Part shown: positions 1-64,000 of the stretch, one piece after another
Layout of the letters: each line of letters starts with the position of its first letter
Position numbering within the stretch: position 1 is the first letter of the stretch
Virus record (IMG/VR): IMGVR_UViG_3300025816_000009
Location: 17,412 to 81,411 of that record
DNA: 64,000 nucleotides
Source: a virus
Direction: 5' to 3' (one strand)
Notes under the pieces: model-generated
What the model was told of the DNA's origin: nothing
Seen by the model: only the letters and a program-made list of their open reading frames with translations
Database searches by the model: none
Translations under genes and position numbers: made by a program

Positions 1-1758
1 ACTCGTGAAGGAGCGCAATTGGATTTACTCTATTATTATCGTGAAGAGATTTGCGCTGTATTCGGAATCCCGCCGATGAAACTTGGTTGGGTTCAGACAG
101 GTAAGTTAGCAAATCCCGAACAACAATTAGACGCATGGTACGATGTTGTCGAATCATATCATAATCGAGTTTCGTCTGTAATTAACAACAACATTCTTCC
201 ACTCTTAGATATTACAGATTGGAAGTTCAAGTTTATTTCAATCAGACCAAAACAAGATGGATTGAGAGCAGAGACGTTCCAAAAGAATGCGTCAGCGATT
301 TCCGCTTTGAGACAAGAAGCAACAATCTCAATCAATGAAGCAAGAAACATTCTCGGACTTGAGCGAATAGAAATAAGAGAAGCAGATAATCCATTCTTCG
401 TTTCTCCAAAATTACAAATCAATCAACCGGACGCTTTCGATAATGAACCTAGTGCAGAAACTACACCGGAAGAATCCGAAAACTTGCCCGAGGAAGCGTC
501 GTTGAGATTACTCGACCTATTCCCGTCAATAGGCATCCCCGAAGGCTACGGTCAAGGCGCGGGAGATTCACCTCAATTCGAACTTGGCGAATCTGTCGAT
601 TCTGAATTATACGAACAAATTGCGTTCAAGAAAATTGACGAACAGGATGCGTTCGAAGAAATAGAACAAGTTCGAAGCGCTTCTCTCGAATCAATGTTTG
701 AAGAAAATCAAAAGGACTTTTCTGATAGATTCATGAAAGCGCTAGATGACAGATTTAGAAACGATGAAGTCATGGTTGGTAAAGACATAGGCGCAGGCGA
801 TTTGAGATGGACGGTTCAGTTCATGGATAAAGAGTTAGAAGAATTACTCAACCAACAGACAATCGTTGCCGGTGTGGAAATGATGGGCGGTTATAGTGAA
901 ACCCTTGCCGTCGTCGGAGCAGGTGTTCCCGGTGCAGTTGGTATCGCAGTAAGCCAAGCAGATGAAGCGGCCATGTCATATTGGATGAGAAGATGGACTT
1001 TGCCTGCTTTACAGAATACACTCAACGGATTCAGAGAAAAGATTCTCGACACGTTTGACAGAATGAATACGAATGGTAAAAATTGGGCGTGGGCAAGTTC
1101 GGAAATGCGACGCATGATTGACCCGACAGGAAATAAATATCCGAAAGGATTCTATCAGAGAATCGCTAGAACCGAAACTCGTCGGGTTGTCGAATCAGCA
1201 CACATCTCCGGATTATCAAAAGCGGGAATCCAATTCGTCGAAAGATTAGTGGTTGAAGATGCGACTACCGACAAAGATTTGTGTTCACCTTTTGATGGGA
1301 CAATATATCGAGTTGACCAAGCGACAGGAATATTGCCTGCTCATCCAAATTGCAGATGTACATTAGTTGGTTATATTGGAACGCCGGATGATGTAAACAC
1401 CGACCCATTGAAACCAATTATTCCTCAACCCAAAGCCAAGCGCGTACTTACGGTCGCTGACAGAACTCCACCTCAAGGAGTTCGAAACGCCTGTAAAACG
1501 GGAATCAAACTTCACGAAGATGGTTTGAGTGGTTCGGGATTAGAAGGCGCAACCGTTCGAGAAGCAAACGCCATGATTAGAGGCCAACCGATTACTGTAG
1601 CAAAAGCGAAAAAGATGATTAGATGGTGGGGAAGAAATGCAAGATTCCTCGATGAGCCAAAAGATTCACCGGCATGGGTAGCCGCGCTATTATGGGGTGG
1701 ACGAGCCGGACTTTCTTGGTCAAGGAAATTATCAAGAGCGTTAGAGGCGGAAGAGTGA
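1..1758 (+). CDS. Portal protein C-terminus fused to MuF/SPP1-gp7-like head morphogenesis domain plus a C-terminal accessory domain (5' truncated)
   Basis: Frame open from base 1; portal-like ICAVFGIPPMKLG and TISINEARNILGL; MuF motifs RIARTETRR and C..C...PAHPNCRC; C-terminal WVAALLWGG domain. Confidence 0.85.
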   Translation, partial: TREGAQLDLLYYYREEICAVFGIPPMKLGWVQTGKLANPEQQLDAWYDVVESYHNRVSSVINNNILPLLDITDWKFKFISIRPKQDGLRAETFQKNASAISALRQEATISINEARNILGLERIEIREADNPFFVSPKLQINQPDAFDNEPSAETTPEESENLPEEASLRLLDLFPSIGIPEGYGQGAGDSPQFELGESVDSELYEQIAFKKIDEQDAFEEIEQVRSASLESMFEENQKDFSDRFMKALDDRFRNDEVMVGKDIGAGDLRWTVQFMDKELEELLNQQTIVAGVEMMGGYSETLAVVGAGVPGAVGIAVSQADEAAMSYWMRRWTLPALQNTLNGFREKILDTFDRMNTNGKNWAWASSEMRRMIDPTGNKYPKGFYQRIARTETRRVVESAHISGLSKAGIQFVERLVVEDATTDKDLCSPFDGTIYRVDQATGILPAHPNCRCTLVGYIGTPDDVNTDPLKPIIPQPKAKRVLTVADRTPPQGVRNACKTGIKLHEDGLSGSGLEGATVREANAMIRGQPITVAKAKKMIRWWGRNARFLDEPKDSPAWVAALLWGGRAGLSWSRKLSRALEAEE

Positions 1759-2130
1759 ATGTTCAAAGCATCAGCCACAGGATTGAACTTTAGTAAGTTG
1801 AGCAAGTTCGCAGGCGATTCCAATAAGAAAGTCAATAGAAATGTTTCAAGAGCAGTACAGAAAATCGCATTCAATATTCTAAGAGATGCGAAAAGAAACG
1901 CACCCATCAGAACAGGAGCGCTTAGAGCAAGTGGTCGAGTTTTAGAAATCAATAAAATGAAGCAAGAAATTGAGTTTGGTGGTAGTGGGACAGGAGTAAA
2001 CTACGCGGCGGCAATCGAATACGGGACAGGTCGAATAAGTCCCAAACCATTTCTCCGCCCGGCTGTCAAACAAAATCAAGCCGAAGCGAACCGATTACTA
2101 ATTAAGGCAGTACAAGACGGAACAAAGTGA
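1759..2130 (+). CDS. HK97 gp10-like putative neck/tail-completion protein
   Basis: AKRNAPIRTGALRAS, YAAAIEYGT, PKPFLRPA motifs. Confidence 0.8.
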   Translation: MFKASATGLNFSKLSKFAGDSNKKVNRNVSRAVQKIAFNILRDAKRNAPIRTGALRASGRVLEINKMKQEIEFGGSGTGVNYAAAIEYGTGRISPKPFLRPAVKQNQAEANRLLIKAVQDGTK

Positions 2131-2297
2131 TGGACTATCGAGACAGGGAATACAAGAAGAAACCCGGTCGTTGTAGAATATGCGAGAAGAAATGGAAGAC
2201 CCCAAAGAAATCCGGCATTGTTCTGATAACGTGTGATGAATGCAGAGCAAAGATGTTGGGCAACAGTAAGAAACCCCGACGAAGGCGTAAGAAGTAA
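2130..2297 (+). CDS. Small basic Zn-finger protein (55 aa, not in ORF track)
   Basis: Manual translation MDYRDREYKKKPGRCRICEKK...CDECRAKM...RRRRKK; start and stop overlap both neighbours. Confidence 0.7.
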   Translation: MDYRDREYKKKPGRCRICEKKWKTPKKSGIVLITCDECRAKMLGNSKKPRRRRKK

Positions 2298-2740
2298 TGC
2301 CGAGGAACTTTCGCAAACTCAACATCCGAAGGTATGTCGGAACTGTTCCCAATCTAACTTACGCATTTGCTAACTTCACAAATATGACTCCAAACGAATT
2401 GTTGAATAATTACAAGGATTATGCAAACGGTGATTCGATAGGCGGAACGGGAACGACACGAACTCCATTAGGAGCGACCGTACATATAGATTCAAGCGCA
2501 CCTAGATTATTGGGAGCATTCCCCGGCGGTGGGATGAATACGACAGGATATACAAATACGAGAATCGCCGCTGTCTCTCAAGTTCCACTACAGACACCCC
2601 AATTGACAGTCGCCGGAACGATTCTTGCGACACCGACGAATCTAACTTTTTCACCATGGGGCGGAACAGGAACTTTGGATAATGCAGTTAATGGAAAAGC
2701 CACGCGATTGCTAAGGCCAATGTTTGTAAAAGTGGTCTGA
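2297..2740 (+). CDS. Hypothetical virion-associated protein
   Basis: Gly/Thr-rich 147-aa ORF coupled to upstream gene in head module. Confidence 0.6.
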   Translation: MPRNFRKLNIRRYVGTVPNLTYAFANFTNMTPNELLNNYKDYANGDSIGGTGTTRTPLGATVHIDSSAPRLLGAFPGGGMNTTGYTNTRIAAVSQVPLQTPQLTVAGTILATPTNLTFSPWGGTGTLDNAVNGKATRLLRPMFVKVV

Positions 2741-2775
2741 CGTATTCATAGCGGTTGCCGCGTCAGTCGTTCGCT
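2735..2775 (-). ncRNA. Putative small hairpin RNA R1
   Basis: Starts 29 nt after cassette TATA (2804); CTGACG...CGTCAG stem enclosing GCGG-CAA-CCGC; no ORF. Confidence 0.35.
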
Positions 2776-2836
2776 GTACTGCCCTCACGCTTTCTAGTTA
2801 TAAACCTTTTCATTGATAGATTGTGAAATTGATATT

Positions 2837-2991
2837 GGGTTAGATTCCCCCCGTTCGTTATCACGAGTAGTTTCGGGGGGGATTCTTTTTCGATGTGTTT
2901 TAAGCATCAGAGTCCGGATTTGCACCGGCAGGTTCGCGACACCGGCCTGTCCTAAATTACCCGACCGAAGCCGGGCGCAGACGCCTCTCCC
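2837..2991 (-). ncRNA. Putative structured RNA R2
   Basis: Starts 30 nt after TATA (3021); CCCGGC-TTCG-GTCGGG hairpin, CCGG-TGCAAAT-CCGG T-loop-like hairpin, CCCCCCG...CGGGGGG stem. Confidence 0.6.
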
Positions 2992-3014
2992 AAACTGAAC
3001 GGGTCGCTTTCTAG

Positions 3015-3067
3015 TTATAAAACTTTCTATTGAGATATTGTAATATTGATAAATAGAAACCTTAATA
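3015..3067. promoter_or_regulatory. Bidirectional class-E promoter cassette (a one-sided copy also at 2798-2832)
   Basis: TTATAAAACTTTCT-ATTGA-N11-ATTGA-N6-GAAACC-TTAATA. Confidence 0.75.
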
Positions 3068-3090
3068 AGCAAAGCACTACAGGAACAAAC

Positions 3091-3255
3091 ATGATAACCC
3101 ATGAACATAATTGCGCCAATTGCTACAAAGCAACGACTAACGAGATGATAATTAATACCATTTCATTTACAATGTGTGAGGCTTGTGAAGAAAAAATAAA
3201 TGCGTCATTTGCGGCAAAAAGAGAAGAAGAAGAAGAATACGGTTCTATTAAGTAG
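3091..3255 (+). CDS. Small Zn-finger protein (leaderless; start 3091)
   Basis: CANC...CEAC; ATG 29 nt after cassette TATA. Confidence 0.65.
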   Translation: MITHEHNCANCYKATTNEMIINTISFTMCEACEEKINASFAAKREEEEEYGSIK

Positions 3256-3275
3256 GTGGGTCTTTACCGATTGGC

Positions 3276-3953
3276 ATGGCTAAATCAGTCAAAGAGTATC
3301 ACGTCAAACCATGTGATGTTTCGGTTATTAGGCCATTTATTGAAAAGTGGCATTATTCTAAATCAATAAACGGGGTTCGTTCCTCGTATTGTTTTGCTAT
3401 GTGGGAAGGAGACGAATCACATTCGAGAGTTCTAGTCGGCGCTATGCTTTACGGAATGCCGGGCATGGCGAACGCTTGGAAGCCTTATGGTGAAAAAGAA
3501 TCTGATGTTTTAGAATTACGCCGTCTCTGTTGCATTGACGATACGCCTCAAAATGCTGAATCATATTTTATTGGTAAGACTCTGAAATGGTTAAAAAATA
3601 ATACGCTTGTCAAAAATATAGTCTCATATTCTGATATGAATCACGGTCATGAAGGAACGATATACAAAGCGTCGAACTTTCGACATGATGGCATTACCTC
3701 TCCGGGACGAGTAATTATCAGATTGTCAGATGGGAAACAATATCACGACAAAACAATCCGAACAATGTACAATGGAAAATTAAAACCATTCGCTCAAAAA
3801 ATCAAGGAACAATTAGAAAACGGGGAAGCCGAATATAGAAATACAGTCGGGAAGAATATATTCGTATATGAACTCAAAAGAAAAAAACATCACAACGTCA
3901 TTCCGGTTTCTCCAAATGTTGAATCGTTAAGTTTCGAAGAATGGTTTAATTGA
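3276..3953 (+). CDS. Mom-like GNAT-fold DNA modification protein
   Basis: FIEKWHYS, LELRRLCC, ESYFIG, IVSYSD..GHEGTIYKASNF motifs typical of Mom-like proteins. Confidence 0.7.
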   Translation: MAKSVKEYHVKPCDVSVIRPFIEKWHYSKSINGVRSSYCFAMWEGDESHSRVLVGAMLYGMPGMANAWKPYGEKESDVLELRRLCCIDDTPQNAESYFIGKTLKWLKNNTLVKNIVSYSDMNHGHEGTIYKASNFRHDGITSPGRVIIRLSDGKQYHDKTIRTMYNGKLKPFAQKIKEQLENGEAEYRNTVGKNIFVYELKRKKHHNVIPVSPNVESLSFEEWFN

Positions 3954-3997
3954 TAATCAAATCAGTGATAAACCACGGACAGTCCCGTTAAGGTCGT

Positions 3998-5596
3998 ATG
4001 GAACTAAGCGGAGCAATCAATATCAAAGACCAAGACAAGTTCGATTCCCTCGACCTTCCTTCCCAAGATGTTCAGATTGAGTATAGAATAATCACACCTT
4101 TCGTCGTTAAGGCTTACGAAGATGACGAGAAGAAAAATGCAGATGTCATGATTAGAGGACCTGTATATGTGGGCGACAAGGATATGCTCGACAGGCATAA
4201 TGAACTTGTTGACTATGAAGCGATGATGGCGGCTTGGGATAAGTATTCCAAGAATCCGGTTATCTTATACAACCACTCTAAGACATACGGAGTTATTGGA
4301 AAAATGACTAATGTCTCCATGGATGAATGGGAAGATTATGGAACTGTTCCAATCGGAACTGCTATGATTGACAGTGGTGAAAAAGACATCACAAGAAAAA
4401 TACAGAAGGGAATGCTCAAGGCTTTCTCAATCGGATTCATAGCAAAAGCGGCAGTCAAGATTTGTGAAGACAAGGAAGATGACTGTTATATCAGATTCAC
4501 CGAGATTGATTGGGTCGAGACTTCGGTCGTCGATGTGCCGGCATCTCCGGGCGCATTATTTTCAGTTGAGAAAAAGTTCAGTTGGAAGAATGGAAAATCA
4601 CTTGGGGAGAAAGTGGGATGTGGATGTGGATGCAAAGGCGAGACTATTGAGTCCAATAGTTGCGAAGGAAAAGTTTCTGACAGCGCTGAAAACTTGTCCG
4701 AGAAAGAAATGGTCGGTGTTGATATTTACACAACAGAAGAGGAAGCATTAGCGAGAGCCGAAGAATTAGGTTGTTCCGGATTTCACACAATGGAAAATGA
4801 TGAGGGAGAAACCCTCTATATGCCGTGTAGTAGCCATGATGACTATGAATCTAGTACCGGAGATAGTGAGGAAGTGGAACTGTCAGCGAACGATTTGGTT
4901 AAGAACCCCGACTCACACCCATTGGATTCAACGGAGTCAACAGATATGTCAACAACCGAAGAGAAATCCATCAGCGAGGACGCTGAAACTATCGACGAGC
5001 CTATAGTAGAAGAGGCAGTTGTAGAGGAACAAACAGTAGAACTAACAGCAGATGAAACAATTATTGAAACTAAGGATGCAGAAGAAGCAGTCGAAGAGGA
5101 AGTAGTTGAAGAGGAAGTAGTTGACGAAGTAGTCGAGACTAAAGAAGCAGAGGCTACAGAAGAAGAATCAGCAACCCCATCCGGTGTTGAGGTTCTAATG
5201 GAAGTTGTTGGTGTTCTGAAAGAACTCAATGACAGGATGACCAAAATGGAATCCGCAGTTGACGCAACCGCTACATTAGAGAGCGAGATTGCAGAACTAA
5301 AATCAGTCGTCGAAGCAAGAGACGCAACAATCTCTGAATTAACAGAAGCAAAGAGTGTTGCAGAACAAGAAGCAGAGATTGAATCAGAAGTTTCAAAGAG
5401 AGTCGCAAAGACTCTATCAGAAGTAGGTGTTGAAGTAGAAGCACCTATCGCAAGCAGAAAGTCAGCAATAGTTGACACCGTAGTTGCTGACGTAAACAAA
5501 GCAAGTAGATTCGACCCACAGCCCAATGTAAGTCCCGGTATGAACGGCCTTGCTAAATGGCTAGAGGCTAACTTAGCGGGCAAGGGTAGAAACTGA
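3998..5596 (+). CDS. HK97-type prohead protease fused to acidic/coiled-coil scaffold
   Basis: NPVILYNH, KAFSIGF, ETSVVDVPASPGA; acidic coiled-coil C-terminus; precedes capsid gene. Confidence 0.88.
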   Translation: MELSGAINIKDQDKFDSLDLPSQDVQIEYRIITPFVVKAYEDDEKKNADVMIRGPVYVGDKDMLDRHNELVDYEAMMAAWDKYSKNPVILYNHSKTYGVIGKMTNVSMDEWEDYGTVPIGTAMIDSGEKDITRKIQKGMLKAFSIGFIAKAAVKICEDKEDDCYIRFTEIDWVETSVVDVPASPGALFSVEKKFSWKNGKSLGEKVGCGCGCKGETIESNSCEGKVSDSAENLSEKEMVGVDIYTTEEEALARAEELGCSGFHTMENDEGETLYMPCSSHDDYESSTGDSEEVELSANDLVKNPDSHPLDSTESTDMSTTEEKSISEDAETIDEPIVEEAVVEEQTVELTADETIIETKDAEEAVEEEVVEEEVVDEVVETKEAEATEEESATPSGVEVLMEVVGVLKELNDRMTKMESAVDATATLESEIAELKSVVEARDATISELTEAKSVAEQEAEIESEVSKRVAKTLSEVGVEVEAPIASRKSAIVDTVVADVNKASRFDPQPNVSPGMNGLAKWLEANLAGKGRN

Positions 5597-5604
5597 AAAT
5601 TAAA

Positions 5605-6681
5605 ATGGAAGTGAAAAAGATGAGTACAGAAGATATTGAGTTTAACGACGTTGTTGAAAGAGTGAAAGCGGCACTAGCGGGTGCGGGTACAGGGACAGGG
5701 CAAGAAATGTTGCCGACTGAAACTGCTGACGAAATTATCGCTATAGTATATGAGAGGAACTTTATGCGTTCTCTATTCCCTGCTATGCCGATGAACCGAA
5801 GAATTATGAAAGTTCCAAAACTAACAGGTTCTATTGAGTTCCATGCTCAAACATTAGGAATGACAGAAGCGGGTACAGCATCCGCTGAATCTCGTGCTAC
5901 AACAGCAGAGATGACTTTAGAATTAAAGACCATGATAGCAAACGTACCAATCGGAAACTATCTAATCGCTTACGGTGTTGAAGGTCTTCTAACAGTTCTA
6001 AGAGATGACATCGCTTCTCGTCTAGCATTTAACGAAGAGTCATTGTTCATCAACGGTGATACAGTCATAACAAACGGCTATGTGAACAACATCAATGGTC
6101 TATACAACGCAGGTACAAACCCTAGTGGTGTTGACGCAGATTCCAACGATTACCTAACATTATTCGATGGTCTAAGAAAGAGTGCAGGTAAGTCAGTTTC
6201 AGTTAGTGGAACTTTCGCACTATCTCACCTACGTTCAGCAATTAACCAACTTGGAGTTTACGCAGATAACCGCGCTGACCTTTCATTAATTGTCCCTAGG
6301 AATCTCGAGGTCCAATTGCTCGGAATGACGGAACTTCAAACCGTCGATAAATATGGAGCAGGTGCAACAATTCTCTCCGGAGAACTTGGACGCATTTACG
6401 GAATCCGTGTTTTCGCTACAGGTGTTATCGCTACCAACCTAAATTGGACAGGCGACTACGAAACAGGTACAGGAACAGTACAGGACAAGACTGTTGCATT
6501 ACTATTACAAAACCGTTCTCCTTTGATTGGAAACCCAACCGTTGCTGACAGAAGATTCAGTATCGGATTCCATGACGAACCACAGAAAGACAGATTCTTG
6601 CTAGTACCAAAGCAAGACGTTGCTTTCGGTGTAAGATACACTGATGCAGTCTGTAAATTAACCGGAATAGCAACAGTTTGA
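5605..6681 (+). CDS. Major capsid protein (HK97 fold)
   Basis: LPTETADEII, LAFNEESLFINGD, GELGRIYGIRV; size and position. Confidence 0.9.
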   Translation: MEVKKMSTEDIEFNDVVERVKAALAGAGTGTGQEMLPTETADEIIAIVYERNFMRSLFPAMPMNRRIMKVPKLTGSIEFHAQTLGMTEAGTASAESRATTAEMTLELKTMIANVPIGNYLIAYGVEGLLTVLRDDIASRLAFNEESLFINGDTVITNGYVNNINGLYNAGTNPSGVDADSNDYLTLFDGLRKSAGKSVSVSGTFALSHLRSAINQLGVYADNRADLSLIVPRNLEVQLLGMTELQTVDKYGAGATILSGELGRIYGIRVFATGVIATNLNWTGDYETGTGTVQDKTVALLLQNRSPLIGNPTVADRRFSIGFHDEPQKDRFLLVPKQDVAFGVRYTDAVCKLTGIATV

Positions 6682-6766
6682 GTAGGATAATGTGGGGAGC
6701 AATCCCCCATTTCCTTCTCGGTCTTGTTTAGCATCGCTGATAAACCGTAAAGGGTGAGGTCAGTCT

Positions 6767-7450
6767 ATGCCTTCATCCGGTTATTTCTTTGGGCCATTAA
6801 TTATTGGTCAAGCGACTGACACTGCCTTAGACTATTGCACATTAGCAGACGTCGAAACTTATGCGGGTGTTGACTTTTCAGAAGGGATAGGACCTACTGA
6901 TTCACAAATTGCTACAATGATTTCCAATGCGTCTCGAGTTATTGACGCATATCTCGGAACTCAACAAGCCTCAACGGTCAGTGTTGAAGAGTGGATTGAT
7001 TCTACGGTGTTCGGTGAACACGCAGTTTTGGGTCTTCGTCCGGTGGCAAGCATAACTAGCATTGAAGAATATGATGGGTCGGGTGAAGTTGCTTACACAT
7101 TAGTACAGGGAAGAAACAGAGACACTGATGATTATTGGCTACATAATCCCGAAGCAGGGATTATCAGATTCAATTCGTACTTTGGAGAGAGAATCAAGAA
7201 TCTATTGAAAGTAAGTTATGTTAGTGGGAATACAGAAGTTCCGGCTATGGTGAAGATGGCTACAATTTTGATGGTTTGTCGAAACGCCGCACGAGCCGCC
7301 TTGAATGATGAAAATTGTATGGATAGAGTCAAGGATATGTGGTACAGATTAGAAGATAATACGAACAAAGAACTTGATTGGTTTTTGAACGAATTGAAAA
7401 AGCAAAAACTTGTTGGAGTTGCGACGTTCGGTTTGAAGGGGAACTATTGA
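6767..7450 (+). CDS. Head-tail adaptor/connector
   Basis: YCTLADVETY, ASRVIDAY, VSYVSG..VPAMVKMA; follows capsid gene. Confidence 0.75.
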   Translation: MPSSGYFFGPLIIGQATDTALDYCTLADVETYAGVDFSEGIGPTDSQIATMISNASRVIDAYLGTQQASTVSVEEWIDSTVFGEHAVLGLRPVASITSIEEYDGSGEVAYTLVQGRNRDTDDYWLHNPEAGIIRFNSYFGERIKNLLKVSYVSGNTEVPAMVKMATILMVCRNAARAALNDENCMDRVKDMWYRLEDNTNKELDWFLNELKKQKLVGVATFGLKGNY

Positions 7451-7460
7451 GGTCAATAGC

Positions 7461-7979
7461 ATGGCGATAACTGACGCAGGTGTTCCGTCAAACTCTGTTT
7501 GGTACGCAATCAAACAATTTATTCTGACAAATCTAACAAGTCCGAGTCCGGGAACATGGACTGTCTCTGTCAACAATGATTGGTTGGAATACAAAAAAGC
7601 AAAAACATTTCAAGTTTGCATAGTTCCTATCTATTCTGAAACTCAAGCATCGACTTTGACAGGTGGAGCAAGTTTGACAGCAGGCAAGATTTCGACAGCG
7701 TATTATCAAATCACTCTAACTCACCCCGACCGGGAATCGGCTCATGGTTTGTTCCGCAACACCGTGTCTATTCTGAATAATGAAACACTCTCAAGCCCAC
7801 AGGCAGGTGGAGCGCTCACAGGCGTCGCAGGGACAGATTACCATTGGATTAGAATCCAAAAAGCCGCCGCGGGTGAAATGATTACATTGACTGCTCCGGA
7901 ATGTGGACCTGATGGTAAGCATGACAAATGCAACGGTTTCAGATATGATATAACAGTCGCAGTACGTTGGAATGAATGA
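7461..7979 (+). CDS. Putative tail terminator/neck protein
   Basis: Position and size; terminal beta-strand FRYDITVAVRW. Confidence 0.5.
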   Translation: MAITDAGVPSNSVWYAIKQFILTNLTSPSPGTWTVSVNNDWLEYKKAKTFQVCIVPIYSETQASTLTGGASLTAGKISTAYYQITLTHPDRESAHGLFRNTVSILNNETLSSPQAGGALTGVAGTDYHWIRIQKAAAGEMITLTAPECGPDGKHDKCNGFRYDITVAVRWNE

Positions 7980-8014
7980 ACACGGTTAAAAGCCCCCAAT
8001 AACCCCGGAACTAC

Positions 8015-8440
8015 ATGGCTCTCGTAGATTTGAAGAAAGCAGAACTCGTCGCTCTCGCAGAAGAGAACGGATTAGATACAACAGGAACTAAAGCAGAATT
8101 GGCTGAAAGACTCGATGCCGTCCTATCATGGGATGATGCAGAAGAGGAAGAAGTGGTTGAAGAAACCGTTGAAGAAGTAGCCGAGGAAGTCGTTGAAGAA
8201 GTAGTTGAAGAAGCGGCAGAAGAAGAGACAAGCGATGAACTTACATCATGGAAGGGATTCGATTTGACAGAAGGAGATTCTGACACTTTCTTGAAAGGAC
8301 TTTACATGAAAGTTCTAGGCAGAGAAGTTGACTTAGGTGGTCTTCGTCATTACACATCTGTTCTTGATATGCACAAAACTCAAACTCGTGCAGATGTTTT
8401 ACAAGACTTACTGAACTCCGAAGAATACAAGAACAAGTGA
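8015..8440 (+). CDS. SAP/HeH-domain protein with acidic linker and DUF4214-like C-terminus
   Basis: LKKAELVALAEENGLDTTGTKAELAERL; LYMKVLGREVDLGGLRHY...LLNSEEY. Confidence 0.7.
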   Translation: MALVDLKKAELVALAEENGLDTTGTKAELAERLDAVLSWDDAEEEEVVEETVEEVAEEVVEEVVEEAAEEETSDELTSWKGFDLTEGDSDTFLKGLYMKVLGREVDLGGLRHYTSVLDMHKTQTRADVLQDLLNSEEYKNK

Positions 8441-8446
8441 TTAGGC

Positions 8447-8542
8447 ATGAATCCCGCATGGGAATTAATTTGCCTCTTCGAGTTTGTTGTTTGGATTGGA
8501 TTGATTACCGATTGGTTTCTCCAAGGTAATAGAAGATGGTAG
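8447..8542 (+). CDS. Putative 31-aa membrane peptide
   Basis: Manual translation MNPAWELICLFEFVVWIGLITDWFLQGNRRW. Confidence 0.4.
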   Translation: MNPAWELICLFEFVVWIGLITDWFLQGNRRW

Positions 8543-8546
8543 TTTT

Positions 8547-8723
8547 GGGAATGACCTTAGAAGGCTGAACGGATTAGGACATATTTCGAACTATGCACCG
8601 ACGTTGGAATAACTAACTCCACACCTTAGTCTCATTTCACTCTCTTTCAAGCACGTTATGAGATACCTTCACATTCCCGCCGCCCGTTGTGGTCGCGGGG
8701 CGACATAGGAACTAAGTTCCTAC
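8547..8723 (-). ncRNA. Putative structured RNA R3 (two 5' hairpins plus closed domain family)
   Basis: GTAGGAAC-TTA-GTTCCTAT; GTCGCCC...GGGCGGC; GGGAATG...CATTCCC closing stem. Confidence 0.6.
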
Positions 8724-8747
8724 AAACTAAGCGAAAGGCTCTCCCCT

Positions 8748-8800
8748 TATTAATGTTTCGGTGTATCAATGTCAGTGAACCTCAATGAAAAGGTTTATAA
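8748..8800. promoter_or_regulatory. Bidirectional class-E cassette driving R3 and R4
   Basis: TATTAATGTTTC-N6-TCAAT-N11-TCAAT-GAAAAGG-TTTATAA. Confidence 0.75.
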
Positions 8801-8823
8801 CTGAAAGCCTGCCTCATTAGTTT

Positions 8824-8934
8824 GTAGGAAGACGCGACACGACATCGACCCGGACGCGCCCTTTACTAGACGCTGTTGAAAAATACTCGCATGAAAGGGA
8901 CATGGATGGCGCTATTCACGCTCCGTCTTCCTAC
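8824..8934 (+). ncRNA. Putative structured RNA R4 (terminal-stem family)
   Basis: First 11 nt GTAGGAAGACG perfectly complementary to CGTCTTCCTAC at 8924-8934; starts 30 nt after TATA. Confidence 0.65.
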
Positions 8935-9536
8935 GACTTAATTCTATCAAAGACCATCAACGTGTTTTTGAACCACCAAAAACTTGAGTCTTTTCTAATT
9001 TGTAATGTATCGGCGAGATGCAAACTGAATCCTCGTCTCGCCATCTCCGCGATTATCACTTCATTCGGTTGTTCGTTTACGTGATAATATCCACCTTGTC
9101 CGGGAATTGCCCAAGATACAATTGCTCTGTTCAAACAAGTTTTACGGATGTTGTGAAGTAAATCTTGTTGCCTATTGGGTGGAATATGCTCGCCGACTTC
9201 TAGGCAGAGGATGTTCGCTCTGTCAAGTTCGACCAACTCTTCGGCCAAATCGACTTGGTGAATTGGATGAAATCTTGCGAGATGTTCTAGCGGCGTTCCT
9301 TCGAATCCTTCAACTTCGAAACCTTGCGTCGAAAGTGATACGCAATAATCTCCCGGTCCACAACCGAAGTCATAGATTGGTTCGTCCATTGGAAAATATT
9401 TCCACAAGTTTTTCATAAGGTCGGGGTCAGAACCATGCTGACCATCCGCTTCTTCGACATTCCAAATCCCGGTCGGTCCTACCATTGACTCACTTCTTCT
9501 TTTTGGAGCGATTTCCGAAAGCCTTTCTTTTACCAT
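8931..9536 (-). CDS. Class I SAM-dependent methyltransferase
   Basis: YDFGCGPG motif I; CLEVGEHI. Confidence 0.85.
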   Translation of the reverse strand: MVKERLSEIAPKRRSESMVGPTGIWNVEEADGQHGSDPDLMKNLWKYFPMDEPIYDFGCGPGDYCVSLSTQGFEVEGFEGTPLEHLARFHPIHQVDLAEELVELDRANILCLEVGEHIPPNRQQDLLHNIRKTCLNRAIVSWAIPGQGGYYHVNEQPNEVIIAEMARRGFSLHLADTLQIRKDSSFWWFKNTLMVFDRIKS

Positions 9537-9876
9537 CGGCTATGTCTTTTCGTTTCGCCATTTTCTTTGTTTCTTCCTTTAGTCTCTTAGTTATGACAGC
9601 GCCGGGTAAAACTTGTTGAGTAATTGGGTCATATTTGTAATAACCCGGATGACGTGCCTCACGGCGTTCTCTCATACAAATATCACAATAGTGCGTTGAG
9701 TCCTTGGTATGTGAGAACTTTTGCTTGACACCTTCGACGAATAATGCTCTTTCAAGCGCTTCTTGTCTTCCGTCTCCATATCCCATTCCGATTATGCAGG
9801 GACGACCGTGAGTCTTGCATGGTTCTCCGCATAATTTTGTTGGCTTTGATACTCTCTTAATTTCTCGTTGCTCCAT
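9490..9876 (-). CDS. Hypothetical Cys/His-rich basic protein
   Basis: ORF in operon; C..C..H..C and H.C..C clusters. Confidence 0.6.
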   Translation of the reverse strand: MEQREIKRVSKPTKLCGEPCKTHGRPCIIGMGYGDGRQEALERALFVEGVKQKFSHTKDSTHYCDICMRERREARHPGYYKYDPITQQVLPGAVITKRLKEETKKMAKRKDIADGKRKAFGNRSKKKK

Positions 9877-9877
9877 A

Positions 9878-11230
9878 TTATATCACCCTTGACATTCCGC
9901 CTAGCGGATGTATTTCAATTGCAGTCTTCAATATCTGCTTTTCTAATTGGTCAGTTAGAACATCCCAATTGAAGTTCTTCTCGGCAAACTTTCTCGCGTT
10001 CTCTCCGAACTCTTTTCTTTCTTCATCTTGTTCGTAAGCCGTTCGCATTTTCCAAGCGAGGTCTTCAATATCGACTAATGTCATATTGACTCCCCATTGA
10101 GGTCCTGTAATGTGAGTAGAGGACTTAGCAATCCAACCGCGTCGTTGAGGTCCGTAGCCGACAAGTTCCGGACCTGTTGAGTTATCGGGAAGAATGATTG
10201 GCTTTCCGCAGGCCATGGCTTCTGCTGATGGAATACCAAAACCTTCTCCGCCTGTAGCCATGATATGAACATCACATGATTGGAACAATCTCGCCATCTC
10301 TTCTGTTGTCAATCCCGAAAGTGGATTCGAACTTGTATCAGAGAAAGCGACGTAATCGCCTAAGTCGTATTGAGCGATAAGAGCCGGAAGATTCCAACCG
10401 CCCATTCCGAACGTGTCTGTCGGGTCGCCACAGTGTAGAACCAAGCCGACACTTTCGGGAACATCGGGATTGTAATGAATGAATTGTGAAAATGCTTCTA
10501 ACAACCGGGGTATTTGCTTCCGATTTGTATTTCTTGCCACACTCATAAACACGAAATCCCACTTAATTCCCATCTTCTCTTTTAGTTCCGCTTTTTCCTC
10601 GTCGGTGATTGGTTTGAAAATATCAAGTTCGACACCGTGATACAAAACCGGCGTATCTTCTGTAAGATAACGGTCGAGGATTCCATCTCTGTTTTCAACC
10701 GGCCTTGTTCCTTCGGATGAATAATCTTTTACAAACTCGGTGAAAGTTCTTTTTCCAAACTTGCTCATCCACATCGGCGTGTGAACCATTTTCAGAATAT
10801 CCTTCCAAGCCGGAGATATTGGAAATCCGTCTATTGGAAGATAAGCAATATAAGGGATTGACATTTTGTTTGTTGACATTACCGCATGACCAATATACCA
10901 AGGGTCAATTAAAGAAATGTAAATATCAATATCAAGTTTCTTTATTGTAGCCTCGAGAACTGTTGGGCTATTCGGTCCGCCCAAGTTTTCAGACCCATAC
11001 CCGGAGATACCGGCGTGAACCATAGTCCATCCTTCGGGGTGAAGAAAATCCTCGCCGTTGTAATCCCAACCCATAACGAAAACTTCGTGGCCTTTGGCTA
11101 CTAATCTCTTAATCAAGTTTCGACTTACGATTCCATATCCCGTTGGTCTTGTAGGTTGCTCGCTTCCCCATAGGATTCTCACCATGTCTTTCGGTTGAAA
11201 CCCACTACTATAACAGTTATGATTCATCAA
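9878..11230 (-). CDS. GT-B (GT4-like) glycosyltransferase
   Basis: PTGYG, RNTNRKQ, GEGFGIPSAEAMACGKPII, FNWD. Confidence 0.9.
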   Translation of the reverse strand: MMNHNCYSSGFQPKDMVRILWGSEQPTRPTGYGIVSRNLIKRLVAKGHEVFVMGWDYNGEDFLHPEGWTMVHAGISGYGSENLGGPNSPTVLEATIKKLDIDIYISLIDPWYIGHAVMSTNKMSIPYIAYLPIDGFPISPAWKDILKMVHTPMWMSKFGKRTFTEFVKDYSSEGTRPVENRDGILDRYLTEDTPVLYHGVELDIFKPITDEEKAELKEKMGIKWDFVFMSVARNTNRKQIPRLLEAFSQFIHYNPDVPESVGLVLHCGDPTDTFGMGGWNLPALIAQYDLGDYVAFSDTSSNPLSGLTTEEMARLFQSCDVHIMATGGEGFGIPSAEAMACGKPIILPDNSTGPELVGYGPQRRGWIAKSSTHITGPQWGVNMTLVDIEDLAWKMRTAYEQDEERKEFGENARKFAEKNFNWDVLTDQLEKQILKTAIEIHPLGGMSRVI

Positions 11231-11777
11231 TGGAAGGGCCGGGCATATTTTGTTTGTCTTTCAATTCCGCCTTTCTTTTTTCTCGGACTCTTTGTCTTTT
11301 TTTCTTTTGAGACTTGCGTCGAGATTTGATTGCGTTTACTCGGAGCGGGTCATCAATGGTATCGAGGTCAATAGTCTGTTTTCCCCCAACGTGTTCCGGA
11401 CCCTTGCCGACAAGTTTCTGTTCGTAGTGATGAATCCGATGACAATTTGAACAGAGGATGTCGCACTTCGCCATCTCTTCTTCGATTCTTTTTCTTGAAT
11501 ATCCATTACTTACCAAGTGCGAAACGCCGGCAGTTTTAGTTCCGGCAACACGATGATGATATTCTAAAAGCCAAGGACAAGTTTCGCCGCTCAATCCACA
11601 TTCCGAACAATTTGATTCTCTTCTGATTTCATCATACCAACGTCGAATATTCTTACGACGCAACGCAACTTCTGTCTTGCGTTTCTTTGCGTTATTTGCA
11701 TAATAGACCTTCTGATAACGGCGATTGTACGCCCTTCGCTTATCAGCGTCCTTGTACGGCACGATTGATTCGAGCAA
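11217..11777 (-). CDS. HNH endonuclease-like protein
   Basis: CSECG...LEYHH...EEMAKCDILCSNCHRIHH. Confidence 0.8.
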   Translation of the reverse strand: MLESIVPYKDADKRRAYNRRYQKVYYANNAKKRKTEVALRRKNIRRWYDEIRRESNCSECGLSGETCPWLLEYHHRVAGTKTAGVSHLVSNGYSRKRIEEEMAKCDILCSNCHRIHHYEQKLVGKGPEHVGGKQTIDLDTIDDPLRVNAIKSRRKSQKKKRQRVREKRKAELKDKQNMPGPSIDES

Positions 11778-11796
11778 GTTTGAGGTTATTTAGTGA

Positions 11797-11899
11797 GGTT
11801 GTAGAAGCCGGGGGAACGATTGCGGGTATTACAGGAGAGGACTTTCGTCTTACACACACACCGTCTTCTGTCTTCTTACCCCGGATTTCTTCTACTTCC
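11797..11899 (-). ncRNA. Putative structured RNA R5
   Basis: 5' GTAGAAG-AAAT-CCGGGG pairs with 3' CCCCGG-CTTCTAC; GAC-GAAA-GTC hairpin; starts 30 nt after TATA (11929). Confidence 0.6.
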
Positions 11900-11923
11900 A
11901 ATCTAAGCGAGTGGACTTTCATT

Positions 11924-11975
11924 AATAAAGGTTTTCATTGAGAGGTTAAGACATTGAGATAAGGAAACCTTTATA
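11924..11975. promoter_or_regulatory. Bidirectional class-E cassette
   Basis: AATAAAGGTTTTC-ATTGA-N11-ATTGA-N6-GAAACC-TTTATA. Confidence 0.75.
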
Positions 11976-11998
11976 GGTGGAAACCTCTAGGGTTAAAC

Positions 11999-12295
11999 AT
12001 GGCAAGACAGATGGCGCTTACACAACAAATCAGAAACAGACTACCTACTCTATACTCAACAGATGGAGCGGGAACAGAAGCAATCGGACAAGTACGATAC
12101 TTTTGGGGAAGCAGTGCTTCCTTCGTAGCAACAGAGTTCGACGGAGAAGATACATTCTTCGGATATATCAGCGGTGTTCAAGAAGACGGATGGACTTACA
12201 TGAGCCTTTCAGAAATGTGGTCAACACACGGACGCTTCATGGGTACAGAGAGAGATTACCACTTCACACCAACAGCAATCGCAAACCTACAGTAA
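11999..12295 (+). CDS. DUF2958-like protein
   Basis: LPTLYSTD, RYFW, VATEFDGEDTFFGYI, YMSLSEM, ERDYHF; leaderless ATG 29 nt after TATA. Confidence 0.7.
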   Translation: MARQMALTQQIRNRLPTLYSTDGAGTEAIGQVRYFWGSSASFVATEFDGEDTFFGYISGVQEDGWTYMSLSEMWSTHGRFMGTERDYHFTPTAIANLQ

Positions 12296-12334
12296 GCGAT
12301 TCCCTCATAAACCCCGAATCATCCTCGGAATAGT

Positions 12335-12736
12335 ATGGCGGTTCATGCGTTTACAGGAATCACAGGGCAAATAACAGTTAGTGGAACAATAGTCGGTTTC
12401 GTTTCGGGTGATTTTACAGTAGCAAGAGCGACAGGAAAATACATTACTCTCGGTTCAAACTTGCCGACAGCGAATACACGAGGATTACAATCAGTTAGCG
12501 GTAGTCTGACGAAAGCATGGGGTCTATCAGACGACACTCTATGGGATTGGTTTTACGGAGACACCGAACTTGTAATCGCATTTGACGCAGATGACCCATC
12601 TAGCGGCGGAACTCATACATACACAGTCTCCGGATGTGTTATTACAGATTTAGCAATTGAAGGCTTGGAAGCAGGCGCAGAAGGAGCATTGATGATTAAT
12701 GCGTCTTTCGAAGGACTATCAATCTTGAGAGATTGA
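12335..12736 (+). CDS. Major tail (tube) protein
   Basis: Beta-rich 133 aa directly before chaperone and tape measure genes. Confidence 0.7.
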   Translation: MAVHAFTGITGQITVSGTIVGFVSGDFTVARATGKYITLGSNLPTANTRGLQSVSGSLTKAWGLSDDTLWDWFYGDTELVIAFDADDPSSGGTHTYTVSGCVITDLAIEGLEAGAEGALMINASFEGLSILRD

Positions 12737-12746
12737 GTAAATTAAG

Positions 12747-13094
12747 GTGATTAAGATGACAGGATGGTTAAACTCCGCGCTCGAGAGGGCTTCGAACCCA
12801 ATAACAGTGAATGTAGCCGACTTAGGTTTAGAAGTCGATGAACTACAGGTGAAGACACTTAGCGCCGCCGAGTTTCAAATAATGAAGAAAGACCCTGCCA
12901 TATCAAACATGAACATCGCTGATAGGCAAGAATATATGGGCTTGAAAACTATCTATGAAATGTTAGCAAAATGCGATGACAGTTTGAAATGGTCAGAGTT
13001 TCAAAAATTACCTTTACAATTACTTTCAGAACTAGCGTCGAGAATAACTGAAACCGTCGGAAACTTGGACGGTGAAGGTGTTTTGGGAAACTGA
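12747..13094 (+). CDS. Tail assembly chaperone (gpG-like)
   Basis: Between tube and tape measure genes; ends in slippery G-GGA-AAC-TGA. Confidence 0.75.
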   Translation: MIKMTGWLNSALERASNPITVNVADLGLEVDELQVKTLSAAEFQIMKKDPAISNMNIADRQEYMGLKTIYEMLAKCDDSLKWSEFQKLPLQLLSELASRITETVGNLDGEGVLGN

Positions 13095-13309
13095 AACTTG
13101 ACGCCGAATCAGACGGCGGGCAGTTCCTCTATGGGCTATTGACCGAAATAGGTTGTACGCCTCAACAGTGGAGAGAAATGTCGTCAGAAGATACACTTTG
13201 GTACATATCAGCCCATAGTGAGAAAAACCGTCGCGCAAATGAATCGTCTCGTAAGCAATCGCAGATGGCGAAGGCGAGAAGTAATTTGGCGAAAAGTAGG
13301 AGACGATGA
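13085..13309 (+). CDS. -1 frameshift extension of tail chaperone (gpGT-like)
   Basis: -1 frame open from GGGAAAC (13085-13091) to TGA 13307-13309, overlapping the tape measure ATG. Confidence 0.7.
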   Translation, partial: GKLKLDAESDGGQFLYGLLTEIGCTPQQWREMSSEDTLWYISAHSEKNRRANESSRKQSQMAKARSNLAKSRRR

Positions 13310-15681
13310 ATATGGTTATGGGTGCAGGGAAAACGGCTGTCAATGCAGTTGTCTCCGCTGACGCTTCCGGTTATACAAAAGCCATGAAAGGAGTCGCCGC
13401 GGCAACAGGAACGGCAACTACGGCGGCTAAGGGATTCGGTGGAGCATTAGCCGGATTAGCCATCACCTTCGCAACTTTCTTCGCAGTTTTCAAAGCCATC
13501 GGTTTCGTTGTCAACACAGTCAAACTATTCATTGATTTTGAGGAACAACTTTTCCGCACAAGTGCGATTATGAAACAGTTCACACTTGGAGCAGAAGAAC
13601 AGGCTATCGCCATGGGTAAACTAGAAGACGAAATCCGAAGCGTTGCGGCAGGTTCGAAGTTCACAGCGACAGAAGTCGGCGCTATGGCTGAAACTCTAGC
13701 GCTTGCCGGTTTGTCGCTTGACCAAATGAGAGGTGCGACATCCGATTTAGACACGGAAGCCGGAAATGCTCTGAAAACAATGGTTGACTTCGCGGTTGTT
13801 GCCGGAACAGATGTTGAGACTGCGGCGGGAATTGGTATTGCATCTCTCAAAGCATTCAGACTTGATATTCAAGACCTAGAAAGAGCAACATCAGTATTGG
13901 CAAACACCTTCACTTCTTCTTTCGTGAACCTACAACAATTGGGTGATTCCATGCGTTTCTTCGGTCCTACTGCGGCGGCGGCAGGTGTGAGCATATCAGA
14001 AGCGGCGGCGGCTGTAGGTGCGCTTGGAGACGCGGGATTGCAGGGTTCTATGGCCGGTACGGGTCTTAGGCAGGCAATCAACAAATTAATCGCTCCGACA
14101 GATGATGCGAGAAGAACCATGGAGAGATTAGGATTTGAGTTTACGGTTTTATCACCGGCGGGCTTGGCGGCGAAAGAGGCACTAGGTTCGACAATCAGAA
14201 CCATTGACGATTTAGAAAAAACAATTTCGTCAGCGAACATGGAACTCAAATCTCTGAACAACGAATTAACCGACATGAGTATTGAAGAGGAAAAGAACTC
14301 AATCAACATCGCAAGGATTCGTCAAAGAGCGGCTAGGCAAAACCGAAACTTGACTAAAACCGAAATGGCTACAATCAAAAGATTGGAATCGGCCAATGAA
14401 GATTTAGCACTTGCTCAAAGAGAAGGTGCGTTGGAATCGAGACAAAGAGAAAGAGCGTTAGACAGGTCAACAGATTCGCTTGCAGAGCAGAATGACGCTT
14501 TCAAGATTCTCAAAGATACTGTCGATAGTCAAACCACAGGTGTCGGTAGTTTAGTCGATATGATAGAAGAACTGAATAGTTCCGGCGCTACGACAGCGGA
14601 GATATTGGAAATCTTCGGTGTTCGAGGTGGTGGTTCGATATTGGCTCTCCAAGGAAACGCCGAGGCTCTAAGGTCAATAGCAGAAGCGAATCAATTAGTA
14701 TTCGACGCGACTGATATGAATAACACACTACAAGACCAATTCGTTAGACAGTTAGAAGGCTCAACGGCTTTCGCGCTTGCTGAAACTCGTTCGAAGTTCG
14801 AGGAATTATCTTTGGTTATTGGTGAACCATTTGCTCGCTTGATAACAATGGAAGGTGGGATTAAGCAAACCCTCGATGCGGCAATTGAGAGAGCGTCGGG
14901 AATGGGCGATGAGTTTCAAATGATTGCTGATTCGGTCGAGACTGAATTATTGCCTGCGTTTGCAGAGGCTTTCAAACCCGGCAACGTGGAGAAGTTTGTT
15001 GAAATACTCGGCGCATTAGTTCCGGAAATATTGAAAATAGTTGGGGTCATTGGAAAATTAGCAGAGATAATAGAACCAATACTCGATGGTATTTTAGCAG
15101 TTATGGAGAAGATGGCCGAGTTCAAAGATTTCGTCGGTGATGATAACGAGGATAGAGAAACTAGGTTAGTCGGGAAGGAAGGCGAAACAACATTCGATTC
15201 TGTAAAAGACGTCGGGAAGATGACTGCGGCGGGAGCGGGAGTTGGCGCGTTGGTTGGTGGTCCTGTAGGCGCGTTAGCCGGAGCGGCTGTTGGTTTGGGT
15301 GCGGGTGTTGTTTTTGAAGTCGGGCAAGCAGTTGTTCATCATGGTGGAAATGCTTTAGATAATGAAACAGACATAATGGGAAATCCGGTAGGAATGCCGA
15401 TGGCAATTGGTGGAGTTGTTAACTCTCCAATTACAGCATTGATTGGGGAAGCCGGTCCGGAAGCAGTTATTCCGCTCGATAGGCTTCCGGAAATGGTAAG
15501 TCAAATTAATTCCACAAGTTCGACCTCAAATACCGAGCAGGTGATTAACCTCACTTTCGACTCAATCAATATCGGGGCGGGAAACAACGTCTCGGCGGGA
15601 GATATAAGGCAGATTATTGAAAATGAAATGCCTAAGATTATACGCAGTTCATTAACAAGAGGCGTTCGGGGGGTGTTGTGA
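13306..15681 (+). CDS. Tape measure protein (TP901-like core)
   Basis: SKFTATEVG, GLQGSMAGTGLR, MAIGGVV...LIGEAGPEAVIPL. Confidence 0.92.
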   Translation: MNMVMGAGKTAVNAVVSADASGYTKAMKGVAAATGTATTAAKGFGGALAGLAITFATFFAVFKAIGFVVNTVKLFIDFEEQLFRTSAIMKQFTLGAEEQAIAMGKLEDEIRSVAAGSKFTATEVGAMAETLALAGLSLDQMRGATSDLDTEAGNALKTMVDFAVVAGTDVETAAGIGIASLKAFRLDIQDLERATSVLANTFTSSFVNLQQLGDSMRFFGPTAAAAGVSISEAAAAVGALGDAGLQGSMAGTGLRQAINKLIAPTDDARRTMERLGFEFTVLSPAGLAAKEALGSTIRTIDDLEKTISSANMELKSLNNELTDMSIEEEKNSINIARIRQRAARQNRNLTKTEMATIKRLESANEDLALAQREGALESRQRERALDRSTDSLAEQNDAFKILKDTVDSQTTGVGSLVDMIEELNSSGATTAEILEIFGVRGGGSILALQGNAEALRSIAEANQLVFDATDMNNTLQDQFVRQLEGSTAFALAETRSKFEELSLVIGEPFARLITMEGGIKQTLDAAIERASGMGDEFQMIADSVETELLPAFAEAFKPGNVEKFVEILGALVPEILKIVGVIGKLAEIIEPILDGILAVMEKMAEFKDFVGDDNEDRETRLVGKEGETTFDSVKDVGKMTAAGAGVGALVGGPVGALAGAAVGLGAGVVFEVGQAVVHHGGNALDNETDIMGNPVGMPMAIGGVVNSPITALIGEAGPEAVIPLDRLPEMVSQINSTSSTSNTEQVINLTFDSINIGAGNNVSAGDIRQIIENEMPKIIRSSLTRGVRGVL

Positions 15682-15682
15682 G

Positions 15683-18600
15683 ATGGCAAAGTTTACTCAA
15701 AATATAACGAAGCCATTTTCGCGCTTGAAGAATGGTTTGGTTGAACTTCAAAGATGGTGGCCGGCTTATGTCAAGAATGACGGCGTTGGCGGATTGACTG
15801 TTGACCCTGTTTTGTATCACACCAACTTCGGACATCTCACAAATGCCGATGAAGGCTCACTGAACAGCGAGAATGATACGCCGGGGGTAAGAGTCGAGGC
15901 AATCAAAGACGACGGCACAGCGGCCGCTAATAACGACGGAAGCAATACAACATTCACAATCACTATCTCCGGCGCGGGAACTTTCAGTCCCATGTGCGTA
16001 GTCAGCCAAGCCGGAATTGAAACGAAGTTTATGCTCATCGCTCCATCTCCGGACACTCAAGCAAATGCAGAATCGGTTTACGGCGAGAGCGTTTCATCTA
16101 CCGATAGAGGATTCGGTGGCGGAACTACTTGGCTACTTAGTCAAGGTCCTTATCCTGTTTTCATGACAGTACAGGAGTTCGCAGAGATGCTTGATACATA
16201 CAGGCATATTGGTTCAAATGACGGACATAAGAAAGCATTCCTTCCTCATGCGATGCTCGGTGGCGGTGCTTTAGGTCTAGGAGCGTCCACAGCGCTTCCG
16301 CAGATACAGAATGACCCTAGAGTCTCATCAAGCACTAATTGGCCTGCTGACGGCTCAACAGCGTCAATAACACAATCTCTGATTCGAGCAACGGTCTTCA
16401 TGCCTTTGATGTTAGACAATAATCAATTTGATAAGAGAATAACCAATGCTAGTATTGACCATTCGACACCGAGAGACTACGGAACGACGACCAACCCCGA
16501 GTTTGTCGGTTATCTGACAGCAGATGGAACGGGAATAACAAGATATGATTCTGACCCTCAAGGTGAAGATTCGGCTACAATTAGATACAAAGATTTAGGA
16601 TATTCCGGCGACCACTTACAAGGAAAAGTGGGCGGGTGGTCATACTTTGAAATAAACAAAACACACAACAGCGGTACTCCGGTAAAAGGCGGAATGTCAA
16701 ATCCCGATATTACAGCAGATTCCGGTCCATCATTAGCGCCAAAATATAGAATGAGAATGGCGCTTGCCTGCTTTTTGAAAAATGGAACTTATGATATTAC
16801 AGACGGAAATATAATTCCTTACATTTACGACGCTGATAGAACAATCGGCGGAAAAAATACAATGACACTTTATCAAGTTTGGAACGGTAAAGATGGAAAA
16901 GGCGAAACAGGAAATACTCCGCAACATGATTGCGACGCGCAGATTTACCCGATGTTCGATTTCGTTCAAGGTCCTGTTTCACCGGCGGCTCAAGGTTCGA
17001 ACGCTCACAACAGCGCTTTGGCCGAAGCAAGGTCGTGGCCGAACTTGGTAGCACTAGACACGAATAAATCATTGACTGAAAAAATTAATCCAAAGTTCCA
17101 AATTGTCAGACCGAATCCTCGAAGGCATAGATTGTTCGGAGTTAAATTAACGACAGCCGGTGTCATGGAACTTTTCATTGAAGGAAGTGGAGTCGCAAGT
17201 TATTTTGATTTCCAATGCCGAGAAGGAATGCCGATTTACATCACAGGAATGACAGGGGTCTTGGGAACAGGTTCTCCCAATCCGGATTTCAGACTTGATG
17301 GTTATCAAGATGATGCGGCATCCTCGACAACAATTAATGCAACTAAAACGACAGGTGGTTGGAATATGAACGGTTGGTGGATTACAGCGGGTTTTAGTGC
17401 CGGGTTCGATGAAATCAGCACGAATACATATGATGAAATATTTGGCGATGGTGATTCTACCGCGGTCAAGTTTCAAATCGTTAGAATCAAAACTTTGGTA
17501 AACATTAGACCAACGTCTGAACATTTCTATAGAATAGGTTCAGCGGCTTCTCCATCAACAGCATACGTTTGTCAAGGAAGAAAACCGGGTTATATGGACC
17601 TAGTATTGAAGTTAGGCTCAACCACTAATCCTTACGGAATTGCGCCGATGAGTGTAGGCACGTCCATGGGTTCTCCCGGAAATACACAAGTTAGATTCGG
17701 CGGCGTTGGTTCTCATGGAAGTGGATTTAGTTCTGATACCAATGTTCCCCAATCTGAAAACGATACATATCCTTGTAGGCCAACCGTGAGAAATGCTCAA
17801 TACCCCGACTCAAGCGGACATTTTAACAACGATAATAATTACATTGTTAGAGCGATTAGTCCTCGCAAAGATGGAGACGACACTTTCTCAATGTCTCCGA
17901 CAGTATCTTCCTTTGGTGGTGGTTCTCTAAGAGTTCCGCCGCCTGTTGGTTGGGACTTACCACAGGCTTACTTTTCTTGGCCTATATACCAAACAGGACC
18001 GGCGGGAACTACAGTTCCGGGTAGTGAGACGGCTTCAAGAACGTCTCGTCTTTGGTTGAATGACACGACAGGCGCTTATCCGGTGAGAAACGTAAATGTT
18101 GATTATGGTAGTTTTTCCAAATGGGGTCATCGTGGATTATCAATTGCTATGTTGTCTTACATGGATTCGACTACGGGTCGCCACGCTTGGGATTACATAA
18201 AACCCGTTTCAACTTCGGGAAGTTGGTTATACGGAAGAAACAGACCTTGGCCGGCTCACGAAAGATGCGGAACAAGATTTGGTTATGGACCTTCATTATT
18301 AGAAACCGCCAAAGTCGTAAATACAAATGGGATTTCATACGATGGTTGGCAAGACTACAACGCAAATGGCGGCAATAGAATTGAGGCAGGCGAAGAGACT
18401 ACGAAGATAGGCGTCTCTGAAATCGGTTGTTCTCCTGTATGGTTAGACATGGAGATGAGAGCATTCGTCCCGGTCAGTGAAAACAGAATGACACTCATTG
18501 AGTTCGATAACGGTATTTCATATCCTGTACTCGGAAGACATTCTATGATTACAGGCGGAATAACAAACGACGCTCAATTCGGACTTGGGTTCTATCCAAA

Positions 18601-20533
18601 ATCATCAAACGGTTCAAAACAACAATTCAACGCTTCGACTGCCCCCGAAAGTCAATTGCTTGGAGCATTACAGAACTCATCCGTGGCAACTTCCGGCGTT
18701 GATACAAGAAGACCGACATTCACGCTTGGTCGTCCGGCTGTATATATTTGGGGAACTTCTCCATATTTCTCAAATGCTGATTGGTCGAATACCGATACTT
18801 GGCCGTTCAGTACAAATAAACTTGGTTGGGGTGGTTTAGGAAGTGATGTTGGTTATGGAACAGGAACAGCATTAGCAGAGGGAACTCAAACAATTAGAAC
18901 TGTATTCACCGAAGGCGGAATGGAATTACTTTTGAATGGTAATAGCAAAGGTGTTGACACGAACTCGGGTCAGCACATTTGGGGAATGACAATCAAAGCC
19001 TGCGATGTGTTGGCGGCTAACGGAAGTATCAACACACCGACGGTAATTAAGAACAGTAAGGACGAACCGATTACAAACTCAAGTCCGAATCTAGCCGTAT
19101 CTTCTAAAGATTTACAGATTGATTATTTGACGCTTAGACAAATCCCATCTCCGGCCATGCTTCCTTTTGATGTTAGTACGACAACACAGTCCGTTGCTAA
19201 CGTAGCAAAATATCGAAGCCTCGACATCACGGCTGAAAACATTAGCACTAGCAGAGGTATGAGGATTCGAGTCAGTCTTTTCGAACCGCCTGCGGCGACA
19301 GGAATCCCGCAGGCAGAACCAACTACGGCAATTACAGGATTCACAGATTTAGACCCGGGATTCATAGCAGGTGTTGGAAGTGTTGACCTTTCAAACTTGC
19401 CTGCGTCAGCAATAACAAATGGTTTCGTCATCAAATATCATTTCTATATTCCTCATTCAAATGAAACTGATTTACATCCGATTAATTGGAATCAGATTCC
19501 TATCATTAGAAATTGGGAAGTTCAGTATGATTTGAAACCGACGGCAAGTTTGGACGTGATTGGAAACTCATTCAGTGGCGACCTATCGAGTCCAATAGGA
19601 ACAGAAGTGGGCCACATAATCTCGTTCAGAGGAACAGGAATTACAACTGACGTTGATAGATTAATTTCTCAAATCAAGTTTGACTTCGGTGATGGTTCTC
19701 AAACAGGTTGGTTAGATTTTTCCGACCAAACTTTACAAACAACTACTTACGATGTTGCTCACGTTTATTCGAAAGCAGGTTCTTTCAACGCGGTTGTATA
19801 TTCAAAAGATGACAACGGAAATGAGTCTGTAGCAAGTTCCGCAATATCTGTAGTCGTAGCAGAAGTGAAACCTGTCGCCCTATTGAGAGCAATACCTTCC
19901 ATGATAAGAGCCGGACAAGCAACAACTTTTGACGCTTCTGAAAGTTATGTTTTGTCAACTGACCAATCGAGAACAATTGCATCTTATACATTTGATTTCG
20001 GAGATGGCAGTTCAACTGTCTCCGGCTCAAGCCCGAATGCCGACCATACTTATGCAACCGCCGGAGAATATATGGCGACAGTCAGCGCGACTGACAACGC
20101 ATCTCCGGCCAATACATCCGTTGTCGCGAAAGTGGTTGTCAAGATATTACCTGCGACTCTTGTAATACCGTTAAATCTCAACACCAAGCCGGCTTCATTT
20201 GACCGAACAAGAAAAGCGAACTATAGTTCCACGCCTGTTCTTGATGCAGTATATCCGGAAATGAGCGACATGGGTTCGAGAAGTGATGAGTTCAAGATGA
20301 CAGGTTCATTCCTCAAGGCGACAGCGAATGCCGATATTGATTTCATGGAAGAGATTCTAGTCAGTGGCTCTTTAGTCGAGTTCGAATATGAAGATACAGA
20401 TTACAGCGGAAGTGCAGTAAACAAAAAGTTCGTAGGAAGATTAACTGATTTCAACTATCAAAGAGAAGGTGGACGCCATGGCGAAACACCGTGGTCGGCT
20501 ACGCTGATGCGTGAAGCCGGACTAGGAAATTAA
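15683..20533 (+). CDS. Large tail protein with two C-terminal PKD domains
   Basis: Follows tape measure gene; FDFGDG...HVYSKAGSF and FDFGDG...HTYATAGEY. Confidence 0.75.
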   Translation: MAKFTQNITKPFSRLKNGLVELQRWWPAYVKNDGVGGLTVDPVLYHTNFGHLTNADEGSLNSENDTPGVRVEAIKDDGTAAANNDGSNTTFTITISGAGTFSPMCVVSQAGIETKFMLIAPSPDTQANAESVYGESVSSTDRGFGGGTTWLLSQGPYPVFMTVQEFAEMLDTYRHIGSNDGHKKAFLPHAMLGGGALGLGASTALPQIQNDPRVSSSTNWPADGSTASITQSLIRATVFMPLMLDNNQFDKRITNASIDHSTPRDYGTTTNPEFVGYLTADGTGITRYDSDPQGEDSATIRYKDLGYSGDHLQGKVGGWSYFEINKTHNSGTPVKGGMSNPDITADSGPSLAPKYRMRMALACFLKNGTYDITDGNIIPYIYDADRTIGGKNTMTLYQVWNGKDGKGETGNTPQHDCDAQIYPMFDFVQGPVSPAAQGSNAHNSALAEARSWPNLVALDTNKSLTEKINPKFQIVRPNPRRHRLFGVKLTTAGVMELFIEGSGVASYFDFQCREGMPIYITGMTGVLGTGSPNPDFRLDGYQDDAASSTTINATKTTGGWNMNGWWITAGFSAGFDEISTNTYDEIFGDGDSTAVKFQIVRIKTLVNIRPTSEHFYRIGSAASPSTAYVCQGRKPGYMDLVLKLGSTTNPYGIAPMSVGTSMGSPGNTQVRFGGVGSHGSGFSSDTNVPQSENDTYPCRPTVRNAQYPDSSGHFNNDNNYIVRAISPRKDGDDTFSMSPTVSSFGGGSLRVPPPVGWDLPQAYFSWPIYQTGPAGTTVPGSETASRTSRLWLNDTTGAYPVRNVNVDYGSFSKWGHRGLSIAMLSYMDSTTGRHAWDYIKPVSTSGSWLYGRNRPWPAHERCGTRFGYGPSLLETAKVVNTNGISYDGWQDYNANGGNRIEAGEETTKIGVSEIGCSPVWLDMEMRAFVPVSENRMTLIEFDNGISYPVLGRHSMITGGITNDAQFGLGFYPKSSNGSKQQFNASTAPESQLLGALQNSSVATSGVDTRRPTFTLGRPAVYIWGTSPYFSNADWSNTDTWPFSTNKLGWGGLGSDVGYGTGTALAEGTQTIRTVFTEGGMELLLNGNSKGVDTNSGQHIWGMTIKACDVLAANGSINTPTVIKNSKDEPITNSSPNLAVSSKDLQIDYLTLRQIPSPAMLPFDVSTTTQSVANVAKYRSLDITAENISTSRGMRIRVSLFEPPAATGIPQAEPTTAITGFTDLDPGFIAGVGSVDLSNLPASAITNGFVIKYHFYIPHSNETDLHPINWNQIPIIRNWEVQYDLKPTASLDVIGNSFSGDLSSPIGTEVGHIISFRGTGITTDVDRLISQIKFDFGDGSQTGWLDFSDQTLQTTTYDVAHVYSKAGSFNAVVYSKDDNGNESVASSAISVVVAEVKPVALLRAIPSMIRAGQATTFDASESYVLSTDQSRTIASYTFDFGDGSSTVSGSSPNADHTYATAGEYMATVSATDNASPANTSVVAKVVVKILPATLVIPLNLNTKPASFDRTRKANYSSTPVLDAVYPEMSDMGSRSDEFKMTGSFLKATANADIDFMEEILVSGSLVEFEYEDTDYSGSAVNKKFVGRLTDFNYQREGGRHGETPWSATLMREAGLGN

Positions 20534-20534
20534 G

Positions 20535-20725
20535 TGTAGGTGGGAGCGACCCATAGAACTCTCGACAGGTAATCAAGGCGGGTCATCGTCCCTTTTCCTC
20601 AACACCAAGCCGCACGACGACCGCATACACTGACGCCTTCGTGGTTCTCCTACTTTGTAAAAGTCCGCGGGGGGTTAGTCGCCGTAGGGTTCGTACCTTT
20701 CGCGGTGTCCGTCGCGTCCTCTTAC
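20535..20725 (-). ncRNA. Putative structured RNA R6
   Basis: Starts GTAAGAGGACGCGAC 30 nt after TATA (20755); 3' GTCGCTCC complementary; ORF-free. Confidence 0.55.
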
Positions 20726-20785
20726 AAACTAATGACAGAGCCTTTTGGTTATAAACCTTTTCATTGAGAGTTTAGTAATATTGAG

Positions 20786-20993
20786 GTAAGAGAAGCGGGC
20801 AATTACAAACCTTCTTGGAATCTCTTCCTTTTCTCGGTTTCCTCATCCTGTCCCGTCTTCTCTTAGGTTGTAAGATTTCGCGTTGCTGTTGGTCCTAGCC
20901 TTTTAGTGATATTTTCCATCATTCTATTCAAGTTTTTACACTCTGTTTCTTTCACTACCCTAACTTTCACGAATCCGCGCCGCGTCCTCTTAC
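20786..20993 (-). ncRNA. Putative RNA R7 (purine-rich, terminal stem)
   Basis: Starts GTAAGAGGACGCGG, ends CCGCTTCTCTTAC; first 13 nt identical to R6. Confidence 0.55.
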
Positions 20994-21016
20994 AAACTAA
21001 ACGAGTCGTCTTTTGG

Positions 21017-21069
21017 TTATAAACCTTTTTATTGAGAGTTCTTTACATTGATAGTTCGAAACACTTATA
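21017..21069. promoter_or_regulatory. Bidirectional class-E cassette (one-sided copy also at 20749-20784)
   Basis: TTATAAACCTTTTT-ATTGA-N11-ATTGA-N6-GAAACA-CTTATA. Confidence 0.75.
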
Positions 21070-21092
21070 AGGGGGAATGCCTAGGACAGAAC

Positions 21093-21368
21093 ATGAACTG
21101 CCAAGAGGAACAAATGACTCAAGAAATGTGGGACGCTATGCCGGAAGGTATGACCGTAAACTATGTGCGTCAAATGGAACAAATGACTCCTAGAGTAGCC
21201 CCGACTGTATCTGTAATGAACGGTTCTTCCCATCAATGGGACGCTGAAGTAGGCGCTTGGTATGCTACTCGTATAACCAACATGGACGAATTATTGTGGG
21301 CTTACGCTGTTAGAACTGACGGTGGAGATGCTTGGGTCGCTACTGAAACAGAGAGGGTTTACGCTTGA
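21093..21368 (+). CDS. Hypothetical protein (start 21093)
   Basis: ATG 29 nt after cassette TATA; first gene of 4-gene insert. Confidence 0.6.
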   Translation: MNCQEEQMTQEMWDAMPEGMTVNYVRQMEQMTPRVAPTVSVMNGSSHQWDAEVGAWYATRITNMDELLWAYAVRTDGGDAWVATETERVYA

Positions 21369-21571
21369 GTCTAGCATTCGACAGCCGGCTTGACTTTTTG
21401 AAAAACGGCATCGCCGCTTGGGAAATTGGTAATCAATGGAAAGGGCCATGCGGCCATTCTATCTCTGAAATAAAAAGCGATTGCGTATATTGTATGGCAG
21501 TGCATGAATACATGATGTATTTAGATTGGCTACCGGAATATAATTACGGTCAGACAGTGGGTGGTCAATAA
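21365..21571 (+). CDS. Small hypothetical Cys/His protein
   Basis: Coupled ORF; CGH...CVYC. Confidence 0.5.
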   Translation: MSLAFDSRLDFLKNGIAAWEIGNQWKGPCGHSISEIKSDCVYCMAVHEYMMYLDWLPEYNYGQTVGGQ

Positions 21572-22152
21572 TGAACATCTTCGTTCTCGATTCTCGTCCG
21601 ATGTTAGCGGCTCAATACCAATGTGATAAACACGTCCCGAAAATGATAGTCGAAAATATGCAAATGCTAACAACGGCGCTTGTTAAATCCGGTTCACTTT
21701 TACAATCTGAATTACCGTTCCGCGTTGATGGAATCACAAGATATTCCGGAAACGCATATCCTCACCATCCTTGTACGAAATGGGTTGGAAAAGACTTGAC
21801 AACAAATCTTGAAAATGTCAGTGAAGTCGATGGGAAAAATTACGCTTGGTTATGGCTTAACACCAACCAATTGTTTATTGAATACAATCGAAGATTCAAC
21901 AAAGTCCACGGTTGTCTCAAAGCATACAACCAACTACCAATTCCAACAGACTATTCAATTCAGTTAGCAAAATGCCAAATGCAACACAATCACGATTTTG
22001 TCTTGGCTATGCCGGACGAATACAAAGACCCGGACGCAGTAGTGGCTTACAGGAATTATTATCACAGCAAGACTTTCGCTAAGTGGGAAAAAGACCCACG
22101 TCCAAACGGCAACACGCCTGTTTGGTGGAAGGGTCATAAAGGTGGGATTTGA
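21571..22152 (+). CDS. Pyrimidine-dimer DNA glycosylase (T4 endonuclease V-like)
   Basis: MNIFVLD, DKHVPKMIVE, HHPCTKW, EYNRRFNKVH, AMPDEYK...AYRNYY. Confidence 0.8.
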   Translation: MNIFVLDSRPMLAAQYQCDKHVPKMIVENMQMLTTALVKSGSLLQSELPFRVDGITRYSGNAYPHHPCTKWVGKDLTTNLENVSEVDGKNYAWLWLNTNQLFIEYNRRFNKVHGCLKAYNQLPIPTDYSIQLAKCQMQHNHDFVLAMPDEYKDPDAVVAYRNYYHSKTFAKWEKDPRPNGNTPVWWKGHKGGI

Positions 22153-22155
22153 GGA

Positions 22156-22428
22156 ATGAATATGGAACTGAAAGAATTGACAGTAAAACAGATAATGAGA
22201 TGGAGAGGCGTAGTTCATGGACCGGATGCGGTTGAAACTAGGTTTCAGATTGAATCAGAACCCGGAGCGGATTCGTTAGCGTTATTCCAACTTGAGTTAA
22301 CTGCTAACTTTGCTCATGCTCGTATGTCTGATGTATTAGTTAGAGAAATACTCACACCAATGAAAAATGATTTCAGAGGTGTTAAGTTCATCAAAGAGGA
22401 AGATGCTCAACAATATATGATTCAGTAA
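22156..22428 (+). CDS. Hypothetical protein
   Basis: ORF with upstream GAGG. Confidence 0.5.
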   Translation: MNMELKELTVKQIMRWRGVVHGPDAVETRFQIESEPGADSLALFQLELTANFAHARMSDVLVREILTPMKNDFRGVKFIKEEDAQQYMIQ

Positions 22429-22461
22429 GGGTGATGAACCCTAACCCACGCTGATTCATTC

Positions 22462-25400
22462 GTGCCTAAAGTCCCAACCACGAAGGTTTCTCTGATTCCG
22501 CCATTGGGTGCGGGCTTGGGATTGCCGTTTACCGTGATGTATGCGGATGAAAAAATTGACCCATCGTCAACAACGGCAGGGAGATTTAATCGAGATTCAG
22601 ACTTGTTGGCTGATTCATATCCAAGAACCGGACAGTTAGCAACTCAACCAATGCCGAATGCTCCAAAGATTCAGACTAGACAACAATCATCCGGGGGAAT
22701 AACTCCCACTTCCGGAAATACTTTCAATTTGAAACCTGTTTATGAATCAGCATATTTTAACATGGGAGCGCCAAGTTTGAATTATGGAATGGGTCAATTA
22801 GAGTTTTGTCAATTGATGCAACACTCATCTCGGTCAATGTGGGATGCAACTAAGATTCGTTCAGAGTTCATAGTTCCGAGAAGGACGTATTCGACCGCCG
22901 GAAGATACACATCCCATCCCCGAAGAAAGTTTGCATCAGCAAGACAAGGTAATTTTTCTTTGATGGAAGTCATGTCCGCTCCCGACGTCAACGCACTTCA
23001 CACGCCATGCGACCAATTAATCGGAACAGTGGGCGGCTTGGATGGAGTCGGCGCTTGTTCAAATGCAAACTTCAATGGTGGAATGCGGGTTGCGGCTTTG
23101 ACTCATTTTGCTAAATCCGATTTACCTTCGAACGGTTTTGGCTTGACTTATGGCGACGCACATAATACAATATTCGCAACATCTCTGCATTCTCATCCAA
23201 TCAAGGATGGTCAGACTACAGCAAATGCCGGCATCGCTTCCAACGGCGGCGGGACTTCCGATTGGTCGGGTCAAAACTTCTATGAAACTTGGGATGTTAT
23301 GTGGACTTTGAATCAACACACAATTCCTCAAACATTGACCGCAGGGACTACGCTCTCCGCTCCCGATGCTTGTATGACTGCTGACGCTACCAACAATACA
23401 GACGACGACCATTACTTCAAGATGAATACAATTCAAAGTGTGGCCGTTCGAGACATACCGACATATGGTGGAACAGAGAAGACCTCTCCAATAGGAGCGG
23501 CGCAGTATGGGAATCATGTAGTTGCTGATTCTTGCGGGCTTGTAGGATTTGAGGGAACTATTTCAGTGTCGGGATTCTTTTCAGTTTCAGCCGGAAAACT
23601 TGGTGGTAATAGTTTCAGTGAAGATTTATGGAATACAGAAGGCGTCGGATATGGCGGATTAAACATACAGGTTCACTCCGGTTTGACTCATAGAAGAAAT
23701 CGCTTGTACTCTCAAAGAACAAACAATGCCGCTAAAGAATATGACACGATTTTCAGATATGGTTCAGACGGAACAGCAGTTCAACCGATGACAGATGCGA
23801 TGAAAACTCGCGCAAAACGCTTTGCCGGTTCGACTATTGACGCCAATAGTTCTTCCTTCTATGCAACAAGAACTCTGTACGACAACAAGGGTTCGTTTGG
23901 TGGCGGCGGAAATCAAGATTTAGTTGGAGATATTCCAACAACAAATGCTCCGGGAATCCTTGGAGATACTGCGGACATGAATGCAACTTCGGTTTCTAAC
24001 ACTTACAGTTCGGCTTTCTTGAAAAACAGGATTCCAACAAAAGTAAAAATTGTTCCTCAAATTGTTGGATATGAAAATATCACAGTCGCTCCCGGAAGTT
24101 CGAAGACAACTCAACATAGTGGCGCTTCTAATATTGTATTTAGAAAACCAATTGTCGATTATCACGTTCTCGTCTCCGTAATAAAACCGACAACAAATGT
24201 TGCGAAGTCAGCGGCGGCAAGTCCGAACAACGGACACGAAGATGTTGGAACTCCGACAAGTCGAAATAATCCCGCTCCAAGATGGCCGACTATTGACGCC
24301 AATTACGACGGGGAGTCATGCAACATTTTCCATGCGGTTTTCAGAATAAATCCGGAAAACTTGGAACAGGTTTACATCAATACTAGCCAAGGGGCGGCTC
24401 ACGATTTGAATATGAATGAGAAAATATGCGCTCATTCTGTTATGCCTAGACATAATTACGGCACTAACGCTCTCGCCGGAAAAACTTCGCAGGGTTGGGG
24501 TCTTCATCAAATGACACCATTTCGACCAATCTCAAATCACGCTTGGGCAAAGATTCCTAGACTATCCGGAACAATTGAGCCGGGTGGGTTTTATCAGAGA
24601 GGTGGAATATCTCATTTATGGGATGCTGATGGATATGGTGGCGAACTTTTCGTCTCCGCTGACATGACTCACGCTTCTGATTTCAACTCACAAGTTTGGG
24701 GCAACGGACAGATGTGGCCGGATGGAGATAACAACGCAGGTAATCCGCCCGGTTCTGAACTTATGATATTCAAATACAGTAGCAGGGGCGACCCATTTTA
24801 CACCAAGGGGGCTACTACAATGGCCGATAATCCACTAAGGGCGGCGATGGTAGCCAAGACCAATACAGACTACATAACAGGGTTCTATGCGGCTTCTATG
24901 GATGGCGGTTTTACTATCACTGACACTGCAACAAAAACTTGGAAGGGGTGGTCAATTCATGATTGGGTATTCCCTCAAAAAGAATTGATGAGATATTTGG
25001 GAAGAGAAGACAAAGGACTTCTTTCTAATCACCCAAGTTTGCACTGCTCGTCTCTTAGCATTCAAGAAGATGGCCGAATGTTAATGGCCGCCATTCAGAG
25101 AGATGTGATTGTCAGTGCTGACGAATATCCTTACGAAGATGTAGGATTTCCATTGAATCCGAGTATAAGTGCGACAGAATGTCCGTCGGGTTTCTATTAC
25201 GATGCGGCTTCTAAAACCTGTAAATCAATTATGAATCCGACTTACGATTCTAGCGGAAGTGTTTGGCCGGGAACAGGAGATGAAATAGCCGGCTTGGAAG
25301 CACCTAGACCTGTTATTGCGGCTGACGGAACTAAATCAACAAACACTCCACCCGGAAATAATTTTTCAAGATGGCCGACTTGGACTACTCTGAAAGCGAA

Positions 25401-28400
25401 CACAAAGGCTCGTTCTCTAATTCTATTATTCAGCAACACCCCTGCTTCCGGTGGAAAACTTGTAGCAGGCCGAGCCAAGTTTGACATCACGACAGAGAAA
25501 GTCGGAACACAAACTGTCTCTGTTGAAAATTGGACTTTCGACGATACATGGTGGAATGGTTCACAGATTGCTTGGTGGTATCAAGAGTCGGGTCAGAGAG
25601 CGATACCGATTACATACGGTTCGTACCCCGAAGCAAGATGTAGTCATGCCGTTCTTCCAAGAGCGCTTCCGCATCTAATGTCTGATGGAACTCACACCGG
25701 CGGTTATCCACAGTCGATGCCGATTGATAGAGTCATGAGTTCACCTGCCGGAAATAATGGAACAACTCGTTCGACGCTTGATACTTGGGCTACTGCAAGA
25801 CGAAACTTCCTACTTCTTACTCGATACATCCCGACAACAATTGGATTTTCAGATTTCGGAATTGGAATGAATCCACATCAAGAAGTTGGGTGGGCCGGTT
25901 GGTCAATGCCGACTGCCCTATTCGACCCAATAGACTACGGTAATGGAACAGACTTCTTCCAAGAAACTAACATATTGATTTCACTTTGGGAAAATTATTT
26001 TCCGAATAATAATCAAAACGCTAGTGCGGCTAGAAGTTATATCGGACCGAGAGGTGGTTTCTCTCACTTCGGTCCTTTGCATTATGGAACTTCGGGATTC
26101 AATCACCCATACGAAACTGACATAATTTGGACTCAAGTTCACGGCGGAGTTGGGTATGACCTTCCTCTTCATCTTCTGATTCCGCCGGCAGTTCATGTTC
26201 GAGCAAGAAGTGGTGGAAATGGTTCACTCGATTTGGAACTTGAATTGCCGTTTCACAGGACAGATACAATCGAACTTGACGGGGCTATTGGGTTCAATAG
26301 TGGGTTCGACAAAGGCCCCGAAAACTTGCCGGGTGGCTCAAGGCCGACTCTTGGAAATTATTCATTATCGACGAATCTTTGGAATCGCAAAACTTTGAAC
26401 TCGGGCGGTGCGAAGATGGGTGGTTATGATTCCTCATATCAAAGAGTACACGGACCAATAATCGAAGGTACGGGATTGACTGCTTTTTGGGGCGACCATC
26501 CAACAGATAGATTCCATGCTTCGGCTATGCCGATAATGCCACCTAACACATACAGTCATAAAGAAGTCGAGACAAATATGTACCCACCAATCATGCTTGC
26601 TAGAAGTTCTGAATACAATAGGTTAGACCAATTGGCAGTCAGTGAACAACTGCAATCATCAACCGAAGTTCATCTAAGTCAGACAACAAGACCATTTTGG
26701 GATTCCGGTTCTATGGTATCTGCTAGAGGTGTCGGTTCGATGAATGATAAAAAATTGAATCGAGCGAGATTCCTTTCAGAGATAGCAGGCAAGAAAGTTT
26801 ACACATCTCCCGAAGCGTGTGTTGATTTCACATTTACAGGAACGAACAGTCCGGATGCCGGATTAGGAAAAGGTCAGAGAATACTAAGAACACCCGAAGG
26901 AACTCTTCACCAATTCTTAATCGAAAGAAGTGGGCAGGCATCAAGTTCGAATATGCCGATGTGGACTCACTACAAACAACCGACAGGACAGGATTTATTT
27001 TGGAATAGCAAGGCTCTGAAAACAGACGGTTCAAATTACGATGGTAAAGATGAATGCGGACCTTTGTTAGAAACTCTGACAGGAAGTTCAGACAAGGGTC
27101 GAGTATTGGGTGCGGCATACGCAAGCGATTCAGCCGGTACAATCCACGCTGTCATCGAGTACACCGCTTTGAAGTCCGATTCCACATCAACTCTCGAAAG
27201 GGCGCACAGGCTTTACTATACATACGCCAAGCGCACATTGAAATCCAACTCTCCAACTCCTGTTTATGATTGGGATTGGTCAATTCACACGCCTCAATTG
27301 ATTAACGCCGGAACTCTTACAGGAACGGATGGAGAGAAGGCCGGTTCACCAAATGACCTAAGACAACCGTCGTTAGTTTGCGACGCATCAGACCGCCTGC
27401 ATTTGGCCTTTACACAGGTAGTCAAATCAACCAATGGTGGGTCAAGAAATTATTCAGCGATATGGCTAATGAACAAGTTGGCTACAGAAGATGAGTTCCC
27501 TGCGTTCGTAGGTAATGGGAATCATCCGGAGACAACGGATTCCCGTATTCAATTGGTATCTCCGATAATGACATCAGCCGAAGAATCAAACGCGGCAACA
27601 AATAATCCGGCGACTCTGAATCAAAAAGTAATTTATTGCGATATGCCGAAAATATGTTTGCGAGGTGATGGTGTTCCTGTTGTGTTTTATCGAGGCGACC
27701 CAACAGCGAACTACACAACTGCCGCTAGAAGGTTCACGGCTATTTACGTCAATAGGGGAGCGGAAGGAACATCCTCGGACTCCATGGGAAGAATCAAGTT
27801 TGACACGAGTCAAGCAGTTTCGAACTTGGGTTATGTTTTGTCGGGAGATGTTAATTCGACGCCTGCTACAGATGTGATTTATTATGATGCAATTATTGAT
27901 GAGAAAGACAGAGCATACACGACCGGCATTTGGGGGAATGATTCGACTTATCATAGAGCAACCCAAGTAAACACATTCAATACAAGACAAGATTTCCTTG
28001 AACAATATACAACGGCGAAAGGTTTGGGAACGACTAGAACTTTGTACGCAACGACAGTAGCCTCGAATACTTTGTCATATCTTAGCGACATTACAATGAC
28101 TTCAAACGGAGACGGACAGATACACATGATATTCGGTTTCTCTTTACAAGGAGCAACCCCGAAAGGAAAAACAACCCGAACAACTAACACAACTCAAAGT
28201 ATAATCTCACCACTACAAGTTCCGGCAACGCCTGTTAGTCCAATGGACGCAACACAGCCCGGAGACGGAACAATCTATGATGGCGGATATACTGATTCAA
28301 TGGCACATCAAAACTTTTCAACGGGTGGAAGTTATCCATCAAGTTTGAAAGATTGGGAAGGACAGAATAAACATTTCTTGGAAGTTTGGATGCCTTCTTT

Positions 28401-28767
28401 CGAATGGTCGCAAGCCGGCTCGGATGACCATTGGGTGATTCGCTCGGTGAACATGAGATGGTTGTCCGTTCCCGGTCTAGGATTCGACTCAACTAATGGT
28501 TGGTTTCCGACAGGAGCGGCGAGCGGAATTGCGGGAACTGAAACATTCCCTCATCAAGCGCCTCAATTGCGCTATCAGAGATACAATGGATTCAATGCTT
28601 CCGCTCTTGATTTAGCGTGGCTGACAAATGAAATGTCATGGAACAAAACCCCTCTTCCTCAATCCTCTCTTTACCTTCCGGGTGGCGGAACTCAATATGT
28701 CAATCCGGCGGATGAAACTAATGCAGGCGGAACTACTGCTGATGAAATCCCGGGCTATCCAATATGA
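22462..28767 (+). CDS. Very large (2101 aa) putative tail/receptor-binding protein
   Basis: G/S/T/N-rich; repeated D..G.IH/LH beta-propeller-like motifs in C-terminal third; preceded by class-L promoter. Confidence 0.6.
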   Translation: MPKVPTTKVSLIPPLGAGLGLPFTVMYADEKIDPSSTTAGRFNRDSDLLADSYPRTGQLATQPMPNAPKIQTRQQSSGGITPTSGNTFNLKPVYESAYFNMGAPSLNYGMGQLEFCQLMQHSSRSMWDATKIRSEFIVPRRTYSTAGRYTSHPRRKFASARQGNFSLMEVMSAPDVNALHTPCDQLIGTVGGLDGVGACSNANFNGGMRVAALTHFAKSDLPSNGFGLTYGDAHNTIFATSLHSHPIKDGQTTANAGIASNGGGTSDWSGQNFYETWDVMWTLNQHTIPQTLTAGTTLSAPDACMTADATNNTDDDHYFKMNTIQSVAVRDIPTYGGTEKTSPIGAAQYGNHVVADSCGLVGFEGTISVSGFFSVSAGKLGGNSFSEDLWNTEGVGYGGLNIQVHSGLTHRRNRLYSQRTNNAAKEYDTIFRYGSDGTAVQPMTDAMKTRAKRFAGSTIDANSSSFYATRTLYDNKGSFGGGGNQDLVGDIPTTNAPGILGDTADMNATSVSNTYSSAFLKNRIPTKVKIVPQIVGYENITVAPGSSKTTQHSGASNIVFRKPIVDYHVLVSVIKPTTNVAKSAAASPNNGHEDVGTPTSRNNPAPRWPTIDANYDGESCNIFHAVFRINPENLEQVYINTSQGAAHDLNMNEKICAHSVMPRHNYGTNALAGKTSQGWGLHQMTPFRPISNHAWAKIPRLSGTIEPGGFYQRGGISHLWDADGYGGELFVSADMTHASDFNSQVWGNGQMWPDGDNNAGNPPGSELMIFKYSSRGDPFYTKGATTMADNPLRAAMVAKTNTDYITGFYAASMDGGFTITDTATKTWKGWSIHDWVFPQKELMRYLGREDKGLLSNHPSLHCSSLSIQEDGRMLMAAIQRDVIVSADEYPYEDVGFPLNPSISATECPSGFYYDAASKTCKSIMNPTYDSSGSVWPGTGDEIAGLEAPRPVIAADGTKSTNTPPGNNFSRWPTWTTLKANTKARSLILLFSNTPASGGKLVAGRAKFDITTEKVGTQTVSVENWTFDDTWWNGSQIAWWYQESGQRAIPITYGSYPEARCSHAVLPRALPHLMSDGTHTGGYPQSMPIDRVMSSPAGNNGTTRSTLDTWATARRNFLLLTRYIPTTIGFSDFGIGMNPHQEVGWAGWSMPTALFDPIDYGNGTDFFQETNILISLWENYFPNNNQNASAARSYIGPRGGFSHFGPLHYGTSGFNHPYETDIIWTQVHGGVGYDLPLHLLIPPAVHVRARSGGNGSLDLELELPFHRTDTIELDGAIGFNSGFDKGPENLPGGSRPTLGNYSLSTNLWNRKTLNSGGAKMGGYDSSYQRVHGPIIEGTGLTAFWGDHPTDRFHASAMPIMPPNTYSHKEVETNMYPPIMLARSSEYNRLDQLAVSEQLQSSTEVHLSQTTRPFWDSGSMVSARGVGSMNDKKLNRARFLSEIAGKKVYTSPEACVDFTFTGTNSPDAGLGKGQRILRTPEGTLHQFLIERSGQASSSNMPMWTHYKQPTGQDLFWNSKALKTDGSNYDGKDECGPLLETLTGSSDKGRVLGAAYASDSAGTIHAVIEYTALKSDSTSTLERAHRLYYTYAKRTLKSNSPTPVYDWDWSIHTPQLINAGTLTGTDGEKAGSPNDLRQPSLVCDASDRLHLAFTQVVKSTNGGSRNYSAIWLMNKLATEDEFPAFVGNGNHPETTDSRIQLVSPIMTSAEESNAATNNPATLNQKVIYCDMPKICLRGDGVPVVFYRGDPTANYTTAARRFTAIYVNRGAEGTSSDSMGRIKFDTSQAVSNLGYVLSGDVNSTPATDVIYYDAIIDEKDRAYTTGIWGNDSTYHRATQVNTFNTRQDFLEQYTTAKGLGTTRTLYATTVASNTLSYLSDITMTSNGDGQIHMIFGFSLQGATPKGKTTRTTNTTQSIISPLQVPATPVSPMDATQPGDGTIYDGGYTDSMAHQNFSTGGSYPSSLKDWEGQNKHFLEVWMPSFEWSQAGSDDHWVIRSVNMRWLSVPGLGFDSTNGWFPTGAASGIAGTETFPHQAPQLRYQRYNGFNASALDLAWLTNEMSWNKTPLPQSSLYLPGGGTQYVNPADETNAGGTTADEIPGYPI

Positions 28768-28828
28768 TTAACACTGATGATTATCCCAAGTGGGCGATTT
28801 GGTTAATGAAAAAGATTGGAATCATTAT

Positions 28829-29164
28829 TCAGTAAGTGTCTCTAGTCCATTCCATTCCACTTTGGAAGATAACTCTTAATGTTCCATAACGACCTTCTGC
28901 TCTAAATCTTGTCATGAACATATCGAATGCAACAGTCTGCATTTGCCTAGATGTTGTTTGGTCTAACAAATCAGAAGGTTGAGGACCTGCTCTGAATCCA
29001 CCAACAAGCGAAAGGTATTGTCCTTGAAGGTCAAGAGATACCCCTTGTTCAGTCGTTGCGACCCATTCTTCGTCAGCCATTCCATCTCTTACAAGTGCGG
29101 ATAAGTATGCCTGCGCTTCTGCGGTTGTTGCTCTGTATTGCGGTTGTCCGTAATCTCTGCTCAT
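28829..29164 (-). CDS. Hypothetical protein (start 29164)
   Basis: ATG 29 nt after cassette TATA (cassette 29188-29226). Confidence 0.6.
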   Translation of the reverse strand: MSRDYGQPQYRATTAEAQAYLSALVRDGMADEEWVATTEQGVSLDLQGQYLSLVGGFRAGPQPSDLLDQTTSRQMQTVAFDMFMTRFRAEGRYGTLRVIFQSGMEWTRDTY

Positions 29165-29250
29165 ATACTGTCGTGTACTGCTTTGCCTATAAAGGTTTCG
29201 TTCTATCAATGTTAACACATATCAATGAAAAGATTAGAATAATTTTGTAA

Positions 29251-29502
29251 GGGCAACAGTATGCCTCTGTTCAGATTCGCCGGTTTGGCGGCCGCATATT
29301 CCACACAATCCCGGTAAGGATTTCGTTCCCAACCACGAGAACTCAAATGTTTTATAGATAGGCTACTGACCACCATTCTCTCACGTTAGTTCATTTTATA
29401 ATCAAGTCTAACACCAAGCAATTCCTTTCGGACCTCTTAGAGTGCGTTCCCCCTATCCTGTTGCCCGGGCGTCAAAGCGCCCAAGAGAAGCCACCTTCCC
29501 TC
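29251..29502 (-). ncRNA. Putative structured RNA R8 (two 5' hairpins plus closed domain family)
   Basis: GAGGGAAG-GTGG-CTTCTCTT; GGGCG-N6-CGCCC; GGGCAACAG...CTGTTGCCC; many internal hairpins. Confidence 0.65.
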
Positions 29503-29525
29503 AAACCTAACGAACAGCCTTTGGC

Positions 29526-29580
29526 TTATAAAGGTTTCGTTTTATCAATGTTAATAGTTATCAATAGAAAGATTTATTAA
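29526..29580. promoter_or_regulatory. Bidirectional class-E cassette driving R8 and R9
   Basis: TTATAAAGGTTTC-N6-TCAAT-N11-TCAAT-AGAAAGA-TTTATTAA. Confidence 0.75.
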
Positions 29581-29601
29581 TGGAATGTCCTAGGACAGTA
29601 C

Positions 29602-29825
29602 AGAGTGAACGGCGCTTATCCGAGCAAAGTTCGCAAACCCGGTGGCTACGACCGATTCGAACTTGATTCGTCTTAGCCTAGGAAGTTGGGGGATATGAGA
29701 GAACATATTCTCCGTTAGAAGATTGACTGTATTGCTTGGAAGCAGAACACTTTGGGGCGAACTTGGTCTGTTCTATCTTCTATCATATAGGAGCAGGGAT
29801 GCTTCTAAGCCACCGGGAAATCGCA
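29602..29825 (+). ncRNA. Putative structured RNA R9
   Basis: 10-bp stem CCCGGTGGCT (29638) / AGCCACCGGG (29808); ORF-free. Confidence 0.55.
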
Positions 29826-29873
29826 TAATTCAAAAACCAATCAATTCATAAAGGTGCGGCAAGGGTCAAGAAC

Positions 29874-30617
29874 ATGGATAAAATCCGCATCGACACTAAG
29901 AAGTACGATTCTCATCTATCTCAAAAGTGGACTGACGAGAATGCGGCAGGCAACGAGTTCCTTTGGAATGCAAGAATTGAGATACTTTCGAAGAAGGATT
30001 CCAACGCATTTTGGAAAGGCGAAGGATGGCGAACTGCACCACGTCGGCCGAGGAACATAGCACTTCCCTATCAGTGGTTATTTACACAATCAGACAAATT
30101 AGATTTCCCGGGGCGCTTGAAGCCTGTTCCGGGAACGTGCAAAACGACGCTTGAAGTTCTTGATTACGGATGTGGTCGCGGCCAAGATGCTATGAGATTC
30201 GGTTTCAAGAAATACGACCCGAATTGGTTTCCGGACTCTCCATGGGACCCGGTGAGAATAGAGGGGAAATATGATTTCATTTTCTGCATCTATGTTCTCG
30301 ACGTTATATTAACATCGGAAAAAAGACATGAGGTTGTAAATGATATTCGGCGCTTGTTGAAACCGGGTGGACAGGCTTACATCATTAACAGATGTGATGA
30401 TTATGCAAGCATGAAAGATGGAAAAGTGGTAAGGAAAACCGTTGATTCATCTTGGGAACTTGCTAGAGTCGAACCTGCTCGTGAATATGGTTGCGCCGAG
30501 ATTTACAGAAACTTCTTTTTCCAAGTTTGGGTTTGCGACGATAAAGGTCCTTGTGTTCCGGAAAACACAGTGGAATTGAAGACTTCATGGACGGGCTTGG
30601 TATCGGAAGAGGAATAA
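29874..30617 (+). CDS. Class I SAM-dependent methyltransferase
   Basis: VLDYGCGRG, YDFIFCIYVLDV, LLKPGG. Confidence 0.85.
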   Translation: MDKIRIDTKKYDSHLSQKWTDENAAGNEFLWNARIEILSKKDSNAFWKGEGWRTAPRRPRNIALPYQWLFTQSDKLDFPGRLKPVPGTCKTTLEVLDYGCGRGQDAMRFGFKKYDPNWFPDSPWDPVRIEGKYDFIFCIYVLDVILTSEKRHEVVNDIRRLLKPGGQAYIINRCDDYASMKDGKVVRKTVDSSWELARVEPAREYGCAEIYRNFFFQVWVCDDKGPCVPENTVELKTSWTGLVSEEE

Positions 30618-30640
30618 GCCCCGGCGAAGTCTGAAAGGCC

Positions 30641-32434
30641 GTGGATAGGAAGTTAGAGCGCTATCATCGGATAGTCCGTGAGTCTCCAAAAGAAACAATT
30701 GACCCACCTGCCGGCTTGTCAGAAGCAATAGAACAAATGTCGAAAGACAAGAGAAGGCCACGAACTGCGATAGCAAGATGGGTCAGCAAACAGTGGGCGG
30801 AATTGCATTACGAAAGAATACAAGGTCAACCCTTGCCCGAGGCTTCTGCGGCTATTGGGATGGTTCAGAAGGAAACAATCGAGAGGCCAACTCACTTCCC
30901 AACTCATTTCGGACTTGGGTTAGTCCCGTCAACATTATCAATTGGCGGTTGGCGACAGGATAAGACATACACTTCATGTTATACATCTTTGAGCGTTCCT
31001 AGGCCATTCGACCCGACACTCCATGGAACTATCGCCGGAACTGTTGGGTTCAGTTATATGGGCTACCAAGGAAATCCCGACCCGGCTCAATATGACATAA
31101 CCACTAGAAGAGGCGGTGGTCCTCGTGGTGGTTTCAGTTGGACGACAGGACCAACAGAAGGAAATTATCCTACTAGCGTTCTTCCTCAACCGACTTTCAA
31201 TCTCGGCGTATTGGGATTCAGTAATGGCGGATGGAATCCCGAAGGTCTTCAATGGACGAATAGACCCAAGCAAGTTCGACTTCAAGGTCTTAGAAATAAT
31301 TCGGTTCATCGTGTGATGTTCGCCCGTTCTCGAAAAGTAATGTTCAGAAACTTGTACGGTCCAATATCAGAAGACGAAGCGACACCAAAAGCGCCGAATG
31401 TTTTGATTAACGGAACAAAGCCAATTTCCGGAATCAAAAACTTGCGAATAAAACGCCGATATAATGCACCTGCCGAGGCGACTATTGACCTCAATAGTGT
31501 GGCGGGAAGACGGTCCGGTATTGTGAAACTTGGCGACACGGTGCAAGTTTTTGCATCTCCCCGGGAGTGGGATAATCCACCACTAATTTTTACAGGATTC
31601 GTTTCAGACATTGAAGAAGATTCTACCACGGTTTCAATAATCTGCCTAGATGCTCTAGGGTATTTGACGAAAGAAGTTCTTTTGACTAATCCAACATACC
31701 AAGAAACCGACGCGGGTGTGGTTTGTAGAGATATTATCGCAGGTTCTTCATACGGTCCGCCGCTAGGAAAAATCTCAACACAAACCCGAGTTATACTTCC
31801 CTCAAGTTTGGATTTGTCTAAGAAAAGTCGTCTCGATGCAATCCAAACAATACTCGATATTGTCAACAACACACCCAACCAAGTCATACTTCAAGCAGAG
31901 GTTAACGGGTACATTAATCTTGTGAGATTGAGGGAAGTTGATGATACAAGTTTGAAACCTTACATCGCCGGGAGACTGCCAAAAACTTCTGTCCCACAGG
32001 ATTTGTACCCGACTCAAATAACTAGAGATGAGGGAGATTTAGACTTCGTAAATAAAGTGTCAATCACAAACTCTGAAATCGGTTTGATAGCAACCGAACC
32101 TACAACACCTGTTCAAAATCCTGTTCATATTATTGTCGAAGAAACTGCGGCGACTGACGTTCCGACAGCCAAGTTCTTTGCTCAACAAATATTGAATCAA
32201 CAAGGTCGAGCAGGTTCTCGTTGGAATGTTCAAGCGCTACCGGAGAGGTTTGATATTATGCCGGGTCAAGTAGTTGACTTCGCTTCCACTGATGGCGGTC
32301 TAGCAGGCAGGCAAAGAGTATTCGATGTATCAATAAAATACAGCCCGAGCGACGTATCAATGACGATGACTGTTGGTCGTCAAGCCCCCGATTTGGTTGC
32401 CATGTTGAGATATGCAACAGGCGTTTCGCAATAA
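30641..32434 (+). CDS. Baseplate hub/tail-tip protein
   Basis: IFTGFVSDIEE...ICLDAL, PGQVVDF...RVFDVSIKY pattern. Confidence 0.6.
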   Translation: MDRKLERYHRIVRESPKETIDPPAGLSEAIEQMSKDKRRPRTAIARWVSKQWAELHYERIQGQPLPEASAAIGMVQKETIERPTHFPTHFGLGLVPSTLSIGGWRQDKTYTSCYTSLSVPRPFDPTLHGTIAGTVGFSYMGYQGNPDPAQYDITTRRGGGPRGGFSWTTGPTEGNYPTSVLPQPTFNLGVLGFSNGGWNPEGLQWTNRPKQVRLQGLRNNSVHRVMFARSRKVMFRNLYGPISEDEATPKAPNVLINGTKPISGIKNLRIKRRYNAPAEATIDLNSVAGRRSGIVKLGDTVQVFASPREWDNPPLIFTGFVSDIEEDSTTVSIICLDALGYLTKEVLLTNPTYQETDAGVVCRDIIAGSSYGPPLGKISTQTRVILPSSLDLSKKSRLDAIQTILDIVNNTPNQVILQAEVNGYINLVRLREVDDTSLKPYIAGRLPKTSVPQDLYPTQITRDEGDLDFVNKVSITNSEIGLIATEPTTPVQNPVHIIVEETAATDVPTAKFFAQQILNQQGRAGSRWNVQALPERFDIMPGQVVDFASTDGGLAGRQRVFDVSIKYSPSDVSMTMTVGRQAPDLVAMLRYATGVSQ

Positions 32435-32456
32435 TCGGAGTTTTTATCCCCATCAT

Positions 32457-32485
32457 TAGATTCCCCCCCTTTAGGGGGGAATCTA
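32457..32485. repeat. 12-bp perfect inverted repeat at module boundary
   Basis: TAGATTCCCCCC-CTTTA-GGGGGGAATCTA. Confidence 0.7.
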
Positions 32486-32726
32486 GTCTAAAGAATCGAA
32501 CTGACTAACCCCCTAAGAGACACATAGTATAGTTGAACTGTATATACATCAGAGTATGAGTATGTTCGTTTAATTAATTAAGGTGGGATTAGCAGGGAAT
32601 GATATGGGCGCGGACACTCTTTTCCTTGAAAGCCCTGTTGTTGGGGCGTCGCGCCCATGGGGTTTTGTGTTATTTCTCCCCATTAATATGCGCCCCGATG
32701 ATAGGCAACAAGCGACGGTGAAATGA

Positions 32727-32936
32727 ATGGACTTTTTAGAATTAGAAACTACGACAGGATTAACGATGATTCGAATTGATGACATTTCAGCAATCACACA
32801 CATGGAATATTGTTGGGAGATTCATCTTCAATCGGGAACTATATTCAGAACAAACGACGAGAACAATCGTCTCCGTGAATGGATGCACCGAAGTCAAGGC
32901 GGAACAATGTCTTACAACGGCATTCCGAAGAAATGA
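32727..32936 (+). CDS. Small hypothetical protein
   Basis: IRIDDISAI...EIHLQSG small beta-domain pattern. Confidence 0.55.
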   Translation: MDFLELETTTGLTMIRIDDISAITHMEYCWEIHLQSGTIFRTNDENNRLREWMHRSQGGTMSYNGIPKK

Positions 32937-32942
32937 GGAATC

Positions 32943-33064
32943 TGCGGTCAAGAGCCAACACCCGCCCCCCGTCGGGGGTGGAGCAAGCCAACTCTGATTT
33001 ACGGGTTTACCCTACAGGTGGAAGGCCGGCCGGTGAAGTCGCCTATTCCGGCTGACTCTATCGC
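32943..33064 (-). ncRNA. Putative structured RNA R10
   Basis: 5' AGAGTCAGC pairs with 3' GTTGGCTCT using G-U (strand-specific); CCCCC-GAC-GGGGG hairpin. Confidence 0.6.
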
Positions 33065-33122
33065 ATTTGACCCTGTAGCCGTTTAGTTATAAACCTTTTC
33101 ATTGATAACTCAAGACATTGAT

Positions 33123-33205
33123 GAGGCGGGGGAGCAACCCCCCATTTAGAATCAAGCCCGCAACCATGCGTGGGAATCGAACCTCTCGTAGCCCTCTTCT
33201 TCCTC
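33123..33205 (-). ncRNA. Putative small RNA R11 with T-loop-like motif
   Basis: GAGG...CCTC ends; GGTTCGATTCC; CGCA-TGGT-TGCG; GGGGG-N6-CCCCC. Confidence 0.5.
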
Positions 33206-33228
33206 AATCTAAGCGAACAGCCTTTGAG

Positions 33229-33281
33229 TTATAAATCTTTTTATTGATAACTCAAGACATTGATAGAACAAAACCTTTATA
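33229..33281. promoter_or_regulatory. Bidirectional class-E cassette (duplicate one-sided copy 33087-33121)
   Basis: ATTGATAACTCAAGACATTGAT identical in both copies. Confidence 0.75.
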
Positions 33282-33304
33282 TGCTGGAAGCCGTAGGACA
33301 GAAC

Positions 33305-33541
33305 ATGAGCGGCGAGACGACATTCACAACAGGCGAGACATACAGAGCAACATCAGTTTGCGATTCAAACTGTCATTGGTACTTTACAGTAGAGCGCCGA
33401 ACAAACGCATCAGTATGGGTTTCAGAGCGTGGAGAAGAAGCAGTTCGCCGAGCAGTAAGAAATTACAATGGCGAAGAGTATTTCATGCCTTTCGGAACTT
33501 ACTCAATGGCCGCTCATTGTTCAGCGGGCAACGTCGCTTAA
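33305..33541 (+). CDS. Hypothetical protein (start 33305)
   Basis: ATG 29 nt after TATA; FTTGETYRATSVCDSNC...PFGTYSMA. Confidence 0.6.
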   Translation: MSGETTFTTGETYRATSVCDSNCHWYFTVERRTNASVWVSERGEEAVRRAVRNYNGEEYFMPFGTYSMAAHCSAGNVA

Positions 33542-33566
33542 TAACGTGGGAATCACCCCTCGTTCT

Positions 33567-35303
33567 ATGGGCATTACTAGAATCAACATACCAAGCAAAG
33601 CACCGCTTCCGGACTTGTGGGAGAAAGTTCGTCCGGACTTCCCAATGCCATCTCCGAGGAAATATCAAGACGAAGTTCTCAACGTAATTTATTGGGCGCT
33701 TGAAAATGACGACTTCGATAACATAGTCATCCAAGCACCTACCGGAATCGGGAAGTCGGCAATCGCCATGACTGTTCAATCAAGATTTCAATCAGCATAT
33801 CTTCTCGCCCCAAGTTTGGGATTGGCTCAACAATACAAAGATGATTACGGTCATGTTCTCAAAGAAGTTCGAGGCCGTTCCAATTTTCCTTGTTGGGTTC
33901 GTTCGGGTAATGCTGACGGAGCGCCTTGTCATGGTGTCAAGAAGTCCTGTCCTCACACGAAGCGGGAAGACCCTTGCCCGTACTACGAACAAAAATACGC
34001 GGCTACTGATGCTCGCTTGACGCTCTCGAATCCGGCATATATGTTCAGAGTCATACAGGGCGACCCAAACTTCGACCAAAGAAAGTTCGCAATAATTGAC
34101 GAGGCTCACAACATGGAATCCTTCTTCATGGATTTGATGGAAGTAAAAATAACGACAAGAGATTGGCAAATGATTCACGGCGCTCGTACAGGTTTACCAA
34201 TGGCTTACGCTCCCGAGGATTGGAAAACTCCGATGGAGAATCTTTTCAATGGCGCGAAGCGTTATCTCGAACTTGCGGAAAAGGATGAAGATGAGAAGGG
34301 TGTAGAAAATGGGCGCAAGTTATTGAGCCGATGTTCAACATTTTTGGAATTGCTAAAACAACCGAAGAGAGTTATTGTCGAAACCAAGAGCGACAGGAAT
34401 GGGAAGTTCGTAGTTGCGAAGCCTATTCGTGTCAATAGTTTCGCGCTTGAACATCTCGAACGAATCAGCGAGAAAAGAATATTCCTTTCAGCGACAATTT
34501 TGAATTGTGAAACCTTCCTCAACAATCTCGGACTTGGGCATCAGAAAACTCTGTATGTTAATGTCAACAAATCTCCATTCAATCCGGATAACTTCAATAT
34601 CGTTTACGCTCCATGTGGTCCTATGTCTTGGAGCAAGCGTGATAATAGCGTCAAGAAACAAATCAAAGCGATAGCCGCAATCATGGATAGAAATACAGAC
34701 AAGCGTGGAGTCGTTCTGCCTCACTCACATTATATCCGTGAGAAAATTGTTGATGGACTTCGCGACTTGGGTTATGGAGATAGGATTCTAACTCATGGTT
34801 CAGATGCGACAGGACGCAATATTGCGATTGACACTTTCTTCAAATCTCCGAGACAGGATTTAGTTCTCATCTCGACCTACGTCGGTGAGGGATTCGATTT
34901 CAAAGGCCGGCTTGCTGAATGGTTGGTCATTTGTAAGATTCCATTCCTTCCTGTCAAAGACCCTCAAATCGAATTGAGAATGAAAGAGGACGAGCATTCA
35001 TGGAGACGAGACAACGAAGGAACTCCGGCTTGTCCGTATGAAGAACCGAATAAATATTCAAACGGAATGTGTTCATCATTCAACTGCGCGAAACCTTGTC
35101 AGTCATGGTACAATCTCCAAACTGCTCTGAAACTTGTACAGGGCGCGGGACGAATTATTAGAAGTCAAGATGACAAAGGCGACCTGTACATCCTTGATGG
35201 GTCGTGGCAAAGGTGGGCGAGATGGAACAGTCATCTGTTGCCGTCATGGTTCAAAAACTCAATAAGAGAGATGAAGCCGTGGTTGAAGCGAGGGATTGCG
35301 TGA
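33567..35303 (+). CDS. DinG/XPD-family SF2 helicase
   Basis: PRKYQ, APTGIGKS, GRSNFPC...CPYY Fe-S region, IIDEAHN, EGFDF, QGAGRIIRS. Confidence 0.9.
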   Translation: MGITRINIPSKAPLPDLWEKVRPDFPMPSPRKYQDEVLNVIYWALENDDFDNIVIQAPTGIGKSAIAMTVQSRFQSAYLLAPSLGLAQQYKDDYGHVLKEVRGRSNFPCWVRSGNADGAPCHGVKKSCPHTKREDPCPYYEQKYAATDARLTLSNPAYMFRVIQGDPNFDQRKFAIIDEAHNMESFFMDLMEVKITTRDWQMIHGARTGLPMAYAPEDWKTPMENLFNGAKRYLELAEKDEDEKGVENGRKLLSRCSTFLELLKQPKRVIVETKSDRNGKFVVAKPIRVNSFALEHLERISEKRIFLSATILNCETFLNNLGLGHQKTLYVNVNKSPFNPDNFNIVYAPCGPMSWSKRDNSVKKQIKAIAAIMDRNTDKRGVVLPHSHYIREKIVDGLRDLGYGDRILTHGSDATGRNIAIDTFFKSPRQDLVLISTYVGEGFDFKGRLAEWLVICKIPFLPVKDPQIELRMKEDEHSWRRDNEGTPACPYEEPNKYSNGMCSSFNCAKPCQSWYNLQTALKLVQGAGRIIRSQDDKGDLYILDGSWQRWARWNSHLLPSWFKNSIREMKPWLKRGIA

Positions 35304-35587
35304 AAGAATTACCCGAGTTCGTTCTTGCTCCGAAGCACAAGTTTGAAATGAATGGCGAGACTATTGACATCCCCTCAAGAAAAGTTCGAGTTTACGGTTA
35401 TGCAAATTGGCCGTCATGTCCGAATTGTAAAAGAGAAGGACCTATGGATGGCTTTCTTCTCAAGCCCGAGGAATGGCCGAACGCTGTAATCATTTGCGGT
35501 GAACATCCGGGTTGCGGAATATTTTGGTGTCAGATTGGAGTTCCGCCCCAAGACCATACTTGGACGTATATCGAAAGTAATGGTTGA
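35300..35587 (+). CDS. Zn-ribbon protein
   Basis: CPNC...C...C; GTG overlapping helicase stop. Confidence 0.55.
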   Translation: MKELPEFVLAPKHKFEMNGETIDIPSRKVRVYGYANWPSCPNCKREGPMDGFLLKPEEWPNAVIICGEHPGCGIFWCQIGVPPQDHTWTYIESNG

Positions 35588-35588
35588 C

Positions 35589-35824
35589 GGGCATGAAGTT
35601 TCAAACGGCACAAGAAACTGCTTTTTATGAGTCCGCCTCTCTCTTCCTTGTGTTGTTCCATTATTCCAATCATGCCCTGTGAGTAAGATAGAAAGGCCGC
35701 TCCCAAATCGTCCGTTCGTTCGGGAACGCCTTTCGGCGAGAGAAGATTTCTGTCCTTCCAAGACCCCTGCGGTGGCGGTTCTGCCTCGTGCTTGAAGGGC
35801 GGTGTCGGAGTGGCTTTCTTCTCT
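35589..35824 (-). ncRNA. Putative two-domain structured RNA R12
   Basis: AGAAAGCCACTCC...GGAGCGGCCTTTCT; CGCC-GAAA-GGCG; second domain GGGCATGA...TCATGCCC. Confidence 0.6.
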
Positions 35825-35847
35825 GTACTGTCGTAGGCACTTCCGGC

Positions 35848-35900
35848 TATAAAGGTTTCGGTTTATCAATGTCTCATTCTATCAATAAAAAGACTTATAA
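35848..35900. promoter_or_regulatory. Bidirectional class-E cassette driving R12 and R13
   Basis: TATAAAGGTTTC-N6-TCAAT-N11-TCAAT-AAAAAGA-CTTATAA. Confidence 0.75.
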
Positions 35901-35922
35901 ACAGACACCTATAGGGTCAAAC

Positions 35923-36123
35923 AGCGAAAGTGGGTACGCCACCCACACAACAGAGGTTGTAAAATATTCATGTTGGGCAGTTCGCCGTCAGAAGACTGAC
36001 GTTAAACAACGAGGAAGTACACGGCAGACCCCGGGCGAGGGGAAGTGGCAGAGGGTAGGGGCTGTCGCAACACGGATTACACGGATTCGTGATAGTAGGT
36101 AGGGGCTATCACACACGACTTTC
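35923..36123 (+). ncRNA. Putative structured RNA R13
   Basis: GAAAGT...ACTTTC ends; hairpins GTGGG/CCCAC, ACAAC/GTTGT, CGTCAG/CTGACG, GTGATAG/CTATCAC. Confidence 0.55.
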
Positions 36124-36152
36124 TTATTAACGTGGGAATGTCCCATTTCAAT

Positions 36153-38126
36153 ATGGACGGCGAAGTTAGGCAATCAGCGGACAGTGCAACAAGATTTGAT
36201 GTGGTGGTTGAAGGACTCGAATGTTCACTGACATTTTTATCAGCCGCAAAAGGTAGAATGGACTTCGCGCTTGAGATTGACGGTACACCGAAGGGTAAGA
36301 TAAATGTCCTATCTCAACACTCACTTAGCCGGCTTGACAGTGGTTTAGAGGGTGATGCAAAAAAGAATTGGGCTAACAGAATGTTGGCTGTCGGAATTAT
36401 TCTGAAAGATGGAACATATATTCCCGCTCCGATTGAGAAGCGAGAACTTGTTGAAGCATCAACTTACCACGGTGAGGATTCAACTCTTGGGGCTATTGAC
36501 GCCGATACGATTGAAGAGTTCCTAAAGAAAGAGGATTTGATTGACCGAGTGAATGAGATTCTACACGAATCAAGAGGAACACCTTTTGTCGGTGATGATG
36601 CGAACTTGCTTCTCACGTTCTTAGTTATGTTGTCATGCAAAACCGGAAGTCCACTGAATCTTGAGATGATTGGTCAGTCAGCGTCCGGAAAAACATACAT
36701 GACTCTAACTGCTAGGAACGGTTTTCCTAAGTCGATGGTTATGGTTCTAGCCGGTGCATCTCGTGAAGCATTGAAGTACGATTATGATGAAGTCGATGAA
36801 GACGGGAACTTCATTGTGAAAGTCGATGGTAAATGTATTGTCGTTCTTGAGAAAGATGAATCAGAACCTTTCATTAGAAAGATGAAACCATTAATGTCCG
36901 GCGACGATTCAGAATTGGTTTGGAAAACTCCAATCAAAAATGAACTGACAGGAGAGATTGAGACAAGAGATTTCATTATTAGAGGTCAACCAAGTTTCAT
37001 AACGCTAACCACTAGAAATCCTAGGGAACAAGAACAAATCACAAGACAACTTCTGATGACTCCGGATATTACAAGCGAGAAAGTCGGAATGGTTGTTGAG
37101 AATCAATTACTCTCCAAAGCAAGACCCGAACAATTCAACGTCCATCCCGATGTGAAATTATTACAAGCGTCAATGCTGTCATTGAAAAATTACAAAGTTA
37201 GGAACATATTCGCTCCTATAATGTCGGACTTCTTCCCTGCTAAGAACGCTCAACATCAAAGAGACATAGCAAAAGTTCTGTCAATAATTGATTCAATCAC
37301 TTTGTTGCATCAACATCAACGCCCGGTTGAAGTTTTCAACGATACAGAATATCTGTTGTCTTCTGTTGAAGATAATGTGTACGGATTAATCCTTGCCGAC
37401 TTGGTATTGAGAGCGAGCCTGTCGGGTGTACCGGATGGTTCGTGGGTTATCTTCACCGAGATGACTGCGATGGAACAATCGAAAAGACCACTCTCCGCTG
37501 ACAATATTCTTCAATGGCTACACATCAATGCGTTCGCCTGCACCAAGAATGCTTTGCTCGAAAAACATTTGCCGACTTTAGAAGATGCCGGCTTGATAGA
37601 AGTAAAAGCAAGAGGTGGTGGCCGAGGCGGTGGGAGAAAGACATGGCGCTTGGTGAAGACCCGTAGCGGTTTAATGGAGACATATGCCTTAACACCCCTA
37701 TTCATTGAACACGCACGAAAAGCAATCCCTGTAATCCTCGAGGACTTCGCTGACGTGATTACTAGAGCAGGCAAACCCGCAAAGTTCAGACAGATAGATA
37801 AGAACGAAAAAGCAATTCTGAAATCGCTTGGATGTAAATCAAAGAAAGATTCGCAGGTTTGGCGAAGTTTGTTATTACCAAATTACATGAGAAAATCAAA
37901 TCGAGATAGAATGCTTTGGGACATTATTGGCGTCAATAGGTCAAGAGACTCAATGTTCTCCGGCACAAGTTGGCTTGACCAAACCAAGAAATCAACTGCG
38001 ACTGAAAAGTTAGAAGCGCAAAAGTCTGTCAGAGAAACTATCAAGAAAGTGCAAATATCAGAGCATTCGAATGAAGGATGGGAATCCTTGGCTGAATTAT
38101 ACATTGATGAATATGAAGATTCTTGA
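36153..38126 (+). CDS. AAA+ ATPase, putative replicative helicase
   Basis: Walker A GQSASGKT; C-terminal winged-helix-like region; heads the replication cluster. Confidence 0.55.
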   Translation: MDGEVRQSADSATRFDVVVEGLECSLTFLSAAKGRMDFALEIDGTPKGKINVLSQHSLSRLDSGLEGDAKKNWANRMLAVGIILKDGTYIPAPIEKRELVEASTYHGEDSTLGAIDADTIEEFLKKEDLIDRVNEILHESRGTPFVGDDANLLLTFLVMLSCKTGSPLNLEMIGQSASGKTYMTLTARNGFPKSMVMVLAGASREALKYDYDEVDEDGNFIVKVDGKCIVVLEKDESEPFIRKMKPLMSGDDSELVWKTPIKNELTGEIETRDFIIRGQPSFITLTTRNPREQEQITRQLLMTPDITSEKVGMVVENQLLSKARPEQFNVHPDVKLLQASMLSLKNYKVRNIFAPIMSDFFPAKNAQHQRDIAKVLSIIDSITLLHQHQRPVEVFNDTEYLLSSVEDNVYGLILADLVLRASLSGVPDGSWVIFTEMTAMEQSKRPLSADNILQWLHINAFACTKNALLEKHLPTLEDAGLIEVKARGGGRGGGRKTWRLVKTRSGLMETYALTPLFIEHARKAIPVILEDFADVITRAGKPAKFRQIDKNEKAILKSLGCKSKKDSQVWRSLLLPNYMRKSNRDRMLWDIIGVNRSRDSMFSGTSWLDQTKKSTATEKLEAQKSVRETIKKVQISEHSNEGWESLAELYIDEYEDS

Positions 38127-38168
38127 ACACACCCTGTCCTTTATATTGGTGGGGAATGAGGGTACGAT

Positions 38169-39356
38169 ATGAGCAAATCTCAAACTGCATTACCCAAGAT
38201 AGCAAAGAAACGCCTCGCACCATATATTGAGCGCGGCATAGTGAACGGCATTTTTACCGACGGAAAACCCGTCGCTGAAATGTATCAGAGAAAAGCGAAC
38301 GACCCTTCGTTGTCGCAAACCATCTCTGAACTCGGCGGAGCATCATCCGAACCGGCGCAACAATTCATAACCGAAACTGTATTAGTGGATTTATCCGCAA
38401 TCCTTCGTCAGAAGAGATACACCGGACACCTAGATATATGGGAAGTAAATCACCGAATCGTTGGTGTGGCTTCCGGAAATCCTCGCCCTGTATGTTTCAT
38501 CATGGGACAGGCAGTAGTTGAAGATGACGATGTTGAATCAGAACCTTCATTATTCAGACTTTCACTTTGGGACGCAGACGCTTCTCTAGCAGATGACGTT
38601 GAAAGAGATGGAAAATATTCTCTAGCAATAACCTGCAAGAATCTTGACGCAGATATTCTTGACCTTCGACCAATGCAAGGTCTTGCTTCATTCGCTCAAG
38701 AAGAATACGAACATGGCGACCGTCAAGAATTACTCAAAGGATTATTCGACATAACAGATATTGCGGACTTGGAAGACAATCTTTCAGTCGGAAACAACGA
38801 CTTCCGTCTTATCGAAGCATCAGTATCTTACGCCGGAGTTCAAAACTCTCGTGCCGGAAATCAATTCGGAAAAATGCTACTGAAAGACGACTCAACTATG
38901 ACCATGGATGCAATTGAATCCGGTGAGAATCTACTTCTCAACTGTATGTGTTCAACTGCAATCGCTACACGATTCGGAAAATACTCAAAAATATTGGCTC
39001 TAGTATCTGTAAAGTCATCCAATGACTACGGATTATCAGCAAACATGGAATGTGCAATCGGTCTAGTGGTTGTTTCTCCACCCGAACCCGAGACACCGAA
39101 AGGTGGCGATGACGACGATGATGATGCGGCGTCATATTTCAAAACGAATGTCCCGACAATAACTGACGATGATGACGACGAAGAAGATGTGGCTTCTGAA
39201 ACACCAACTGAAACTACTGCAATAGTTGAAGATTCCACGGCAGAGGAAACAGAAGAAGTTGTCGAGACACCTACTCCAAAGAAGGCTGAAAAAGCCGCTG
39301 AAAAAGCCGCTGAACCCGCTACAGATGGCGACGATGATTGGGACGATTGGGACTGA
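38169..39356 (+). CDS. OB-fold ssDNA-binding protein (RPA-like)
   Basis: RLSLWDADA, GKMLLKDDS OB-like strands; acidic tail ending DDWDDWD. Confidence 0.6.
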   Translation: MSKSQTALPKIAKKRLAPYIERGIVNGIFTDGKPVAEMYQRKANDPSLSQTISELGGASSEPAQQFITETVLVDLSAILRQKRYTGHLDIWEVNHRIVGVASGNPRPVCFIMGQAVVEDDDVESEPSLFRLSLWDADASLADDVERDGKYSLAITCKNLDADILDLRPMQGLASFAQEEYEHGDRQELLKGLFDITDIADLEDNLSVGNNDFRLIEASVSYAGVQNSRAGNQFGKMLLKDDSTMTMDAIESGENLLLNCMCSTAIATRFGKYSKILALVSVKSSNDYGLSANMECAIGLVVVSPPEPETPKGGDDDDDDAASYFKTNVPTITDDDDDEEDVASETPTETTAIVEDSTAEETEEVVETPTPKKAEKAAEKAAEPATDGDDDWDDWD

Positions 39357-39394
39357 TTGGAGTCGCTTAAATAGGTGGTAAATGAGGGATTGAT

Positions 39395-40285
39395 ATGGCT
39401 AAGAAGAAGAAGACTGATTATTCAGCATTAATAGCAACGGCAGATACGGGAACATCAATGGCGGAGAGCAAACCACTTCGTCATATGAAATTACAGGCAT
39501 TTCCGGGCGGTGGAAAATCACACTTCTCTCTGTCCTTTTTCGACCATGAAATGAAAACTGCCGGCTTGAAACCGGAAGAAGGATTGATGACTATTATTGA
39601 TTGTGATTTAGAAGGCCAAAGAGATTTGGTTGCTCGAGATGACATACTATCTCCGGAACTTCGCCCACGACTTTACAGAAAAGTTTGCCGAACACCCGAA
39701 GAAGTAAACCAAATGGTTCTAGCATTTATCGACTTGCACCGACAACACGCCGAAGAACATCCGGATGGCGTCCGTGTAATGTGTATGGAAAATGAAGGCG
39801 CGTATTATCTCGCTTGTCGTGATTATTACTCGATTGAAGTTCATGGAAAATCAGAGGCAGAACAATTACTATCTCGACAGGCTCAAGCAATTTCAGAAGG
39901 GAAGAAAACTCTCCCTATGTTTGCCGAAGGTCAAATGCACTCTTACAAAGTTATTAACAAAATGTTCTTTCAACCATACGAGAGATTGAAGGTTGGTGCG
40001 GAGATTTACAAATATCATTTCATCTCCACCGTTCTTTTGAAATCTTACACCGAAGGATATGGAACTGCAAATGAGAATCGTGTAGTCGCCGCGGCCGGAC
40101 GTGCTGATTTGACAGACCCTTTGTTTGATTGGATTATAGAATTGACTCAACAACAGAGGACAGTGAAGGGCGAATTAAAGACGCGCCACGTATCTGAAAT
40201 CAGAAAATCAAGAACTTGTAAACCGTTCAGAATAGAGAACCCAACACAAGAGAAGTTTTGGAATGCCGTAAAAAAGCAATCCTAA
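39395..40285 (+). CDS. RecA-superfamily/AAA_24-like ATPase (possible annealase)
   Basis: AFPGGGKS, IIDCDLEG; between SSB and nuclease genes. Confidence 0.55.
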   Translation: MAKKKKTDYSALIATADTGTSMAESKPLRHMKLQAFPGGGKSHFSLSFFDHEMKTAGLKPEEGLMTIIDCDLEGQRDLVARDDILSPELRPRLYRKVCRTPEEVNQMVLAFIDLHRQHAEEHPDGVRVMCMENEGAYYLACRDYYSIEVHGKSEAEQLLSRQAQAISEGKKTLPMFAEGQMHSYKVINKMFFQPYERLKVGAEIYKYHFISTVLLKSYTEGYGTANENRVVAAAGRADLTDPLFDWIIELTQQQRTVKGELKTRHVSEIRKSRTCKPFRIENPTQEKFWNAVKKQS

Positions 40286-40345
40286 ACATCTCCGTTAGCG
40301 AGTTCTTCAAATAGGTGGCTAACAGCGAAAGGAATGTGAACAAAC

Positions 40346-41545
40346 ATGAAAGTCCCGTACTTATCCGCATCCCGTTTGAAGACTGCACAAGATTGTCAAC
40401 TATCTTACAAACTTCGTTATGACCCACCAAATGAAGAAGCAGTTCAAGTAAAATGGGCTAACGAACATCGCGACAATCTCGGACCTGCTCGTCTTGGCGG
40501 TAATATTCACAACGCTCTCGAAGAGTGGAGAAGACCAAATCCAAAGACAGGAAAAGTCAGACGCCCACGTCTTGACAAACTGCTAGAACTTTACGACGCT
40601 GAATGCGCCAAAGCGGAAATTGATTTCGACCTCTATGAAGATGGAGTGAAAATGTTGACACGTTGGTTTCAGAAGAGAGGAACTGCACCTGTCAAAGTTC
40701 TTCACGTCGAGCAACAATTCGGTTCTCATAGAGCGCCGTACATTTTGTCAAATGGAGTTCCCGTCTTTGGGTTCATTGATTTGACGCTTGAGATTGACGA
40801 GAACACAATCGAACTTGTTGATTACAAAACTCAACGAGCGCCAATCAAACAAGAGGAAGCAGATTCAAATGTACAGGCGGGAATGTATCTTTCAGTCGCT
40901 AAGGAATTATGGCCGGATAAGGATATTATATTCACTTTCGATTTGACTCGTTATGGAACTGTTTCAACTCGTTGGTCAGATGAAAAGATTGACACTTTCA
41001 AAGCATTCTTGAAAACCAAATGGGAATGGATTAATTCAATTGAAGAACCAAAGGCAACAATCGGACCTGCCTGTAAATGGTGTGCGTTTACTGAAATCTG
41101 TCCGAAGGCTCAAAAACTTGTTCAGATGGGAGCGTGGGATATTGTTGTCGGAGCAACACCCGTTGATGATGACCCCGATGAAATGTTAGACCAACTTCAA
41201 GGAATCAAGGCGGCTCAAGCAATTCTCACAAAGAAAAAGAAAGCAATCGAAGACCACATCAAGAATGAGTGGTTCGATAGACACGCCGCCGTAGGAGAAA
41301 ATACTAGGATTACAGAGAAGTATGCGGTGAAGTGGGAAGATAGGAAAAACAAGAAGTATCTTCCACACGAAGTTCAGCGATTAGTACCGGCCGGAGTTTA
41401 CGGACAAATGTCAACTTTGTCAAATACAAATGTTGAACGGTTGTTGCCTGTTTTACCCGAGGATGTGCAAAAAGCCATCAGAGACACCGCAATATCTAAA
41501 CCATTCAAAGCATTGACTATTCGTAAGAGACAAGATGCCAACTGA
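40346..41545 (+). CDS. PD-(D/E)xK RecB/Cas4-like exonuclease
   Basis: LSASRL...C, GFIDL, LVDYKT, Q..MY, CKWCAFTEIC. Confidence 0.85.
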   Translation: MKVPYLSASRLKTAQDCQLSYKLRYDPPNEEAVQVKWANEHRDNLGPARLGGNIHNALEEWRRPNPKTGKVRRPRLDKLLELYDAECAKAEIDFDLYEDGVKMLTRWFQKRGTAPVKVLHVEQQFGSHRAPYILSNGVPVFGFIDLTLEIDENTIELVDYKTQRAPIKQEEADSNVQAGMYLSVAKELWPDKDIIFTFDLTRYGTVSTRWSDEKIDTFKAFLKTKWEWINSIEEPKATIGPACKWCAFTEICPKAQKLVQMGAWDIVVGATPVDDDPDEMLDQLQGIKAAQAILTKKKKAIEDHIKNEWFDRHAAVGENTRITEKYAVKWEDRKNKKYLPHEVQRLVPAGVYGQMSTLSNTNVERLLPVLPEDVQKAIRDTAISKPFKALTIRKRQDAN

Positions 41546-41867
41546 TGAAAATAACAGAGAAGTTCCATCATCAAAGTACGGCAAGCGCCAATTCGGACGC
41601 ATGGGCAAGACCGATGGCCGCAACGTAAAACGCCTTCATCGAGCCATGTTAAAAGCAGGCGCGGGGCATCCATCCGGGACGGCATTGACTACAGGTCAGA
41701 TTGTACAATTAGATGACCAACCATTTGAAATGCACCGTCTCACAAATCATCTCGCCAAGAAACCACATCTGTTCAAATGTGTAGGAACTGAAAGAGTCGC
41801 CGGAATTGATGGTCGAACTCGATACCCTCAAAAGTTGTGGCTTGCTAGGGAAGATGCCTACGAATAA
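41535..41867 (+). CDS. Putative winged-helix DNA-binding protein
   Basis: Basic 110 aa; LTTGQI...LTNHLAK pattern. Confidence 0.45.
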   Translation: MPTDENNREVPSSKYGKRQFGRMGKTDGRNVKRLHRAMLKAGAGHPSGTALTTGQIVQLDDQPFEMHRLTNHLAKKPHLFKCVGTERVAGIDGRTRYPQKLWLAREDAYE

Positions 41868-42180
41868 TATTGACGTCAATACCTTGACTACCAAGACTTC
41901 CTATAGGCTCTGTATTTTTACTCCTTATAGAACGACGCCGTTTTGAAGCCAAAATAAATGTGCGCTTGCGGCTCAAAAACGCACTTTTTTTCTAGTGCAA
42001 AAAGTGTGCAAAAGTTCGATTAAAAAGAAACTATTTCCGGGCTATTGGTGTCAATATTCTGACACTACTTAACCTGTGCAAAATATCGCAAGTTTTTTTC
42101 TCAATATTATCCCCAATATACCCACATATTGACGTCAATATATTCGAAAATGTAAAGGAAGTAGGGAAAACGATGTCTTT
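41868..42180. other. AT-rich non-coding region with palindromes; candidate replication origin
   Basis: TATTGACGTCAATA (41868-41881), ATATTGACGTCAATAT (42126-42141), GTGCAAAA x3, A/T tracts. Confidence 0.45.
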
Positions 42181-42229
42181 TCATTGATAAAACCAAAACA
42201 TTGATAAGGGGGAAGACATAGGACGAAAC

Positions 42230-42337
42230 ATGGAGATAAGTCCTAGTTTGATAGGACCAATCGTGGTATTGTTGCCACCTTTGGGAATGATAGTAGTCGG
42301 GTTGTTAATGACCGGAATGTTGACCGTTCGTCGGTAA
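42230..42337 (+). CDS. 35-aa hydrophobic peptide
   Basis: MEISPSLIGPIVVLLPPLGMIVVGLLMTGMLTVRR, after a class-E-like promoter. Confidence 0.5.
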   Translation: MEISPSLIGPIVVLLPPLGMIVVGLLMTGMLTVRR

Positions 42338-42381
42338 ATATACACCATTCATTTCATAAAGGTGTGGAACGACGAAGAACT

Positions 42382-43182
42382 ATGACCTTAACGCCGAATA
42401 GCAACGTGAGCAGAACGGGAATCGTTCGTGCCGAATCATCATCTCTGTCAACCGCACTTCGTCGAGCAGTTCTCGACAATCCTTCAAATCCTGTGAAAGC
42501 ATTATTCACCGAAGAAGGATTGAGTATTTGGACTCACGATATTGCTAAGACAGTTCAACTGATAATGACCAATGCAACAATTGGCGGCTTGAAGGTAAAG
42601 AATCCTGTCATCATGTTGCTCGACCCGGAATCAATGGCTTCACTTTTAGATACTAAGTTCCCCGGTGAAATGGTCAAACTTGAATGCAAACCAAACTCTC
42701 CAATTACCGTTTCATCTCGAAGCGGTGGAAATGTTGTTTATCATCCGGCTGATGAAGATGATTGTTTCGTCGTTCCCGACCATTGGATTATGCCGAAAGA
42801 TTCTGACGGTTGGTTTACAATTCCAATGAAGAATGGAGAAAAATGTACAACAAGAGTCGTACTTTCGAAACAAGAAATGCAAAACGGAATAGTTGACATG
42901 ACTGTCGCCGGCGCTCCTTACGTTTCATTCGACTTCAATCAGAATGGTTCGACCTGCGAATCCGGACATTGGGGTTCAAAGACCAATCGTTCTATGACGC
43001 CGATTAATGCAACAGTCGAAGGACCTGCAATATCACTAAACTTCACCGAGAATCTTGGTGGAATCCTCGGTCGGCTTGACGGTGAGAATTACGTTGTTCA
43101 GAAACATTCAGCGACTCCGTTCACAATTATTGAAAGTGGTTCGACTGTTGTCGTTGCTACAGAAGCGCAACGTGAGGGATGA
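42382..43182 (+). CDS. pcna: Sliding clamp (PCNA-like)
   Basis: About 266 aa; LFTEEGLSIWTHDIAKTV resembles PCNA N-terminus; RFC and PolB nearby. Confidence 0.65.
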   Translation: MTLTPNSNVSRTGIVRAESSSLSTALRRAVLDNPSNPVKALFTEEGLSIWTHDIAKTVQLIMTNATIGGLKVKNPVIMLLDPESMASLLDTKFPGEMVKLECKPNSPITVSSRSGGNVVYHPADEDDCFVVPDHWIMPKDSDGWFTIPMKNGEKCTTRVVLSKQEMQNGIVDMTVAGAPYVSFDFNQNGSTCESGHWGSKTNRSMTPINATVEGPAISLNFTENLGGILGRLDGENYVVQKHSATPFTIIESGSTVVVATEAQREG

Positions 43183-43427
43183 TAATGTACGACCCGAATC
43201 ATGGATTATATCAACGAGTGAAAGCAGAATCAGCGCTTGGTATTGACGAGGAAACTCGCGACCAAATTATGACTGCCGTCAAACTTGACTTACTTCTTGC
43301 TCATGCGGGAATCACTGACGATAAAATCGAATTGGCTTATGACGCCGCATTGAAAAATCAATTGGCTGATGTCAGAGATGCTTTCGAAGCCCTCGTCGGG
43401 AAGGACGAGGATTTGGATGAGATTTGA
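43179..43427 (+). CDS. Hypothetical acidic protein
   Basis: Coupled ORF. Confidence 0.55.
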   Translation: MIMYDPNHGLYQRVKAESALGIDEETRDQIMTAVKLDLLLAHAGITDDKIELAYDAALKNQLADVRDAFEALVGKDEDLDEI

Positions 43428-44592
43428 TAATGAGAAAATGGAATTACTTCTCGAACATCTCGGGTTCAGACATTTCCCAAGGGCGATAGGAAATCCAAGA
43501 CAAGAGTTCGTTTACTCAACCGATGAAGTTTATCCGAAACTTGTTCAGTGGGATGGTAATTCATCTTGCTTCATTTCAACCGGCGGTTATGACGCGCTCA
43601 AGTGGGAAGTTGGAAATAAACAAAGTCCGGGTAAAATAATTCACGAGATGACTTTCTTTGACTTCGACCACGAGACGAAACCGGAAAACGCATTTGCTGA
43701 CGCTCAAAGATTATCTCAATTCTTGACGAAGATGAACATCGCACATTGGGTTCAGTATTCCGGAAGCAAGGGTTATCATTTATTCATAATTCACAAACCT
43801 ACGAAGTTCAAGTTCGACCATCGCGACGGTTCAGCGGATGCGTTGAAGAATCTTCTAAACCAAACTCAAACTCATCTCGGAAAAACACTTGGACTGAATA
43901 CTTTGGATGAACAAACTACCGGCGACCCAAAACGCTTGTGTAGGATTCCATTCACTCGTCATGTAAATCGCTTGGGTAAATTATCCGGCAGATATGCTGT
44001 TCCTGTTGACACGGAAAAACTTGACACAATTTCACACGAGGATATTGAAAAAATGTCCTATCGACCTCGATACGCTTTGCCTAACATCATCGGGAGAAGA
44101 CTAACTTTGCGAGATTTCATTGTCGAACTTGGTGTTGAACTTCACCAACCCGAAACTCAACTTCGTGATATTATCAATTCCGATTTCGATTACAATCCAT
44201 CAACGACGGCATTTCTAAAATCGCTTGAATACAGATGTCCGGGTGTCGTCAATGAATTGAAGCGTAGGAATCCCCCACACAACGCAAGGGTGTTTAGTGC
44301 GCTGTTCGGAAAAACATTAGGCTATGATGGGGGGAGATTCGAAGATATTTGGATGGAAATGGGGAAGACAATTGGTTATGTGGACTTACACAATAAAGAG
44401 CATAGACTCTATCAAATGTCAACAATATTCGATGACCCGAAATGGCGGTCATTCCCGAACTGTACAACACTCAAAGCCAAGGGCTGTTGCATTGGTGAAA
44501 CCTGTCCGAGATGGAAGACTTTTCAAGGTGGGGCAACTAACCAAGTTCGTACAATAAACAGGAAGTGGAGAAAGAAAAATGGTAGCAAATAA
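43417..44592 (+). CDS. Archaeo-eukaryotic primase, PriS-PriL(Fe-S) fusion
   Basis: FFDFD, YSGSKGYH, RLCRIP; C-terminal CP...PPHNAR...PNCTTLKAKGCCIGETC. Confidence 0.85.
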   Translation: MRFDNEKMELLLEHLGFRHFPRAIGNPRQEFVYSTDEVYPKLVQWDGNSSCFISTGGYDALKWEVGNKQSPGKIIHEMTFFDFDHETKPENAFADAQRLSQFLTKMNIAHWVQYSGSKGYHLFIIHKPTKFKFDHRDGSADALKNLLNQTQTHLGKTLGLNTLDEQTTGDPKRLCRIPFTRHVNRLGKLSGRYAVPVDTEKLDTISHEDIEKMSYRPRYALPNIIGRRLTLRDFIVELGVELHQPETQLRDIINSDFDYNPSTTAFLKSLEYRCPGVVNELKRRNPPHNARVFSALFGKTLGYDGGRFEDIWMEMGKTIGYVDLHNKEHRLYQMSTIFDDPKWRSFPNCTTLKAKGCCIGETCPRWKTFQGGATNQVRTINRKWRKKNGSK

Positions 44593-45460
44593 GACAGCGA
44601 AATATGACAAGATAATCGAAAACGAAGAATCGCTTGCGGCGTTCTTTGACGGCGAACCGAACCTTGGTCAACTTTTGGGATTGTACAGATACTCGAAAAA
44701 CTTGATTGAAGAAATGGCACTTTCGGGAACGAGACAGGATATGCCGGACCAAGATGAGTTCCTATTGACTTCAATAGACCCATGGAAGTTAGAGAAAAAA
44801 CTTGGGGAAATGATTCTGAACGAAATGGTTAGCCGACATCGAAAAGTTGACCATCGAGAACATTGGACGATGTGCGCGTATCTCGGAGATTTAGGATTCG
44901 AAGTTGTTCATCTCAATACAGGAGAAGGAGATGTATCAAGTCGAAAAGTCAGTATCGAGAGAAAAGAGGACGACCTCGTTCCGTCTCTGTTCGATGGCAG
45001 AAGACTAAGACAACTAAGCGCCATGAGAGAAACTGCTGAATATTCATTTTTGATAGTTTCGAAATCATATACGGAAATCAAAAAGGGATTACAAGAGCGA
45101 CAAGTTTCAGATAAAATCTTCACGTCGTTCATAGCAAGTTTGGCCGCTGTTGGCTATCCGCCGATGTTTATTGATGACAGATACGACGCCGCTCAAGTGA
45201 TGCACCAATTAATCGGGAAGATTGAAGATGACAATCATCGACTCTATGTTCCCCGACCCAAAGGCGCTAACCCAACTGATTTCCGAAATGCTATGGTCGA
45301 GGCTTTGCCGAAGGTTGGATTCAAAACACGCCGAAAATTAGTAGCCAAGTTTCCGAGCATAGCAAAATTAGTAGCCGCGAGTGTTGATGATATACAAGCG
45401 ATTGAAGGAATTGGTCAGAAGACTGCCGAAAAGATTTGGCATTGTCTTCATGATGAATAA
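44579..45460 (+). CDS. ERCC4/XPF-family nuclease with HhH domain
   Basis: VDHRE, GD, IERKEEDDL..S..DGR...QL; IEGIGQKTAEKI. Confidence 0.85.
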   Translation: MVANKTAKYDKIIENEESLAAFFDGEPNLGQLLGLYRYSKNLIEEMALSGTRQDMPDQDEFLLTSIDPWKLEKKLGEMILNEMVSRHRKVDHREHWTMCAYLGDLGFEVVHLNTGEGDVSSRKVSIERKEDDLVPSLFDGRRLRQLSAMRETAEYSFLIVSKSYTEIKKGLQERQVSDKIFTSFIASLAAVGYPPMFIDDRYDAAQVMHQLIGKIEDDNHRLYVPRPKGANPTDFRNAMVEALPKVGFKTRRKLVAKFPSIAKLVAASVDDIQAIEGIGQKTAEKIWHCLHDE

Positions 45461-45464
45461 CACC

Positions 45465-45944
45465 GGGGCTTTCAACTCTTCCTACTCAATGAGGCATCCT
45501 TCTTCCCTAGTGTTTTTATGAGAACAGTGCCTAAGTTTCGAGTCGGATGTTCTCAAGTTTTTCTTGTTTGGGTATGCTGTATGACCACTTATTGCCTCGG
45601 CTTCTTTATCCGCTAGTGGTTCAAAGGGTTGGGAATGGGATAGCCCGTCTGCTTAGGTGCGTGAGAATTACCTCGTTGCCCCCTATCCATCGCTACTTTC
45701 TTGCCTAATTTATCGTGGTCTGTTCATTACTATTCCATAGTGTTGTTTCCCTTCAAGGGGTTCTACCCAAGAAGTCTCTCTTCCGCTTCAATCACTCGCT
45801 GTTTTTCGCTTTAGCCGCATATGCCTATGTCTTTGTGATTTCGAAGAGAGGACAAGTCCTCGCCGCCGAGCCTTCCTCGGAAGCATCTTCGCTCATTCCC
45901 GGGAGTCCGCCTTTCGACGTCTCCCATGAGAGGCAACCTCTCAC
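45465..45944 (-). ncRNA. Putative large structured RNA R14 (about 480 nt)
   Basis: GTGAGAGG-TTG-CCTCTCAT; GGGAG..GAAA..CTCCC; GGGAATG...CATTCCC; further stems; cassette at 45969-46007. Confidence 0.65.
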
Positions 45945-46044
45945 AAACTAATGAGGCAGGCTTCCACCTATAAAGGTTTCGGAACATCAATGTCTTGCTA
46001 TATCAATAGTTTACTTTTATTAAGGTGGGCATTGAGGATAGTTC

Positions 46045-47064
46045 ATGTGGACTGAAACCTATAGGCCGAATACGTTAGATGATGTAATTGGTCAAGAACA
46101 CATCACTCGCCGGATTAGATACATGATAGATGAACTTCACAAGAGTGGAGATGATGGCGCTTGGCCTCATATGATGTTCGCCGGACCTGCCGGTGTTGGA
46201 AAAACTTCCGTGGCTGTTGCCATGATGCGTTCTCTGTTCGGTGAAGATTGGTCGATGAATTATATTGAATTGAATGCTTCCGACTCGAGAAGTATCAATG
46301 ACATTAGAACTACAGTCAAGGACTTCTCAAGAAAAGGAGTCATGGGCGTTTACTTGGTTGATGGGAAACCAAAACCAATTCCATTCAATGTTGTATTCCT
46401 AGACGAATGCGACAATCTGACACCCGATGCTCAATCGGCTCTCCGTAGAATCATGGAACGGTTTTCGAAACAGACTCGATTTGTTTTGTCTTGTAATTAT
46501 CCGCATCAGATTATTGACCCGATTAAAGACAGGTGTGCTTTCAGCGATACTAGATTCGGACCTATTCCGGCCAAGACAATTTATGGCGCTCTAAAGAACG
46601 TAGTAGCCAAAGAAGAAATCGAGATTACATCCGACGCTCTGAAAGCAGTCGCTAAACATTCCAATGGTTCAATGCGAAAAGGCTTGAACTTCTTATTTTC
46701 AGCAACAAGAGTTCCGGGCGAAGCAACAATCGAGGATGTCAATGAATTGATTGGTGAACTGAATAATGACAGAATGAAACAATTGCTCGGCTTGGCGTTC
46801 GAAGCGTCAACTGAAACTGATTCCAAACAACTTAGGATATGGAGACAGATGGATTCGATGGTCGATTCATTTGCTGACAAGGGTTTGAGTGGCGCAGAGA
46901 TTCTTGACGCCGTTTACAAAACTGCTTCCGAAGAAGACATTCCACCGAAGATTGCTAGAAATATTTATGCACATCTAGGAGAAGCCATATTCCATTGTGC
47001 CGCCGCCCAAGATGATATATTGGCGGTTAAGACATTCATAAGGAGATTGAGTATAGATGCCTAG
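46045..47064 (+). CDS. rfcS: Replication factor C small subunit
   Basis: WTETYRP, GPAGVGKT, IELNASD, FLDECD, AQSALRRIME, SCNY. Confidence 0.93.
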   Translation: MWTETYRPNTLDDVIGQEHITRRIRYMIDELHKSGDDGAWPHMMFAGPAGVGKTSVAVAMMRSLFGEDWSMNYIELNASDSRSINDIRTTVKDFSRKGVMGVYLVDGKPKPIPFNVVFLDECDNLTPDAQSALRRIMERFSKQTRFVLSCNYPHQIIDPIKDRCAFSDTRFGPIPAKTIYGALKNVVAKEEIEITSDALKAVAKHSNGSMRKGLNFLFSATRVPGEATIEDVNELIGELNNDRMKQLLGLAFEASTETDSKQLRIWRQMDSMVDSFADKGLSGAEILDAVYKTASEEDIPPKIARNIYAHLGEAIFHCAAAQDDILAVKTFIRRLSIDA

Positions 47065-47323
47065 TAAAGACGACAACGCTGAAATAATTAAAATGATAAC
47101 CACTAGATTAGCGGTTGGTGAATTGACTTACGGTCATGGTTTCAGAGTCTTTGACGACACTCGAACTTGGGGAACACCCAACGACGATTGGGTTGAAATG
47201 GCGCTTGAAGAAGCAATAGATGGCGCTCTCTATCTTTGCGCTCAAATGTTGCGTATCAGAAAAACCCGACAAGAAATCGAACTTGCAGAGAGGAAGAAAA
47301 TAAATGAGTCGGCCGAGGAATGA
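47057..47323 (+). CDS. MazG-like all-alpha NTP pyrophosphatase-like protein
   Basis: G..TYG...DWVEMALEEAIDGALY. Confidence 0.5.
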   Translation: MPSKDDNAEIIKMITTRLAVGELTYGHGFRVFDDTRTWGTPNDDWVEMALEEAIDGALYLCAQMLRIRKTRQEIELAERKKINESAEE

Positions 47324-47444
47324 TATTAGATTCCCCGCAAGTTCGAGAAGGACAAGAAAATGTGCGGAATGCCGAAGGCGAAAGAATCTTGCTTGGGACC
47401 CAAAAAAGAAATTATGTCATGACTGCCTCATAAAACACTCATAA
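47304..47444 (+). CDS. Small basic Zn-finger protein (46 aa, not in track)
   Basis: Manual translation ...RKCAECRRRKNLAWDPKKKLCHDCLIKHS. Confidence 0.55.
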   Translation: MSRPRNDIRFPASSRRTRKCAECRRRKNLAWDPKKKLCHDCLIKHS

Positions 47445-47466
47445 AGGTGGGTTGATTAGTAAAGAC

Positions 47467-50085
47467 ATGGCGAATAGCAAAGTCCCTCATCTAGTGGTTT
47501 CAGTATCTTACACCGAATATACAAATCCGGCGAGAGTTGTAATGAATCTCCGTCTCAAAAACTTGCAGAATGAAACTGTCAACTTAGATGTTCACGGTTG
47601 TGTTCCTAGGTTTTGGTCAGAGCAAATGATTCCGGGAAAAGAATCTCGATTTACTTCTATAACAGGAACGCCACTTTCAGAGATTCGAGTTTCGACGCCT
47701 CAAGAAATTATGGATGTTCGCGGAGATTATTATCCGCACTATTGCGCCGACGTTTCATTCAACCAATTATGCCGATGGATTTACGGTTGGACTACGGTTA
47801 TTGACGTCGATAGTCATGCCCTACAAGGGTCCTACAAATGCACCCCGAAAAACATCTCACCGAGTCAAGAAAATATTGATTCGTTCAAACTTGATGTGAT
47901 GTGGTTTGATATTGAAACCGAGGATTCTCTTGATACCGAGAACACTGATGGAAGAGTAGTCAGTATTGCCCTGTTGCGTCCCGATGGAGCGCATGAAATA
48001 GGCACGACAGTACCAACGTCAGCGAGACAGGTCAAACGCTTCCTACAGTCTCAAAAGGCATTAGAATCGGTTGTCGAACATACCGAGCCAATACCCGGAG
48101 TTGAGGGAGATGTACACGTTCAAAACTTTGACCACGTTGACCCGGACACGAATGAAGCCGCTTTGATGTGGTGGTTCAAACAGAGAATCGAAGAAATCAA
48201 CCCGGACGTTATTGCAGGTCAGAACATCAAGGATTACGATAATCCATATCTAATCAATAGGTGCAGAAATCAGAATAAGGCGATGGCTAGACATTACCAA
48301 CAAAGGCCACCGGAATATCATCGCTATCCAAACTTAGGTCCTGTAATCAGACACCGACTTCACTTTGATAGTAAGATTGCTTATGCAGAGCAAGTTCAAG
48401 GAGCGGCCACGACAACCGGCAGAGCAAGTTTGTCTTGGATGGCTACGAAAGAATTGGGATATGGTAAAGTTCCAAGAACTAGAATCACGGACTTGATGAA
48501 AGACCCGTTGATGTTGGCGGTGTACAACGCATGGGATAATGTGGTAGCGGAGCGGGTCTGTACGAAACTTGACTTAGTGAACTTCTATATGATTAAGACA
48601 GGATTTCATAATTCGACATTGAGATATTCTCACTCGAACATGATGCTAGTCGAGGATATGATGGGTCATCTTCTGATGGAAGAAAATGTAATCATGCCAT
48701 CCATCTCTGTAGTGAAAGAAAGAACGACCGGGATAATCGAGGAAGGTGGATTCGTGATGGATGCTCCGACCGGAGTTTGGAAGAATGCTTGCGAACTTGA
48801 CAATTCAATGGAATATCCATCCGCAATTATATCCGGGAACTTTTCACCCGATACCAAAGTTGATGTGCGAGATTATCCGGATGGCGAATATCCATTCCCG
48901 ATAACAATCACACCGGCAGGTCGAGTTTACAGAAGAGATTTCGAAGGCGTCATGCCGAGAGTTCTTCGAACCCTTGCTGAATTGAGAAGGAAAACACAGG
49001 CGCAAATGAGAGAAGCAAAGGCGGCAGGCAATCTGAAACTTGCCCACATTCTGAATCAGAAGCAGAGGGTTGCGAAGGAGAATATGAACTCGTGGTACGG
49101 AGTGTTAGGAAGTGGAGTCAGCGACAAAACAAAGAGTAGGCCGTTCAGAATGGTTGAACCTCAAATCGGTTCTGACATTACTCAAATAGCGAGGCTTCAC
49201 AATGATTGGAATAAGAATTGGATTAACGAAGCACATCTGACATTTACAAAAGAAGGAATTGAACCTCACAATCCGGATGAAGGATTCACTTTGAACTTTG
49301 AAGTTCTGTATCAAGATACTGACTCCTGTAAAGTTTCGATTCAGAATCATGACGAGGCCGAGCAGACAATTCGACCATTCACCGAAAAAGATGTCGTGGC
49401 AATAGCGAATCAATTGTGTATTGAACTCAATAGCACCTACGATGATTTCGTGTACAAGTTTTTGAGCATTCCGAAGAACGAATATTTCTTGGTAAAACCC
49501 GATGCCTACTACGAGCGATATTTTTCATGGGGCGTCAAAAAGAGATATGCGTATCAAGAGTTTGACGGCAAGCAGAGTTTCCGAGGCGTAGAGATGAGAC
49601 GGTCATCCGCTCCGCAAATAGTGAAGACAGCACAGGCACAAGTTTTCGACGCTATTCTAAACGGATGCAATAAAAAAGAACTGAATAATTTACTAAGACA
49701 GATTCATTCTGATTTGATGGACGAAGAGAAAACTCCGAGTATTGATTTTGGAACACCGATGGGAATTAAGAAACCGGGAACTCAACAATACAAAGCGGCG
49801 ATGTGGAGCAATCGTCATCTCGGTCTTAACTTTGACATCGGAGATAAGCCGGTGATTTATCACGCCAAAGACACGAGGGCGGGTTTGCCTAGCAATCGTG
49901 TGGTTGCCTTAGAATATTCAGAGAGGCCGGAAGACCATGGCGTTTCAGTCGATAGAAAGAAATCATTCGAGAAACATTTCACGAACTCTAATTCTTGGAT
50001 TGCGATTCTGAATGCTTTCAATACTTCATGGGGTCATGCACTATCCGGAATGAGTCATGACAGTTTTGAGGAATGGTTCAAATGA
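47467..50085 (+). CDS. polB: Family B DNA polymerase
   Basis: FDIET, N...YD, YNAWD exonuclease motifs; DNSMEYPS, K..MNSWYG, YQDTDS, KKRY. Confidence 0.95.
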   Translation: MANSKVPHLVVSVSYTEYTNPARVVMNLRLKNLQNETVNLDVHGCVPRFWSEQMIPGKESRFTSITGTPLSEIRVSTPQEIMDVRGDYYPHYCADVSFNQLCRWIYGWTTVIDVDSHALQGSYKCTPKNISPSQENIDSFKLDVMWFDIETEDSLDTENTDGRVVSIALLRPDGAHEIGTTVPTSARQVKRFLQSQKALESVVEHTEPIPGVEGDVHVQNFDHVDPDTNEAALMWWFKQRIEEINPDVIAGQNIKDYDNPYLINRCRNQNKAMARHYQQRPPEYHRYPNLGPVIRHRLHFDSKIAYAEQVQGAATTTGRASLSWMATKELGYGKVPRTRITDLMKDPLMLAVYNAWDNVVAERVCTKLDLVNFYMIKTGFHNSTLRYSHSNMMLVEDMMGHLLMEENVIMPSISVVKERTTGIIEEGGFVMDAPTGVWKNACELDNSMEYPSAIISGNFSPDTKVDVRDYPDGEYPFPITITPAGRVYRRDFEGVMPRVLRTLAELRRKTQAQMREAKAAGNLKLAHILNQKQRVAKENMNSWYGVLGSGVSDKTKSRPFRMVEPQIGSDITQIARLHNDWNKNWINEAHLTFTKEGIEPHNPDEGFTLNFEVLYQDTDSCKVSIQNHDEAEQTIRPFTEKDVVAIANQLCIELNSTYDDFVYKFLSIPKNEYFLVKPDAYYERYFSWGVKKRYAYQEFDGKQSFRGVEMRRSSAPQIVKTAQAQVFDAILNGCNKKELNNLLRQIHSDLMDEEKTPSIDFGTPMGIKKPGTQQYKAAMWSNRHLGLNFDIGDKPVIYHAKDTRAGLPSNRVVALEYSERPEDHGVSVDRKKSFEKHFTNSNSWIAILNAFNTSWGHALSGMSHDSFEEWFK

Positions 50086-50552
50086 CTGACAAGTCAGCGG
50101 CGACAAAGATTTGGGATGTGCTTTCAAACGAGCCATTCAATTATTCATTCATACAAGTTCGACATTGTTTCGAGACATTCATCGGAACTGACATTCCGGG
50201 TTTCGACAATTGTGTTTATCAAAAAAAGAAAGCCGCCAAGCGCACATGGGAAAAGCCTGCGGAAATATGTGCAGTTCTTTCGATACGAGCCGGTGATAGA
50301 GAATTATCAAGCCGGCTCTTGCTTCAAGAAGTTTGGAAAAATTATCCGGACGGTCAACCGGATTGTGATTGGATATGTTCGAAACTTGCCGTTGACAAAC
50401 TCGCGGCGGCTATGGAACTCAATAGGCGACAACATGATGCTCTTAGATTTGCAGTTTCGGAAAAAGTTAAGATTGAACAATTGAGTATGGTGGAAAAGGA
50501 ATGGGATGACCGAATGATTACGTCATATTTGAAACTCAAGAAATTGATATAA
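50073..50552 (+). CDS. Hypothetical protein
   Basis: Coupled to polB. Confidence 0.55.
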   Translation: MVQMTDKSAATKIWDVLSNEPFNYSFIQVRHCFETFIGTDIPGFDNCVYQKKKAAKRTWEKPAEICAVLSIRAGDRELSSRLLLQEVWKNYPDGQPDCDWICSKLAVDKLAAAMELNRRQHDALRFAVSEKVKIEQLSMVEKEWDDRMITSYLKLKKLI

Positions 50553-50736
50553 CGAGACATTGATAGACCGATACATTGATAAGTAAAGATGCACAGGACA
50601 GGATAAGAGGTGAGCCACGAGGACTGACATGAGAATATTGAGAAAGTGAGTGATTGAGAAATCAAAACATTCATAAGTAATGATGGACTCGTTCAGCCCG
50701 AAGGGTATAGCCCGAAAAAAACGGAGAGAAAAAAAT

Positions 50737-51924
50737 ATGCAACTAGAAGATGCGATGAGAGATACAGTGAGAAGTGCAGGTGGTAGGATTTCAGAGACGG
50801 ATTACGTCAATGGTATTCTTGCTACTCTACACGCAGACGGAGCGCAAACAACCGAGACGTCTGTAAGAGCGAACGCCTTTGCTAAAGGTAGAATGGATAA
50901 AGCAGGGGTCATAAGAGTTTCAGTGGGCGCGGGTAATACTGCGATAAAAGAGATATGGACTCAAAAAATGGCTAACGATATGATGACAGGAAACATGGCT
51001 AACATCAGCGGTGGAAGCGCGGTTTCGTCAGTACAAACATCACAGACGCCTACATCAACTAAAGTTTGGTTAGGAATCCCTTACCAAAACCAAGAAGAAT
51101 TATCAGAAGCGGCTTTAGCATTAGTGCCTAAAGTAGCACCCGGATTTATTTCATCACCTAACGATGAACTTGGTGGAATGGCTGACGCTTTCTTAGAAGG
51201 TGAACACATGATTTTCGAAGGACCTAAAGGATGCGGTAAAACTATCGCAGTCGCTCAATTCTGTTTCCACACAGGACTTCCAATGTACAGATTCAATTGT
51301 TCAGAAGGAATTACAGAAGACGACTTGGTTGGTTCAAAAGAAGCAATCGACGGCAACACAGTATGGGTTGACGGTATCATTCCTCGTTGGGCTAAGACAG
51401 GCGGAATCCTGTTTGCTGATGAGTTCAATGGCGCTTCACCTTCTGTTATGCTATGGATGCACATGGGAATGGATTCCGGAACTATCGTTCTTCCAACAGG
51501 CGAGAAAATCGACCTTCACCCAACTTGCAGAGTAGTAGCGGCAATCAACCCGCCGGAAGATTATGCGGGGCTTGAAGAATTAAACGAGGCTACTCGTGAT
51601 AGATATGCTCTAGGATTAGAGTTCGATTACCTGCCTGCTTCCGATGAGCAGAATGTAATCATGGACCAATCCGGCAACTTCGAATCACAATTGGCTCGAG
51701 AGATTGTTCAACTAGCAAACGACTTGCGTCGAATGAAGAAAGATAGAACTCTTTCTCGCGATACATCAACTCGTTCTCTAGTACAAATCATGAAACTTGC
51801 TAAGAGACAGAATCAAGAAAAAGCGGTTGAAAGAGCGCTTATCTCAAAGTTCGACAGAATGGAGAGAGACACGGTGCGTACTGCTTGCAGAGCGCGTCTC
51901 TCAAACTTCGGAATAGTTCAGTAA
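50737..51924 (+). CDS. MoxR/CbbQ/CobS-like AAA+ ATPase
   Basis: GPKGCGKT, DLVG, WVDG, FADEFN, AAINP, LNEATRDR. Confidence 0.88.
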   Translation: MQLEDAMRDTVRSAGGRISETDYVNGILATLHADGAQTTETSVRANAFAKGRMDKAGVIRVSVGAGNTAIKEIWTQKMANDMMTGNMANISGGSAVSSVQTSQTPTSTKVWLGIPYQNQEELSEAALALVPKVAPGFISSPNDELGGMADAFLEGEHMIFEGPKGCGKTIAVAQFCFHTGLPMYRFNCSEGITEDDLVGSKEAIDGNTVWVDGIIPRWAKTGGILFADEFNGASPSVMLWMHMGMDSGTIVLPTGEKIDLHPTCRVVAAINPPEDYAGLEELNEATRDRYALGLEFDYLPASDEQNVIMDQSGNFESQLAREIVQLANDLRRMKKDRTLSRDTSTRSLVQIMKLAKRQNQEKAVERALISKFDRMERDTVRTACRARLSNFGIVQ

Positions 51925-52019
51925 GATTCCCAATCCGGGGGTCGGCTTGAGGTTGGGAATTACTCTCCATGCGCCGACTCCCACCTACCTTTCATAAAGG
52001 TGGGAATTGAGGATTCATC

Positions 52020-52178
52020 ATGAACGACGAGAGGTTGACGGAAATCATAAGACAATTACAATACAGAATAGAAGTTCTTGAAGAAACTTTAGACAGAATA
52101 CATAACTCAACGAACAGGCAGAATGTAAGAAGAGACAGGATGCAGAAGAGGATTGATTCTGAATGGCTGAAAGAATAA
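52020..52178 (+). CDS. Small coiled-coil protein (52 aa, not in track)
   Basis: MNDERLTEIIRQLQYRIEVLEETLDRI...; class-M promoter upstream. Confidence 0.55.
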   Translation: MNDERLTEIIRQLQYRIEVLEETLDRIHNSTNRQNVRRDRMQKRIDSEWLKE

Positions 52179-53008
52179 GCGATTTGTATATTCGCAAATC
52201 CACGCTTGACCCTTTACTTTCTTGGTTGGAAGGTTGGAACTCTCCGACTGCTCCCGAAGCACATCCGTTCATCATAGTTGGCGAAAGTGGATGGGGGAAA
52301 TCAACAATCTCAAAACTTGCGGCAGAGGCTACAGGATTTCATCCGACAATTAGCGAGGCAGGTTTCAGAGATAAGAACCAACTCAAAAAATGGTTCGGAC
52401 AAGTTCGAAGTCTTTCATTCGAAGGGCTGACTAGATTGGCAATTTTAGATGACGCAAGTTTTTTGAAGAAGGCCGAATGGAATTATATTGCTGACCAAAT
52501 CAAAACGAAAGCATTTCCTCTCGTGATATGCGCTCAAACCGAGGCAGATATTCCATGGCCGATTCGTCGGGGTTCACCCAAACTCAAACTTGAGCGACCC
52601 AAACTCGAATCTGTTGTGAAGTATTTGCAGACTATCGAGCCGAATAGGAATGACCTTGGAATCATAGCGAAAGCCGCATCAAGTTTCAGAGCCGCAAAAT
52701 TACTTTTACAAACCACACCCGAAAACTTGAATCCGGAAGCAAGTCCGAGAATCCCATCGCGAACAGGATTTGCAGAAGTACAAGCGATTTTGTCCGGTAA
52801 TTATCCGGCTTTGATTTTCGATTCGCATCCACTTTCGATTTTACAGACGGCACATCACAACGGAGCAAGTCCGACCGACATTTCGAGAGGGATAGTTCTC
52901 CAAGGAATGTCATGGAAACACGAGGGATTGACGCCAATAGCCTCGGCTTATCTCTGTTCACTACGCACAAAAACTTGTGCCAAACCGCCATTTAGGAAGA
53001 GGAAATAA
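52163..53008 (+). CDS. Divergent RFC large subunit-like clamp loader
   Basis: LLSWLEGW, GESGWGKS, AILDDA, PLVIC. Confidence 0.65.
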   Translation: MAERISDLYIRKSTLDPLLSWLEGWNSPTAPEAHPFIIVGESGWGKSTISKLAAEATGFHPTISEAGFRDKNQLKKWFGQVRSLSFEGLTRLAILDDASFLKKAEWNYIADQIKTKAFPLVICAQTEADIPWPIRRGSPKLKLERPKLESVVKYLQTIEPNRNDLGIIAKAASSFRAAKLLLQTTPENLNPEASPRIPSRTGFAEVQAILSGNYPALIFDSHPLSILQTAHHNGASPTDISRGIVLQGMSWKHEGLTPIASAYLCSLRTKTCAKPPFRKRK

Positions 53009-53114
53009 TGTTCATTGATAAATCGGAATATTGCTACATCGAAACCTTTATAGGTGATGCTTCACTCGTTAGTACCGTAGGGTATAGCCCGACAGACATA
53101 CCGGAGATAAAAAC

Positions 53115-55283
53115 ATGGAACAATTAATTGAGACATCGAAGAAGGCATCACAGGGTGCGCTTGACAGGCAAATGCAACGCAGATTTTTACACGTCGCTAG
53201 AATCATGAGTGGCGAACTTGACGGGTTCGGTGCTAAGGTTTCTAAGATTGACATCAACGACCAAAACCGCGCTTGCACTGATGGAAAATTAGTTTCAATT
53301 CCTTCTGACTTAGATGCAGACCCTCGCATCAATCTAATAATGCAAGAAGCAGTATTGGCTCACGAGGTTGCAGGGCATCACCGATATACGGATTTCGTCG
53401 CATGGAATAATCTAGTCGTTCAAGAATCAAAGGCAGGTCGATGCGACCCTATGCTTCACGACTTTACAAACATAATCGAGGACGCAAGAATCAACCACTT
53501 GCTCTCTCAAGATTTCCCGGGTAGTGGGAAGAGAATGGATTTCACTCACGACATTTTCATGGGTCGCCATCAGAGTAAAACTGACGAGAACGCATCTTTG
53601 AAGCAACAGGCTATGGTCGCAATCATGTCAGAGTGCATCGCTCACAAACCACATTGGTCAACTGCTCCCGAAGTTATCGACTTCATGGATGAGGCTCGTC
53701 CAATCTTGACAAACGCAATCCGCCAACCGGACACAACTGCGGTTGTAAAACAAGCAAAGCGCTTGATAAAATTATTCAGAACCGCATTCCCGGAAGACGA
53801 TAACGAACTTGACCCGACCATGGGCGACTTCGATATGTCCGGAGAATCAGAATCACAATCAGAAGTTGAACAGGCGGCTCGTGAACAACAGAACCAAGGA
53901 CGCAACCCCGAGAGAGTTTCAAAGAACAGATTCGATGAGATGCCTTCGCTAGAAGAACAGGCAGAAAAAGAAGCGGCTAAGAACGCTAAGAGCGAAGCAC
54001 AGGGCGAAGAGAGCGAGGAATGTGATTCAGATTCCGGCGATGCCGGGTCAGAAGGCGAAGAAGCAGAAGGCGACGGCGACGGCGACGAGAGTGGAGCAGG
54101 TGGGCTTGACAGCGATTCAGATTCAGATTCAGATTCAGATTCCGACGGTGAAGGCGAAGGCGATGCAGATACAGCAGGCGGCGACGCAGAAGCAAATCAA
54201 GGAAACGGAGACGAAGTAAATATCCCTAACGACGGTGAACATGAGTCAGAACTTTTCGAAGGCGGACGAGATTACAATCCGGAAGGAGATGCAGACTCAA
54301 TGACTGAACTCAAAGAACACTACGCGAACTTGATTGCAGATGCTCACAACGAGATGATGTCTATGAACGACGCGGCAATCGAAGATGAGGTTTCTTTGAA
54401 AGAAGATGCAGAGAGAGCAATCGACTCTGTTGGTACTGAAAAAATTAGAATCGAAGGACACGCTATCGAAATCGTAGCGGGTGCATCCGATATGTTCCAT
54501 CACGATTATGACTATCACAGAATGGCGCTTGACAACGGTCTTCAAACATACGATTCAGCAAAACTTGAGAACAACCAAGGAATCAGAATCTTGTCCGAGG
54601 AAATCAAGAGACAATTGAAAGGACGTAATTCACGAAACCAAACCGGCTTGAAGAGAGGTCGTGTAAACAACAAAGACATTTGGAAGGTTAACCAAACCGG
54701 AGCAAAGATGTTCAAGAAGAAGTTAATCCCGAAGAAGGTTGAGGCATCAGCAATCATCTTGATTGACTCGTCCGGTTCTATGGGCGGCACAAAAGCGACT
54801 TGTGCGGCTAAGGCGGCGGTTGTGTTTTCAGAAGTTATGGAAACTTGTGGCGTTGACTTCGAAGTAATCGACTTCTCAACTTCTTACGGTTCTTCTCTAA
54901 GAGTTAGAAAACCATTAGGCGGACGCCTCGGAGCAACTGAAAAATCTGTTATCGCTTCACCAACAGCAGGCGGATGCAACGCTGACGGATATTGTGTACA
55001 GTGGGCAATCGACCGCTTGATGGCTCGTAGTGGTAGTAAAATGTTATTCGTTCTTTCAGACGGTCAACCAACAGACGGCGGACCTTCCGGAATGGATGCG
55101 TCAGAATGGTTGAAAAAAGTAGTTCGAAACTGCCCGAAGGAAATCGCAACTGTTGGGGTTGGAATCCAATCAAACGCAGTTTCTCGATACTATCCTAACC
55201 ACGTAGTAATCCAAAACCCGAACGAACTACCGGATAAGATGATTCCAATCATGCGCCCAATGTTGAAGAGGATGGTTCAGTAA
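53115..55283 (+). CDS. CobT-like VWA protein with N-terminal HExxH-like domain and acidic linker
   Basis: ACTDG, AHEVAGH, NIIEDARIN; LIDSSGSM and LSDGQP MIDAS. Confidence 0.85.
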   Translation: MEQLIETSKKASQGALDRQMQRRFLHVARIMSGELDGFGAKVSKIDINDQNRACTDGKLVSIPSDLDADPRINLIMQEAVLAHEVAGHHRYTDFVAWNNLVVQESKAGRCDPMLHDFTNIIEDARINHLLSQDFPGSGKRMDFTHDIFMGRHQSKTDENASLKQQAMVAIMSECIAHKPHWSTAPEVIDFMDEARPILTNAIRQPDTTAVVKQAKRLIKLFRTAFPEDDNELDPTMGDFDMSGESESQSEVEQAAREQQNQGRNPERVSKNRFDEMPSLEEQAEKEAAKNAKSEAQGEESEECDSDSGDAGSEGEEAEGDGDGDESGAGGLDSDSDSDSDSDSDGEGEGDADTAGGDAEANQGNGDEVNIPNDGEHESELFEGGRDYNPEGDADSMTELKEHYANLIADAHNEMMSMNDAAIEDEVSLKEDAERAIDSVGTEKIRIEGHAIEIVAGASDMFHHDYDYHRMALDNGLQTYDSAKLENNQGIRILSEEIKRQLKGRNSRNQTGLKRGRVNNKDIWKVNQTGAKMFKKKLIPKKVEASAIILIDSSGSMGGTKATCAAKAAVVFSEVMETCGVDFEVIDFSTSYGSSLRVRKPLGGRLGATEKSVIASPTAGGCNADGYCVQWAIDRLMARSGSKMLFVLSDGQPTDGGPSGMDASEWLKKVVRNCPKEIATVGVGIQSNAVSRYYPNHVVIQNPNELPDKMIPIMRPMLKRMVQ

Positions 55284-56852
55284 ATGCCTTGGGCTTCGCC
55301 TGCTCCAATGTTGGAGCAGTTTGTTGGGACTTTCACAAAGCCCGGCGCGAAGCGTATTGAGAAATTAGAATACCGAAAAAAGAAAATTGACATCGTAGAT
55401 GATTATCGCTTGAGATGGCGAGATACAGTTCGAAAAGGAAAATATCAGAACGGCGCAGGTTGGTTGACTTCATTGGGTCAAGATGATATGCAGTTTTTTA
55501 TTGACGAAGGAAGGAAACTTGTTGACGATTGTCCTAAAGCAAACTTGGATGGCTACTTTTCATCTCCGCTAAGATTGGTTCGCTCTAAGAAAAATGTGAG
55601 CGATAATTTTCCGTATGGAATATCTCCGCGCTTGATTAACATCGTTGATTATATTACTACCAATTCTAAGAAATGGGAATCCGGTTGGATGAAACATTTT
55701 TCTTATTCATATCCTAAAGGTTTCGAAGATGATTGTTTTCACAATAGAACTGATAAACGCCAATGCGGTTTGTATGAAGTGTTCAGAGTCATAACTACAG
55801 ACAACGACAACGCATATTGCATTCGGCAATTATACTCGATGGGTGTCGGCTTGAAATCAGTTATGAAAGAAAATCATCAACTGAATGCCGAACTTGCTCG
55901 GCTTGTTAACGGTCGTGGTTATAATTTTCATCCGGAAGCCAAAATAGACGACGTTTGTAATTTACACCTTTTAGAAACTGATACTGTCGGTCTAAGGTCA
56001 GCCCCATTTATTTATCCGGGTTTAGTAAAACCAAATGGCGTTCGCTCTGTATTCAAGAACTTGAAAGAGAAGATGATGAATGAGTTTCCGTTGGAAGATT
56101 TCGAGGAAGAAAACTTGTCAGAAGGTCAAGATTTGTTCGCTATTCCACTCAATTTGATTACAATGAAAACAGGAGATATGTCGCCAATCGCGATAAGAAA
56201 ACAGAAGGTTGACTTTGGCGATTATATTTGTTTAATTGGCGATATTGAAAATGAAGGATATGAAATAGGCGTTTCAACTAAGCAGAGAGTTGACAGAAGA
56301 GTTCACGACGTTGTGATTTCTCCGACTCGAGATAGTGGCTTTATTCATTTGAGTCAAATGGACGGTGCGTTCGGTACTAACCGTAAATCACATTTACAAA
56401 AAGAGAGTCTGAACTTTTATTCCAAAGAAGCAATCGAGAGAGAAAGATTGTCGGGCGGAAGCCTGCCTTCTAAACCTACTCGAGTAATGGAAAATATGAC
56501 AGCAGAAGAAATGGTGAATATGATGACAGGAATAAGTGTAGCAGATGCCGAAGGAATGGATATTGGGAAGACAACAGAGGACATAACTGACCCGAATAGT
56601 CCGATAAAAATAGAGTTCATTCCGACTTGGAAGGACAACAGGAAAACGATTGAGATAAAGAAAGGAAGTGCATTTTCAGATTATGTGAGATGTTATGTAT
56701 GCAATCAAAAATATCTGATTAGTTTGCCTGCGAATAACAAAATAGAAGAAATGAAATGTACCGTTTGCCCGGCGACCGATGGGTTAAAGGTGGGTCATCT
56801 AGTCGAAGGAAACCCGGGAATAGTGGTCAGTGGTTCGCGCCCATACAGATAG
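55284..56852 (+). CDS. Hypothetical protein with C-terminal Zn ribbon
   Basis: CYVC...CTVC. Confidence 0.6.
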   Translation: MPWASPAPMLEQFVGTFTKPGAKRIEKLEYRKKKIDIVDDYRLRWRDTVRKGKYQNGAGWLTSLGQDDMQFFIDEGRKLVDDCPKANLDGYFSSPLRLVRSKKNVSDNFPYGISPRLINIVDYITTNSKKWESGWMKHFSYSYPKGFEDDCFHNRTDKRQCGLYEVFRVITTDNDNAYCIRQLYSMGVGLKSVMKENHQLNAELARLVNGRGYNFHPEAKIDDVCNLHLLETDTVGLRSAPFIYPGLVKPNGVRSVFKNLKEKMMNEFPLEDFEEENLSEGQDLFAIPLNLITMKTGDMSPIAIRKQKVDFGDYICLIGDIENEGYEIGVSTKQRVDRRVHDVVISPTRDSGFIHLSQMDGAFGTNRKSHLQKESLNFYSKEAIERERLSGGSLPSKPTRVMENMTAEEMVNMMTGISVADAEGMDIGKTTEDITDPNSPIKIEFIPTWKDNRKTIEIKKGSAFSDYVRCYVCNQKYLISLPANNKIEEMKCTVCPATDGLKVGHLVEGNPGIVVSGSRPYR

Positions 56853-56878
56853 AAAATAAGGAAAAGGAAGTAGTAAAT

Positions 56879-57322
56879 ATGCCGAAAAAAATACCGAAGC
56901 AATTAAGGAAATCAATAATGAAAGCCCTAGTAAACTCAACAGAACCGTTGAGCGCCACTAACATATCTGAAAGATTGGAAGCAGATAAAGAACTCCCCCA
57001 ATCTATGAAGAAACCACCGAGACAATTTACTTTCACGATGAAGCAATTTGCTCGAGAAGTAGGAATGATTCAATCTCATGTCATGGCTTCAAATGGAATC
57101 AGTCGCCATGGTTCGCCAAGAGTTAGAATTGGATATGCTTTACCGAGGTCAACAACATTAGCAGAAGCAGTCGAGGCCGCCGGTGTTATCGAGAAGCCAA
57201 ACAAAGAATCGAGATTGATAACAGTCAGAATGTCTCTAACTAAGATTTCCGAACTTGAAGCAAAGTACCCGGGATTAACTATCGAAGAGATATTATTAAT
57301 GCCTCTTGAAACCGTAGAATGA
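56879..57322 (+). CDS. Winged-helix DNA-binding protein
   Basis: IMKALVNSTEPLSATNISERL. Confidence 0.55.
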   Translation: MPKKIPKQLRKSIMKALVNSTEPLSATNISERLEADKELPQSMKKPPRQFTFTMKQFAREVGMIQSHVMASNGISRHGSPRVRIGYALPRSTTLAEAVEAAGVIEKPNKESRLITVRMSLTKISELEAKYPGLTIEEILLMPLETVE

Positions 57323-57367
57323 TTTCATGCCCAACGGACAAAGACCATAAGTTCTCGCTGACGAGGT

Positions 57368-58039
57368 ATGGTTAGGTCGAAGCGCATGACAGGTTCATAT
57401 ATGCAGTTCAATGATTTAGTTAATCACGCTGACGTTGAGAGAATCCTAGAGTTGGGAAGCCGAGATGGTAAGGATGCGATTCTTCTTAGAGATGAGTACG
57501 ATGCGGAAGTAGTAGCATTCGAATGCAATCCGCCTCAAGTTCGAGTTTGCGAAAATCGCCTCAAGTTCGAAGATAGAATAGAATTAGTTCCGAAAGCGGT
57601 TTGGCACGAGACAGGAGAGATTCCTTTCTATCCTGTAGTTAATGGTAATACAGGCGCAAGTTCGGCATTCAAAGCAAACCCAAAATATCCATATGAAAAT
57701 TATGTACAGGCAGAAGTGTCAGTTCCTTGCATCAGATTAGATGAATGGATATTGGAAAATGATTTCGTCCCGGACTTGGTTTGTATGGATTTACAGGGAA
57801 GCGAACTTGCGGCTCTTAGAGGAATGGGTAAGCAATTATCGAAAGTAAAACACATAATCACCGAAGTTCAATTCGAACCACTTTATCACAACACACCAAA
57901 ACTTTCTGATTTGAGCAAGTTTCTTGAGCCGTGGAATATGTTTGAACATACGACTATTGGGACGAATAGTTGGTTCGGTGATGCTCTCTTCTCAAGGCGG
58001 CTGACTTCATCAGATTATCAACTACCATATACAGAGTGA
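57368..58039 (+). CDS. FkbM-family methyltransferase
   Basis: LELGS..G, AFECNP, IRLD, CMDLQGSELAALRG, ITEV, GDALF. Confidence 0.88.
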   Translation: MVRSKRMTGSYMQFNDLVNHADVERILELGSRDGKDAILLRDEYDAEVVAFECNPPQVRVCENRLKFEDRIELVPKAVWHETGEIPFYPVVNGNTGASSAFKANPKYPYENYVQAEVSVPCIRLDEWILENDFVPDLVCMDLQGSELAALRGMGKQLSKVKHIITEVQFEPLYHNTPKLSDLSKFLEPWNMFEHTTIGTNSWFGDALFSRRLTSSDYQLPYTE

Positions 58040-58065
58040 ATAACCGAAACTTGTCTCTCTAAATT

Positions 58066-58431
58066 ATGAGCGGCAGAACGAACGTCATCGCAGTTTTTCT
58101 TTCACTGATGATATTTCTATCTCTGACCGGATTAATCATAACAACACCCGCTAGGGTCGTCGTTCCTTGGGATGAAGGACAGTGTATGTGGTTGAATGGA
58201 ACTGTCGAAGATAAAGAAATGGCAGAGGATTCTTCCGGCGGGATGAATTATTTTTTCCTCGTCAATGGAACTCTCGATAACGAGACAAGTTTTCATGCAC
58301 AGGTGATTGGAACTCAATTCGATTACCTATTCGTCCCAATAGGCTTACATTATGAAGGTGAGATTTGCGATACAGTTCCGCTTCGTGAAGCAGTTTACAC
58401 AGGAATAATAAGATTCATTGATATTAGATAG
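58066..58431 (+). CDS. Membrane-anchored hypothetical protein
   Basis: N-terminal TM helix; several N-x-T sequons. Confidence 0.6.
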   Translation: MSGRTNVIAVFLSLMIFLSLTGLIITTPARVVVPWDEGQCMWLNGTVEDKEMAEDSSGGMNYFFLVNGTLDNETSFHAQVIGTQFDYLFVPIGLHYEGEICDTVPLREAVYTGIIRFIDIR

Positions 58432-58480
58432 ACATTGATAGACCGAAACATTCATAAGCAGATTCCTACTCGCTATTAAC

Positions 58481-59032
58481 ATGGAGAGCCAATCAGACGC
58501 GACCATTGAACTAACGCCGACTGCCCTTGTTTTAGACAGGGAAGAGGGAACACTTGTCCCTAGCAATATGACCGTAGGGTCAGTTGCAGTAATCACCGCG
58601 GGTCTAAAAGACCAAAGAGCGGAAGATTTCCAAACTGCGCTTGACAGCGGTGATAAAATCACAACTGTTGACCACGACTACACAGTAAGAGACAACAACA
58701 CAGGAGCAACACTGAACATCACAGCGGCTCGAGCAACTGTTGGAATCCCTACAACTACACATCAGTGGTCTAATATCTCTATGCCAAAAGCACTACGCGC
58801 GGCTTTCGTTCTTGCAGGTGCTATGTCGCCTCACATCGAATCAGCAATCGCTGACTGCCTAAACGCTGTTGCAGACGGAGCAGATTGGGAAGATGCTTTC
58901 GAAGAAGTTCTAGGAAACAGAGTTTCACAAGAAAGACTTGACAGAGCAGATTCACGAATCTCTGACCTACGCCGTGAGACATTACAATCACGAAACGGAC
59001 GCCAACAGGCTACCGGCGTTAACACTCAATAA
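58481..59032 (+). CDS. Hypothetical protein (class-E promoter)
   Basis: Leaderless ATG after cassette 58416-58457. Confidence 0.65.
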   Translation: MESQSDATIELTPTALVLDREEGTLVPSNMTVGSVAVITAGLKDQRAEDFQTALDSGDKITTVDHDYTVRDNNTGATLNITAARATVGIPTTTHQWSNISMPKALRAAFVLAGAMSPHIESAIADCLNAVADGADWEDAFEEVLGNRVSQERLDRADSRISDLRRETLQSRNGRQQATGVNTQ

Positions 59033-59089
59033 ATACGAAAACTTGACCCCACCTTATTCCTTAATAGGGTGGGGTTGAACATTCGTTTT

Positions 59090-59293
59090 ATGAGCAAGAC
59101 GAGATTCAGAGTGAGAGTTGACCTAGGTGAAGATGGGGTCGTTGACTTAGAGGTCAATGGCAATATCAAAACTGCGCTTGGGGCAGGCTACGAAGAATGC
59201 AGAAAAAGAAAGACAAATCCTGTCAGTATTACGACAACCCAAATCATTGACTTGGGAAAATGGCAGGCCACCATGCCAATTCGACCGGCTTGA
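59090..59293 (+). CDS. Small hypothetical protein
   Basis: ATG after class-M promoter. Confidence 0.5.
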   Translation: MSKTRFRVRVDLGEDGVVDLEVNGNIKTALGAGYEECRKRKTNPVSITTTQIIDLGKWQATMPIRPA

Positions 59294-59499
59294 AGTTAGT
59301 GTCAATTGCGGAACGTGGTGGCGGACGATTTCATATCACTGATGACTCGGTGAAAACTTTGTGTAAAAGGGACATTCCATCTTGGGCAAATGCGCTTGAT
59401 GATGATTGGGCTTTAGCCATGTTGCGTAATGGTGTATCAACATCAATTTGCGCTAAATGCCGCATGAAGAGAAAAACAGTAATAGACCACGAGGCATGA
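59260..59499 (+). CDS. Small Cys/His protein
   Basis: H...LC...CAKC; start uncertain. Confidence 0.5.
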   Translation: MAGHHANSTGLKLVSIAERGGGRFHITDDSVKTLCKRDIPSWANALDDDWALAMLRNGVSTSICAKCRMKRKTVIDHEA

Positions 59500-59503
59500 G
59501 TTC

Positions 59504-59815
59504 ATGTCGTTAAAGATGAAGTGGATTGTCGAGGGTGAGATGGGGAAGACTCTTATCGGCTATGATGACGACATGGTTGAACAGGCTAGAGTTAAGGTCG
59601 GAGAAAAGCATTGGACTTTTCAATTTTGTAATTTCGAAGGAAGCGGTCGAGTTCGAATTGGACTTGGTTGCGACTATAATCCTTTACAGATGATTGAGGC
59701 TATGTTTGAACATATTGCGTTTGGTGGATTAGACCCCGACCCGGTTGTTGAATACGATTTATCAGAAGTCGAAATGGGAAGGCCGCTTGGAAAATGGACG
59801 GGGGATTTCCAATGA
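59504..59815 (+). CDS. Hypothetical protein
   Basis: ORF in operon. Confidence 0.5.
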   Translation: MSLKMKWIVEGEMGKTLIGYDDDMVEQARVKVGEKHWTFQFCNFEGSGRVRIGLGCDYNPLQMIEAMFEHIAFGGLDPDPVVEYDLSEVEMGRPLGKWTGDFQ

Positions 59816-59891
59816 CTAGAGTTCATCATCATGGCGAATGCCAATGGATGAAAGATTTCATGGAATCGCTTGATGATGTTAAGGTGGAATT

Positions 59892-60194
59892 ATGAGCGAT
59901 GCTAATGGCGTTATTTCTATTGTCTTCAAAGGTGAAGAGGGTCATACTATCATGCAGTCTTATAATTCTAATTTCCAACGAATTGCGACGCTTGTAGAAA
60001 ATGGAGACGATTGGACTTTATTGGTTGGTTCTCAACACGAGTTCAATGTCAAAGGTGCAGGGTGTGAAGACCCTATCACATTCGTCGAACACATCGTATC
60101 TCCGCCCTTGACTGAAAGCGAGGCAACAAACAATTCGGCATTGATGTCATTCACATCACCGACAGAGAAGTGGGAAGTCTTCGATGTTAAGTAA
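59892..60194 (+). CDS. Hypothetical protein
   Basis: ORF with upstream GGTGG. Confidence 0.5.
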   Translation: MSDANGVISIVFKGEEGHTIMQSYNSNFQRIATLVENGDDWTLLVGSQHEFNVKGAGCEDPITFVEHIVSPPLTESEATNNSALMSFTSPTEKWEVFDVK

Positions 60195-60241
60195 TAATAA
60201 GACTGATGAACCTCACTAGACTCTCGATGGTATGAGTAGCC

Positions 60242-64000
<3,759 letters not shown>

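Follow-up and report, generated by a model that had tools for sequence, protein, structure and literature searches.

The 81.4-kb genome of a tailed oceanic virus carries 14 ORF-free segments behind copies of one promoter cassette. These segments are probably independently promoted genes for stable, trans-acting structured RNAs, most likely ones that bind proteins through invariant loops. The window analysed here, a stretch of 64,000 nucleotides, covers most of the genome, which has archaeal-type promoters and leaderless genes; the host is most likely an archaeon. Cassette-driven ORF-free segments had been described in the initial annotation, and this observation was confirmed, with 12 cassettes and all 14 listed starts at the expected offset. 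So many short gene-free stretches behind one promoter unit, apparently encoding folded RNAs, are unusual among tailed viruses.

The cassette is 45-65 bp long, lies between operons, and consists of two direct ATTGA(T/G) repeats at a spacing of 16 bp, flanked by two back-to-back TATA/BRE boxes that point outward. Its recurrence is far above chance: the 20-mer TCAATGAAAAGGTTTATAAC has 7 matches with 3 or fewer mismatches, whereas 100 shuffles averaged 0.02 and none of them reached 7. The repeat families D5, D8 and D10 are copies of the cassette. The pattern ATTGAK-N10-ATTGAK has 14 matches in the whole genome, 11 within cassettes and 3 clustered at 50543-50637. Both sides are ORF-free in three copies (3, 8 and 11; Table 1). 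G6/C6-type palindromic hairpins adjoin three cassettes (2846-2885, 32458-32486 and 33125-33145).

Table 1. Cassette copies and ORF-free segments in the window, with the z-score of the minimum free energy (MFE) against shuffles.
Feature	Position	Strand	Description	MFE z
Cassette 1	2788..2833	+	D5; leftward TATA to S1; two ATTGAT repeats; no rightward TATA	
Cassette 2	3005..3068	+	Leftward TATA to S2; rightward TATA to leaderless ATG 3091	
Cassette 3	8742..8801	-	D8; two ORF-free sides, S3 and S4	
Cassette 4	11913..11975	+	Leftward to S5; rightward to leaderless ATG 11999	
Cassette 5	20739..20786	+	ATTGAG repeats with N11 spacing (20748-20786); to S6	
Cassette 6	21007..21070	+	Leftward to S7; rightward to leaderless ATG 21093	
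Cassette 7	29182..29235	-	D8; to leaderless gene 29164 (minus); weak TATA only on other side	
Cassette 8	29521..29583	-	Two ORF-free sides, S8 and S9	
Cassette 9	33077..33122	+	Leftward TATA only, to S10	
Cassette 10	33219..33282	+	Leftward to S11; rightward to leaderless ATG 33305	
Cassette 11	35842..35902	-	Two ORF-free sides, S12 and S13	
Cassette 12	45963..46025	-	One side to S14; other side to leaderless ATG 46045 (RFC-like AAA+ protein)	
S1	2728..2775	-	Putative hairpin RNA, ~45 nt, then UUUU; overlaps stop codon of convergent gene 2297-2740	-0.95
S2	2834..2991	-	ORF-free, 158 nt, GC 55.7%	-0.85
S3	8441..8723	-	283 nt; 5' hairpin GUAGGAAC/GUUCCUAU	-1.62
S4	8824..8936	+	Putative RNA, ~113 nt; 5' and 3' ends closed by 11-13-bp helix	-2.90
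S5	11797..11899	-	Putative RNA, ~103 nt; interrupted terminal stem GGAAGUAGAAG/CUUCUACAACC	-2.41
S6	20534..20725	-	First 72-77 nt closed by 10-bp terminal stem (UUUGUAAGAG/CUUUUACAAA); remainder variable	-0.85
S7	20790..20993	-	204 nt, A-rich; terminal stem 8-9 bp	-2.83
S8	29240..29502	-	Predicted multibranch RNA, ~260 nt: 5' hairpin, second hairpin, 9-bp long-range helix GGGCAACAG/CUGUUGCCC	
S9	29602..29850	+	~250 nt, then promoter of gene 29874	-2.53
S10	32937..33064	-	128 nt, GC 61.7%; runs into 3' end of ORF 32727-32936	-0.65
S11	33125..33205	-	81 nt between two cassettes	+0.71
S12	35588..35824	-	S12a and S12b	
S12a	35739..35824	-	Module of ~86 nt; conserved 51-nt core within variable closing stem	
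S12b	35588..35683	-	Hairpin-type module, ~95 nt; invariant interior GAGAGAGGCGGACUCAUAAAAAGCAG	
S13	35923..36115	+	Variable 5' part 35923-36017; conserved part 36018-36115	-1.99
S14	45461..45944	-	ORF-free, 484 nt; 5' hairpin; 10-bp long-range stem to ~+430	-0.98

The predicted RNA starts share the geometry of the leaderless genes. In a scripted measurement, a TATA-type A/T run began at -28 to -31 at 11 of the 14 RNA starts. At S7, S11 and S13 the script picked a longer A-run further upstream than the TATA-type run, and the printed sequence has TTTATAA, TTTATAA and CTTATAAA, respectively, at about -30. The run began at -28 to -30 in 6/6 leaderless genes (3091, 11999, 21093, 29164, 33305 and 46045), and the +1 base was A or G in every segment. 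The proposed purine start at a fixed TATA offset was thus found at 14/14 RNA starts, and the offset matches that of the genes. The segments are richer in GC than coding DNA (50.3% vs 44.9%, sd 3.5% per 200 nt), and in 12/14 of them the predicted strand has more A than T. That strand holds 1 run of at least four T and 18 of at least four A; the depletion of T runs was not significant with composition allowed for (p = 0.13).

Covariation was examined in small sets of 3 to 6 sequences. Compensatory substitutions in relatives were found for four modules, and these alignments show S8, S12a, S12b and the conserved part of S13 to be real folded RNAs. S8 is strongly supported by three aligned sequences, in which 97.7% of cells are paired over 74 pairs. 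Both partners have changed in 7 of these pairs, compared with 2.4 in shuffles (1/500 reach this number) and 0 in 6/6 slid controls; the alifold energy was -76.1, compared with -56.5 for the reverse strand. The core of S12a is 90-98% identical in three relatives (L014, L015 and L016) whose genes are 65-75% identical. Its closing stem has a wholly different sequence in three lineages with complementarity retained, and 4 of its 17 pairs show double changes. In 901,530 bases, a covariance model picked out 7 copies of S12a, of which 5 were distinct; the energies (-14.9 vs -18.3) do not settle its strand. Three sequences strongly support S12b, where 8 of 25 pairs carry double changes (2.9 in shuffles; 0/500 reach 8) and alifold gives -17.9 vs -11.5 on the reverse strand. 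Support is likewise strong for S13. Its conserved part forms a pair of hairpins whose G-rich loops are AGGGUAGGGG and UAGGUAGGGG, each preceded by ACACGG. Six distinct sequences place different stems around the invariant loop GAGGGUAGGGGC; over 11 pairs, 92.4% of cells are paired vs 76.7% in shuffles (0/500 reach this), 9 cells have double changes vs 3.5, and the energy is -16.7 vs -5.6 on the reverse strand. GAUAGGGGG occurs in both S8 and S14, and all four genome occurrences of G[AG]TAGGGG lie on the predicted strand of S8, S13 (twice) and S14.

The initial annotation had claimed structure for all 14 segments, closing stems or UUCG/GAAA hairpins for most, and folding on the promoter-predicted strand; these claims hold in part. 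Covariation bears out several segments and gives no support for S3, S6, S7 and S10. Five of the 14 segments fold at z of -2 or below, compared with 1 of 30 coding controls; the other nine lie above -2, and the mean is -1.65. GNRA or UNCG tetraloops on stems of at least 4 bp occur in six segments and not in the other eight, so that "most" was overstated; their density is 2.1 per kb, and that of coding DNA 0.92 per kb. For S8, S12b and S13, alifold energies point to the predicted strand, whereas MFE is lower on it in only 9/14 segments and S12a is undecided by energy. When only the window sequence was folded, changed pairs totalled 61 kept vs 56 broken on the predicted strand and 43 vs 80 on the opposite strand. 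No segment matched an Rfam model, including the manA RNA motif RF01745, even with permissive filters, and no tRNA or C/D-box signature fits.

For S1, S2, S4, S5, S9, S11 and S14, a folded RNA is supported more weakly, by pairwise changes. S4, with an A-U to U-A change inside its 13-bp terminal stem in L085 and a 26-nt indel in the interior, is moderately supported. So is S9, where 7 changed pairs stay paired relative to L073 (95% identity), including 2 double changes, and 1 is broken; its MFE is -83.5 vs -64.3 on the opposite strand. For S14, the sole homologue (L096, 95.7% identity) retains 6 changed pairs (3 double) and breaks 3, which is moderate to weak support. In homologues of S5, C has become U at two positions of the 3' arm, where pairing is retained as G-U (by eye); the predicted strand keeps 1 changed pair and breaks none, whereas the opposite strand keeps 1 and breaks 3. 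The indications are weak for S1, S2 and S11. S1 is identical at bases 1-43 in L081 and 1-41 in L088, and AGCG/CGCU becomes AGAG/CUCU in L074, one compensatory pair outside the MFE fold (by eye). The sole informative homologue of S2 (L004, 91.8% identity) has swapped one hairpin for a different one (by eye), with one double-changed pair kept and one pair broken, and the opposite strand of S2 folds better. S11 keeps 4 changed pairs (1 double change) and breaks 2 relative to L089 (88% identical).

S3, S6, S7 and S10 are unsupported or untestable as folded RNAs. Homologues of S3 are 81-98% identical with 54-nt and 5-nt indels, and S3a and S3b together have 3 changed pairs kept vs 3 broken. S6 differs from L040 by 1 base in the first 77 nt and by 7-nt and 4-nt indels in the remainder; its pairwise test failed (3 kept vs 6 broken), leaving it no covariation support. 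The evidence on S7 is mixed: the pairwise test against L081 failed (0 kept, 5 broken), and that copy retains a 13-bp helix joining the 5' and 3' ends (by eye). No homologue covers bases 1-95 of S10, and bases 96-135 are 97.5% identical in L082.

Alternatively, the spacers may be cis-acting operon punctuation, that is, terminators or insulators for a converging operon, 3'-end stabilisers or 5' leaders, with outward promoter transcription a by-product or serving only to block read-through. We consider this unlikely, although 10 of the 14 segments face the 3' end of the preceding gene, S1 places a hairpin and UUUU over a stop codon, and the palindromic hairpins adjoin cassettes. S5 could be a 5' leader; downstream of it lies a TATA-like box (CTAAATAAC), 22 nt ahead of a GTG at 11762. 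Plus-strand runs of at least five T also lie directly after the upstream operon in several spacers (2886, 20933, 35622 and 45513), so part of each spacer may act in cis as a terminator. However, conserved modules reach 90-98% identity where neighbouring genes stand at 65-75% (about 70%), and termination would not need invariant loops of 10-12 nt. The strand tests of S8, S12b and S13 favour the promoter strand over that of the upstream operon. In relatives, the same modules occur beside other genes or inverted with the promoter: in G001, S12a sits at another locus and the S13 core is inverted along with its promoter. Together, S12a, S12b and the S13 core occur 14 times in the window and relatives, every time within 200 nt downstream of a same-strand TATA-type promoter (by eye).

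It is quite improbable that the cassette is a DNA-level recombination or shuffling module of the PeSL kind, with cargo that is mostly gene debris or filler and few functional pieces. In syntenic relatives with genes 65-75% identical, the sequence at equivalent spots is mostly unalignable, and one spot holds a protein gene; the constraint on many segments is therefore weak or changes fast. The starts of class I RNAs (GGACAGUACAG...) look like gene starts (GGACAGAACATG) that have lost the ATG, and presence or absence follows module boundaries, since one contig of RNA run X4 skips 35579-35683 and 35929-36017. Counting against RNA genes, the RNA runs gave unstranded contigs only, with a depth of 0-3 across both genes and spacers; one contig (20630-20906) spans a cassette. 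Against mere debris, segment GC is enriched rather than depleted, compensatory evolution and conserved cores are present, and terminal stems vary by lineage around conserved interiors, the opposite of a MITE-type element. Shuffling and structured RNAs are compatible rather than exclusive.

The segments were confirmed as ORF-free. The longest ORF on either strand did not exceed mononucleotide shuffles except in S5 (40 aa vs 28.9), S12 (58 vs 53.2) and S14 (76 vs 73.9), and homologues differ by indels of 1, 2, 4, 5, 7 and 26 nt, which are not multiples of three; no conserved ORF remains. For the S10 region the claim stands within ~128 nt, beyond which lies a 69-aa ORF (32727-32936). Short leaderless peptides missed by length cut-offs are thus very improbable: a GTG at +5 of S9 opens 22 codons (by eye) and an element at 32604 starts with an ATG opening 40, but the latter frame is broken in L092 (92.8% nucleotide identity) and in 12/14 segments positions +1 to +5 contain no start codon (by eye).

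In the RNA-gene reading that we favour, one regulator would bind the two ATTGA(T/G) repeats. One cassette side would usually initiate a leaderless mRNA, and the other, or both in three copies, would initiate transcription into a GC-enriched segment at the predicted start. Each segment would be a gene of its own for a short structured RNA (~45 to 480 nt), in many cases made up of tandem modules. Their purine-rich 5' ends may be locked in a helix, either a local hairpin or pairing with the 3' end; end-to-end pairing would stabilise the RNAs, which would act in trans. Modules appear to relocate and invert jointly with the promoter, independent of neighbouring genes. They would most likely act by binding protein through invariant loops, such as the two G-rich loops of S13 or the G(A/G)UAGGGG motif common to S8, S13 and S14, and might serve host takeover, counter-defence or virus assembly. 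The joint expression and the decoy, sponge, guide or scaffold roles suggested in the initial annotation are hypothetical.

The claim that no equivalent had been described stands in part. In the available text of two magrovirus papers (PMC5434244, PMC11706807), a search found no mention of noncoding, intergenic or promoter; for the haloarchaeal virus HGTV-1, an excerpt of PMC3950731 describes a dispersed motif, TATA plus inverted repeat, ahead of many ORFs. T4-type phages carry PeSL promoter/stem-loop cassettes (excerpts of PMC2839356 and PMC4122927). As these excerpts present them, both resemble the cassette in being conserved promoter-bearing motifs dispersed at transcription-unit borders of a tailed-virus genome, with border cargo that varies between close relatives. 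Unlike them, the cassette is bidirectional, its two direct ATTGA(T/G) repeats lying between two TATA boxes; no constant stem-loop is attached to the promoter, and much of the cargo appears to be non-coding structured RNA instead of small ORFs. The known EBER-, VA- and HSUR-type RNAs act by binding host proteins or RNAs. Such small, abundant RNAs are encoded by eukaryotic DNA viruses (review PMC4378190, in its available text). The likeness is that a dsDNA virus encodes a number of short RNAs, highly structured and each with a promoter dedicated to it, here predicted from sequence; there is no sequence or structural relationship, and the present case involves a probable archaeal host and archaeal TATA/BRE promoters. 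Unlike the manA RNA motif, which has no match here, the segments would yield many short RNAs (45-480 nt) from one shared cassette. Tailed viruses also encode stable structured RNAs other than tRNAs, among them the packaging RNA of phi29 and the small stable RNAs from the tRNA region of phage T4. The RNAs proposed here would be of that general kind and presumably stable, although they have no tRNA shape and match no Rfam family (pRNA would be included), and their gene number and dispersal are much greater.

The window carries one bidirectional promoter unit in 12 copies, all at transcription-unit borders, which serves both leaderless genes and the ORF-free segments S1 to S14. Repeat families D5, D8, and D10 are copies of this cassette. 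The initial annotation had proposed its dispersal, and the proposal held against chance: a 20-mer of one side matches seven times at 3 or fewer mismatches, versus 0.02 matches expected. In the left half, a leftward start lies about 23 nt beyond the first TATA box, followed by TTATAAACCTTTTC and then by two ATTGAK repeats (K, T or G) 10 nt apart. In the right half, GAAACC-TTTATA stands 5 nt after the second ATTGAK, and the rightward start lies about 23 nt beyond the second box. A protein gene can be driven from either side. The pattern ATTGAK-N10-ATTGAK has 14 matches in the genome, 11 within cassettes and three in a single cluster; in the twelfth cassette the spacing is N11. G6/C6-type hairpins, checked as a possible part of the motif, adjoin only 3 of the 12 cassettes. 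The ATTGAK pair, a probable operator, was found in all three of the closer viral records and persists in relatives whose helicases are as little as 73% identical. It occurs in none of the five more distant records (G004-G008), whose promoters differ.

All 14 segment starts listed in that annotation have a purine at the same TATA-run offset as six leaderless ATGs, these ATGs being gene starts about 23 nt past a TATA box. The starts fall into two types. S1, S9, S10, S12, and S13 begin with GGACAG(U/A)ACAG..., like the gene starts minus the ATG; S2-S8, S11, and S14 begin with UUAGUUUG-GUARGAGG.

Positions of features in the window (window coordinates unless prefixed; G000 is the whole viral record)
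Feature	Position	Strand	Observation
Source of the window	record bases 17412-81411		IMG/VR virus record of 81,411 bases
Half-cassette upstream of the window	G000:12880-12942		match at 12898; two CTCAATG repeats and TTTATAAC; drives a leaderless ATG immediately after the preceding gene
RNA-run contig (X2)	20630-20906		277 nt, identical to the window; bridges cassette copy 5, running from S7 into S6
Bin uncovered in all three RNA runs	29071-29737
Gene before the conserved stretch	30641-32434
Conserved non-coding stretch	32446-32545	either	directly after the gene 30641-32434; contains ...UUAGGGGGUUAGUCAGUUCGAUUC... and the palindromic hairpin AGAUUCCCCCC-UUUA-GGGGGGAAUCU
Further structured RNA	32604-32690	+	no cassette; begins where the ATG would stand behind a TTAATTAAGGTGGG promoter
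S12b, absent from one X4 contig	35579-35683
Variable part of S13, absent from the same contig	35929-36017
AT-rich ORF-free spacer	41868-42195		unlike the RNA segments; adjoins replication genes; palindrome TATTGACGTCAATA twice, about 260 bp apart; GTGCAAAA repeats; several T runs
ATTGAT/ATTGAG repeats	50527-50675		spaced 16 bp apart and lacking the divergent TATA pair; precede a MoxR-like AAA+ gene
Cluster of ATTGAK-N10-ATTGAK matches	50543-50637
MoxR-like AAA+ gene	50680
Element similar to the repeats at 50527-50675	53014-53092
Collagen-like open frame	60242-64000		long, GC-rich, 9-nt (Gly-X-Y) repeats; continues past the window end

Relatives of the segments were collected by four protein-anchored scans, by cassette and core patterns, and from three whole records, which yielded few homologues. 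Among these, compensatory substitutions bear out structured RNA in S8, S13, and the two modules of S12 (S12a and S12b). S8 has 74 pairs with 97.7% of cells paired; seven pairs are double-changed, versus 2.4 in shuffles (1 of 500 reaches seven) and 0 in slid controls. In S12b, 8 of 25 pairs are double-changed, versus 2.9 in shuffles, none of 500 reaching eight. The S13 core presents an invariant loop, GAGGGUAGGGGC, within six distinct 7-bp stems, and 92.4% of its cells are paired, versus 76.7% in shuffles (0 of 500 reach it); by eye, the S13 RNA has two such G-loop hairpins, each preceded by ACACGG. S12a has a 51-nt core that is 90-98% identical among relatives whose genes share 65-75% DNA identity. 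For the closing stem, the window has AGAGAAGA/UCUUCUCU, the relatives L014 and L015 have GAGCCCACCGA/UCGGUGGGCUC, and L016 has GAACCAGCCCGA/UCGGGCUGGUUC. By alifold energy, S8, S12b, and S13 fold better on the promoter strand, and S12a does not.

For S1, S2, S4, S5, S9, S11, and S14 there are pairwise hints alone. In this pairwise test only the window sequence was folded, and changed pairs were scored as kept or broken in the homologues. The ratio of kept to broken pairs was supportive for S9 (7/1), S14 (6/3), S12 (7/3), and S11 (4/2) and unsupportive for S6 (3/6) and S7 (0/5), for which compensatory change lends no support. Over all tests the sums were 61/56 on the predicted strand, that is, the strand read by the cassette promoter, and 43/80 on the opposite strand. 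The motif G(A/G)UAGGGG, defined post hoc after the data were seen, has four genomic occurrences, all of them on the predicted strand of S8, S13, or S14. GUAGGGG may resemble the helix at the 3' end of 16S rRNA over 7 nt, presumably by chance.

Folding of single sequences provides moderate evidence. Closing stems or stacked hairpins with tetraloops had been ascribed to most segments. Folding energies reached z ≤ -2 against shuffles in 5 of the 14 segments (1 of 30 coding controls), but the other nine lay above this value, S13 at -1.99. Tetraloop hairpins occur at roughly double the rate of coding DNA, yet they are confined to six of the 14 segments. The minimum free energy is lower on the predicted strand in nine of 14. 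Terminal 5'-3' helices of 10-13 bp were found in S4, S6, and S14; the 7-9-bp helices of other segments are within chance.

Two further non-coding elements stand out. In the RNA at 32604-32690, the stem GGGCGCG/CGCGCCC becomes GGCGGCG/CGCCGCC in the relative L089, giving two compensatory pairs, and its 40-codon ORF is frame-shifted in L092 despite 92.8% identity. The stretch at 32446-32545 is the most widely conserved non-coding stretch of the set, with 76-80% identity in L014, L015, and L016 and 74.6-92.8% in L012 and L013; in the latter two the match continues through the remainder of S10.

The cargo of the cassettes is gained, lost, or exchanged between relatives. At the syntenic sites of the three closer records (G001-G003), mostly unalignable ORF-free sequence was found; one site had a leaderless gene instead. 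In G001, S12a follows the giant tail gene instead of the helicase, and the S13 core is inverted along with its promoter; one contig of RNA run X4 lacks exactly S12b and the variable part of S13. All 14 occurrences of S12a, S12b, and the S13 core lie less than 200 nt downstream of a same-strand TATA-type promoter, as judged by eye. Because the modules relocate and invert with their promoters, the arrangement fits better with promoter-plus-RNA units that would act in trans than with elements serving the neighbouring gene. A covariance model of S12a (R1), run against 82 sources (901,530 bases), returned only the seven known copies and two weak matches (E = 0.14 and 0.35). The S13 G-loop hairpin, with a wholly different stem, also appears in G004, a record of 89,618 bases that IMG/VR classes as a provirus; there the RNA start resembles GACGCGACGG and the ATTGAK pair is absent. 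The flanks of this provirus might offer a clue to the host.

Part of each spacer may also serve as the terminator of the upstream operon, since plus-strand T runs lie inside the spacers. The RNA data were Logan contigs of three runs, unstranded, devoid of end information, and at depth 0-3, in which 7-9% of the sampled words were present; these contigs cover genes and spacers alike, and thinly. The X2 contig across cassette copy 5 could stem from read-through that began at the S7 promoter or from carried-over DNA.

Short peptides were ruled out as the content of the segments: ORF lengths do not exceed those of shuffles, and the homologue comparisons argue against conserved frames. The GC content of the segments is 50.3%, versus 44.9% in coding DNA.

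None of the known RNA classes searched for fits the segments. Rfam 15, whose families include C/D and H/ACA sRNAs, riboswitches, and ribozymes, gave no match at gathering score over the whole window. With permissive filters on the window and six sub-regions, the best scores reached 10-24 bits, where the gathering scores stand at 35-90, and E was at least 0.58. A manA RNA (RF01745) was rejected for these segments, as it was absent from the matches listed in every Rfam search. ARAGORN found no tRNA or tmRNA gene in the 64 kb; by eye, T-loop-like words such as GGTTCGATTCC occur in S11 without a T stem. The C-box word RTGATGA of archaeal C/D box sRNAs is absent from both strands of all 14 segments. 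Besides the cassette and the collagen-like coding repeats, no repeat family with the regular spacing of a CRISPR mini-array (repeats of 24-40 nt) was found. Antisense targets of the S12b, S13, and S12a loops, sought in the whole genome at up to one mismatch, comprised only their own loci and short chance words, together with one S13-loop-like word within S8. A cellular copy of the S12a core was also rejected: a 19-mer scan of genome contigs gave five hits, in unrelated bacterial MAGs, when chance alone should give about four in 596 Gb. A MITE is ruled out because the termini vary and the interiors are conserved.

The virus was treated as a putative magrovirus-like, marine archaeal tailed virus on account of its gene content, the haloarchaeal-virus relatives of its polymerase, and its leaderless, TATA-driven starts. 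The window encodes a portal, an S78 prohead protease, and a tape-measure protein, as well as a family B DNA polymerase, a Rad3/DinG-type helicase, an RFC-like clamp-loader subunit, and a PrimPol-like protein; a PD-(D/E)XK nuclease and a MoxR/VWA pair are also present. The top annotated relatives of the polymerase are from haloarchaeal tailed viruses, at 22-25% identity. The AT-rich spacer at 41868-42195 is a candidate replication origin.

In sum, one genome offers about 12 promoter-defined RNA candidates behind one bidirectional promoter unit, with four modules supported by covariation and none in Rfam. To our knowledge, a tailed virus of bacteria or archaea is seldom reported to have, tRNAs aside, more than one or two genes for non-coding RNA. 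On a tentative and rather unlikely reading, at least 12 stable small RNAs would be deployed as a co-regulated set against several targets at once, for takeover or counter-defence. A single regulator bound at the ATTGA(T/G) repeats would then switch on the leaderless operon mRNAs together with the divergent RNAs, whose invariant loops would sequester RNA-binding or sensor proteins of the host. In S13 the twin GGGUAGGGG loops would be candidates, as would G(A/G)UAGGGG, common to S13, S8, and S14. Viruses would swap the RNA genes among themselves as promoter-plus-RNA units. If true, this would be an RNA-based analogue, in archaeal viruses, of anti-defence gene islands. Three handles are provided: new RNA families, of which each invariant loop or core, as well as G(A/G)UAGGGG, could be used, the loops and cores as bait for partners; the probable operator of a viral regulator; and a view of how abundant ocean archaeal viruses, whose hosts are uncultivable, may exchange promoter-plus-RNA units.

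Text searches of the magrovirus papers PMC5434244 and PMC11706807 found no mention of non-coding or intergenic regions or of promoters. The cassette resembles the PeSL cassettes of T4-type phages, in which a dispersed promoter unit accompanies exchanged cargo, and the HGTV-1 motif (PMC3950731), a promoter motif dispersed at transcription-unit borders. The virus studied here differs from both by its RNA cargo and by the bidirectional design with a probable operator, and its genome adds many short, unrelated candidate RNA families behind one cassette.

Follow-up and report, generated by a model that had tools for sequence, protein, structure and literature searches.

Bacterial transcripts can be stabilised by a stem-loop placed right at their 5' end, the ompA 5' hairpin being an example. 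Small, abundant structured RNAs, some with a protein-binding role, are encoded by several viruses, including RNA C and RNA D of phage T4, the adenovirus VA RNA, the EBERs of EBV and the pRNA of phi29. At the DNA level, T4-type phages carry PeSL cassettes, repeated promoter plus stem-loop units at module borders that are tied to modular shuffling; the promoters are of the sigma-70 type and the stem-loop is a terminator (Arbiol et al. 2010, PMC2839356). Halovirus HF2 has promoter-carrying intergenic repeats, a bidirectional promoter region included, and the main text of the account concerned contains no instance of 'non-coding', 'ncRNA', 'hairpin' or 'stem-loop' (PMC8707807). The literature searched yielded no family of structured RNAs from tailed viruses of archaea, and the magrovirus papers that were term-searched mentioned neither promoters nor non-coding RNAs.

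Here we describe three predicted RNAs, R3, R8 and R14, of a tailed archaeal virus from marine metagenomes that is magrovirus-like by gene content. The window analysed is 64 kb (positions 17,412 to 81,411) of its 81.4-kb genome (IMG/VR record IMGVR_UViG_3300025816_000009; 81,411 bp). The three are best read as a new family with a shared, testable architecture. We give a probability of about one half to the fuller reading that they are paralogous, free-standing, non-coding viral RNAs that are structured, bury their 5' end and have a working, exchangeable core.

Promoter copies and three-helix layout

The genome contains at least 13 copies of a repeated BRE/TATA promoter. On the + strand the ATG lies 23-24 nt past the TATA box, giving leaderless genes. 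Three minus-strand copies lead into ORF-free DNA, and these are R3, R8 and R14. Their +1, by which we mean the promoter-predicted start, lies 25 nt past the TATA box in all three, and the spacing in R3 agrees with that of the leaderless ATG genes under the same promoter family. The R3 copy (8748..8787, minus strand) combines two ATTGA repeats with a BRE-like element, CGAAAC, and the TATA box TTAATA; between TATA and +1 lie 24 nt (8747-8724) that terminate in TTAGTTT. The R8 copy (29527..29565, minus strand) reads ATTGA-N-CATTGATAAAACGAAAC-C-TTTATA, and the 24 nt upstream of +1 terminate in TTAGGTTT. The far end of the R14 copy (45969..46008, minus strand) can also be read as a TATA box, belonging to a leaderless RFC-like gene at 46045 on the + strand. 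The start variant TTAG(G)TTT/G (slash at the start) is confined in this genome to non-coding units. There seem to be at least seven promoter-led units of this kind, and the others at 8824+, 20993-, 20725- and 35823- (sign for strand) also have a helix at the first nucleotide.

R3 (8547..8723, minus strand, 177 nt) opens with a hairpin, HP1 (8723-8705; 8 bp, 3-nt loop), continues with a second, HP2 (8704-8679; 7 bp), and then enters the closing stem P3, whose 5' strand (8678-8672) and 3' strand (8553-8547) form 7 bp, GGGAATG/CATTCCC, around a three-hairpin core of 118 nt. In R8 (29251..29502, minus strand, 252 nt), HP1 (29502-29483; 8 bp, 4-nt loop) and HP2 (29482-29467; 5 bp) precede a P3 of 9 bp, GGGCAACAG/CTGTTGCCC (5' strand 29466-29458, 3' strand 29259-29251), that encloses a multibranch core of 198 nt. 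R14 (45630..45944, minus strand, 315 nt) has HP1 at 45944-45926 (8 bp, 3-nt loop), HP2 at 45925-45901 (5 bp, GAAA tetraloop) and, around 256 nt, a 7-bp P3 (5' strand 45900-45894, 3' strand 45636-45630) identical to that of R3, GGGAATG/CATTCCC. A script listing the pairs returned gaps of 0 on both sides of HP2 in each RNA, and the layout is present in MFE and centroid folds alike. The initial annotation had placed three minus-strand RNAs at starts 8723, 29502 and 45944, each with an 8-bp hairpin from +1 ending in a G-U pair, a second hairpin abutting it and a long-range stem around a variable domain, the stem being the same in R3 and R14 and different in R8; all of this was confirmed in each of the three, with +1 as predicted from the promoter.

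We define family A by a promoter copy ending in the above start variant, HP1 of 7-8 bp, HP2 of at least 5 bp and a P3 of at least 7 bp (GGG...CCC), with zero-nucleotide gaps. R3, R8 and R14 have every one of these features, and the counterparts in two relatives, L013 and L006, have the structural ones behind a start preceded by other letters. The zero-nucleotide gaps recur in all six versions compared (R3, R8, R14, L013, L006, L015), in all of which HP1 begins at the predicted first nucleotide, as suits a 5'-terminal stabiliser hairpin, whose helix begins within about 0-2 nt of the transcript's end; its first pair is G.U in R3, R8 and R14 and in five of the six overall. As the three helices follow each other without linkers, the first nucleotide would lie within a compact, nicked three-way junction.

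As in PeSL cassettes, the module borders of a tailed virus carry small repeated promoter units with a stem-loop. Identity with the PeSL type was rejected: the promoter is archaeal BRE/TATA with leaderless genes, and the hairpins come after the start with no U-run behind them. Unlike PeSL stem-loops, those of R3, R8 and R14 lead into a closed RNA domain of 120-260 nt. With HF2 the virus shares being an archaeal tailed virus with repeated promoter-bearing intergenic sequence, a likeness at the level of description.

Folding, strand and extent

Whole-molecule folding scores are modest, with z about -1.5 to -2.4 across computations: -2.27 for R3 (3/200 shuffles fold equally well), -2.28 for R8 (4/200) and -2.42 for R14 (2/100). 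The position of the layout is far more distinctive. The 81,411-bp genome offers 162,822 start positions, both strands counted. Of these, 47 fit a loose descriptor, six of them at R3, R8 and R14, and a strict one fits 11, three of which are the R3, R8 and R14 starts; 10 shuffled genomes give 0-6 strict fits (mean 2.3). Finding the layout exactly at the predicted starts is far beyond chance. Among 150 promoter-like sites in the relatives' loci, the descriptor fits only the orthologues of the three RNAs and the L006 site.

In all six versions the sense fold is 6-16 kcal/mol stabler than the antisense fold; the antisense z-score is lower than the sense one in two of them. Each fold contains 5-15 G.U pairs. 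These results bear on whether the helices are DNA-level palindromes, for example operators that a dimeric regulator binds where transcription starts, RNA structure playing no part. HP1 does form an inverted repeat, placed precisely on the start of promoters in a regulated class, and symmetric half-site changes would mimic compensatory ones. We regard this as exceedingly unlikely: the opening G.U and the further G.U pairs would be mismatches in DNA, the sense strand is consistently the stabler, the paralogues have wholly different sequences, and the P3 pairing spans 118-256 nt.

From their starts, the RNA strands are free of TTTT for 345 nt in R3, 271 nt in R8 and 512 nt in R14. Random segments average 5.0 such runs and 2.2% of random triples have none; the same three segments hold 8 A-runs. 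The first T-run on the RNA strand of R8 (TTTT at 29231) lies 20 nt past P3, within the next promoter copy. Neither R3 nor R14 has a T-run directly after P3, and their first ones, at 8378 and 45432, fall within convergent genes (ORF 8015-8440 and ORF 44579-45460, respectively); the ORF-free stretch from R14 extends to 45461. Each of the three units runs towards a + strand gene block from its 3' side, so the useful part could instead be a 3' extension into the oncoming + strand operon, acting by convergent transcription or as a cis-antisense RNA, with the 5' structure merely stabilising it. We consider this doubtful. Selection on helices reaches across the whole core (below), more than stabilisation alone would call for, and in R8 overlap with any + strand gene is unnecessary because a T-run stands so soon after P3, as does a complete promoter copy.

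The G+C content of the three stretches is 0.48-0.51, against 0.447 for the genome. Some replication origins, such as oriF and oriG of phage T4, work through an R-loop in which a transcript is the primer. R3, R8 and R14 are likewise promoter-led and ORF-free, and R14 sits between an ERCC4-type nuclease gene and the RFC-like gene in a replication cluster, near a primase-like gene and PolB. It is nevertheless very unlikely that they are such origins with the promoter-made transcript as primer: the higher G+C and strong self-folding disfavour a lasting RNA-DNA hybrid or an unwinding element, cumulative GC skew makes no turn at any of the three, and compensatory changes and G.U pairs indicate selection on an RNA fold.

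Conservation and change among relatives

R3 has orthologues in L003, L246, L248 and L252, with two compensatory pairs, both in inner helices; the L003 version has the same fold (z -3.37). HP1, the HP2 stem and P3 are identical in every letter across these orthologues. The HP2 loop is exchanged (11 nt vs 16 nt) and a 53-nt insertion at a helix tip is present or absent, three of the four combinations of loop and insertion being seen. In L006 the same three helices, again abutting, enclose another core at this site, and the L006 version folds into the layout on its own (z -4.00). R8 orthologues occur in L014 (97% identity) and L015 (80%). The structure taken from their alignment, the same one that was then tested, has 74 pairs, and 7 of them are compensatory. 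Shuffles give 2.4 +/- 1.3 (as many as 7 in 0/500), slid controls give 0 such pairs, and 97.7% of cells are paired. One of the seven is an A-U to U-A change in HP1. R14 and its L256 counterpart are nearly identical, with two compensatory pairs within one inner helix, and at the R14 site of L013, where the RFC is 77% identical, the stems are rewritten in the same layout (folded alone, z -3.32). These orthologue sets comprise 3-5 sequences each, mostly close.

Constraint is stronger on the three-helix module than on the core. Between R8 and L015, 4 of 54 module columns differ, compared with 63 of 210 in the core (Fisher P 4e-4), and within the core 23 of 104 paired columns differ versus 40 of 106 unpaired ones. 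Sequence variation is concentrated in loops and helix tips. HP2 stems are invariant, as is P3 among the R8 and R3 orthologues; because these stems do not vary, the evidence for their pairing comes from comparison of paralogues and between sites.

The likeness among paralogues had been likened to covariation in the initial annotation. The same layout in different letters stands; strict covariation does not, because clear positional homology is limited to the promoter, the P3 that R14 has in common with R3, and some 8-10-mers shared between R8 and R14. The proposal of a conserved scaffold with an exchangeable payload fared better. The letter-identical R3 stems, the contrast between module and core in R8 and the recurrence of the layout in L006 and L013 speak for the scaffold. 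At least one relative does without part of it: in L010 the closing stem comes almost at the start and the closed domain has neither HP1 nor HP2, so the module can be dispensed with there. Exchangeability is borne out by the loop swap and 53-nt insertion of R3 and the different core of L006; that this part is a payload in function is putative.

The RNAs were found only within a narrow clade, and next to the RFC-like gene of relatives further away such a unit is lacking. Such a distribution would suit module-border spacers without function of their own, their hairpins being due to composition or to promoter-cassette recombination; alternatively, the units might be short leaderless ORFs, given that the first codon of R14 is GTG and opens a frame of 39 codons. 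That frame is missing in R3, R8 and L013, none of which has a start codon as its first codon; no ORF is common to the versions, and the 53-nt length of the R3 indel also counts against coding, which was rejected. The descriptor statistics, the compensatory changes and the gradients of constraint from module to core and from paired to unpaired columns further argue against this already disfavoured explanation, which we rate as highly improbable.

Comparison with known RNAs and proposed function

Rfam 15 gave 0 matches for the whole window at gathering scores. R3, R8 and R14 at E<=5 gave chance-level matches only (10.7-20.8 bits vs gathering scores of 35-70), among which the manA RNA motif (RF01745) was absent, and the L006 version gave 0 at E<=10. 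ARAGORN found 0 tRNA genes in the window, and none in the three RNAs with the threshold at its default or at 80%; when this was lowered to 70% and introns were permitted it made two calls, both in R8, with 'introns' of 51 and 97 nt. C/D box sRNAs carry box C (RUGAUGA) and box D (CUGA), which form a K-turn. No box C/D pair was seen on reading the R3, R8 and R14 sequences, and the only hits to C/D models, ceN28 (16 bits, E 1.7, opposite strand) and snoZ6 (15.3 bits, E 1.6), are far below gathering. We therefore rejected the tRNA and C/D box assignments. Contigs from RNA runs match the virus at >=99% identity in two runs; among the pieces listed none covers R3, and a foreign low-complexity contig accounts for the raised depth of the R3 bin.

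Like T4 RNA C and D, VA RNA, the EBERs and pRNA, these RNAs are virus-encoded and non-coding, with their own promoter, a length of 150-320 nt and a terminal closing stem. Rfam matches none of the three to these RNAs, in which the 5' end pairs with the 3' end, whereas here two hairpins precede the closing stem. They are also much smaller than GOLLD or ROOL. A look-up with the R14 sequence returned this genome alone, and one for stretches resembling the beginning of the 8547-45944 region returned none from other genomes. With ompA-type stabilisers the three RNAs share a helix that starts no more than a nucleotide from the 5' end, which leaves no single-stranded 5' tail for end-dependent decay. 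They differ in having a nicked junction of three abutting helices instead of one hairpin and in being non-coding RNAs of an archaeal virus; stabilisation is putative.

Taking R3, R8 and R14 as structured RNAs with a buried 5' end, we propose that host RNA polymerase transcribes each off its own BRE/TATA promoter copy, to putative 3' ends. The transcript would open with a purine-rich octamer paired at once into the 8-bp hairpin, with HP2 and the GGG...CCC closing stem following directly. The module may thereby bury the 5' end and nucleate the fold, giving a long-lived RNA despite 5'-end-dependent decay by 5'->3' exonucleases of the RNase J / aCPSF2 type in Euryarchaeota. The working part would be the fast-evolving core, rich in GNRA loops and enlarged by helix-tip insertions. 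It most likely works by protein binding, as a sponge or scaffold for a protein of host or virus, and probably does not pair with viral messages; the searches found no antisense target within the virus and no partner protein.

A core that mimics a host RNA and turns over quickly in an arms race could make these RNAs decoys for a host defence or RNA-processing enzyme. The fast-changing core under a held module, with its loop swaps and insertions, the different cores of the three paralogues and the restriction to a narrow clade fit such a role. We think it unlikely, as the RNAs show no likeness to Rfam families, host-type RNAs included, and no tRNA shape. A broader picture, rather unlikely in our estimate, is that of a modular RNA chassis in viruses of marine archaea, in which a three-helix clamp shielding the 5' end from exonucleases is combined with interchangeable effector domains, swapped among genomes and among sites via recombination at the promoter cassettes. 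The RNAs would act as decoys against host defence or RNA-decay proteins; if so, no RNA-based counter-defence toolkit would have been described for archaeal viruses before.

RNA decay in archaea is poorly understood. Should the module of R3, R8 and R14 shield the 5' end, it would serve as a natural RNA stabiliser of compact size in archaea, and uncultivated ocean viruses would be seen to invest in RNA effectors. With fast-changing cores under a fixed module, the three RNAs are candidates for a part in virus-host conflict.

Virus and repeated promoter

The 81,411-bp IMG/VR record, of which the window is positions 17412-81411, is rated complete by CheckV. It encodes structural proteins (portal, prohead protease, HK97-type capsid protein and tape measure), replication proteins (family B DNA polymerase, RFC-like clamp loader, primase-polymerase-like protein and ERCC4/HhH nuclease), an XPD-like helicase and a CbbQ/CobT-like pair. 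Among cultured viruses, haloarchaeal tailed viruses have the closest PolB (25% identity), and the close relatives are from marine metagenomes and metatranscriptomes; the phage collection gave no match by megablast (22 kb) or by tblastn (MCP). The gene set fits the magrovirus description in the excerpt of PMC5434244, and from this comparison of gene content we infer that the virus is magrovirus-like. An ORF at 3276-3953 (+) matches the Mom protein family (Pfam PF25680, E 9e-33); thus, the virus may modify its DNA.

One promoter is repeated at least 13 times in the genome. It consists of ATTGA, about 12 nt, CATTGATA, about 4 nt, CGAAAC and then TTTATA, the layout of an archaeal BRE/TATA promoter. 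Most plus-strand copies have an ATG 23-24 nt past the TATA box, the mark of leaderless genes. On the minus strand, three copies precede the family A RNAs R3 (8723 to 8547, 177 nt), R8 (29502 to 29251, 252 nt) and R14 (45944 to 45630, 315 nt); these end in TTAG(G)TTT, the next letter is a G lying 25 nt past the TATA box, and the DNA beyond is ORF-free. The start sites are predicted, since they derive from promoter geometry. A purine-rich octamer, similar in all, opens each of the six units having the TTAG(G)TTT and G start.

The promoter cassette is bidirectional (45951-46045 and 8787-8830), its far end reading as an opposite-strand TATA box, and this opposite face is predicted to drive a leaderless RFC-like gene (46045) and a promoter-led, ORF-free unit of a second group, family B (8824). 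Plus-strand promoter copies ahead of the CbbQ-like and CobT-like genes (50636-50730 and 53013-53115) have similar short leaders, CTCGTT..GGGTATAGCCCGA, downstream, which may be a shared cis element. The only protein gene adjoining a family A member on the RNA strand is a leaderless ORF of 111 codons at 28829-29164 (-), which lies after R8, has its own promoter copy and lacks a Pfam match.

A three-helix layout at the predicted starts

The initial annotation had given R3, R8 and R14 a common architecture, which was recovered in every element. In all three, an 8-bp hairpin (HP1) with a G.U first pair opens at the first nucleotide and is abutted, with a linker of 0 nt, by a second hairpin (HP2) of 7 bp in R3, 5 bp in R8 and 5 bp in R14. 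A long-range closing stem (P3) follows, again with a 0-nt linker, and encloses a core of 118 (R3), 198 (R8) or 256 nt (R14). All three helices are present in the MFE fold, the centroid and the pair listing. As had been noted, P3 is GGGAATG/CATTCCC in both R3 and R14, and in R8 it is GGGCAACAG/CTGTTGCCC.

Whole-molecule z-scores are only about -2.3 for the three RNAs. A strict descriptor of the layout fits 11 of 162,822 genome positions, three of which are the R3, R8 and R14 starts, and finds 0-6 matches in each of 10 shuffled genomes; a loose descriptor has 47 matches, of which six fall at R3, R8 or R14. Despite the modest z-scores, the occurrence of this layout at exactly the predicted starts is very unlikely to be due to chance. 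A further helix, joining letters before the start with letters past P3, can be drawn in R3 alone and was treated as chance.

The folds contain 5-15 G.U pairs per version, and the sense fold is more stable than the antisense by 6-16 kcal/mol in six of six versions; by z-score the sense strand is favoured in only four of the six. A DNA operator and an R-loop replication origin are each less likely readings than RNAs with a protected 5' end. TTTT, the archaeal stop signal, is absent from the RNA strand for 345 (R3), 271 (R8) and 512 nt (R14) past the starts, up to T-runs at 8378, 29231 and 45432. Random segments of matching lengths hold a mean of 5.0 TTTT runs, and 2.2% of random triples have none; the TTTT-free segments themselves contain eight A-runs. 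Antisense action in cis, by way of a 3' extension of these RNAs, is likewise the less likely reading.

The RNAs have no ORF in common: the first codon is not a start codon in R3, R8 or L013 (a distant counterpart of R14), and the GTG-led 39-codon frame of R14 is without counterpart in the others. Rfam gave no match for the whole window at gathering scores, nor for the three stretches and the version in the relative L006 at loose E-values. ARAGORN, at default and relaxed thresholds, proposed no credible tRNA shape; the manA motif did not fit; and K-turn, hammerhead and HDV-like folds did not fit by eye to the consensus motifs, with the ribozyme Rfam models also lacking a match. The hairpins of PeSL cassettes are terminators according to the excerpt of PMC2839356. 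Family A, in contrast, has an archaeal promoter and hairpins that are not terminators and is thus, as far as that excerpt describes them, not a cassette of the PeSL type. Trans-antisense action on viral messages was rejected as unsupported, because complementarity to the viral genome does not exceed chance: outside their own loci, the longest exact complement of the RNAs in the 81-kb genome measures 12 nt, and of the 11-mers in a shuffled R8 a mean of 8.8 already occur there.

Sixteen marine runs were listed, 13 of which contain part of window 1-10000. Four RNA runs were placed on window 1500-21499 as assembled contigs only. The virus is present at at least 99% identity in two of the four, at low depth (X1, 26 of 30 contigs; X4, 25 of 29). 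No contig piece among those listed covers R3 at 8547-8723, which in assembled contigs is neutral on R3 transcription. An acidic E/V-rich low-complexity stretch at 8168-8225 (+), in a SAP/DUF4214 protein, draws foreign high-depth contigs (depth 208 and 98), and these explain the raised depth of bin 8170-8836, which holds R3. One X1 contig covers 20630-20906, a family B region.

Conservation and change among relatives

Orthologues were sought in viral contigs by anchor gene (MCP, 10 loci; RFC-like, 1; methyltransferase, 6). Those of R8 occur in L014 (97% identity) and L015 (80%), and 97.7% of the alignment cells pair on the RNAalifold structure. Compensatory change affects 7 of 74 pairs. Shuffles give 2.4 +/- 1.3, with 7 attained in 0 of 500, and slid controls give 0, in a test that favours this structure because it came from the same alignment; one of the seven lies in HP1 (A-U to U-A). 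Between R8 and L015, 4 of 54 columns differ in the three-helix module and 63 of 210 in the core (Fisher P 4e-4), where paired columns differ less often (23 of 104) than unpaired ones (40 of 106).

A look-up of the R14 sequence across genomes matched this one alone. Comparison with the near-identical copy in L256 gives two compensatory pairs, both in one inner helix. The RFC-like protein of L013 is 77% identical, and there the three stems are all rewritten (7, 5 and 10 bp), with a G.U first pair and gaps of zero. MAFFT plus RNAalifold on R14, L256 and L013 returns a covariation term of +1.92 and many 'broken' pairs; as it misaligns the distant L013, we judged that RNA by its stand-alone fold, which has the layout of R14 (z -3.32).

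HP1, P3, the stem of HP2 and the greater part of the core are identical in all R3 orthologues (L003, L246, L248 and L252). Their HP2 loop comes in two unrelated forms, one of 11 nt and one of 16 nt, and a 53-nt insertion, which in the fold lengthens an existing helix tip, is present or absent; of the four ways to combine loop form and insertion, three occur. Two inner pairs have both sides changed with pairing kept (four of five sequences used, L248 being the same as L003). At the R3 site of L006, whose capsid protein is 84% identical, abutting 8-, 7- and 12-bp helices stand with a different core (z -4.00). At that site a long-range stem starts at the first nucleotide in L009 and the closing stem almost at the very start in L010, so the three-helix module is recurrent but not obligatory.

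These last three relatives have a closed domain of about 60 nt in common at the R3 site (L006 8800-8880, L009 6834-6905 and L010 about 4190-4290, minus strand). It reads ATAACTCCGTTGAAAGG ... GGGGAT.CGGACCGCGG within a GAGAGAGG/CCTCTCTC stem, has a different 5' part in each relative and has no Rfam match. The core motif common to L006 and L009 matched four stretches, none both new and relevant, and a fuzzy search of the relatives' loci found it in L010 also.

The RFC alignment comprises 79 loci; where the RFC-like protein is at most 70% identical, the genes next to it are in a different order and no RNA unit can be recognised. Among the matches listed for a loose start-site pattern, 15 have an ATTGA-like word upstream, none resembling the promoter cassette by eye. 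A tighter pattern found four stretches in viral contigs (two relevant) and 31 in metagenomes (eight relevant, four of these new: L246, L248, L252 and L256). The descriptor, applied to 150 promoter-like sites within loci of the relatives, fits the orthologues and the L006 site only, and no look-alike stretches were found in other genomes for window 7047-19046. Judged by these searches, family A appears small and clade-restricted.

R3 and R14 have CGGGAATG and CATTCCCAA in common at the closing stem, and R8 and R14 have GGATAGGGGG, ATATGCGGC and TGAACAGA, placed differently relative to the stem. Given these shared words and promoters that are clearly homologous, the three look like diverged, partly mosaic paralogues. 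Family A, carried by a marine archaeal virus, is a real, conserved and previously undescribed family of genes for predicted structured non-coding RNAs, and a lack of function is among the less likely readings.

Paired 5' ends and a possible role

The family B units, at 8824-8935 (+), 20993 to about 20875 (-) and 20725 to about 20657 (-), are ORF-free and each start from the cassette's reverse face. They have the TTAGTTT and G start of family A, with GTA(A/G)GA(A/G)GACGCG, and a partner 65-120 nt further on pairs with the first 7-11 nt of each. Another promoter-led, ORF-free unit runs from 35823 to about 35740 (-), with a related element in L016, L017, L018 and L019; the core element, which reads GAGCCCACCGAG...CAGGGGTCTTGG...GGTGGGCTC in relatives, is found again beside a methyltransferase gene at these four relatives' loci, and the unit appears to be one more conserved RNA. 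At L017 3480-3990 and L018 1850-2360, about 500 nt of G+C-rich ORF-free DNA leads from a plus-strand promoter copy to the methyltransferase gene (76% identical) and may form a long structured leader or be an additional RNA. The units at 8824+, 20993-, 20725- and 35823- all have their first nucleotides paired with a distant partner; in the predicted folds, a paired 5' end is a rule common to the non-coding units of this genome.

In family A the three helices meet without linkers, which places the 5' end in a nicked three-way junction. Buried there, the 5' end would be protected against 5'-end-dependent decay and the junction would fix the fold, with the variable core, rich in GNRA loops, acting as the effector, probably through protein binding. 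That these RNAs serve as decoys against host defence is less likely; we give about even odds to a module that protects the 5' end and fixes the fold, with the core as the effector.

What the first reader, a model, noticed from the sequence alone, without database searches (positions are those of the whole stretch)
8824..20993. RNA family B: GTA(A/G)GA(A/G)GACGCG 5' end paired to 3' end (R4, R6, R7)
Seen: R4 GTAGGAAGACGCGAC, R6 GTAAGAGGACGCGAC, R7 GTAAGAGGACGCGGC. The 3' ends change in compensation (R4 CGTCTTCCTAC, 11-bp perfect; R7 CCGCTTCTCTTAC; R6 weaker) while the interiors are unrelated. R6 and R7 are a tandem pair. Inference: a constant terminal stem presenting variable interiors, as expected for guide, decoy or circularised RNAs.
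Basis: partly seen in the sequence, partly recalled or inferred. Interest (0 to 1): 0.75.

Follow-up and report, generated by a model that had tools for sequence, protein, structure and literature searches.

The report
Stem-clamped RNA modules, marine archaeal virus
A tailed virus that probably infects marine archaea carries several small genes for folded, non-coding RNAs, each closed by a helix between its two ends; these RNAs match no known family and their role is unknown.

Summary
That is 3 matches against 0.17 expected by chance. Each copy starts about 30 nt after an archaeal-type BRE/TATA promoter cassette. Five leaderless genes of this genome place the transcription start at that distance.

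R4 is one hairpin-like RNA closed by an 11-bp helix. A relative changes one pair of that helix on both sides, A-U to U-A.

R6 and R7 are not single RNAs closed end to end. Each is two stem-closed modules in tandem. For R6 this rests on an A-U to G-C double change in a metagenome relative. For R7 it rests on folding energy alone.

Relatives keep the closing helix while hairpins inside it are inserted, deleted or replaced. One interior type sits at two different genome positions.

No Rfam family matches. There are no C/D boxes and no reverse transcriptase, Cas or Nop protein. Complementarity to targets is not conserved. A splicing-type bulge-helix-bulge site is not a family feature.

Transcription, RNA ends and function remain unshown.

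Best reading: a new, lineage-restricted family of modular structured viral RNAs, perhaps protein-binding decoys or scaffolds. The scan noted other RNA genes and shuffled cassettes in related viruses, but not this family.

The parts
8760..8823 (+). Promoter cassette of R4: TCAAT-N-TCAAT repeats, BRE/TATA-like AAAGGTTTATAAC (8789-8801), spacer ending in TTAGTTT
   Evidence: The spacing to the start is calibrated by 5 leaderless genes.
8824..8934 (+). R4 unit, 111 nt. The 5' strand 8824-8834 pairs with the 3' strand 8924-8934 (11 bp, 13 with one bulge); the interior is an irregular hairpin with a variable apical part.
   Evidence: The A9-U103 pair becomes U-A in L011/L075.
8935..8968 (+). Possible 3' tail of R4 up to a T5 run. 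It is antisense to the last codons of the convergent methyltransferase gene (8931-9536, -), whose stop codon lies inside R4's 3' strand.
   Evidence: Read. The termination site is inferred, not shown.
20994..21060 (-). Bidirectional promoter cassette. One side drives R7; the other drives the leaderless gene starting at ATG 21093 (+).
20870..20993 (-). R7a unit, 124 nt: GUAAGA-GGA-CGCG ... CGCG-AAA-UCUUAC
   Evidence: (9 of 1000 shuffles as good). No homologue was found, so there is no covariation test.
20786..20866 (-). R7b unit, 81 nt: UAAGAGAAG-A-CGGG ... CCCG-CUUCUCUUA
   Evidence: (1 of 1000)
20726..20785 (-). Promoter cassette of R6, directly after R7b
20657..20725 (-). R6a unit, 69 nt: GUAAGAG-GA-CGCG ... 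CGCG-GA-CUUUUAC
   Evidence: (6 of 1000). The same helix holds a larger interior in L071.
20536..20653 (-). R6b unit, 118 nt: GUAGG ... CCUAC closing helix, a conserved 3' domain and two replaceable inner segments. It ends 2 nt from the stop codon of the convergent tail-fibre gene (15683-20533, +).
   Evidence: Pair 3/117 is A-U in 2 sequences and G-C in L071. The inner segments are replaced in L007.
11801..11899 (-). Related unit outside the finding: GUAGAAG...CUUCUAC clamp behind the same promoter type, lying in the 5' leader of the glycosyltransferase/methyltransferase operon
   Evidence: (9 of 500 shuffles as good)

Best explanation
Family B is a set of paralogous genes for small structured non-coding RNAs of an 81-kb tailed virus with archaeal-type promoters and replication genes. 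The virus is probably a relative of the magroviruses of marine group II archaea.

Each gene sits on the back side of a bidirectional promoter cassette and points toward the end of a convergent operon. Transcription is predicted to start at the G of GUA(A/G)GA.

The RNA is built of one or two modules of 69-148 nt. Each module is closed by a helix between a purine-rich 5' strand (GUARGAR...) and a co-evolving pyrimidine-rich 3' strand (...YUCYUAC, usually followed by A).

The helix acts as a clamp. It insulates the folding of each module and probably protects the RNA ends. The interior is a set of hairpins with conserved loops that can be inserted, deleted or swapped without touching the clamp.

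My inference, not shown: these are stable, strongly expressed RNAs that bind a host or viral protein, as decoys or scaffolds, rather than base-pairing guides.

Shown here: the motif, the promoter context, the module architecture, compensatory changes, and module exchange between loci and genomes.

Inferred only: the transcription start, the 3' ends, expression level, stability and the binding role.
For: 1. Motif and promoter. There are 3 exact copies of the motif against 0.17 expected. The promoter occurs 7 times in the window against 0 expected. In the genome it has 11 hits at 4 or fewer mismatches, 10 of them in intergenic cassettes.

2. Start site. In 5 genes the ATG lies at position 30 from the first T of the TATA-like octamer. 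The family-B G lies at position 31, and position 30 is a T.

3. Clamp helices against shuffles (shuffles out of 1000 that do as well): R4 2, R6a 6, R7a 9, R7b 1, L017 unit 0, L071 unit 3.

4. Changes on both sides of a pair:
- R4 pair 9/103, A-U to U-A in 1 of 4 sequences.
- R6b pair 3/117, A-U to G-C in 1 of 3.
- L017 versus L071 interior, 4 of 38 predicted pairs, plus one G-U to G-C.
- The paralogues R4 (GUAGGAAG/CUUCCUAC) and L017 (GUAAGAGG/CCUCUUAC) differ at two positions, each matched in the partner strand.

5. Module exchange. R7 is absent in L007/L034/L072. The L017-type interior lies at the R4 position in L017 and inside the R6a clamp in L071. L035 has another interior at the R6 position.

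6. Not coding. The 60-aa frame over R4 is shifted by a 1-nt difference in L011 (read).

7. Strand. R6b, R7a, R7b and the L017, L071, L035 and L010 units fold better on the promoter strand.

8. No known family or partner enzyme. Rfam gives 0 matches at gathering score over the window and none relevant at E up to 10 over both loci. ARAGORN finds 0 tRNAs. Of 86 ORFs listed, 60 were scanned against Pfam and none hit a reverse transcriptase, Cas, Nop, TROVE/Ro, RtcB or L7Ae family.
Against: Expression is not shown. Contigs of four RNA libraries cover coding and non-coding parts alike at depth 2-5. They bridge the predicted starts (8687-8897, 8700-8872, 20630-20906), which fits DNA carry-over or read-through, not an abundant discrete RNA.

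R4 and R6a fold better on the opposite strand (-38.8 against -31.7 and -26.8 against -21.4 kcal/mol).

In L008/L076/L079 and L017 the inverted repeat runs 7-8 bp beyond the predicted start, into TTAGTTT. A transcript starting at G cannot use those pairs.

The shared 5' 13-15 nt are contiguous with a duplicated promoter, so their conservation alone says little.

Covariation rests on 2-4 sequences per unit. R7 has no homologue at all.

R6 as a whole folds no better than shuffles (z -0.63). R6b's 5-bp clamp alone is not unusual (198 of 1000 shuffles).

No protein partner is identified, and the decoy or scaffold role is a guess by analogy.
Confidence: 0.45

Rival explanations
1. DNA-level element. 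The inverted ends together with the promoter cassette are joints for recombination that shuffle cassettes between loci and genomes, as promoter-early stem-loops (PeSLs) do in T4-type phages. On this view the RNA is a by-product.
For: Whole units are gained, lost or exchanged exactly at the promoter/5' strand and at the 3' strand. The palindrome extends beyond the predicted transcript in some relatives, reaching 19 bp in L008. R4's arms are perfectly symmetric, so both strands read GTAGGAAGAC. PeSLs are strong promoters plus stem-loops that mediate modular shuffling (PMC2839356, abstract read). Earlier notes of this scan report shuffled cassettes in related viruses (unchecked leads).
Against: Helices inside the units, far from any joint, also keep pairing through changes on both sides (4 of 38 pairs). 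Clamp mismatches are G-U on the promoter strand (R6a, R7, L035), which DNA symmetry does not need. Loops are conserved while their stems vary: AUUAACG in L017 and L071. The two readings do not exclude each other.
Confidence: 0.2
2. The elements serve the convergent operons. Read on the opposite strand, they are 3'-untranslated stem-loops that end or stabilise the methyltransferase and tail-fibre mRNAs. Alternatively, the short transcripts only insulate those genes from the back side of a bidirectional promoter.
For: R4's 3' strand contains the methyltransferase stop codon, and R6b ends 2 nt from the tail-fibre stop codon. The antisense strands of R4 and R6a fold better than the sense strands. 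All these RNA genes point toward the end of a convergent gene.
Against: A complete promoter with correct spacing precedes each unit on the other strand. R6b, R7a, R7b and the units of relatives fold better on the promoter strand. The tandem R7-R6 pair, each with its own promoter, is not needed for a terminator. The A-rich and T-rich flanks are in the wrong order for a hairpin-plus-U-run terminator (read). L036-L038 have a protein gene at this place instead.
Confidence: 0.12
3. Guide RNAs. The variable interiors base-pair with host or viral RNA or DNA, either as antisense regulators or as H/ACA-like modification guides held by the terminal helix.
For: The interiors are variable within a constant frame. 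A 15-nt stretch of R6b is identical to the antisense strand of the tail-fibre gene at 20177-20191 (E 0.012). In 11 of 14 units the 3' strand plus the next base spells ACA. Several units have large internal loops.
Against: The 15-nt match is the only one below E 0.1 for three RNAs against 81 kb. The L007 variant of R6b, next to a 99%-identical tail-fibre end, has no match on the parts of its contig searched (L007, L009, L034). No unit has a C box: 0 of 15 have RUGAUGA. The AC of the 'ACA' is paired, ACA is missing in window R4 and in L011, no K-turn is evident, and R4's internal loop lies more than 17 nt from the 3' end. Variable parts are themselves paired hairpins, not open guide strands. No effector gene turned up among the 60 ORFs scanned. 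Host genomes could not be searched.
Confidence: 0.1
4. Precursors of circular RNAs. The closing helix brings the ends together for the archaeal splicing endonuclease and RtcB, or for an RNA ligase.
For: Ends paired in a helix are what circularised archaeal RNAs often have (recalled knowledge, not tested here). R6a, R7a and the L071 unit can be redrawn as helix / 3-nt bulge / 4 bp / 3-nt bulge / helix.
Against: Such candidates are no more frequent than in shuffles: 3 and 4 found against means of 2.84 and 2.7. The redrawing needs a base upstream of the predicted start and competes with a more stable continuous helix. R4 and the L017 unit have uninterrupted 11-13-bp helices where it is impossible. 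No back-joints appear in RNA contigs, though the depth is too low to count as evidence. No ligase was found among the 60 ORFs scanned.
Confidence: 0.07
5. No functional RNA. On this view the shared 5' bases are only duplicated promoter sequence and the complements are chance or relics.
For: The motif is contiguous with the promoter and is at least as conserved as the promoter spacer. Expression is not shown. The folding z-scores are weak.
Against: An 11-bp perfect complement is found in 2 of 1000 shuffles. Both-sided changes occur in three different units. The internal units R6b and R7b keep the motif and its partner without any promoter.
Confidence: 0.06

Closest known systems
Abundant small structured RNAs of viruses with paired ends (adenovirus VA RNA I/II, EBV EBERs; phi29 pRNA; T4 RNAC/RNAD). 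All are recalled from general knowledge, not from a call.
   Same: They are short non-coding viral genes with their own strong promoter. The 5' and 3' ends form a terminal stem that carries a structured body. Tandem paralogues arise by duplication (VA I/II versus R7/R6). Sequence diverges fast over a kept architecture.
   Different: There is no sequence or Rfam relation. The host is from a different domain and the promoters are different. The modules here are exchangeable and can be chained two per transcript. No partner protein or function is known.
PeSL (promoter-early stem-loop) mobile regulatory cassettes of T4-type phages (Arbiol et al. 2010, PMC2839356; abstract read)
   Same: A dispersed strong promoter plus stem-loop repeats mark the joints where relatives have gained, lost and replaced units.
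   Different: PeSLs flank small protein genes, and the stem-loop is a terminator. Here the cargo is the folded RNA itself, the stem encloses the cargo, and inner helices covary. No mini-circles were tested.
Archaeal box H/ACA and box C/D guide RNAs
   Same: They are archaeal small RNAs made of one to three hairpins with a closing stem. ACA often follows the stem here (11 of 14 units).
   Different: There are no C/D boxes (0 of 15 units). The ACA overlaps paired bases and is not invariant. No K-turn or K-loop was recognised. The distance from pocket to ACA does not fit in R4.
Tan1 and other orphan RNAs of marine group II archaea and their viruses
   Same: They come from the same ecological and host setting and are stand-alone, promoter-driven structured RNAs of unknown function.
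   Different: No similarity was found. Rfam, which holds manA, gives no match here. Tan1's sequence was not on hand for a direct comparison.

Membership tests
Any Rfam family (release 15) | Covariance-model score at or above the family's gathering score | tested here: not met
   There are 0 matches over the whole window. At E up to 10 over 20400-21100 and 8700-9000, the only match is one unrelated chance hit on the other strand.
tRNA / tmRNA | Cloverleaf found by ARAGORN | tested here: not met
   0 genes in the window
Archaeal box C/D sRNA | C box RUGAUGA near the 5' end and D box CUGA near the 3' end, next to the terminal stem | tested here: not met
   RUGAUGA occurs in 0 of 15 units. CUGA occurs in 2 of 15, at internal positions.
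Archaeal box H/ACA sRNA | Single-stranded ACA directly after the lower stem | tested here: inconclusive
   ACA can be read in 11 of 14 units, but only by using the last two paired bases of the stem. It is absent in window R4, L011 R4 and R7b.
Archaeal box H/ACA sRNA | Pseudouridylation pocket about 14-16 nt from ACA, and a K-turn or K-loop in the upper stem (rule recalled from the literature) | tested here: not met
   R4's large internal loop lies 17 nt or more from the 3' end. No GA/AG pair with a 3-nt bulge is seen in the folds. This was judged by eye, not with a dedicated program.
BHB-dependent circular RNA or intron-like element | Helix, 3-nt bulge, 4-bp helix, 3-nt bulge, helix at the unit borders | tested here: not met
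   There are 3 and 4 candidates against shuffle means of 2.84 and 2.7. The geometry is possible only in R6a, R7a and the L071 unit in a less stable register, and is impossible in R4 and the L017 unit.
Retron non-coding RNA (msr-msd) | Adjacent reverse transcriptase gene | tested here: not met
   No RT family appears among the 60 of 86 ORFs scanned against Pfam. The neighbours are a methyltransferase, a tail-fibre gene and small ORFs.
CRISPR or TIGR guide arrays | Short regular repeats with spacers, plus a Cas or Nop-domain (Tas) gene | tested here: not met
   The units are 69-148 nt with no repeat-spacer periodicity. No Cas or Nop hit appears among the 60 ORFs scanned. The TIGR-Tas paper was seen only as a search listing.
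Y RNA / Ro60 system | Rfam Y RNA or YrlA model match, and a TROVE-domain protein | tested here: not met
   No Rfam match. No TROVE hit among the 60 ORFs scanned. The host proteome is not testable here.
PeSL-type mobile regulatory cassette | Dispersed strong promoter plus stem-loop repeats at which relatives differ by insertion, deletion and replacement | tested here: met
   There are 10 cassette copies. Units are gained, lost or replaced at them in L007/L034, L035, L017 and L071. This shows likeness in behaviour only, with no sequence relation and a different cargo.
PeSL-type mobile regulatory cassette | The stem-loop works as a transcription terminator, and mini-circle DNA is formed | not testable with these tools
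   This needs experiments or raw DNA reads.

The most novel reading that the evidence does not exclude
The virus runs a plug-and-play RNA display system. A promoter-linked clamp helix forms a constant frame into which structured hairpin inserts are loaded. Inserts are chained and exchanged between loci and between viruses by recombination at the clamp. The resulting abundant RNAs act as a changeable set of decoys for host RNA-binding defence or RNA-processing proteins, which would be the first RNA-based counter-defence repertoire described for an archaeal virus.
Probability: 0.2. Interest if true: 0.85.

Novelty: new variant of a known kind. Interest (0 to 1): 0.6.

Why it matters
In the papers I could search, non-coding RNAs of viruses of marine group II archaea are not described. 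The terms promoter, non-coding, ncRNA and intergenic do not occur in the main text of two magrovirus papers. No paper holds Poseidoniales, virus and non-coding RNA together.

A frame-plus-insert RNA design that evolves by swapping hairpins would be a new way for a virus to diversify RNA tools, and a natural scaffold for RNA engineering.

Even the modest result is useful. It gives a calibrated promoter-to-start rule for these viruses and a set of RNA genes that annotation pipelines miss.

Tried and rejected
Known families. Rfam at gathering score and at E up to 10 and ARAGORN found nothing.

Self-targets. blastn-short of R4, R6 and R7 against the 81-kb genome gave one 15-nt match. It was not confirmed in relatives.

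RNA libraries. One search found 5 holders in 2 studies, all with shares of 0.19 or less. Laying 4 of them gave only contigs of depth 2-5, no joints and no pile-ups of starts or ends. This shows neither expression nor its absence. Parts without cover mean nothing.

Wider homologues.
- Pattern scans of IMG/VR: the 31 stretches added no new family-B start; nine distinct family-B starts were found over all loci held by then.
- JGI metagenomes: 10 stretches, of which 4 (L070, L073, L074, L078) are chance hits in unrelated DNA.
- GTDB genomes: 1 chance hit, in a Flavobacterium.
- GenBank phages: no match to the R6/R7 DNA or to the capsid protein.
- Relatives with 50-80% tail-fibre identity have a protein gene or unrelated sequence at the R6 position.
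- Protein searches: PolB has many relatives on contigs of about 75-86 kb, and the methyltransferase has closer relatives in other collections. Their DNA could not be fetched.

Host search.

Forced end-to-end fold of R6. The constraint forced non-standard pairs, so I do not use that energy.

A shared inner motif GAAAGGGAC seen by eye in R4, R6b, L017 and R7b does not hold the same structural place, so I dropped it. A likeness of the 5' motif to the sarcin-ricin loop and to Shine-Dalgarno sequences is recalled and untested, and is not used.

My first literature search was badly set (any term) and useless.

Supplementary files of papers were closed. Table S5 of PMC5069720 (start sites in marine group II contigs) might bear on the promoter-to-start spacing.

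Full report
**What the window is.** The window is bases 17412-81411 of an 81,411-bp virus record rated complete. It encodes a portal, prohead protease, HK97-type capsid protein, tape-measure protein, a 1616-aa PKD-domain tail protein and a terminase. It also encodes a family-B DNA polymerase, an RFC-like clamp loader, an XPF/ERCC4-HhH nuclease, a PrimPol-like protein, CobS/CobT-like ATPases, several methyl- and glycosyltransferases and collagen-repeat proteins (60 of 86 listed ORFs scanned). GenBank phages hold no relative of the capsid protein or of the R6/R7 DNA. The polymerase has dozens of relatives on contigs of 75-86 kb from marine assemblies, some named archaea-type by their source. Together with the promoter type described next, this points to a tailed virus of marine archaea. 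I call it magrovirus-like on these grounds. Host and family are not proven.

**Promoter and start site.** The 21-mer TCAATGAAAAGGTTTATAAC, allowing up to 3 mismatches, occurs 7 times in the window against 0 expected. At up to 4 mismatches it occurs 11 times in the genome, 10 of them in intergenic cassettes. It reads as a BRE plus TATA box (AAAGG-TTTATAAC) preceded by two TCAAT repeats. Many copies have a second TATA-like element pointing the other way.

In five genes (ATG at window -4472, 21093, 33305, 38169, 46045) the ATG lies exactly at position 30 from the first T of such an octamer. This is what leaderless archaeal mRNAs look like, and it calibrates the start. In family B, position 30 is a T and position 31 is the G of GTA(A/G)GA.

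**The observation.** GTARGARGACGCG is present at 8824 (+), 20725 (-) and 20993 (-). That is 3 matches against 0.17 expected, and 0 of 100 shuffles reach 3. The shorter GTARGARGAC has 5 exact copies, all in non-coding RNA loci: three 5' ends, the opposite arm of R4, and an inner site of the 11899 RNA.

R4 (8824-8934) closes with a perfect 11-bp helix, 13 bp with one bulge. Two of 1000 shuffles of the downstream part pair as well with the 5' 13-mer.

- R6's minimum free energy fold has two domains: 1-69, GUAAGAG-GA-CGCG...CGCG-GA-CUUUUAC, and 73-190, GUAGG...CCUAC.
- R7's fold also has two domains: 1-125, GUAAGA...UCUUAC, and 129-206, UAAGAGAAG-A-CGGG...CCCG-CUUCUCUUA.
- Duplex energies agree. 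For R6, the 5' end with the inner partner gives -16.6 and with the far 3' end -12.9 kcal/mol. For R7, the inner 5' strand with the far 3' end gives -20.3, against -18.2 for the transcript's 5' end.

**Relatives.** Pattern scans and neighbour-protein searches gave a small set of relatives, some seen in both collections.

At the R4 locus:
- L008/L076 and L079 are nearly identical to the window.
- L011/L075 has position 9 changed A to T and its partner changed T to A. Its apical hairpin is replaced by a shorter one.
- L017 (methyltransferase 82% identical) has in the same place GUAAGAGGGCGCG...CGCGUCCUCUUAC around an unrelated 120-nt interior of three hairpins.

At the R6 locus:
- L007/L034/L072 lack R7, keep R6a, and have R6b with two inner segments replaced while the clamp and the 3' domain stay.
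- L071 keeps the R6a clamp, but its interior is the L017-type three-hairpin body. Its R6b has GUGGG...CCCAC where the window has GUAGG...CCUAC.
- L035 has a different RNA, GUAAGAGUAG...CUUGCUCUUAC, around two copies of another hairpin.
- More distant relatives carry a protein gene there.

The L071 double change fits the inner pairing.

Between L017 and L071, 4 of 38 predicted pairs change on both sides and one changes G-U to G-C, while the 7-nt loops AUUAACG stay. These counts come from 2-4 sequences per unit and are small. They fall in three independent units and in both clamp and inner helices.

The alignment also suggests that the window's R6a is a shortened relative of the L017/L071 body. 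The interiors therefore evolve by gain and loss of hairpins rather than being wholly unrelated.

**Points against a simple RNA-gene reading.**
1. RNA-library contigs give no sign of abundant discrete RNAs. Depth is 2-5 over genes and RNA loci alike, and contigs bridge the predicted starts. This is compatible with DNA carry-over or read-through.
2. R4 and R6a fold better on the opposite strand. R4's 3' strand holds the stop codon of the convergent methyltransferase gene.
3. In L008/L076/L079 and L017 the inverted repeat extends 7-8 bp into TTAGTTT, upstream of the predicted start. In L017 this involves a G-T pair, which would be G-U only on the promoter strand. This may mean read-through precursors, or DNA-level homogenisation of palindrome arms. 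I cannot tell which.
4. The 5' motif is contiguous with a duplicated promoter.

These points keep two rivals alive: a DNA-level shuffling joint, and a role for the convergent operons.

- Guide. Only one 15-nt identity to the virus's own genes was found (R6b 114-128 against the antisense strand of the tail-fibre gene at 20177-20191, E 0.012). The L007 variant shows no such match on the parts of its contig that I could search. The variable parts are paired hairpins. No C/D boxes occur (0 of 15 units). The ACA after the stem (11 of 14 units) overlaps paired bases and is not invariant.
- Circular RNA. A bulge-helix-bulge geometry can be drawn for three units, but it is no more frequent than in shuffles and is impossible in R4 and the L017 unit.
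- Decoy. This cannot be tested here. I keep it as the most likely role only by exclusion and by analogy with other viral small RNAs that have paired ends.

**Extent of the clamp.** For each of the 11 promoter hits I tested the first 12 nt after the predicted start against the next 300 nt. Only R4 (0 of 500 shuffles as good), R7 (8), the 11899 RNA (9) and R6 (17) stand out. The other RNAs of the repertoire do not. The clamp is thus a family-B trait, plus one relative in an operon leader. It is not a general property of this virus's RNAs.

**Comparison with what is known.** No Rfam family matches. In behaviour the closest things are two.
- Small viral RNAs with terminal stems and tandem paralogues (VA RNAs, EBERs, phi29 pRNA, T4 RNAC/D; recalled, not from a call).
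- At the DNA level, the PeSL cassettes of T4-type phages (PMC2839356, abstract).

Membership in C/D, H/ACA, retron, CRISPR/TIGR, Y RNA or BHB-intron classes fails on tested features.

Two magrovirus papers do not mention promoters or non-coding RNAs in their main text. A search for Poseidoniales, virus and non-coding RNA together found no paper.

**Verdict.** The architecture needed correction: five clamped modules, not three end-to-end RNAs. The frame-with-changeable-interior idea is supported by comparative evidence. The function is open, and expression remains to be shown.

Noticed in passing
window 21093, 33305, 38169, 46045; genome 12940 (window -4472): Five genes have their ATG exactly at position 30 from the first T of a TATA-like octamer, and two more at position 31. 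This suggests leaderless mRNAs and a fixed promoter-to-start spacing in this virus.
   Followed up: partly
window 11801-11899 (-): A unit with the same kind of clamp (GUAGAAG...CUUCUAC, then AAC) lies behind the same promoter type. It sits in the 5' leader of the glycosyltransferase/methyltransferase operon and carries GUAAGAAGAC again inside.
   Followed up: partly
window 8816-8823 and the 3' flanks in L008, L076, L079, L017: TTAGTTT, upstream of the predicted start, is complementary to the bases after the 3' strand (AAACTAAT or AAATTAAAT). The palindrome therefore reaches 19 bp, and the last codons of the methyltransferase differ accordingly.
   Followed up: partly
window 20177-20191 versus R6b (20598-20612, -): A 15-nt stretch of R6b's variable segment is identical to the antisense strand of the tail-fibre gene about 340 nt before its stop codon. 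It is present in L071 and absent from the L007 variant.
   Followed up: partly
L035 3405-3620 (-); L010 3260-3300 (+): A hairpin module AAUCACGUCUCUAGGGAGUGGAUU recurs three times in two neighbouring RNAs of L035 and once in an RNA of L010. It looks like a second exchangeable module type.
   Followed up: no
window 33120-33205 (-): Another promoter-driven RNA contains GGTTCGATTCC, a T-loop-like stretch, and ends in a G/C hairpin. ARAGORN calls no tRNA there.
   Followed up: no
L034 3590-3800 (-): Where the window has R7, this close relative has about 100 nt of unrelated sequence between two promoter elements. Read on the other strand, that sequence starts GTAGGCGTCTCC behind a reverse TATA-like element.
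   Followed up: no
genome 236-3806 and window 60242-64000: Long collagen-repeat proteins are encoded at both ends of the record. Collagen-like disordered proteins were reported as extremely highly expressed on marine group II contigs (PMC5069720, section 10).
   Followed up: no
window 17162-17181 (-): There is a promoter-like hit with 4 mismatches inside the tail-fibre ORF (TCAATGAAAAGTTCCATGAC). I took it as chance.
   Followed up: no

Follow-up and report, generated by a model that had tools for sequence, protein, structure and literature searches.

The 584-nt gap between the nuclease and clamp-loader genes of an uncultivated marine archaeal virus (positions 45461-46044 of the 64,000-nt stretch of its 81-kb genome that was analyzed, here called the window) probably holds an independent gene for a structured noncoding RNA of ~460 nt, RNA-1. 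The RNA would run from ~45944 down to ~45485 on the minus strand and would be stable, highly made during infection, and partnered by a protein. RNA-1 is one member of a family. It is served by a promoter of its own, its fold has been kept in evolution, and its depth in RNA libraries is far above that of the neighboring genes.

The locus lies in the replication gene cluster of a marine archaeal virus

The limits of the gap are the stop codon of the open reading frame (ORF) for an ERCC4 nuclease with a helix-hairpin-helix domain and the ATG of the ORF for an RFC-small/AAA+ protein (Table 1). RNA-1 is found in a neighborhood of primase-polymerase, nuclease, clamp-loader, and PolB genes. The virus encodes a portal, a prohead protease, an HK97-type capsid, and a tape measure, and its replication genes comprise PolB, RFC, a primase-polymerase, a helicase, and nucleases. 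The passages of PMC5434244 considered here give a head-tail structural module and a near-complete archaeal-type replication module as hallmarks of magroviruses, which are viruses of marine group II archaea. Among deposited phages, the best PolB matches are haloarchaeal tailed viruses (~25% identity), and no DNA similar to the locus was found. The window has no tRNA or tmRNA gene (ARAGORN), and Pfam searches of 30 window proteins identified no RNA-binding family and no protein partner for RNA-1.

Table 1. Coordinates of RNA-1, its parts, its promoter, the flanking genes, and the paralogous 5′ modules in the window
Feature	Position	Strand	Remarks
Paralog 5′ module, other ORF-free island	8666..8726	-	53.6 bits; in training set of model R1
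Third paralog 5′ module	29454..29505	-	Model R1, 28.1 bits, E 5.6e-07; outside training set
ERCC4 nuclease with C-terminal helix-hairpin-helix	44579..45460	+	Pfam ERCC4 E 3.6e-05, HHH_5 E 4.5e-10
RNA-1, transcribed noncoding RNA, ~460 nt	45485..45944	-	RNA-library contigs; 5′ end from TATA spacing
3′ hairpin UGAGAACA/UGUUCUCA, conserved loop UCCGACU..GAAACUUAGGCAC	45519..45555	-	
TGAGAACA/TGTTCTCA arms	45519 and 45548		Plus-strand coordinates
Helix ACCACU/AGUGGU	45584..45620	-	Arms ACCACT/AGTGGT at + 45584 and 45615
GGATAG/CTATCC arms	45638 and 45683		Plus-strand coordinates
CTCTCTTC/GAAGAGAG arms	45776 and 45843		Plus-strand coordinates
Helix AAUCAC/GUGAUU around variable loop	45790..45840	-	Arms AATCAC/GTGATT at + 45790 and 45835
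CCGAG/CTCGG arms	45866 and 45876		Plus-strand coordinates
GGGAAUGAG tract past hairpin 2	45892..45900	-	AAUGAG is 5′ strand of possible closing helix with CUCAUU, 45488-45493
Hairpin 2 (GGGAG ... CUCCC)	45901..45925	-	Alignment A4, columns 23-48
Hairpin 1 (U-GAGAGG / CCUCUC-A)	45927..45943	-	Alignment A4, columns 5-21
21-mer AAGCCTGCCTCATTAGTTTGT	45943..45963	-	Between TATA box and start site; identical copy at 8805-8825 (+)
TATA box TTTATA	45969..45974	-	Sequence reading; purine-rich BRE-like GAAACC immediately upstream at 45975-45980
Two ATTGA(T) boxes, upstream of TATA	CATTGAT 45987-45993, TATTGAT 46003-46009	-	Repeat family D8
Clamp loader, RFC small subunit-like AAA+ ATPase	46045..47064	+	Pfam AAA E 8.9e-14, RCF1-5-like lid E 6.8e-07

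The gap has no conserved reading frame

The longest frames in the gap are of 78 amino acids on the plus strand and of 59 and 39 amino acids on the minus strand. Comparison between ortholog groups gave no conserved peptide above 30.4 bits, and the best match with the window reached 23.9 bits over 26 amino acids. The L007 strain differs from the window by three 1-nt deletions and by inserted bases at two sites, and the 10 substitutions in the 78-amino-acid frame are distributed over codon positions 1, 2, and 3 as 4, 2, and 4 (counted manually). We rejected the RNA-1 stretch as a protein-coding gene because it has no conserved frame and shows 1-nt indels relative to L007. An earlier note on this DNA had described an ORF-free stretch of ~480 nt, and that description holds for the gap. 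RNA-1 diverges from L007 at 4.6% of sites, compared with 3.5% for ERCC4 and 1.6% for RFC; since the last two have 1 amino acid change each, we conclude that RNA-1 has changed more slowly than their silent sites.

High-depth RNA-library contigs are confined to RNA-1

Part of the interval 45200-46300 is contained in 20 of the 23 listed runs (19 of the 20 recorded as RNA, from 12 studies), and none of the 23 contains half of its sequence words. Contig coverage was compared in four runs, X1, X2, X3, and X8. X3 contained one 382-nt contig with a depth of 79.9, spanning 45565-45940, and X8 contained one 448-nt contig with a depth of 290.4, spanning 45485-45932; the sole other contig in X8 lies in RFC and has a depth of 4.1. 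X3 and X8 are RNA libraries from two separate studies, and in both the flanking genes had depths of 0 to 4.1. X1 and X2 yielded low-depth pieces alone (2.2 to 3.5). The high-depth contig was thus present in two of the four runs, each time with the strain variant of L007. Transcription, on which the earlier note had made its proposal depend, is seen as contigs of high depth restricted to 45485-45940. There is a discrete RNA product that is more abundant than the neighboring genes in two RNA libraries, and RNA-1 is likely to be highly produced during infection.

Such contigs report depth and extent, and strand, exact ends, and expression level are beyond their reach; the minus strand is assigned to RNA-1 from the direction of the promoter and from the G-U pairs described below. 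The observed 3′ end has no U-tract terminator.

RNA-1 has an archaeal-type promoter of its own

The earlier note had proposed an RNA antisense to the gene cluster and transcribed from its own promoter. Judged by its sequence, the minus strand indeed carries an archaeal-type BRE/TATA promoter for RNA-1, pointing leftward. It is of the same type as the other promoters of the genome, and its AAACCTTTATA element also occurs in the promoter repeats of the window (families D7, D8, D11, and D12). The ATTGA(T) boxes, which are present at many promoters of the genome, may be factor-binding sites. At protein-gene promoters of the same genome (family D12), the A of ATG follows the final A of TTTATA at a distance of 24 nt; applied to RNA-1, this spacing places the start at ~45944. 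RNA-1 would then begin at G 45944, with hairpin 1 at its extreme 5′ end.

The 21-mer AAGCCTGCCTCATTAGTTTGT has exactly 2 matches in the window (0.00 expected by chance). It had been described as a promoter-proximal part of the RNA that is identical to that of another candidate. The identical copy is real; the 21-mer itself is better read as promoter than as RNA, because it lies between the TATA box and the probable start when set against the contig ends, and it would be almost wholly upstream of RNA-1. A search of cellular genomes with the promoter pattern returned single matches 33 times, in one Asgard archaeon and otherwise in unrelated bacteria. By our estimate ~17 would arise by chance, and we dismissed them as chance matches that give no clue to the host.

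A conserved 5′ module is shared with paralogs

The 5′ module consists of hairpin 1, a three-base (A/G/U)UG linker, hairpin 2, and a GGGAA tract. Both partners changed in 4 of the 7 pairs of hairpin 1 (7 sequences) and in 4 of the 5 pairs of hairpin 2 (alignment A4). Across the module, 97.6% of the 84 cells in alignment A4 were paired, with double-sided change in 8 of 12 pairs, whereas only 33.7 to 54.8% were paired in a control in which the partners were slid. For 14 matches, in an alignment fitted to the model, the values were 98.1% and 9 of 12 pairs. The G-U pairs of the module fit the minus-strand reading only, and the hairpin loops are not conserved.

Two further 5′ modules are present in the window, each within another ORF-free island (Table 1). 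The one at 8666 has the order hairpin / AUG / hairpin / GGGAAUG, as in RNA-1. Model R1 also gave 6 further matches (E <= 0.0013) in related viral contigs. The module was detected in 4 of 5 closer fragments; among more distant relatives that are complete (about 81 kb), it was seen in 0 of 5. Local alignments of the paralog bodies scored 31, 27, and 23, no better than shuffles (means of 31.5, 28.0, and 27.6). We conclude that the RNA-1 family is virus specific and multicopy, with at least 3 members in the 81-kb genome and more in related viral contigs, and that its members have only the 5′ platform in common.

Helices of the body are kept by compensatory changes

All six helices named in the earlier note are present (Table 1). 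Their reading as RNA structure is backed by covariation in L007 or L008 for three of the six; the other three lack informative variation. L007 and the RNA contigs share four linked substitutions, 45792 T>C with 45838 A>G and 45793 C>T with 45837 G>A, which give two fully compensatory pairs in the AAUCAC/GUGAUU helix. At the columns of the ACCACU/AGUGGU helix, L008 has CCGCC/GGUGG, where a U-A pair has become C-G, a compensatory change, and another pair has become G-U. The 3′ hairpin is a 10-bp UGAGAGAGCA/UGCUCUCUCA helix in L007 and UGAGAGAGCA/UGUUCUCUCA in L008; its arms are lengthened jointly, and an A-U pair is replaced by G-C in L007 and by G-U in L008. These changes were read directly from the sequences, the MAFFT gaps around the hairpin being poorly placed. 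Conserved loops are GCGAGUGA..GAAGCG, CUAUGGAAUAG, and AUCCGAC. In the ortholog group L001/L009/L012, 11 of 90 predicted pairs changed on both sides, compared with 3.8 ± 1.6 in shuffles (0 of 500 reaching 11) and 0 to 2 when slid. Covariation among homologs, which had been suggested as a check, is thus found in the 5′ module, in this ortholog group, and in helices of the body.

The region contains 39 perfect 6-nt complementary arm pairs, compared with 20.0 ± 5.6 in mononucleotide shuffles (0 of 300 reaching 39), and 2 pairs of 8 nt, compared with 1.04 (79 of 300 shuffles reaching 2). The folding energy of the minus strand was unexceptional, both for 45461-45965 (z = -1.46; 8 of 100 shuffles as good) and for 45485-45944 (z = -1.32; 9 of 100), and the plus strand gave z = -0.30 (35 of 100 shuffles as good). 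Folding energy is not significantly low, and the support for structure is the covariation in natural variants. We conclude from the compensatory changes in aligned variants that many of the predicted helices have been kept.

The minimum-energy fold of 45485-45944 pairs AAUGAG with CUCAUU, a closing helix of 6 bp in RNA-1. An equivalent 10-bp closing helix is predicted in the orthologs L001/L009/L012, and the orthologs of one paralog have 2 compensatory pairs in theirs. In a blind search for a closing helix, the best runs had 8 to 10 bp, a length that 23 to 177 of 200 shuffled downstream sequences also attained, and for RNA-1 the best complementary run was local and not at the 3′ end. We accepted a closing helix only in cases with ortholog support; for RNA-1 itself, the 6-bp helix is a possible candidate suggested by the modeled fold.

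The rest of the body is variable. In L008, the central ~250 nt are replaced by ~37 other bases, and in more distant relatives the junction has other content or only 171-236 nt. The body of RNA-1 is poorly conserved, and hence much of its sequence may be unimportant. With respect to a possible sponge with a repeated motif, no 3-mer exceeded a z of 3.6, and GGA was outside the eight most overrepresented.

RNA-1 matches no known RNA family

The earlier note had recognized no RNase P, SRP, or intron signature and had suggested a search with cmscan. Rfam 15 (4227 families) gave no match in the 64,000-nt window at the gathering threshold; the families covered include GOLLD, ROOL, RNase P, SRP, group I/II introns, small ribozymes, and IMES motifs. 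Within 45300-46150, the only matches at E <= 10 were two C/D snoRNA models (15.3 and 12.2 bits, with thresholds of 35 and 37), and five related loci totaling 38,410 nt gave no match at E <= 1. A blastn-short search of the 81-kb genome for antisense targets returned nothing above chance level; its best match has 14 nt and lies on the same strand. Relatives sought via RFC were found at 1 locus in viral contigs and at none in cellular genomes. A pattern for the 3′ domain of the RNA had 0 matches, and an ortholog-type pattern matched only one record, already known.

The main text of three papers on marine archaeal viruses contained no mention of noncoding RNA, intergenic regions, or promoters. Among the papers searched, none combined Poseidoniales viruses with noncoding transcripts, a search on IMES gave nothing relevant, and PMC5069720 alone combined Thalassoarchaea with noncoding RNA.

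Alternative explanations

One alternative, which we consider unlikely, is that the locus is a transcriptional insulator or cis-antisense unit whose strong leftward promoter directs polymerase toward the end of the plus-strand operon upstream. It would act through polymerase collision or through base pairing between the 3′ part of the RNA and the 3′ untranslated region of the ERCC4 message, and the fold would merely stabilize or stop the RNA. The three family copies and other ORF-free islands are opposite in strand to neighboring genes and lie at operon boundaries, beside two-way promoter cassettes, and the quick turnover of body and length suits a sequence-indifferent role. There are also T5 runs on the plus strand inside the RNA gene, at 45513-45517 and 45558-45562, and an ERCC4 message ending at them would overlap RNA-1 by at least 30 nt; the run at 45513-45517 suggests such an overlap with the 3′ end of that message. 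However, collision requires neither the compensatory changes that maintain helices deep in the body nor the conserved 5′ platform common to the paralogs, and 25 nt separate the ERCC4 stop codon from the end of the high-depth contigs at 45485. The variable junction content in relatives (171 to 623 nt, partly coding-like) would fit cargo of a shuffling or mobile promoter cassette (MITE- or PATE-like), selfish or neutral and transcribed by chance. There is a second copy of the promoter-proximal 21-mer elsewhere, the island's 3′ end (~45470-45495, GCCTCATTGAGTAGGAAGAG) is similar to the promoter-proximal sequence and start of the RNA at 8805 (+), and one locus in the L035 contig carries an RNA of a type different from that in this genome. 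Nevertheless, we regard a mobile cassette as quite improbable: the RNA-1 body is single copy in the 81-kb genome (best other match, 14 nt), terminal inverted repeats and target duplications were not found, only the promoter part being repeated, and the structure-preserving substitutions, together with a substitution rate below that of silent sites, indicate selection on the RNA.

The location of RNA-1 among replication genes, and its character as a strong, noncoding, purine-rich RNA (A+G content, 60.6%), would suit an origin transcript that forms an R-loop or primer, as ColE1 RNA II and the phage T4 origin transcripts do. This is very improbable. Paralogs with the 5′ platform of RNA-1 (8726 and 29505) sit in structural and tail gene regions, a stable discrete RNA with a conserved, tertiary-looking architecture is unlike primer transcripts, and there are no site-specific origin-like repeats, the ATTGA boxes being those found at many promoters. 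We give still less credence to a gene remnant or to the message of a tiny protein, such as a leaderless 39-codon GUG frame (45825-45944, minus strand). Protein genes of this virus do appear to be leaderless or nearly so (family D12), the GUG frame begins at the predicted first base of RNA-1, and in L008 a frame of comparable length opens with the same 15 codons, base for base. In contrast, the 5′-terminal frames of other orthologs and paralogs are 1 to 35 codons long and unrelated, some of them having no start codon; the changes in hairpins 1 and 2 keep pairing and not amino acids; and no peptide matches were found across ortholog groups.

A model for RNA-1

As the product of an independent gene for a structured noncoding RNA, RNA-1 would act as RNA, and by analogy it would most probably be a stable particle. 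The common 5′ platform could bind a shared viral or host protein and protect the ends, and the GGGAA tract would pair with the 3′ end in orthologs, closing a variable multihelix body. This fast-evolving body might carry the specific activity, as a decoy, scaffold, or guide. We put forward only tentatively the broader idea that RNA-1 and its paralogs belong to a previously undescribed class of large, functional RNAs encoded by viruses of marine archaea. In such a class, a constant terminal platform (two 5′ hairpins plus the closing helix) would dock a shared factor, and the variable bodies would be guides, decoys, self-assembling scaffolds, or catalysts. The amounts made might place these RNAs in the top rank of viral transcripts in surface-ocean RNA samples, and some RNAs now attributed to archaeal hosts might belong to the class.

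Comparison with known RNAs

GOLLD and ROOL are large structured noncoding RNAs of phages and prophages that are highly expressed and have many covarying helices and no assigned biochemical function. RNA-1 is like them in being hundreds of nucleotides long, carried by a virus, ORF free, and rich in helices. It differs in having no Rfam match, a smaller size (~310-460 nt), an archaeal virus as its carrier, a BRE/TATA promoter, and several paralogs per genome that have only the 5′ platform in common. The phi29 packaging RNA (pRNA), the TMERs of MHV68, and the HSURs of herpesvirus saimiri are stable virus-made RNAs that preserve their fold through sequence drift, and TMERs and HSURs occur as several paralogs with one constant module and a differing remainder. 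There is no homology between these RNAs and RNA-1, and host domain, transcription machinery, and size differ; the Rfam search, which we take to have covered the pRNA family, gave no match for RNA-1. The 5′ end also resembles the Alu-type 5′ domain of archaeal SRP RNA, in which a strand pairing with the distant 3′ portion comes after two adjacent hairpins. However, archaeal SRP RNA has a UGUNR turn between its 5′ hairpins where RNA-1 has the (A/G/U)UG linker, the loops of RNA-1 are unconserved, and no SRP model matched at E <= 10.

Tan1 is described, in the passages of PMC5069720 considered here, as an abundant 229-nt noncoding RNA on contigs assigned to marine group II archaea; the same passages report very high expression of collagen-like disordered proteins. 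As far as these descriptions go, RNA-1 resembles Tan1 as an abundant, structured, unclassified RNA of marine metatranscriptomes on uncultured euryarchaeal-type contigs, and the RNA-1 virus likewise encodes a collagen-like repeat protein. Their described sizes differ (229 nt versus ~460 nt), and Tan1 may be kin to RNA-1 or one of its paralogs. According to excerpts of PMC10544981, the PATE of the haloarchaeal virus HRTV-DL1 (Halorubrum tailed virus DL1) is a highly expressed, ORF-free element of 489 bp that is transcribed almost only in reverse and is thought to be a noncoding RNA. On that account, both it and RNA-1 are ORF-free, strongly transcribed stretches in archaeal tailed viruses. PATE is there a transposable element shared with the host, whereas RNA-1 has a single-copy body, its own promoter cassette, and structure-preserving evolution.

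To our knowledge, almost nothing has been established about functional RNAs of archaeal viruses. The marine groups of these viruses come from metagenomes only and have been annotated gene by gene. If its members are real effectors, the RNA-1 family would be a missing layer of the infection program in abundant ocean viruses and would account for the very abundant reads of marine metatranscriptomes that have no assignment. It is also a testable object: its RNAs are short enough for chemical probing or cryo-electron microscopy (cryo-EM), and the 5′ module is simple enough to serve as bait for a partner.

Expression, promoter and reading frames

Parts of the region 45200-46300 were present in 20 of 23 listed public sequencing runs, 19 of those being on record as RNA (12 studies); half of the words of this region were reached by none of the listed runs. 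Contigs were placed on the region from four runs (X1, X2, X3 and X8) of four studies. X3 yielded one 382-nt contig (depth, 79.9) spanning 45565-45940 and no other cover within 44600-47000. From X8 came a 448-nt contig (depth, 290.4) spanning 45485-45932, and the sole other contig lay inside the RFC gene, at a depth of 4.1. X1 and X2 gave only low-depth pieces (2.2-3.5). DNA carry-over cannot account for the 70-fold depth step at the gene borders; the contigs are uninformative on the strand, exact ends and true level of RNA-1, the proposed ~460-nt noncoding RNA. An earlier note had proposed an RNA here, and the high-depth contigs of X3 and X8, which are limited to 45485-45940, support its transcription. 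Both contigs share 14 substitutions and 6 small indels that coincide with differences found in the metagenome locus L007, a close strain variant. L007 thus offers a naturally occurring variant with which the RNA gene can be compared.

The promoter cassette of RNA-1 is of a type that recurs many times across the window. In the protein-gene cassettes (repeat family D12), the A of the ATG sits 24 nt past the TATA box. When this spacing is applied to the RNA-1 promoter, the RNA would start at about G 45944, a position that agrees with where the RNA contigs end on the right. On that placement, the promoter-proximal 21-mer would be the stretch between the TATA box and the start site, and this would explain why two unrelated RNAs share it: the identity that the earlier note had seen with its candidate R4 is an exact match at 8805-8825, which is not expected by chance. 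A low-depth X2 contig joins the promoter-proximal 37 nt (45943-45979) to 105 nt of other sequence that begins AGGAAGUCGG on the minus strand and resembles the second RNA set; its presumed source is a related virus whose version of the RNA-1 promoter drives another RNA.

Features of the ERCC4-RFC gap and of the second set of ORF-free units
Feature	Position	Strand	Basis
ERCC4 gene end	45460		
RFC gene start	46045		
Two ATTGA(T) boxes	right end of gap	-	read from sequence
GAAACC-TTTATA	right end of gap; TATA at 45974-45969	-	read from sequence
After TATA: 21-mer, then GUGAGAGG	21-mer at 45943-45963	-	read from sequence
Second set, unit 1	8805-8930	+	promoter driven
Second set, unit 2	20533-20755	-	promoter driven
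Second set, unit 3	20784-21023	-	promoter driven

Units of the second set open with GUA(A/G)GA(A/G)GACGCG, preceded by a common promoter-proximal sequence, CATTAGTTTGT; the 8805 (+) unit carries the exact 21-mer of RNA-1. A further unit with the same promoter type, at 33100-33235 (-), has GAGGAAGAAGAGGGCUACGAGAGGUUCGAUUCCCAC as its first bases. Its GGUUCGAUUCC is similar to a tRNA T-arm, yet ARAGORN detected no tRNA anywhere in the window. At its 3′ edge, the RNA-1 island reads GCCTCATTGAGTAGGAAGAG (45470-45495, -), which is similar to the promoter-proximal stretch and initial bases of the 8805 (+) RNA and could be left over from a tandem unit or from intercassette recombination.

Reading frames inside the 584-nt gap are all short (78 aa on the plus strand, 59 and 39 aa on the minus strand). 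A six-frame comparison of six orthologous gaps revealed no conserved peptide; the top peptide match involving the window, located in the promoter/5′ module region, scored 23.9 bits over 26 residues. RNA-1 and its L007 counterpart differ by three 1-nt deletions and by extra bases at two sites, and the 78-aa frame has ten substitutions, split 4/2/4 over codon positions 1, 2 and 3 (manual count). The description of the gap as ORF free thus holds. One feature would fit a micro-protein message: the 39-codon frame opens with GUG at precisely the base inferred to be the first of RNA-1, as might be seen in a leaderless message. However, the corresponding frames in other orthologs and paralogs are 1 to 35 codons long and unrelated in sequence, and changes within them keep pairing, not residues. 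We consider this reading less likely.

A shared 5′ module and a folded body

The RNA of every ortholog opens alike, with (U)GU, a 6- to 7-bp hairpin, an (A/G/U)UG linker, a second hairpin and GGGAA, and a second ORF-free island of the same genome, at 8726 (-), opens with the same layout. Across seven sequences, 97.6% of the 84 cells of this 5′ module are paired, compared with 33.7 to 54.8% when the partners are slid, and 8 of 12 pairs are changed on both sides. G-U pairs of the module are seen solely in the minus-strand reading, which supports minus as the RNA strand. A covariance model of the module, R1, recovered a third copy that was absent from the training set, at 29454-29505 (-) (E = 5.6e-07), and had no match within the initial 17.5 kb of the genome. 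It also matched 6 more sequences (E ≤ 0.0013) among 14 loci retrieved by promoter pattern. In an alignment of 14 matches fitted to the R1 model, 98.1% of cells are paired and 9 of 12 pairs are changed on both sides. One of the 14, a weak match at 56764-56828 (+) that lies inside a protein-coding frame and lacks hairpin 1 (16.2 bits; E ~0.01), is probably a false positive. The module was found in 4 of 5 closer fragments and was not found in 5 complete, more distant relatives.

Beyond the module, no similarity was found among the three paralogs of this genome. The islands at 8441-8726 (-) and 29236-29505 (-) thus combine the two-hairpin module of RNA-1 with unrelated bodies, and have close orthologs in the related loci L037/L039 and L035. 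At the junction of the 597-aa and 611-aa (helicase) genes, L035 bears a member of the two-hairpin family (2226-2520, +), whereas this junction in our genome (32434-33468) holds a different RNA type. Judging by L035 and the window, close relatives have exchanged cassette cargo.

RNA-1 contains an excess of six-nucleotide complementary pairs (39, versus 20.0 ± 5.6; 0 of 300 shuffles reached 39). Folding energy was not unusual (z of -1.46 and -1.32 for the minus strand, matched by 8 and 9 of 100 shuffles; -0.30 for the plus strand). All six helices listed in the earlier note are present in the sequence. Three of them show compensatory change in L007 or L008; the remaining three are invariant in the sequences compared and are neither supported nor contradicted. 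Helix AAUCAC/GUGAUU has two fully compensatory pair changes in L007, and ACCACU/AGUGGU becomes CCGCC/GGUGG in L008. The 3′ hairpin UGAGAACA/UGUUCUCA becomes a 10-bp UGAGAGAGCA/UGCUCUCUCA in L007, a version that L008 shares with one G-U pair, and its loop is constant save for one base deleted in both. RNA-1 differs from L007 at 18 aligned positions and by 3 inserted bases; of these 21 differences, 5 preserve predicted pairs and 3 disrupt them, all others being in predicted loops.

For the orthologs L001, L009 and L012, the RNAalifold fold comprises 90 pairs in 15 helices. Eleven pairs are changed on both sides, compared with 3.8 ± 1.6 in shuffles (0 of 500 reached 11) and 0 to 2 with partners slid, a count somewhat favored by deriving the structure from the same three sequences. 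Covariation among homologues, a check proposed with the original description, was thus found in the 5′ module, in 11 of the 90 pairs of this fold and in body helices of L007 and L008. In the three-ortholog fold, the GGGAAGAGGA tract past hairpin 2 pairs with the 3′-end UCCUCUUC(C/U)C, closing the body; the equivalent closing helix has two compensatory changes in L035/L033, an orthologous pair of another family member. In the minimum-energy fold of RNA-1, AAUGAG (45892-45897) pairs with CUCAUU (45488-45493), which lies 3 nt from the end of the deepest contig. This predicted closing helix is tentative, since it has only 6 bp and helices of 8 to 10 bp are common by chance in a blind search.

Orthologs, carrier virus and known RNAs

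We gathered 23 loci via clamp-loader and nuclease homologs. The ERCC4-RFC gap is 171 to 623 nt long at 11 junctions. The minus-strand promoter and RNA are kept in loci with an RFC at least 73% identical (L007, L008, L009, L012, L013 and L001, with copies L010, L011 and L018). The gap is short in L014 (236 nt) and L017 (171 nt), and L015 and L016 have different sequence at the junction. Conservation of RNA-1 sequence across orthologs is patchy. In L008 (2607-3000), whose RFC is 92% identical, the RNA has the same 5′ and 3′ portions and ~37 other bases replace a ~250-nt central stretch; these bases form a local hairpin able to pair with the 3′ arm of hairpin 2.

Compared with L007, 4.6% of sites differ in RNA-1, 3.5% in ERCC4 and 1.6% in RFC. 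The ERCC4 and RFC proteins each differ by one residue; nearly all nucleotide differences in these genes are therefore silent, and the rate per silent site is consequently well above 4.6%. RNA-1 is thus under moderate constraint, with changes concentrated in loops and compensated stems.

The window covers bases 17412 to 81411 of an 81,411-nt record that is complete according to CheckV. Pfam families in its proteins include structural ones (portal, prohead protease, HK97-type capsid and tape measure), modification ones (Mom-like, methyltransferases and glycosyltransferase), replication ones (XPD-like helicase, PD-(D/E)XK nuclease, primase-polymerase, ERCC4+HhH nuclease, RFC-like clamp loader and family B polymerase), and a MoxR-type ATPase with a vWA partner. 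Among deposited phages, the closest PolB proteins are those of haloarchaeal tailed viruses (~25% identity), and the promoters are of archaeal type. From sequence, the carrier is predicted to be an uncultivated marine archaeal head-tail virus; by gene content alone, it is magrovirus-like as described in PMC5434244. A large open frame with 9-nt-period GGnCCnACn repeats, at 60242-64000 (+), continues past the window end and encodes collagen-like Gly-Pro-Thr/Gln triplets. Collagen-like disordered proteins are described as very highly expressed in Red Sea metatranscriptomes, where their contigs were ascribed to marine group II archaea (PMC5069720).

No Rfam family matched RNA-1, in line with the earlier note, which had recognized no known RNA signature. 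Searches revealed no tRNA or tmRNA, no second copy of the RNA-1 body in the genome, no long stretch complementary to genes of the virus itself and no repeated short motif in RNA-1. Reverse transcriptase, TnpB/IscB-like and RNA-binding families were absent from 30 proteins scanned, several large ones of which have no family at all. The main text of selected marine group II archaeal virus papers makes no mention of noncoding RNA, intergenic sequence or promoters, and none of the papers searched covered noncoding transcripts of Poseidoniales viruses. A possible relative, Tan1, is described as an abundant 229-nt RNA whose contigs were assigned to marine group II archaea (PMC5069720). The nearest published parallel is the highly expressed 489-bp PATE of a haloarchaeal tailed virus, which, unlike RNA-1, is described as a transposable element (PMC10544981). 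On this evidence, which covers Tan1 by its published description, RNA-1 falls outside any described family.

Discussion

RNA-1 is a folded RNA with strong expression and a promoter of its own, and its family combines a constant terminal platform, the 5′ module, with variable bodies. What had been a guess from sequence, a structured ORF-free RNA, is now backed by expression and covariation.

The main rival explanation is that the units act chiefly through transcription that runs counter to the upstream operon, or through base pairing to the operon's 3′ end. Their constant placement and fast turnover fit such a role, but the selection observed on helices within the body, and on the platform common to the family, does not. 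That RNA-1 is cassette cargo, or the transcript of an origin, is less likely.

In the mode of action that we propose, the platform would shield the RNA ends, with hairpin 1 at the first bases and the closing helix tucking the 3′ end against hairpin 2. Multicopy RNAs of other viruses are built in this way, from a constant platform and differing bodies. By analogy, the platform of the RNA-1 family may bind one shared protein, and the bodies would differ in activity among family members.
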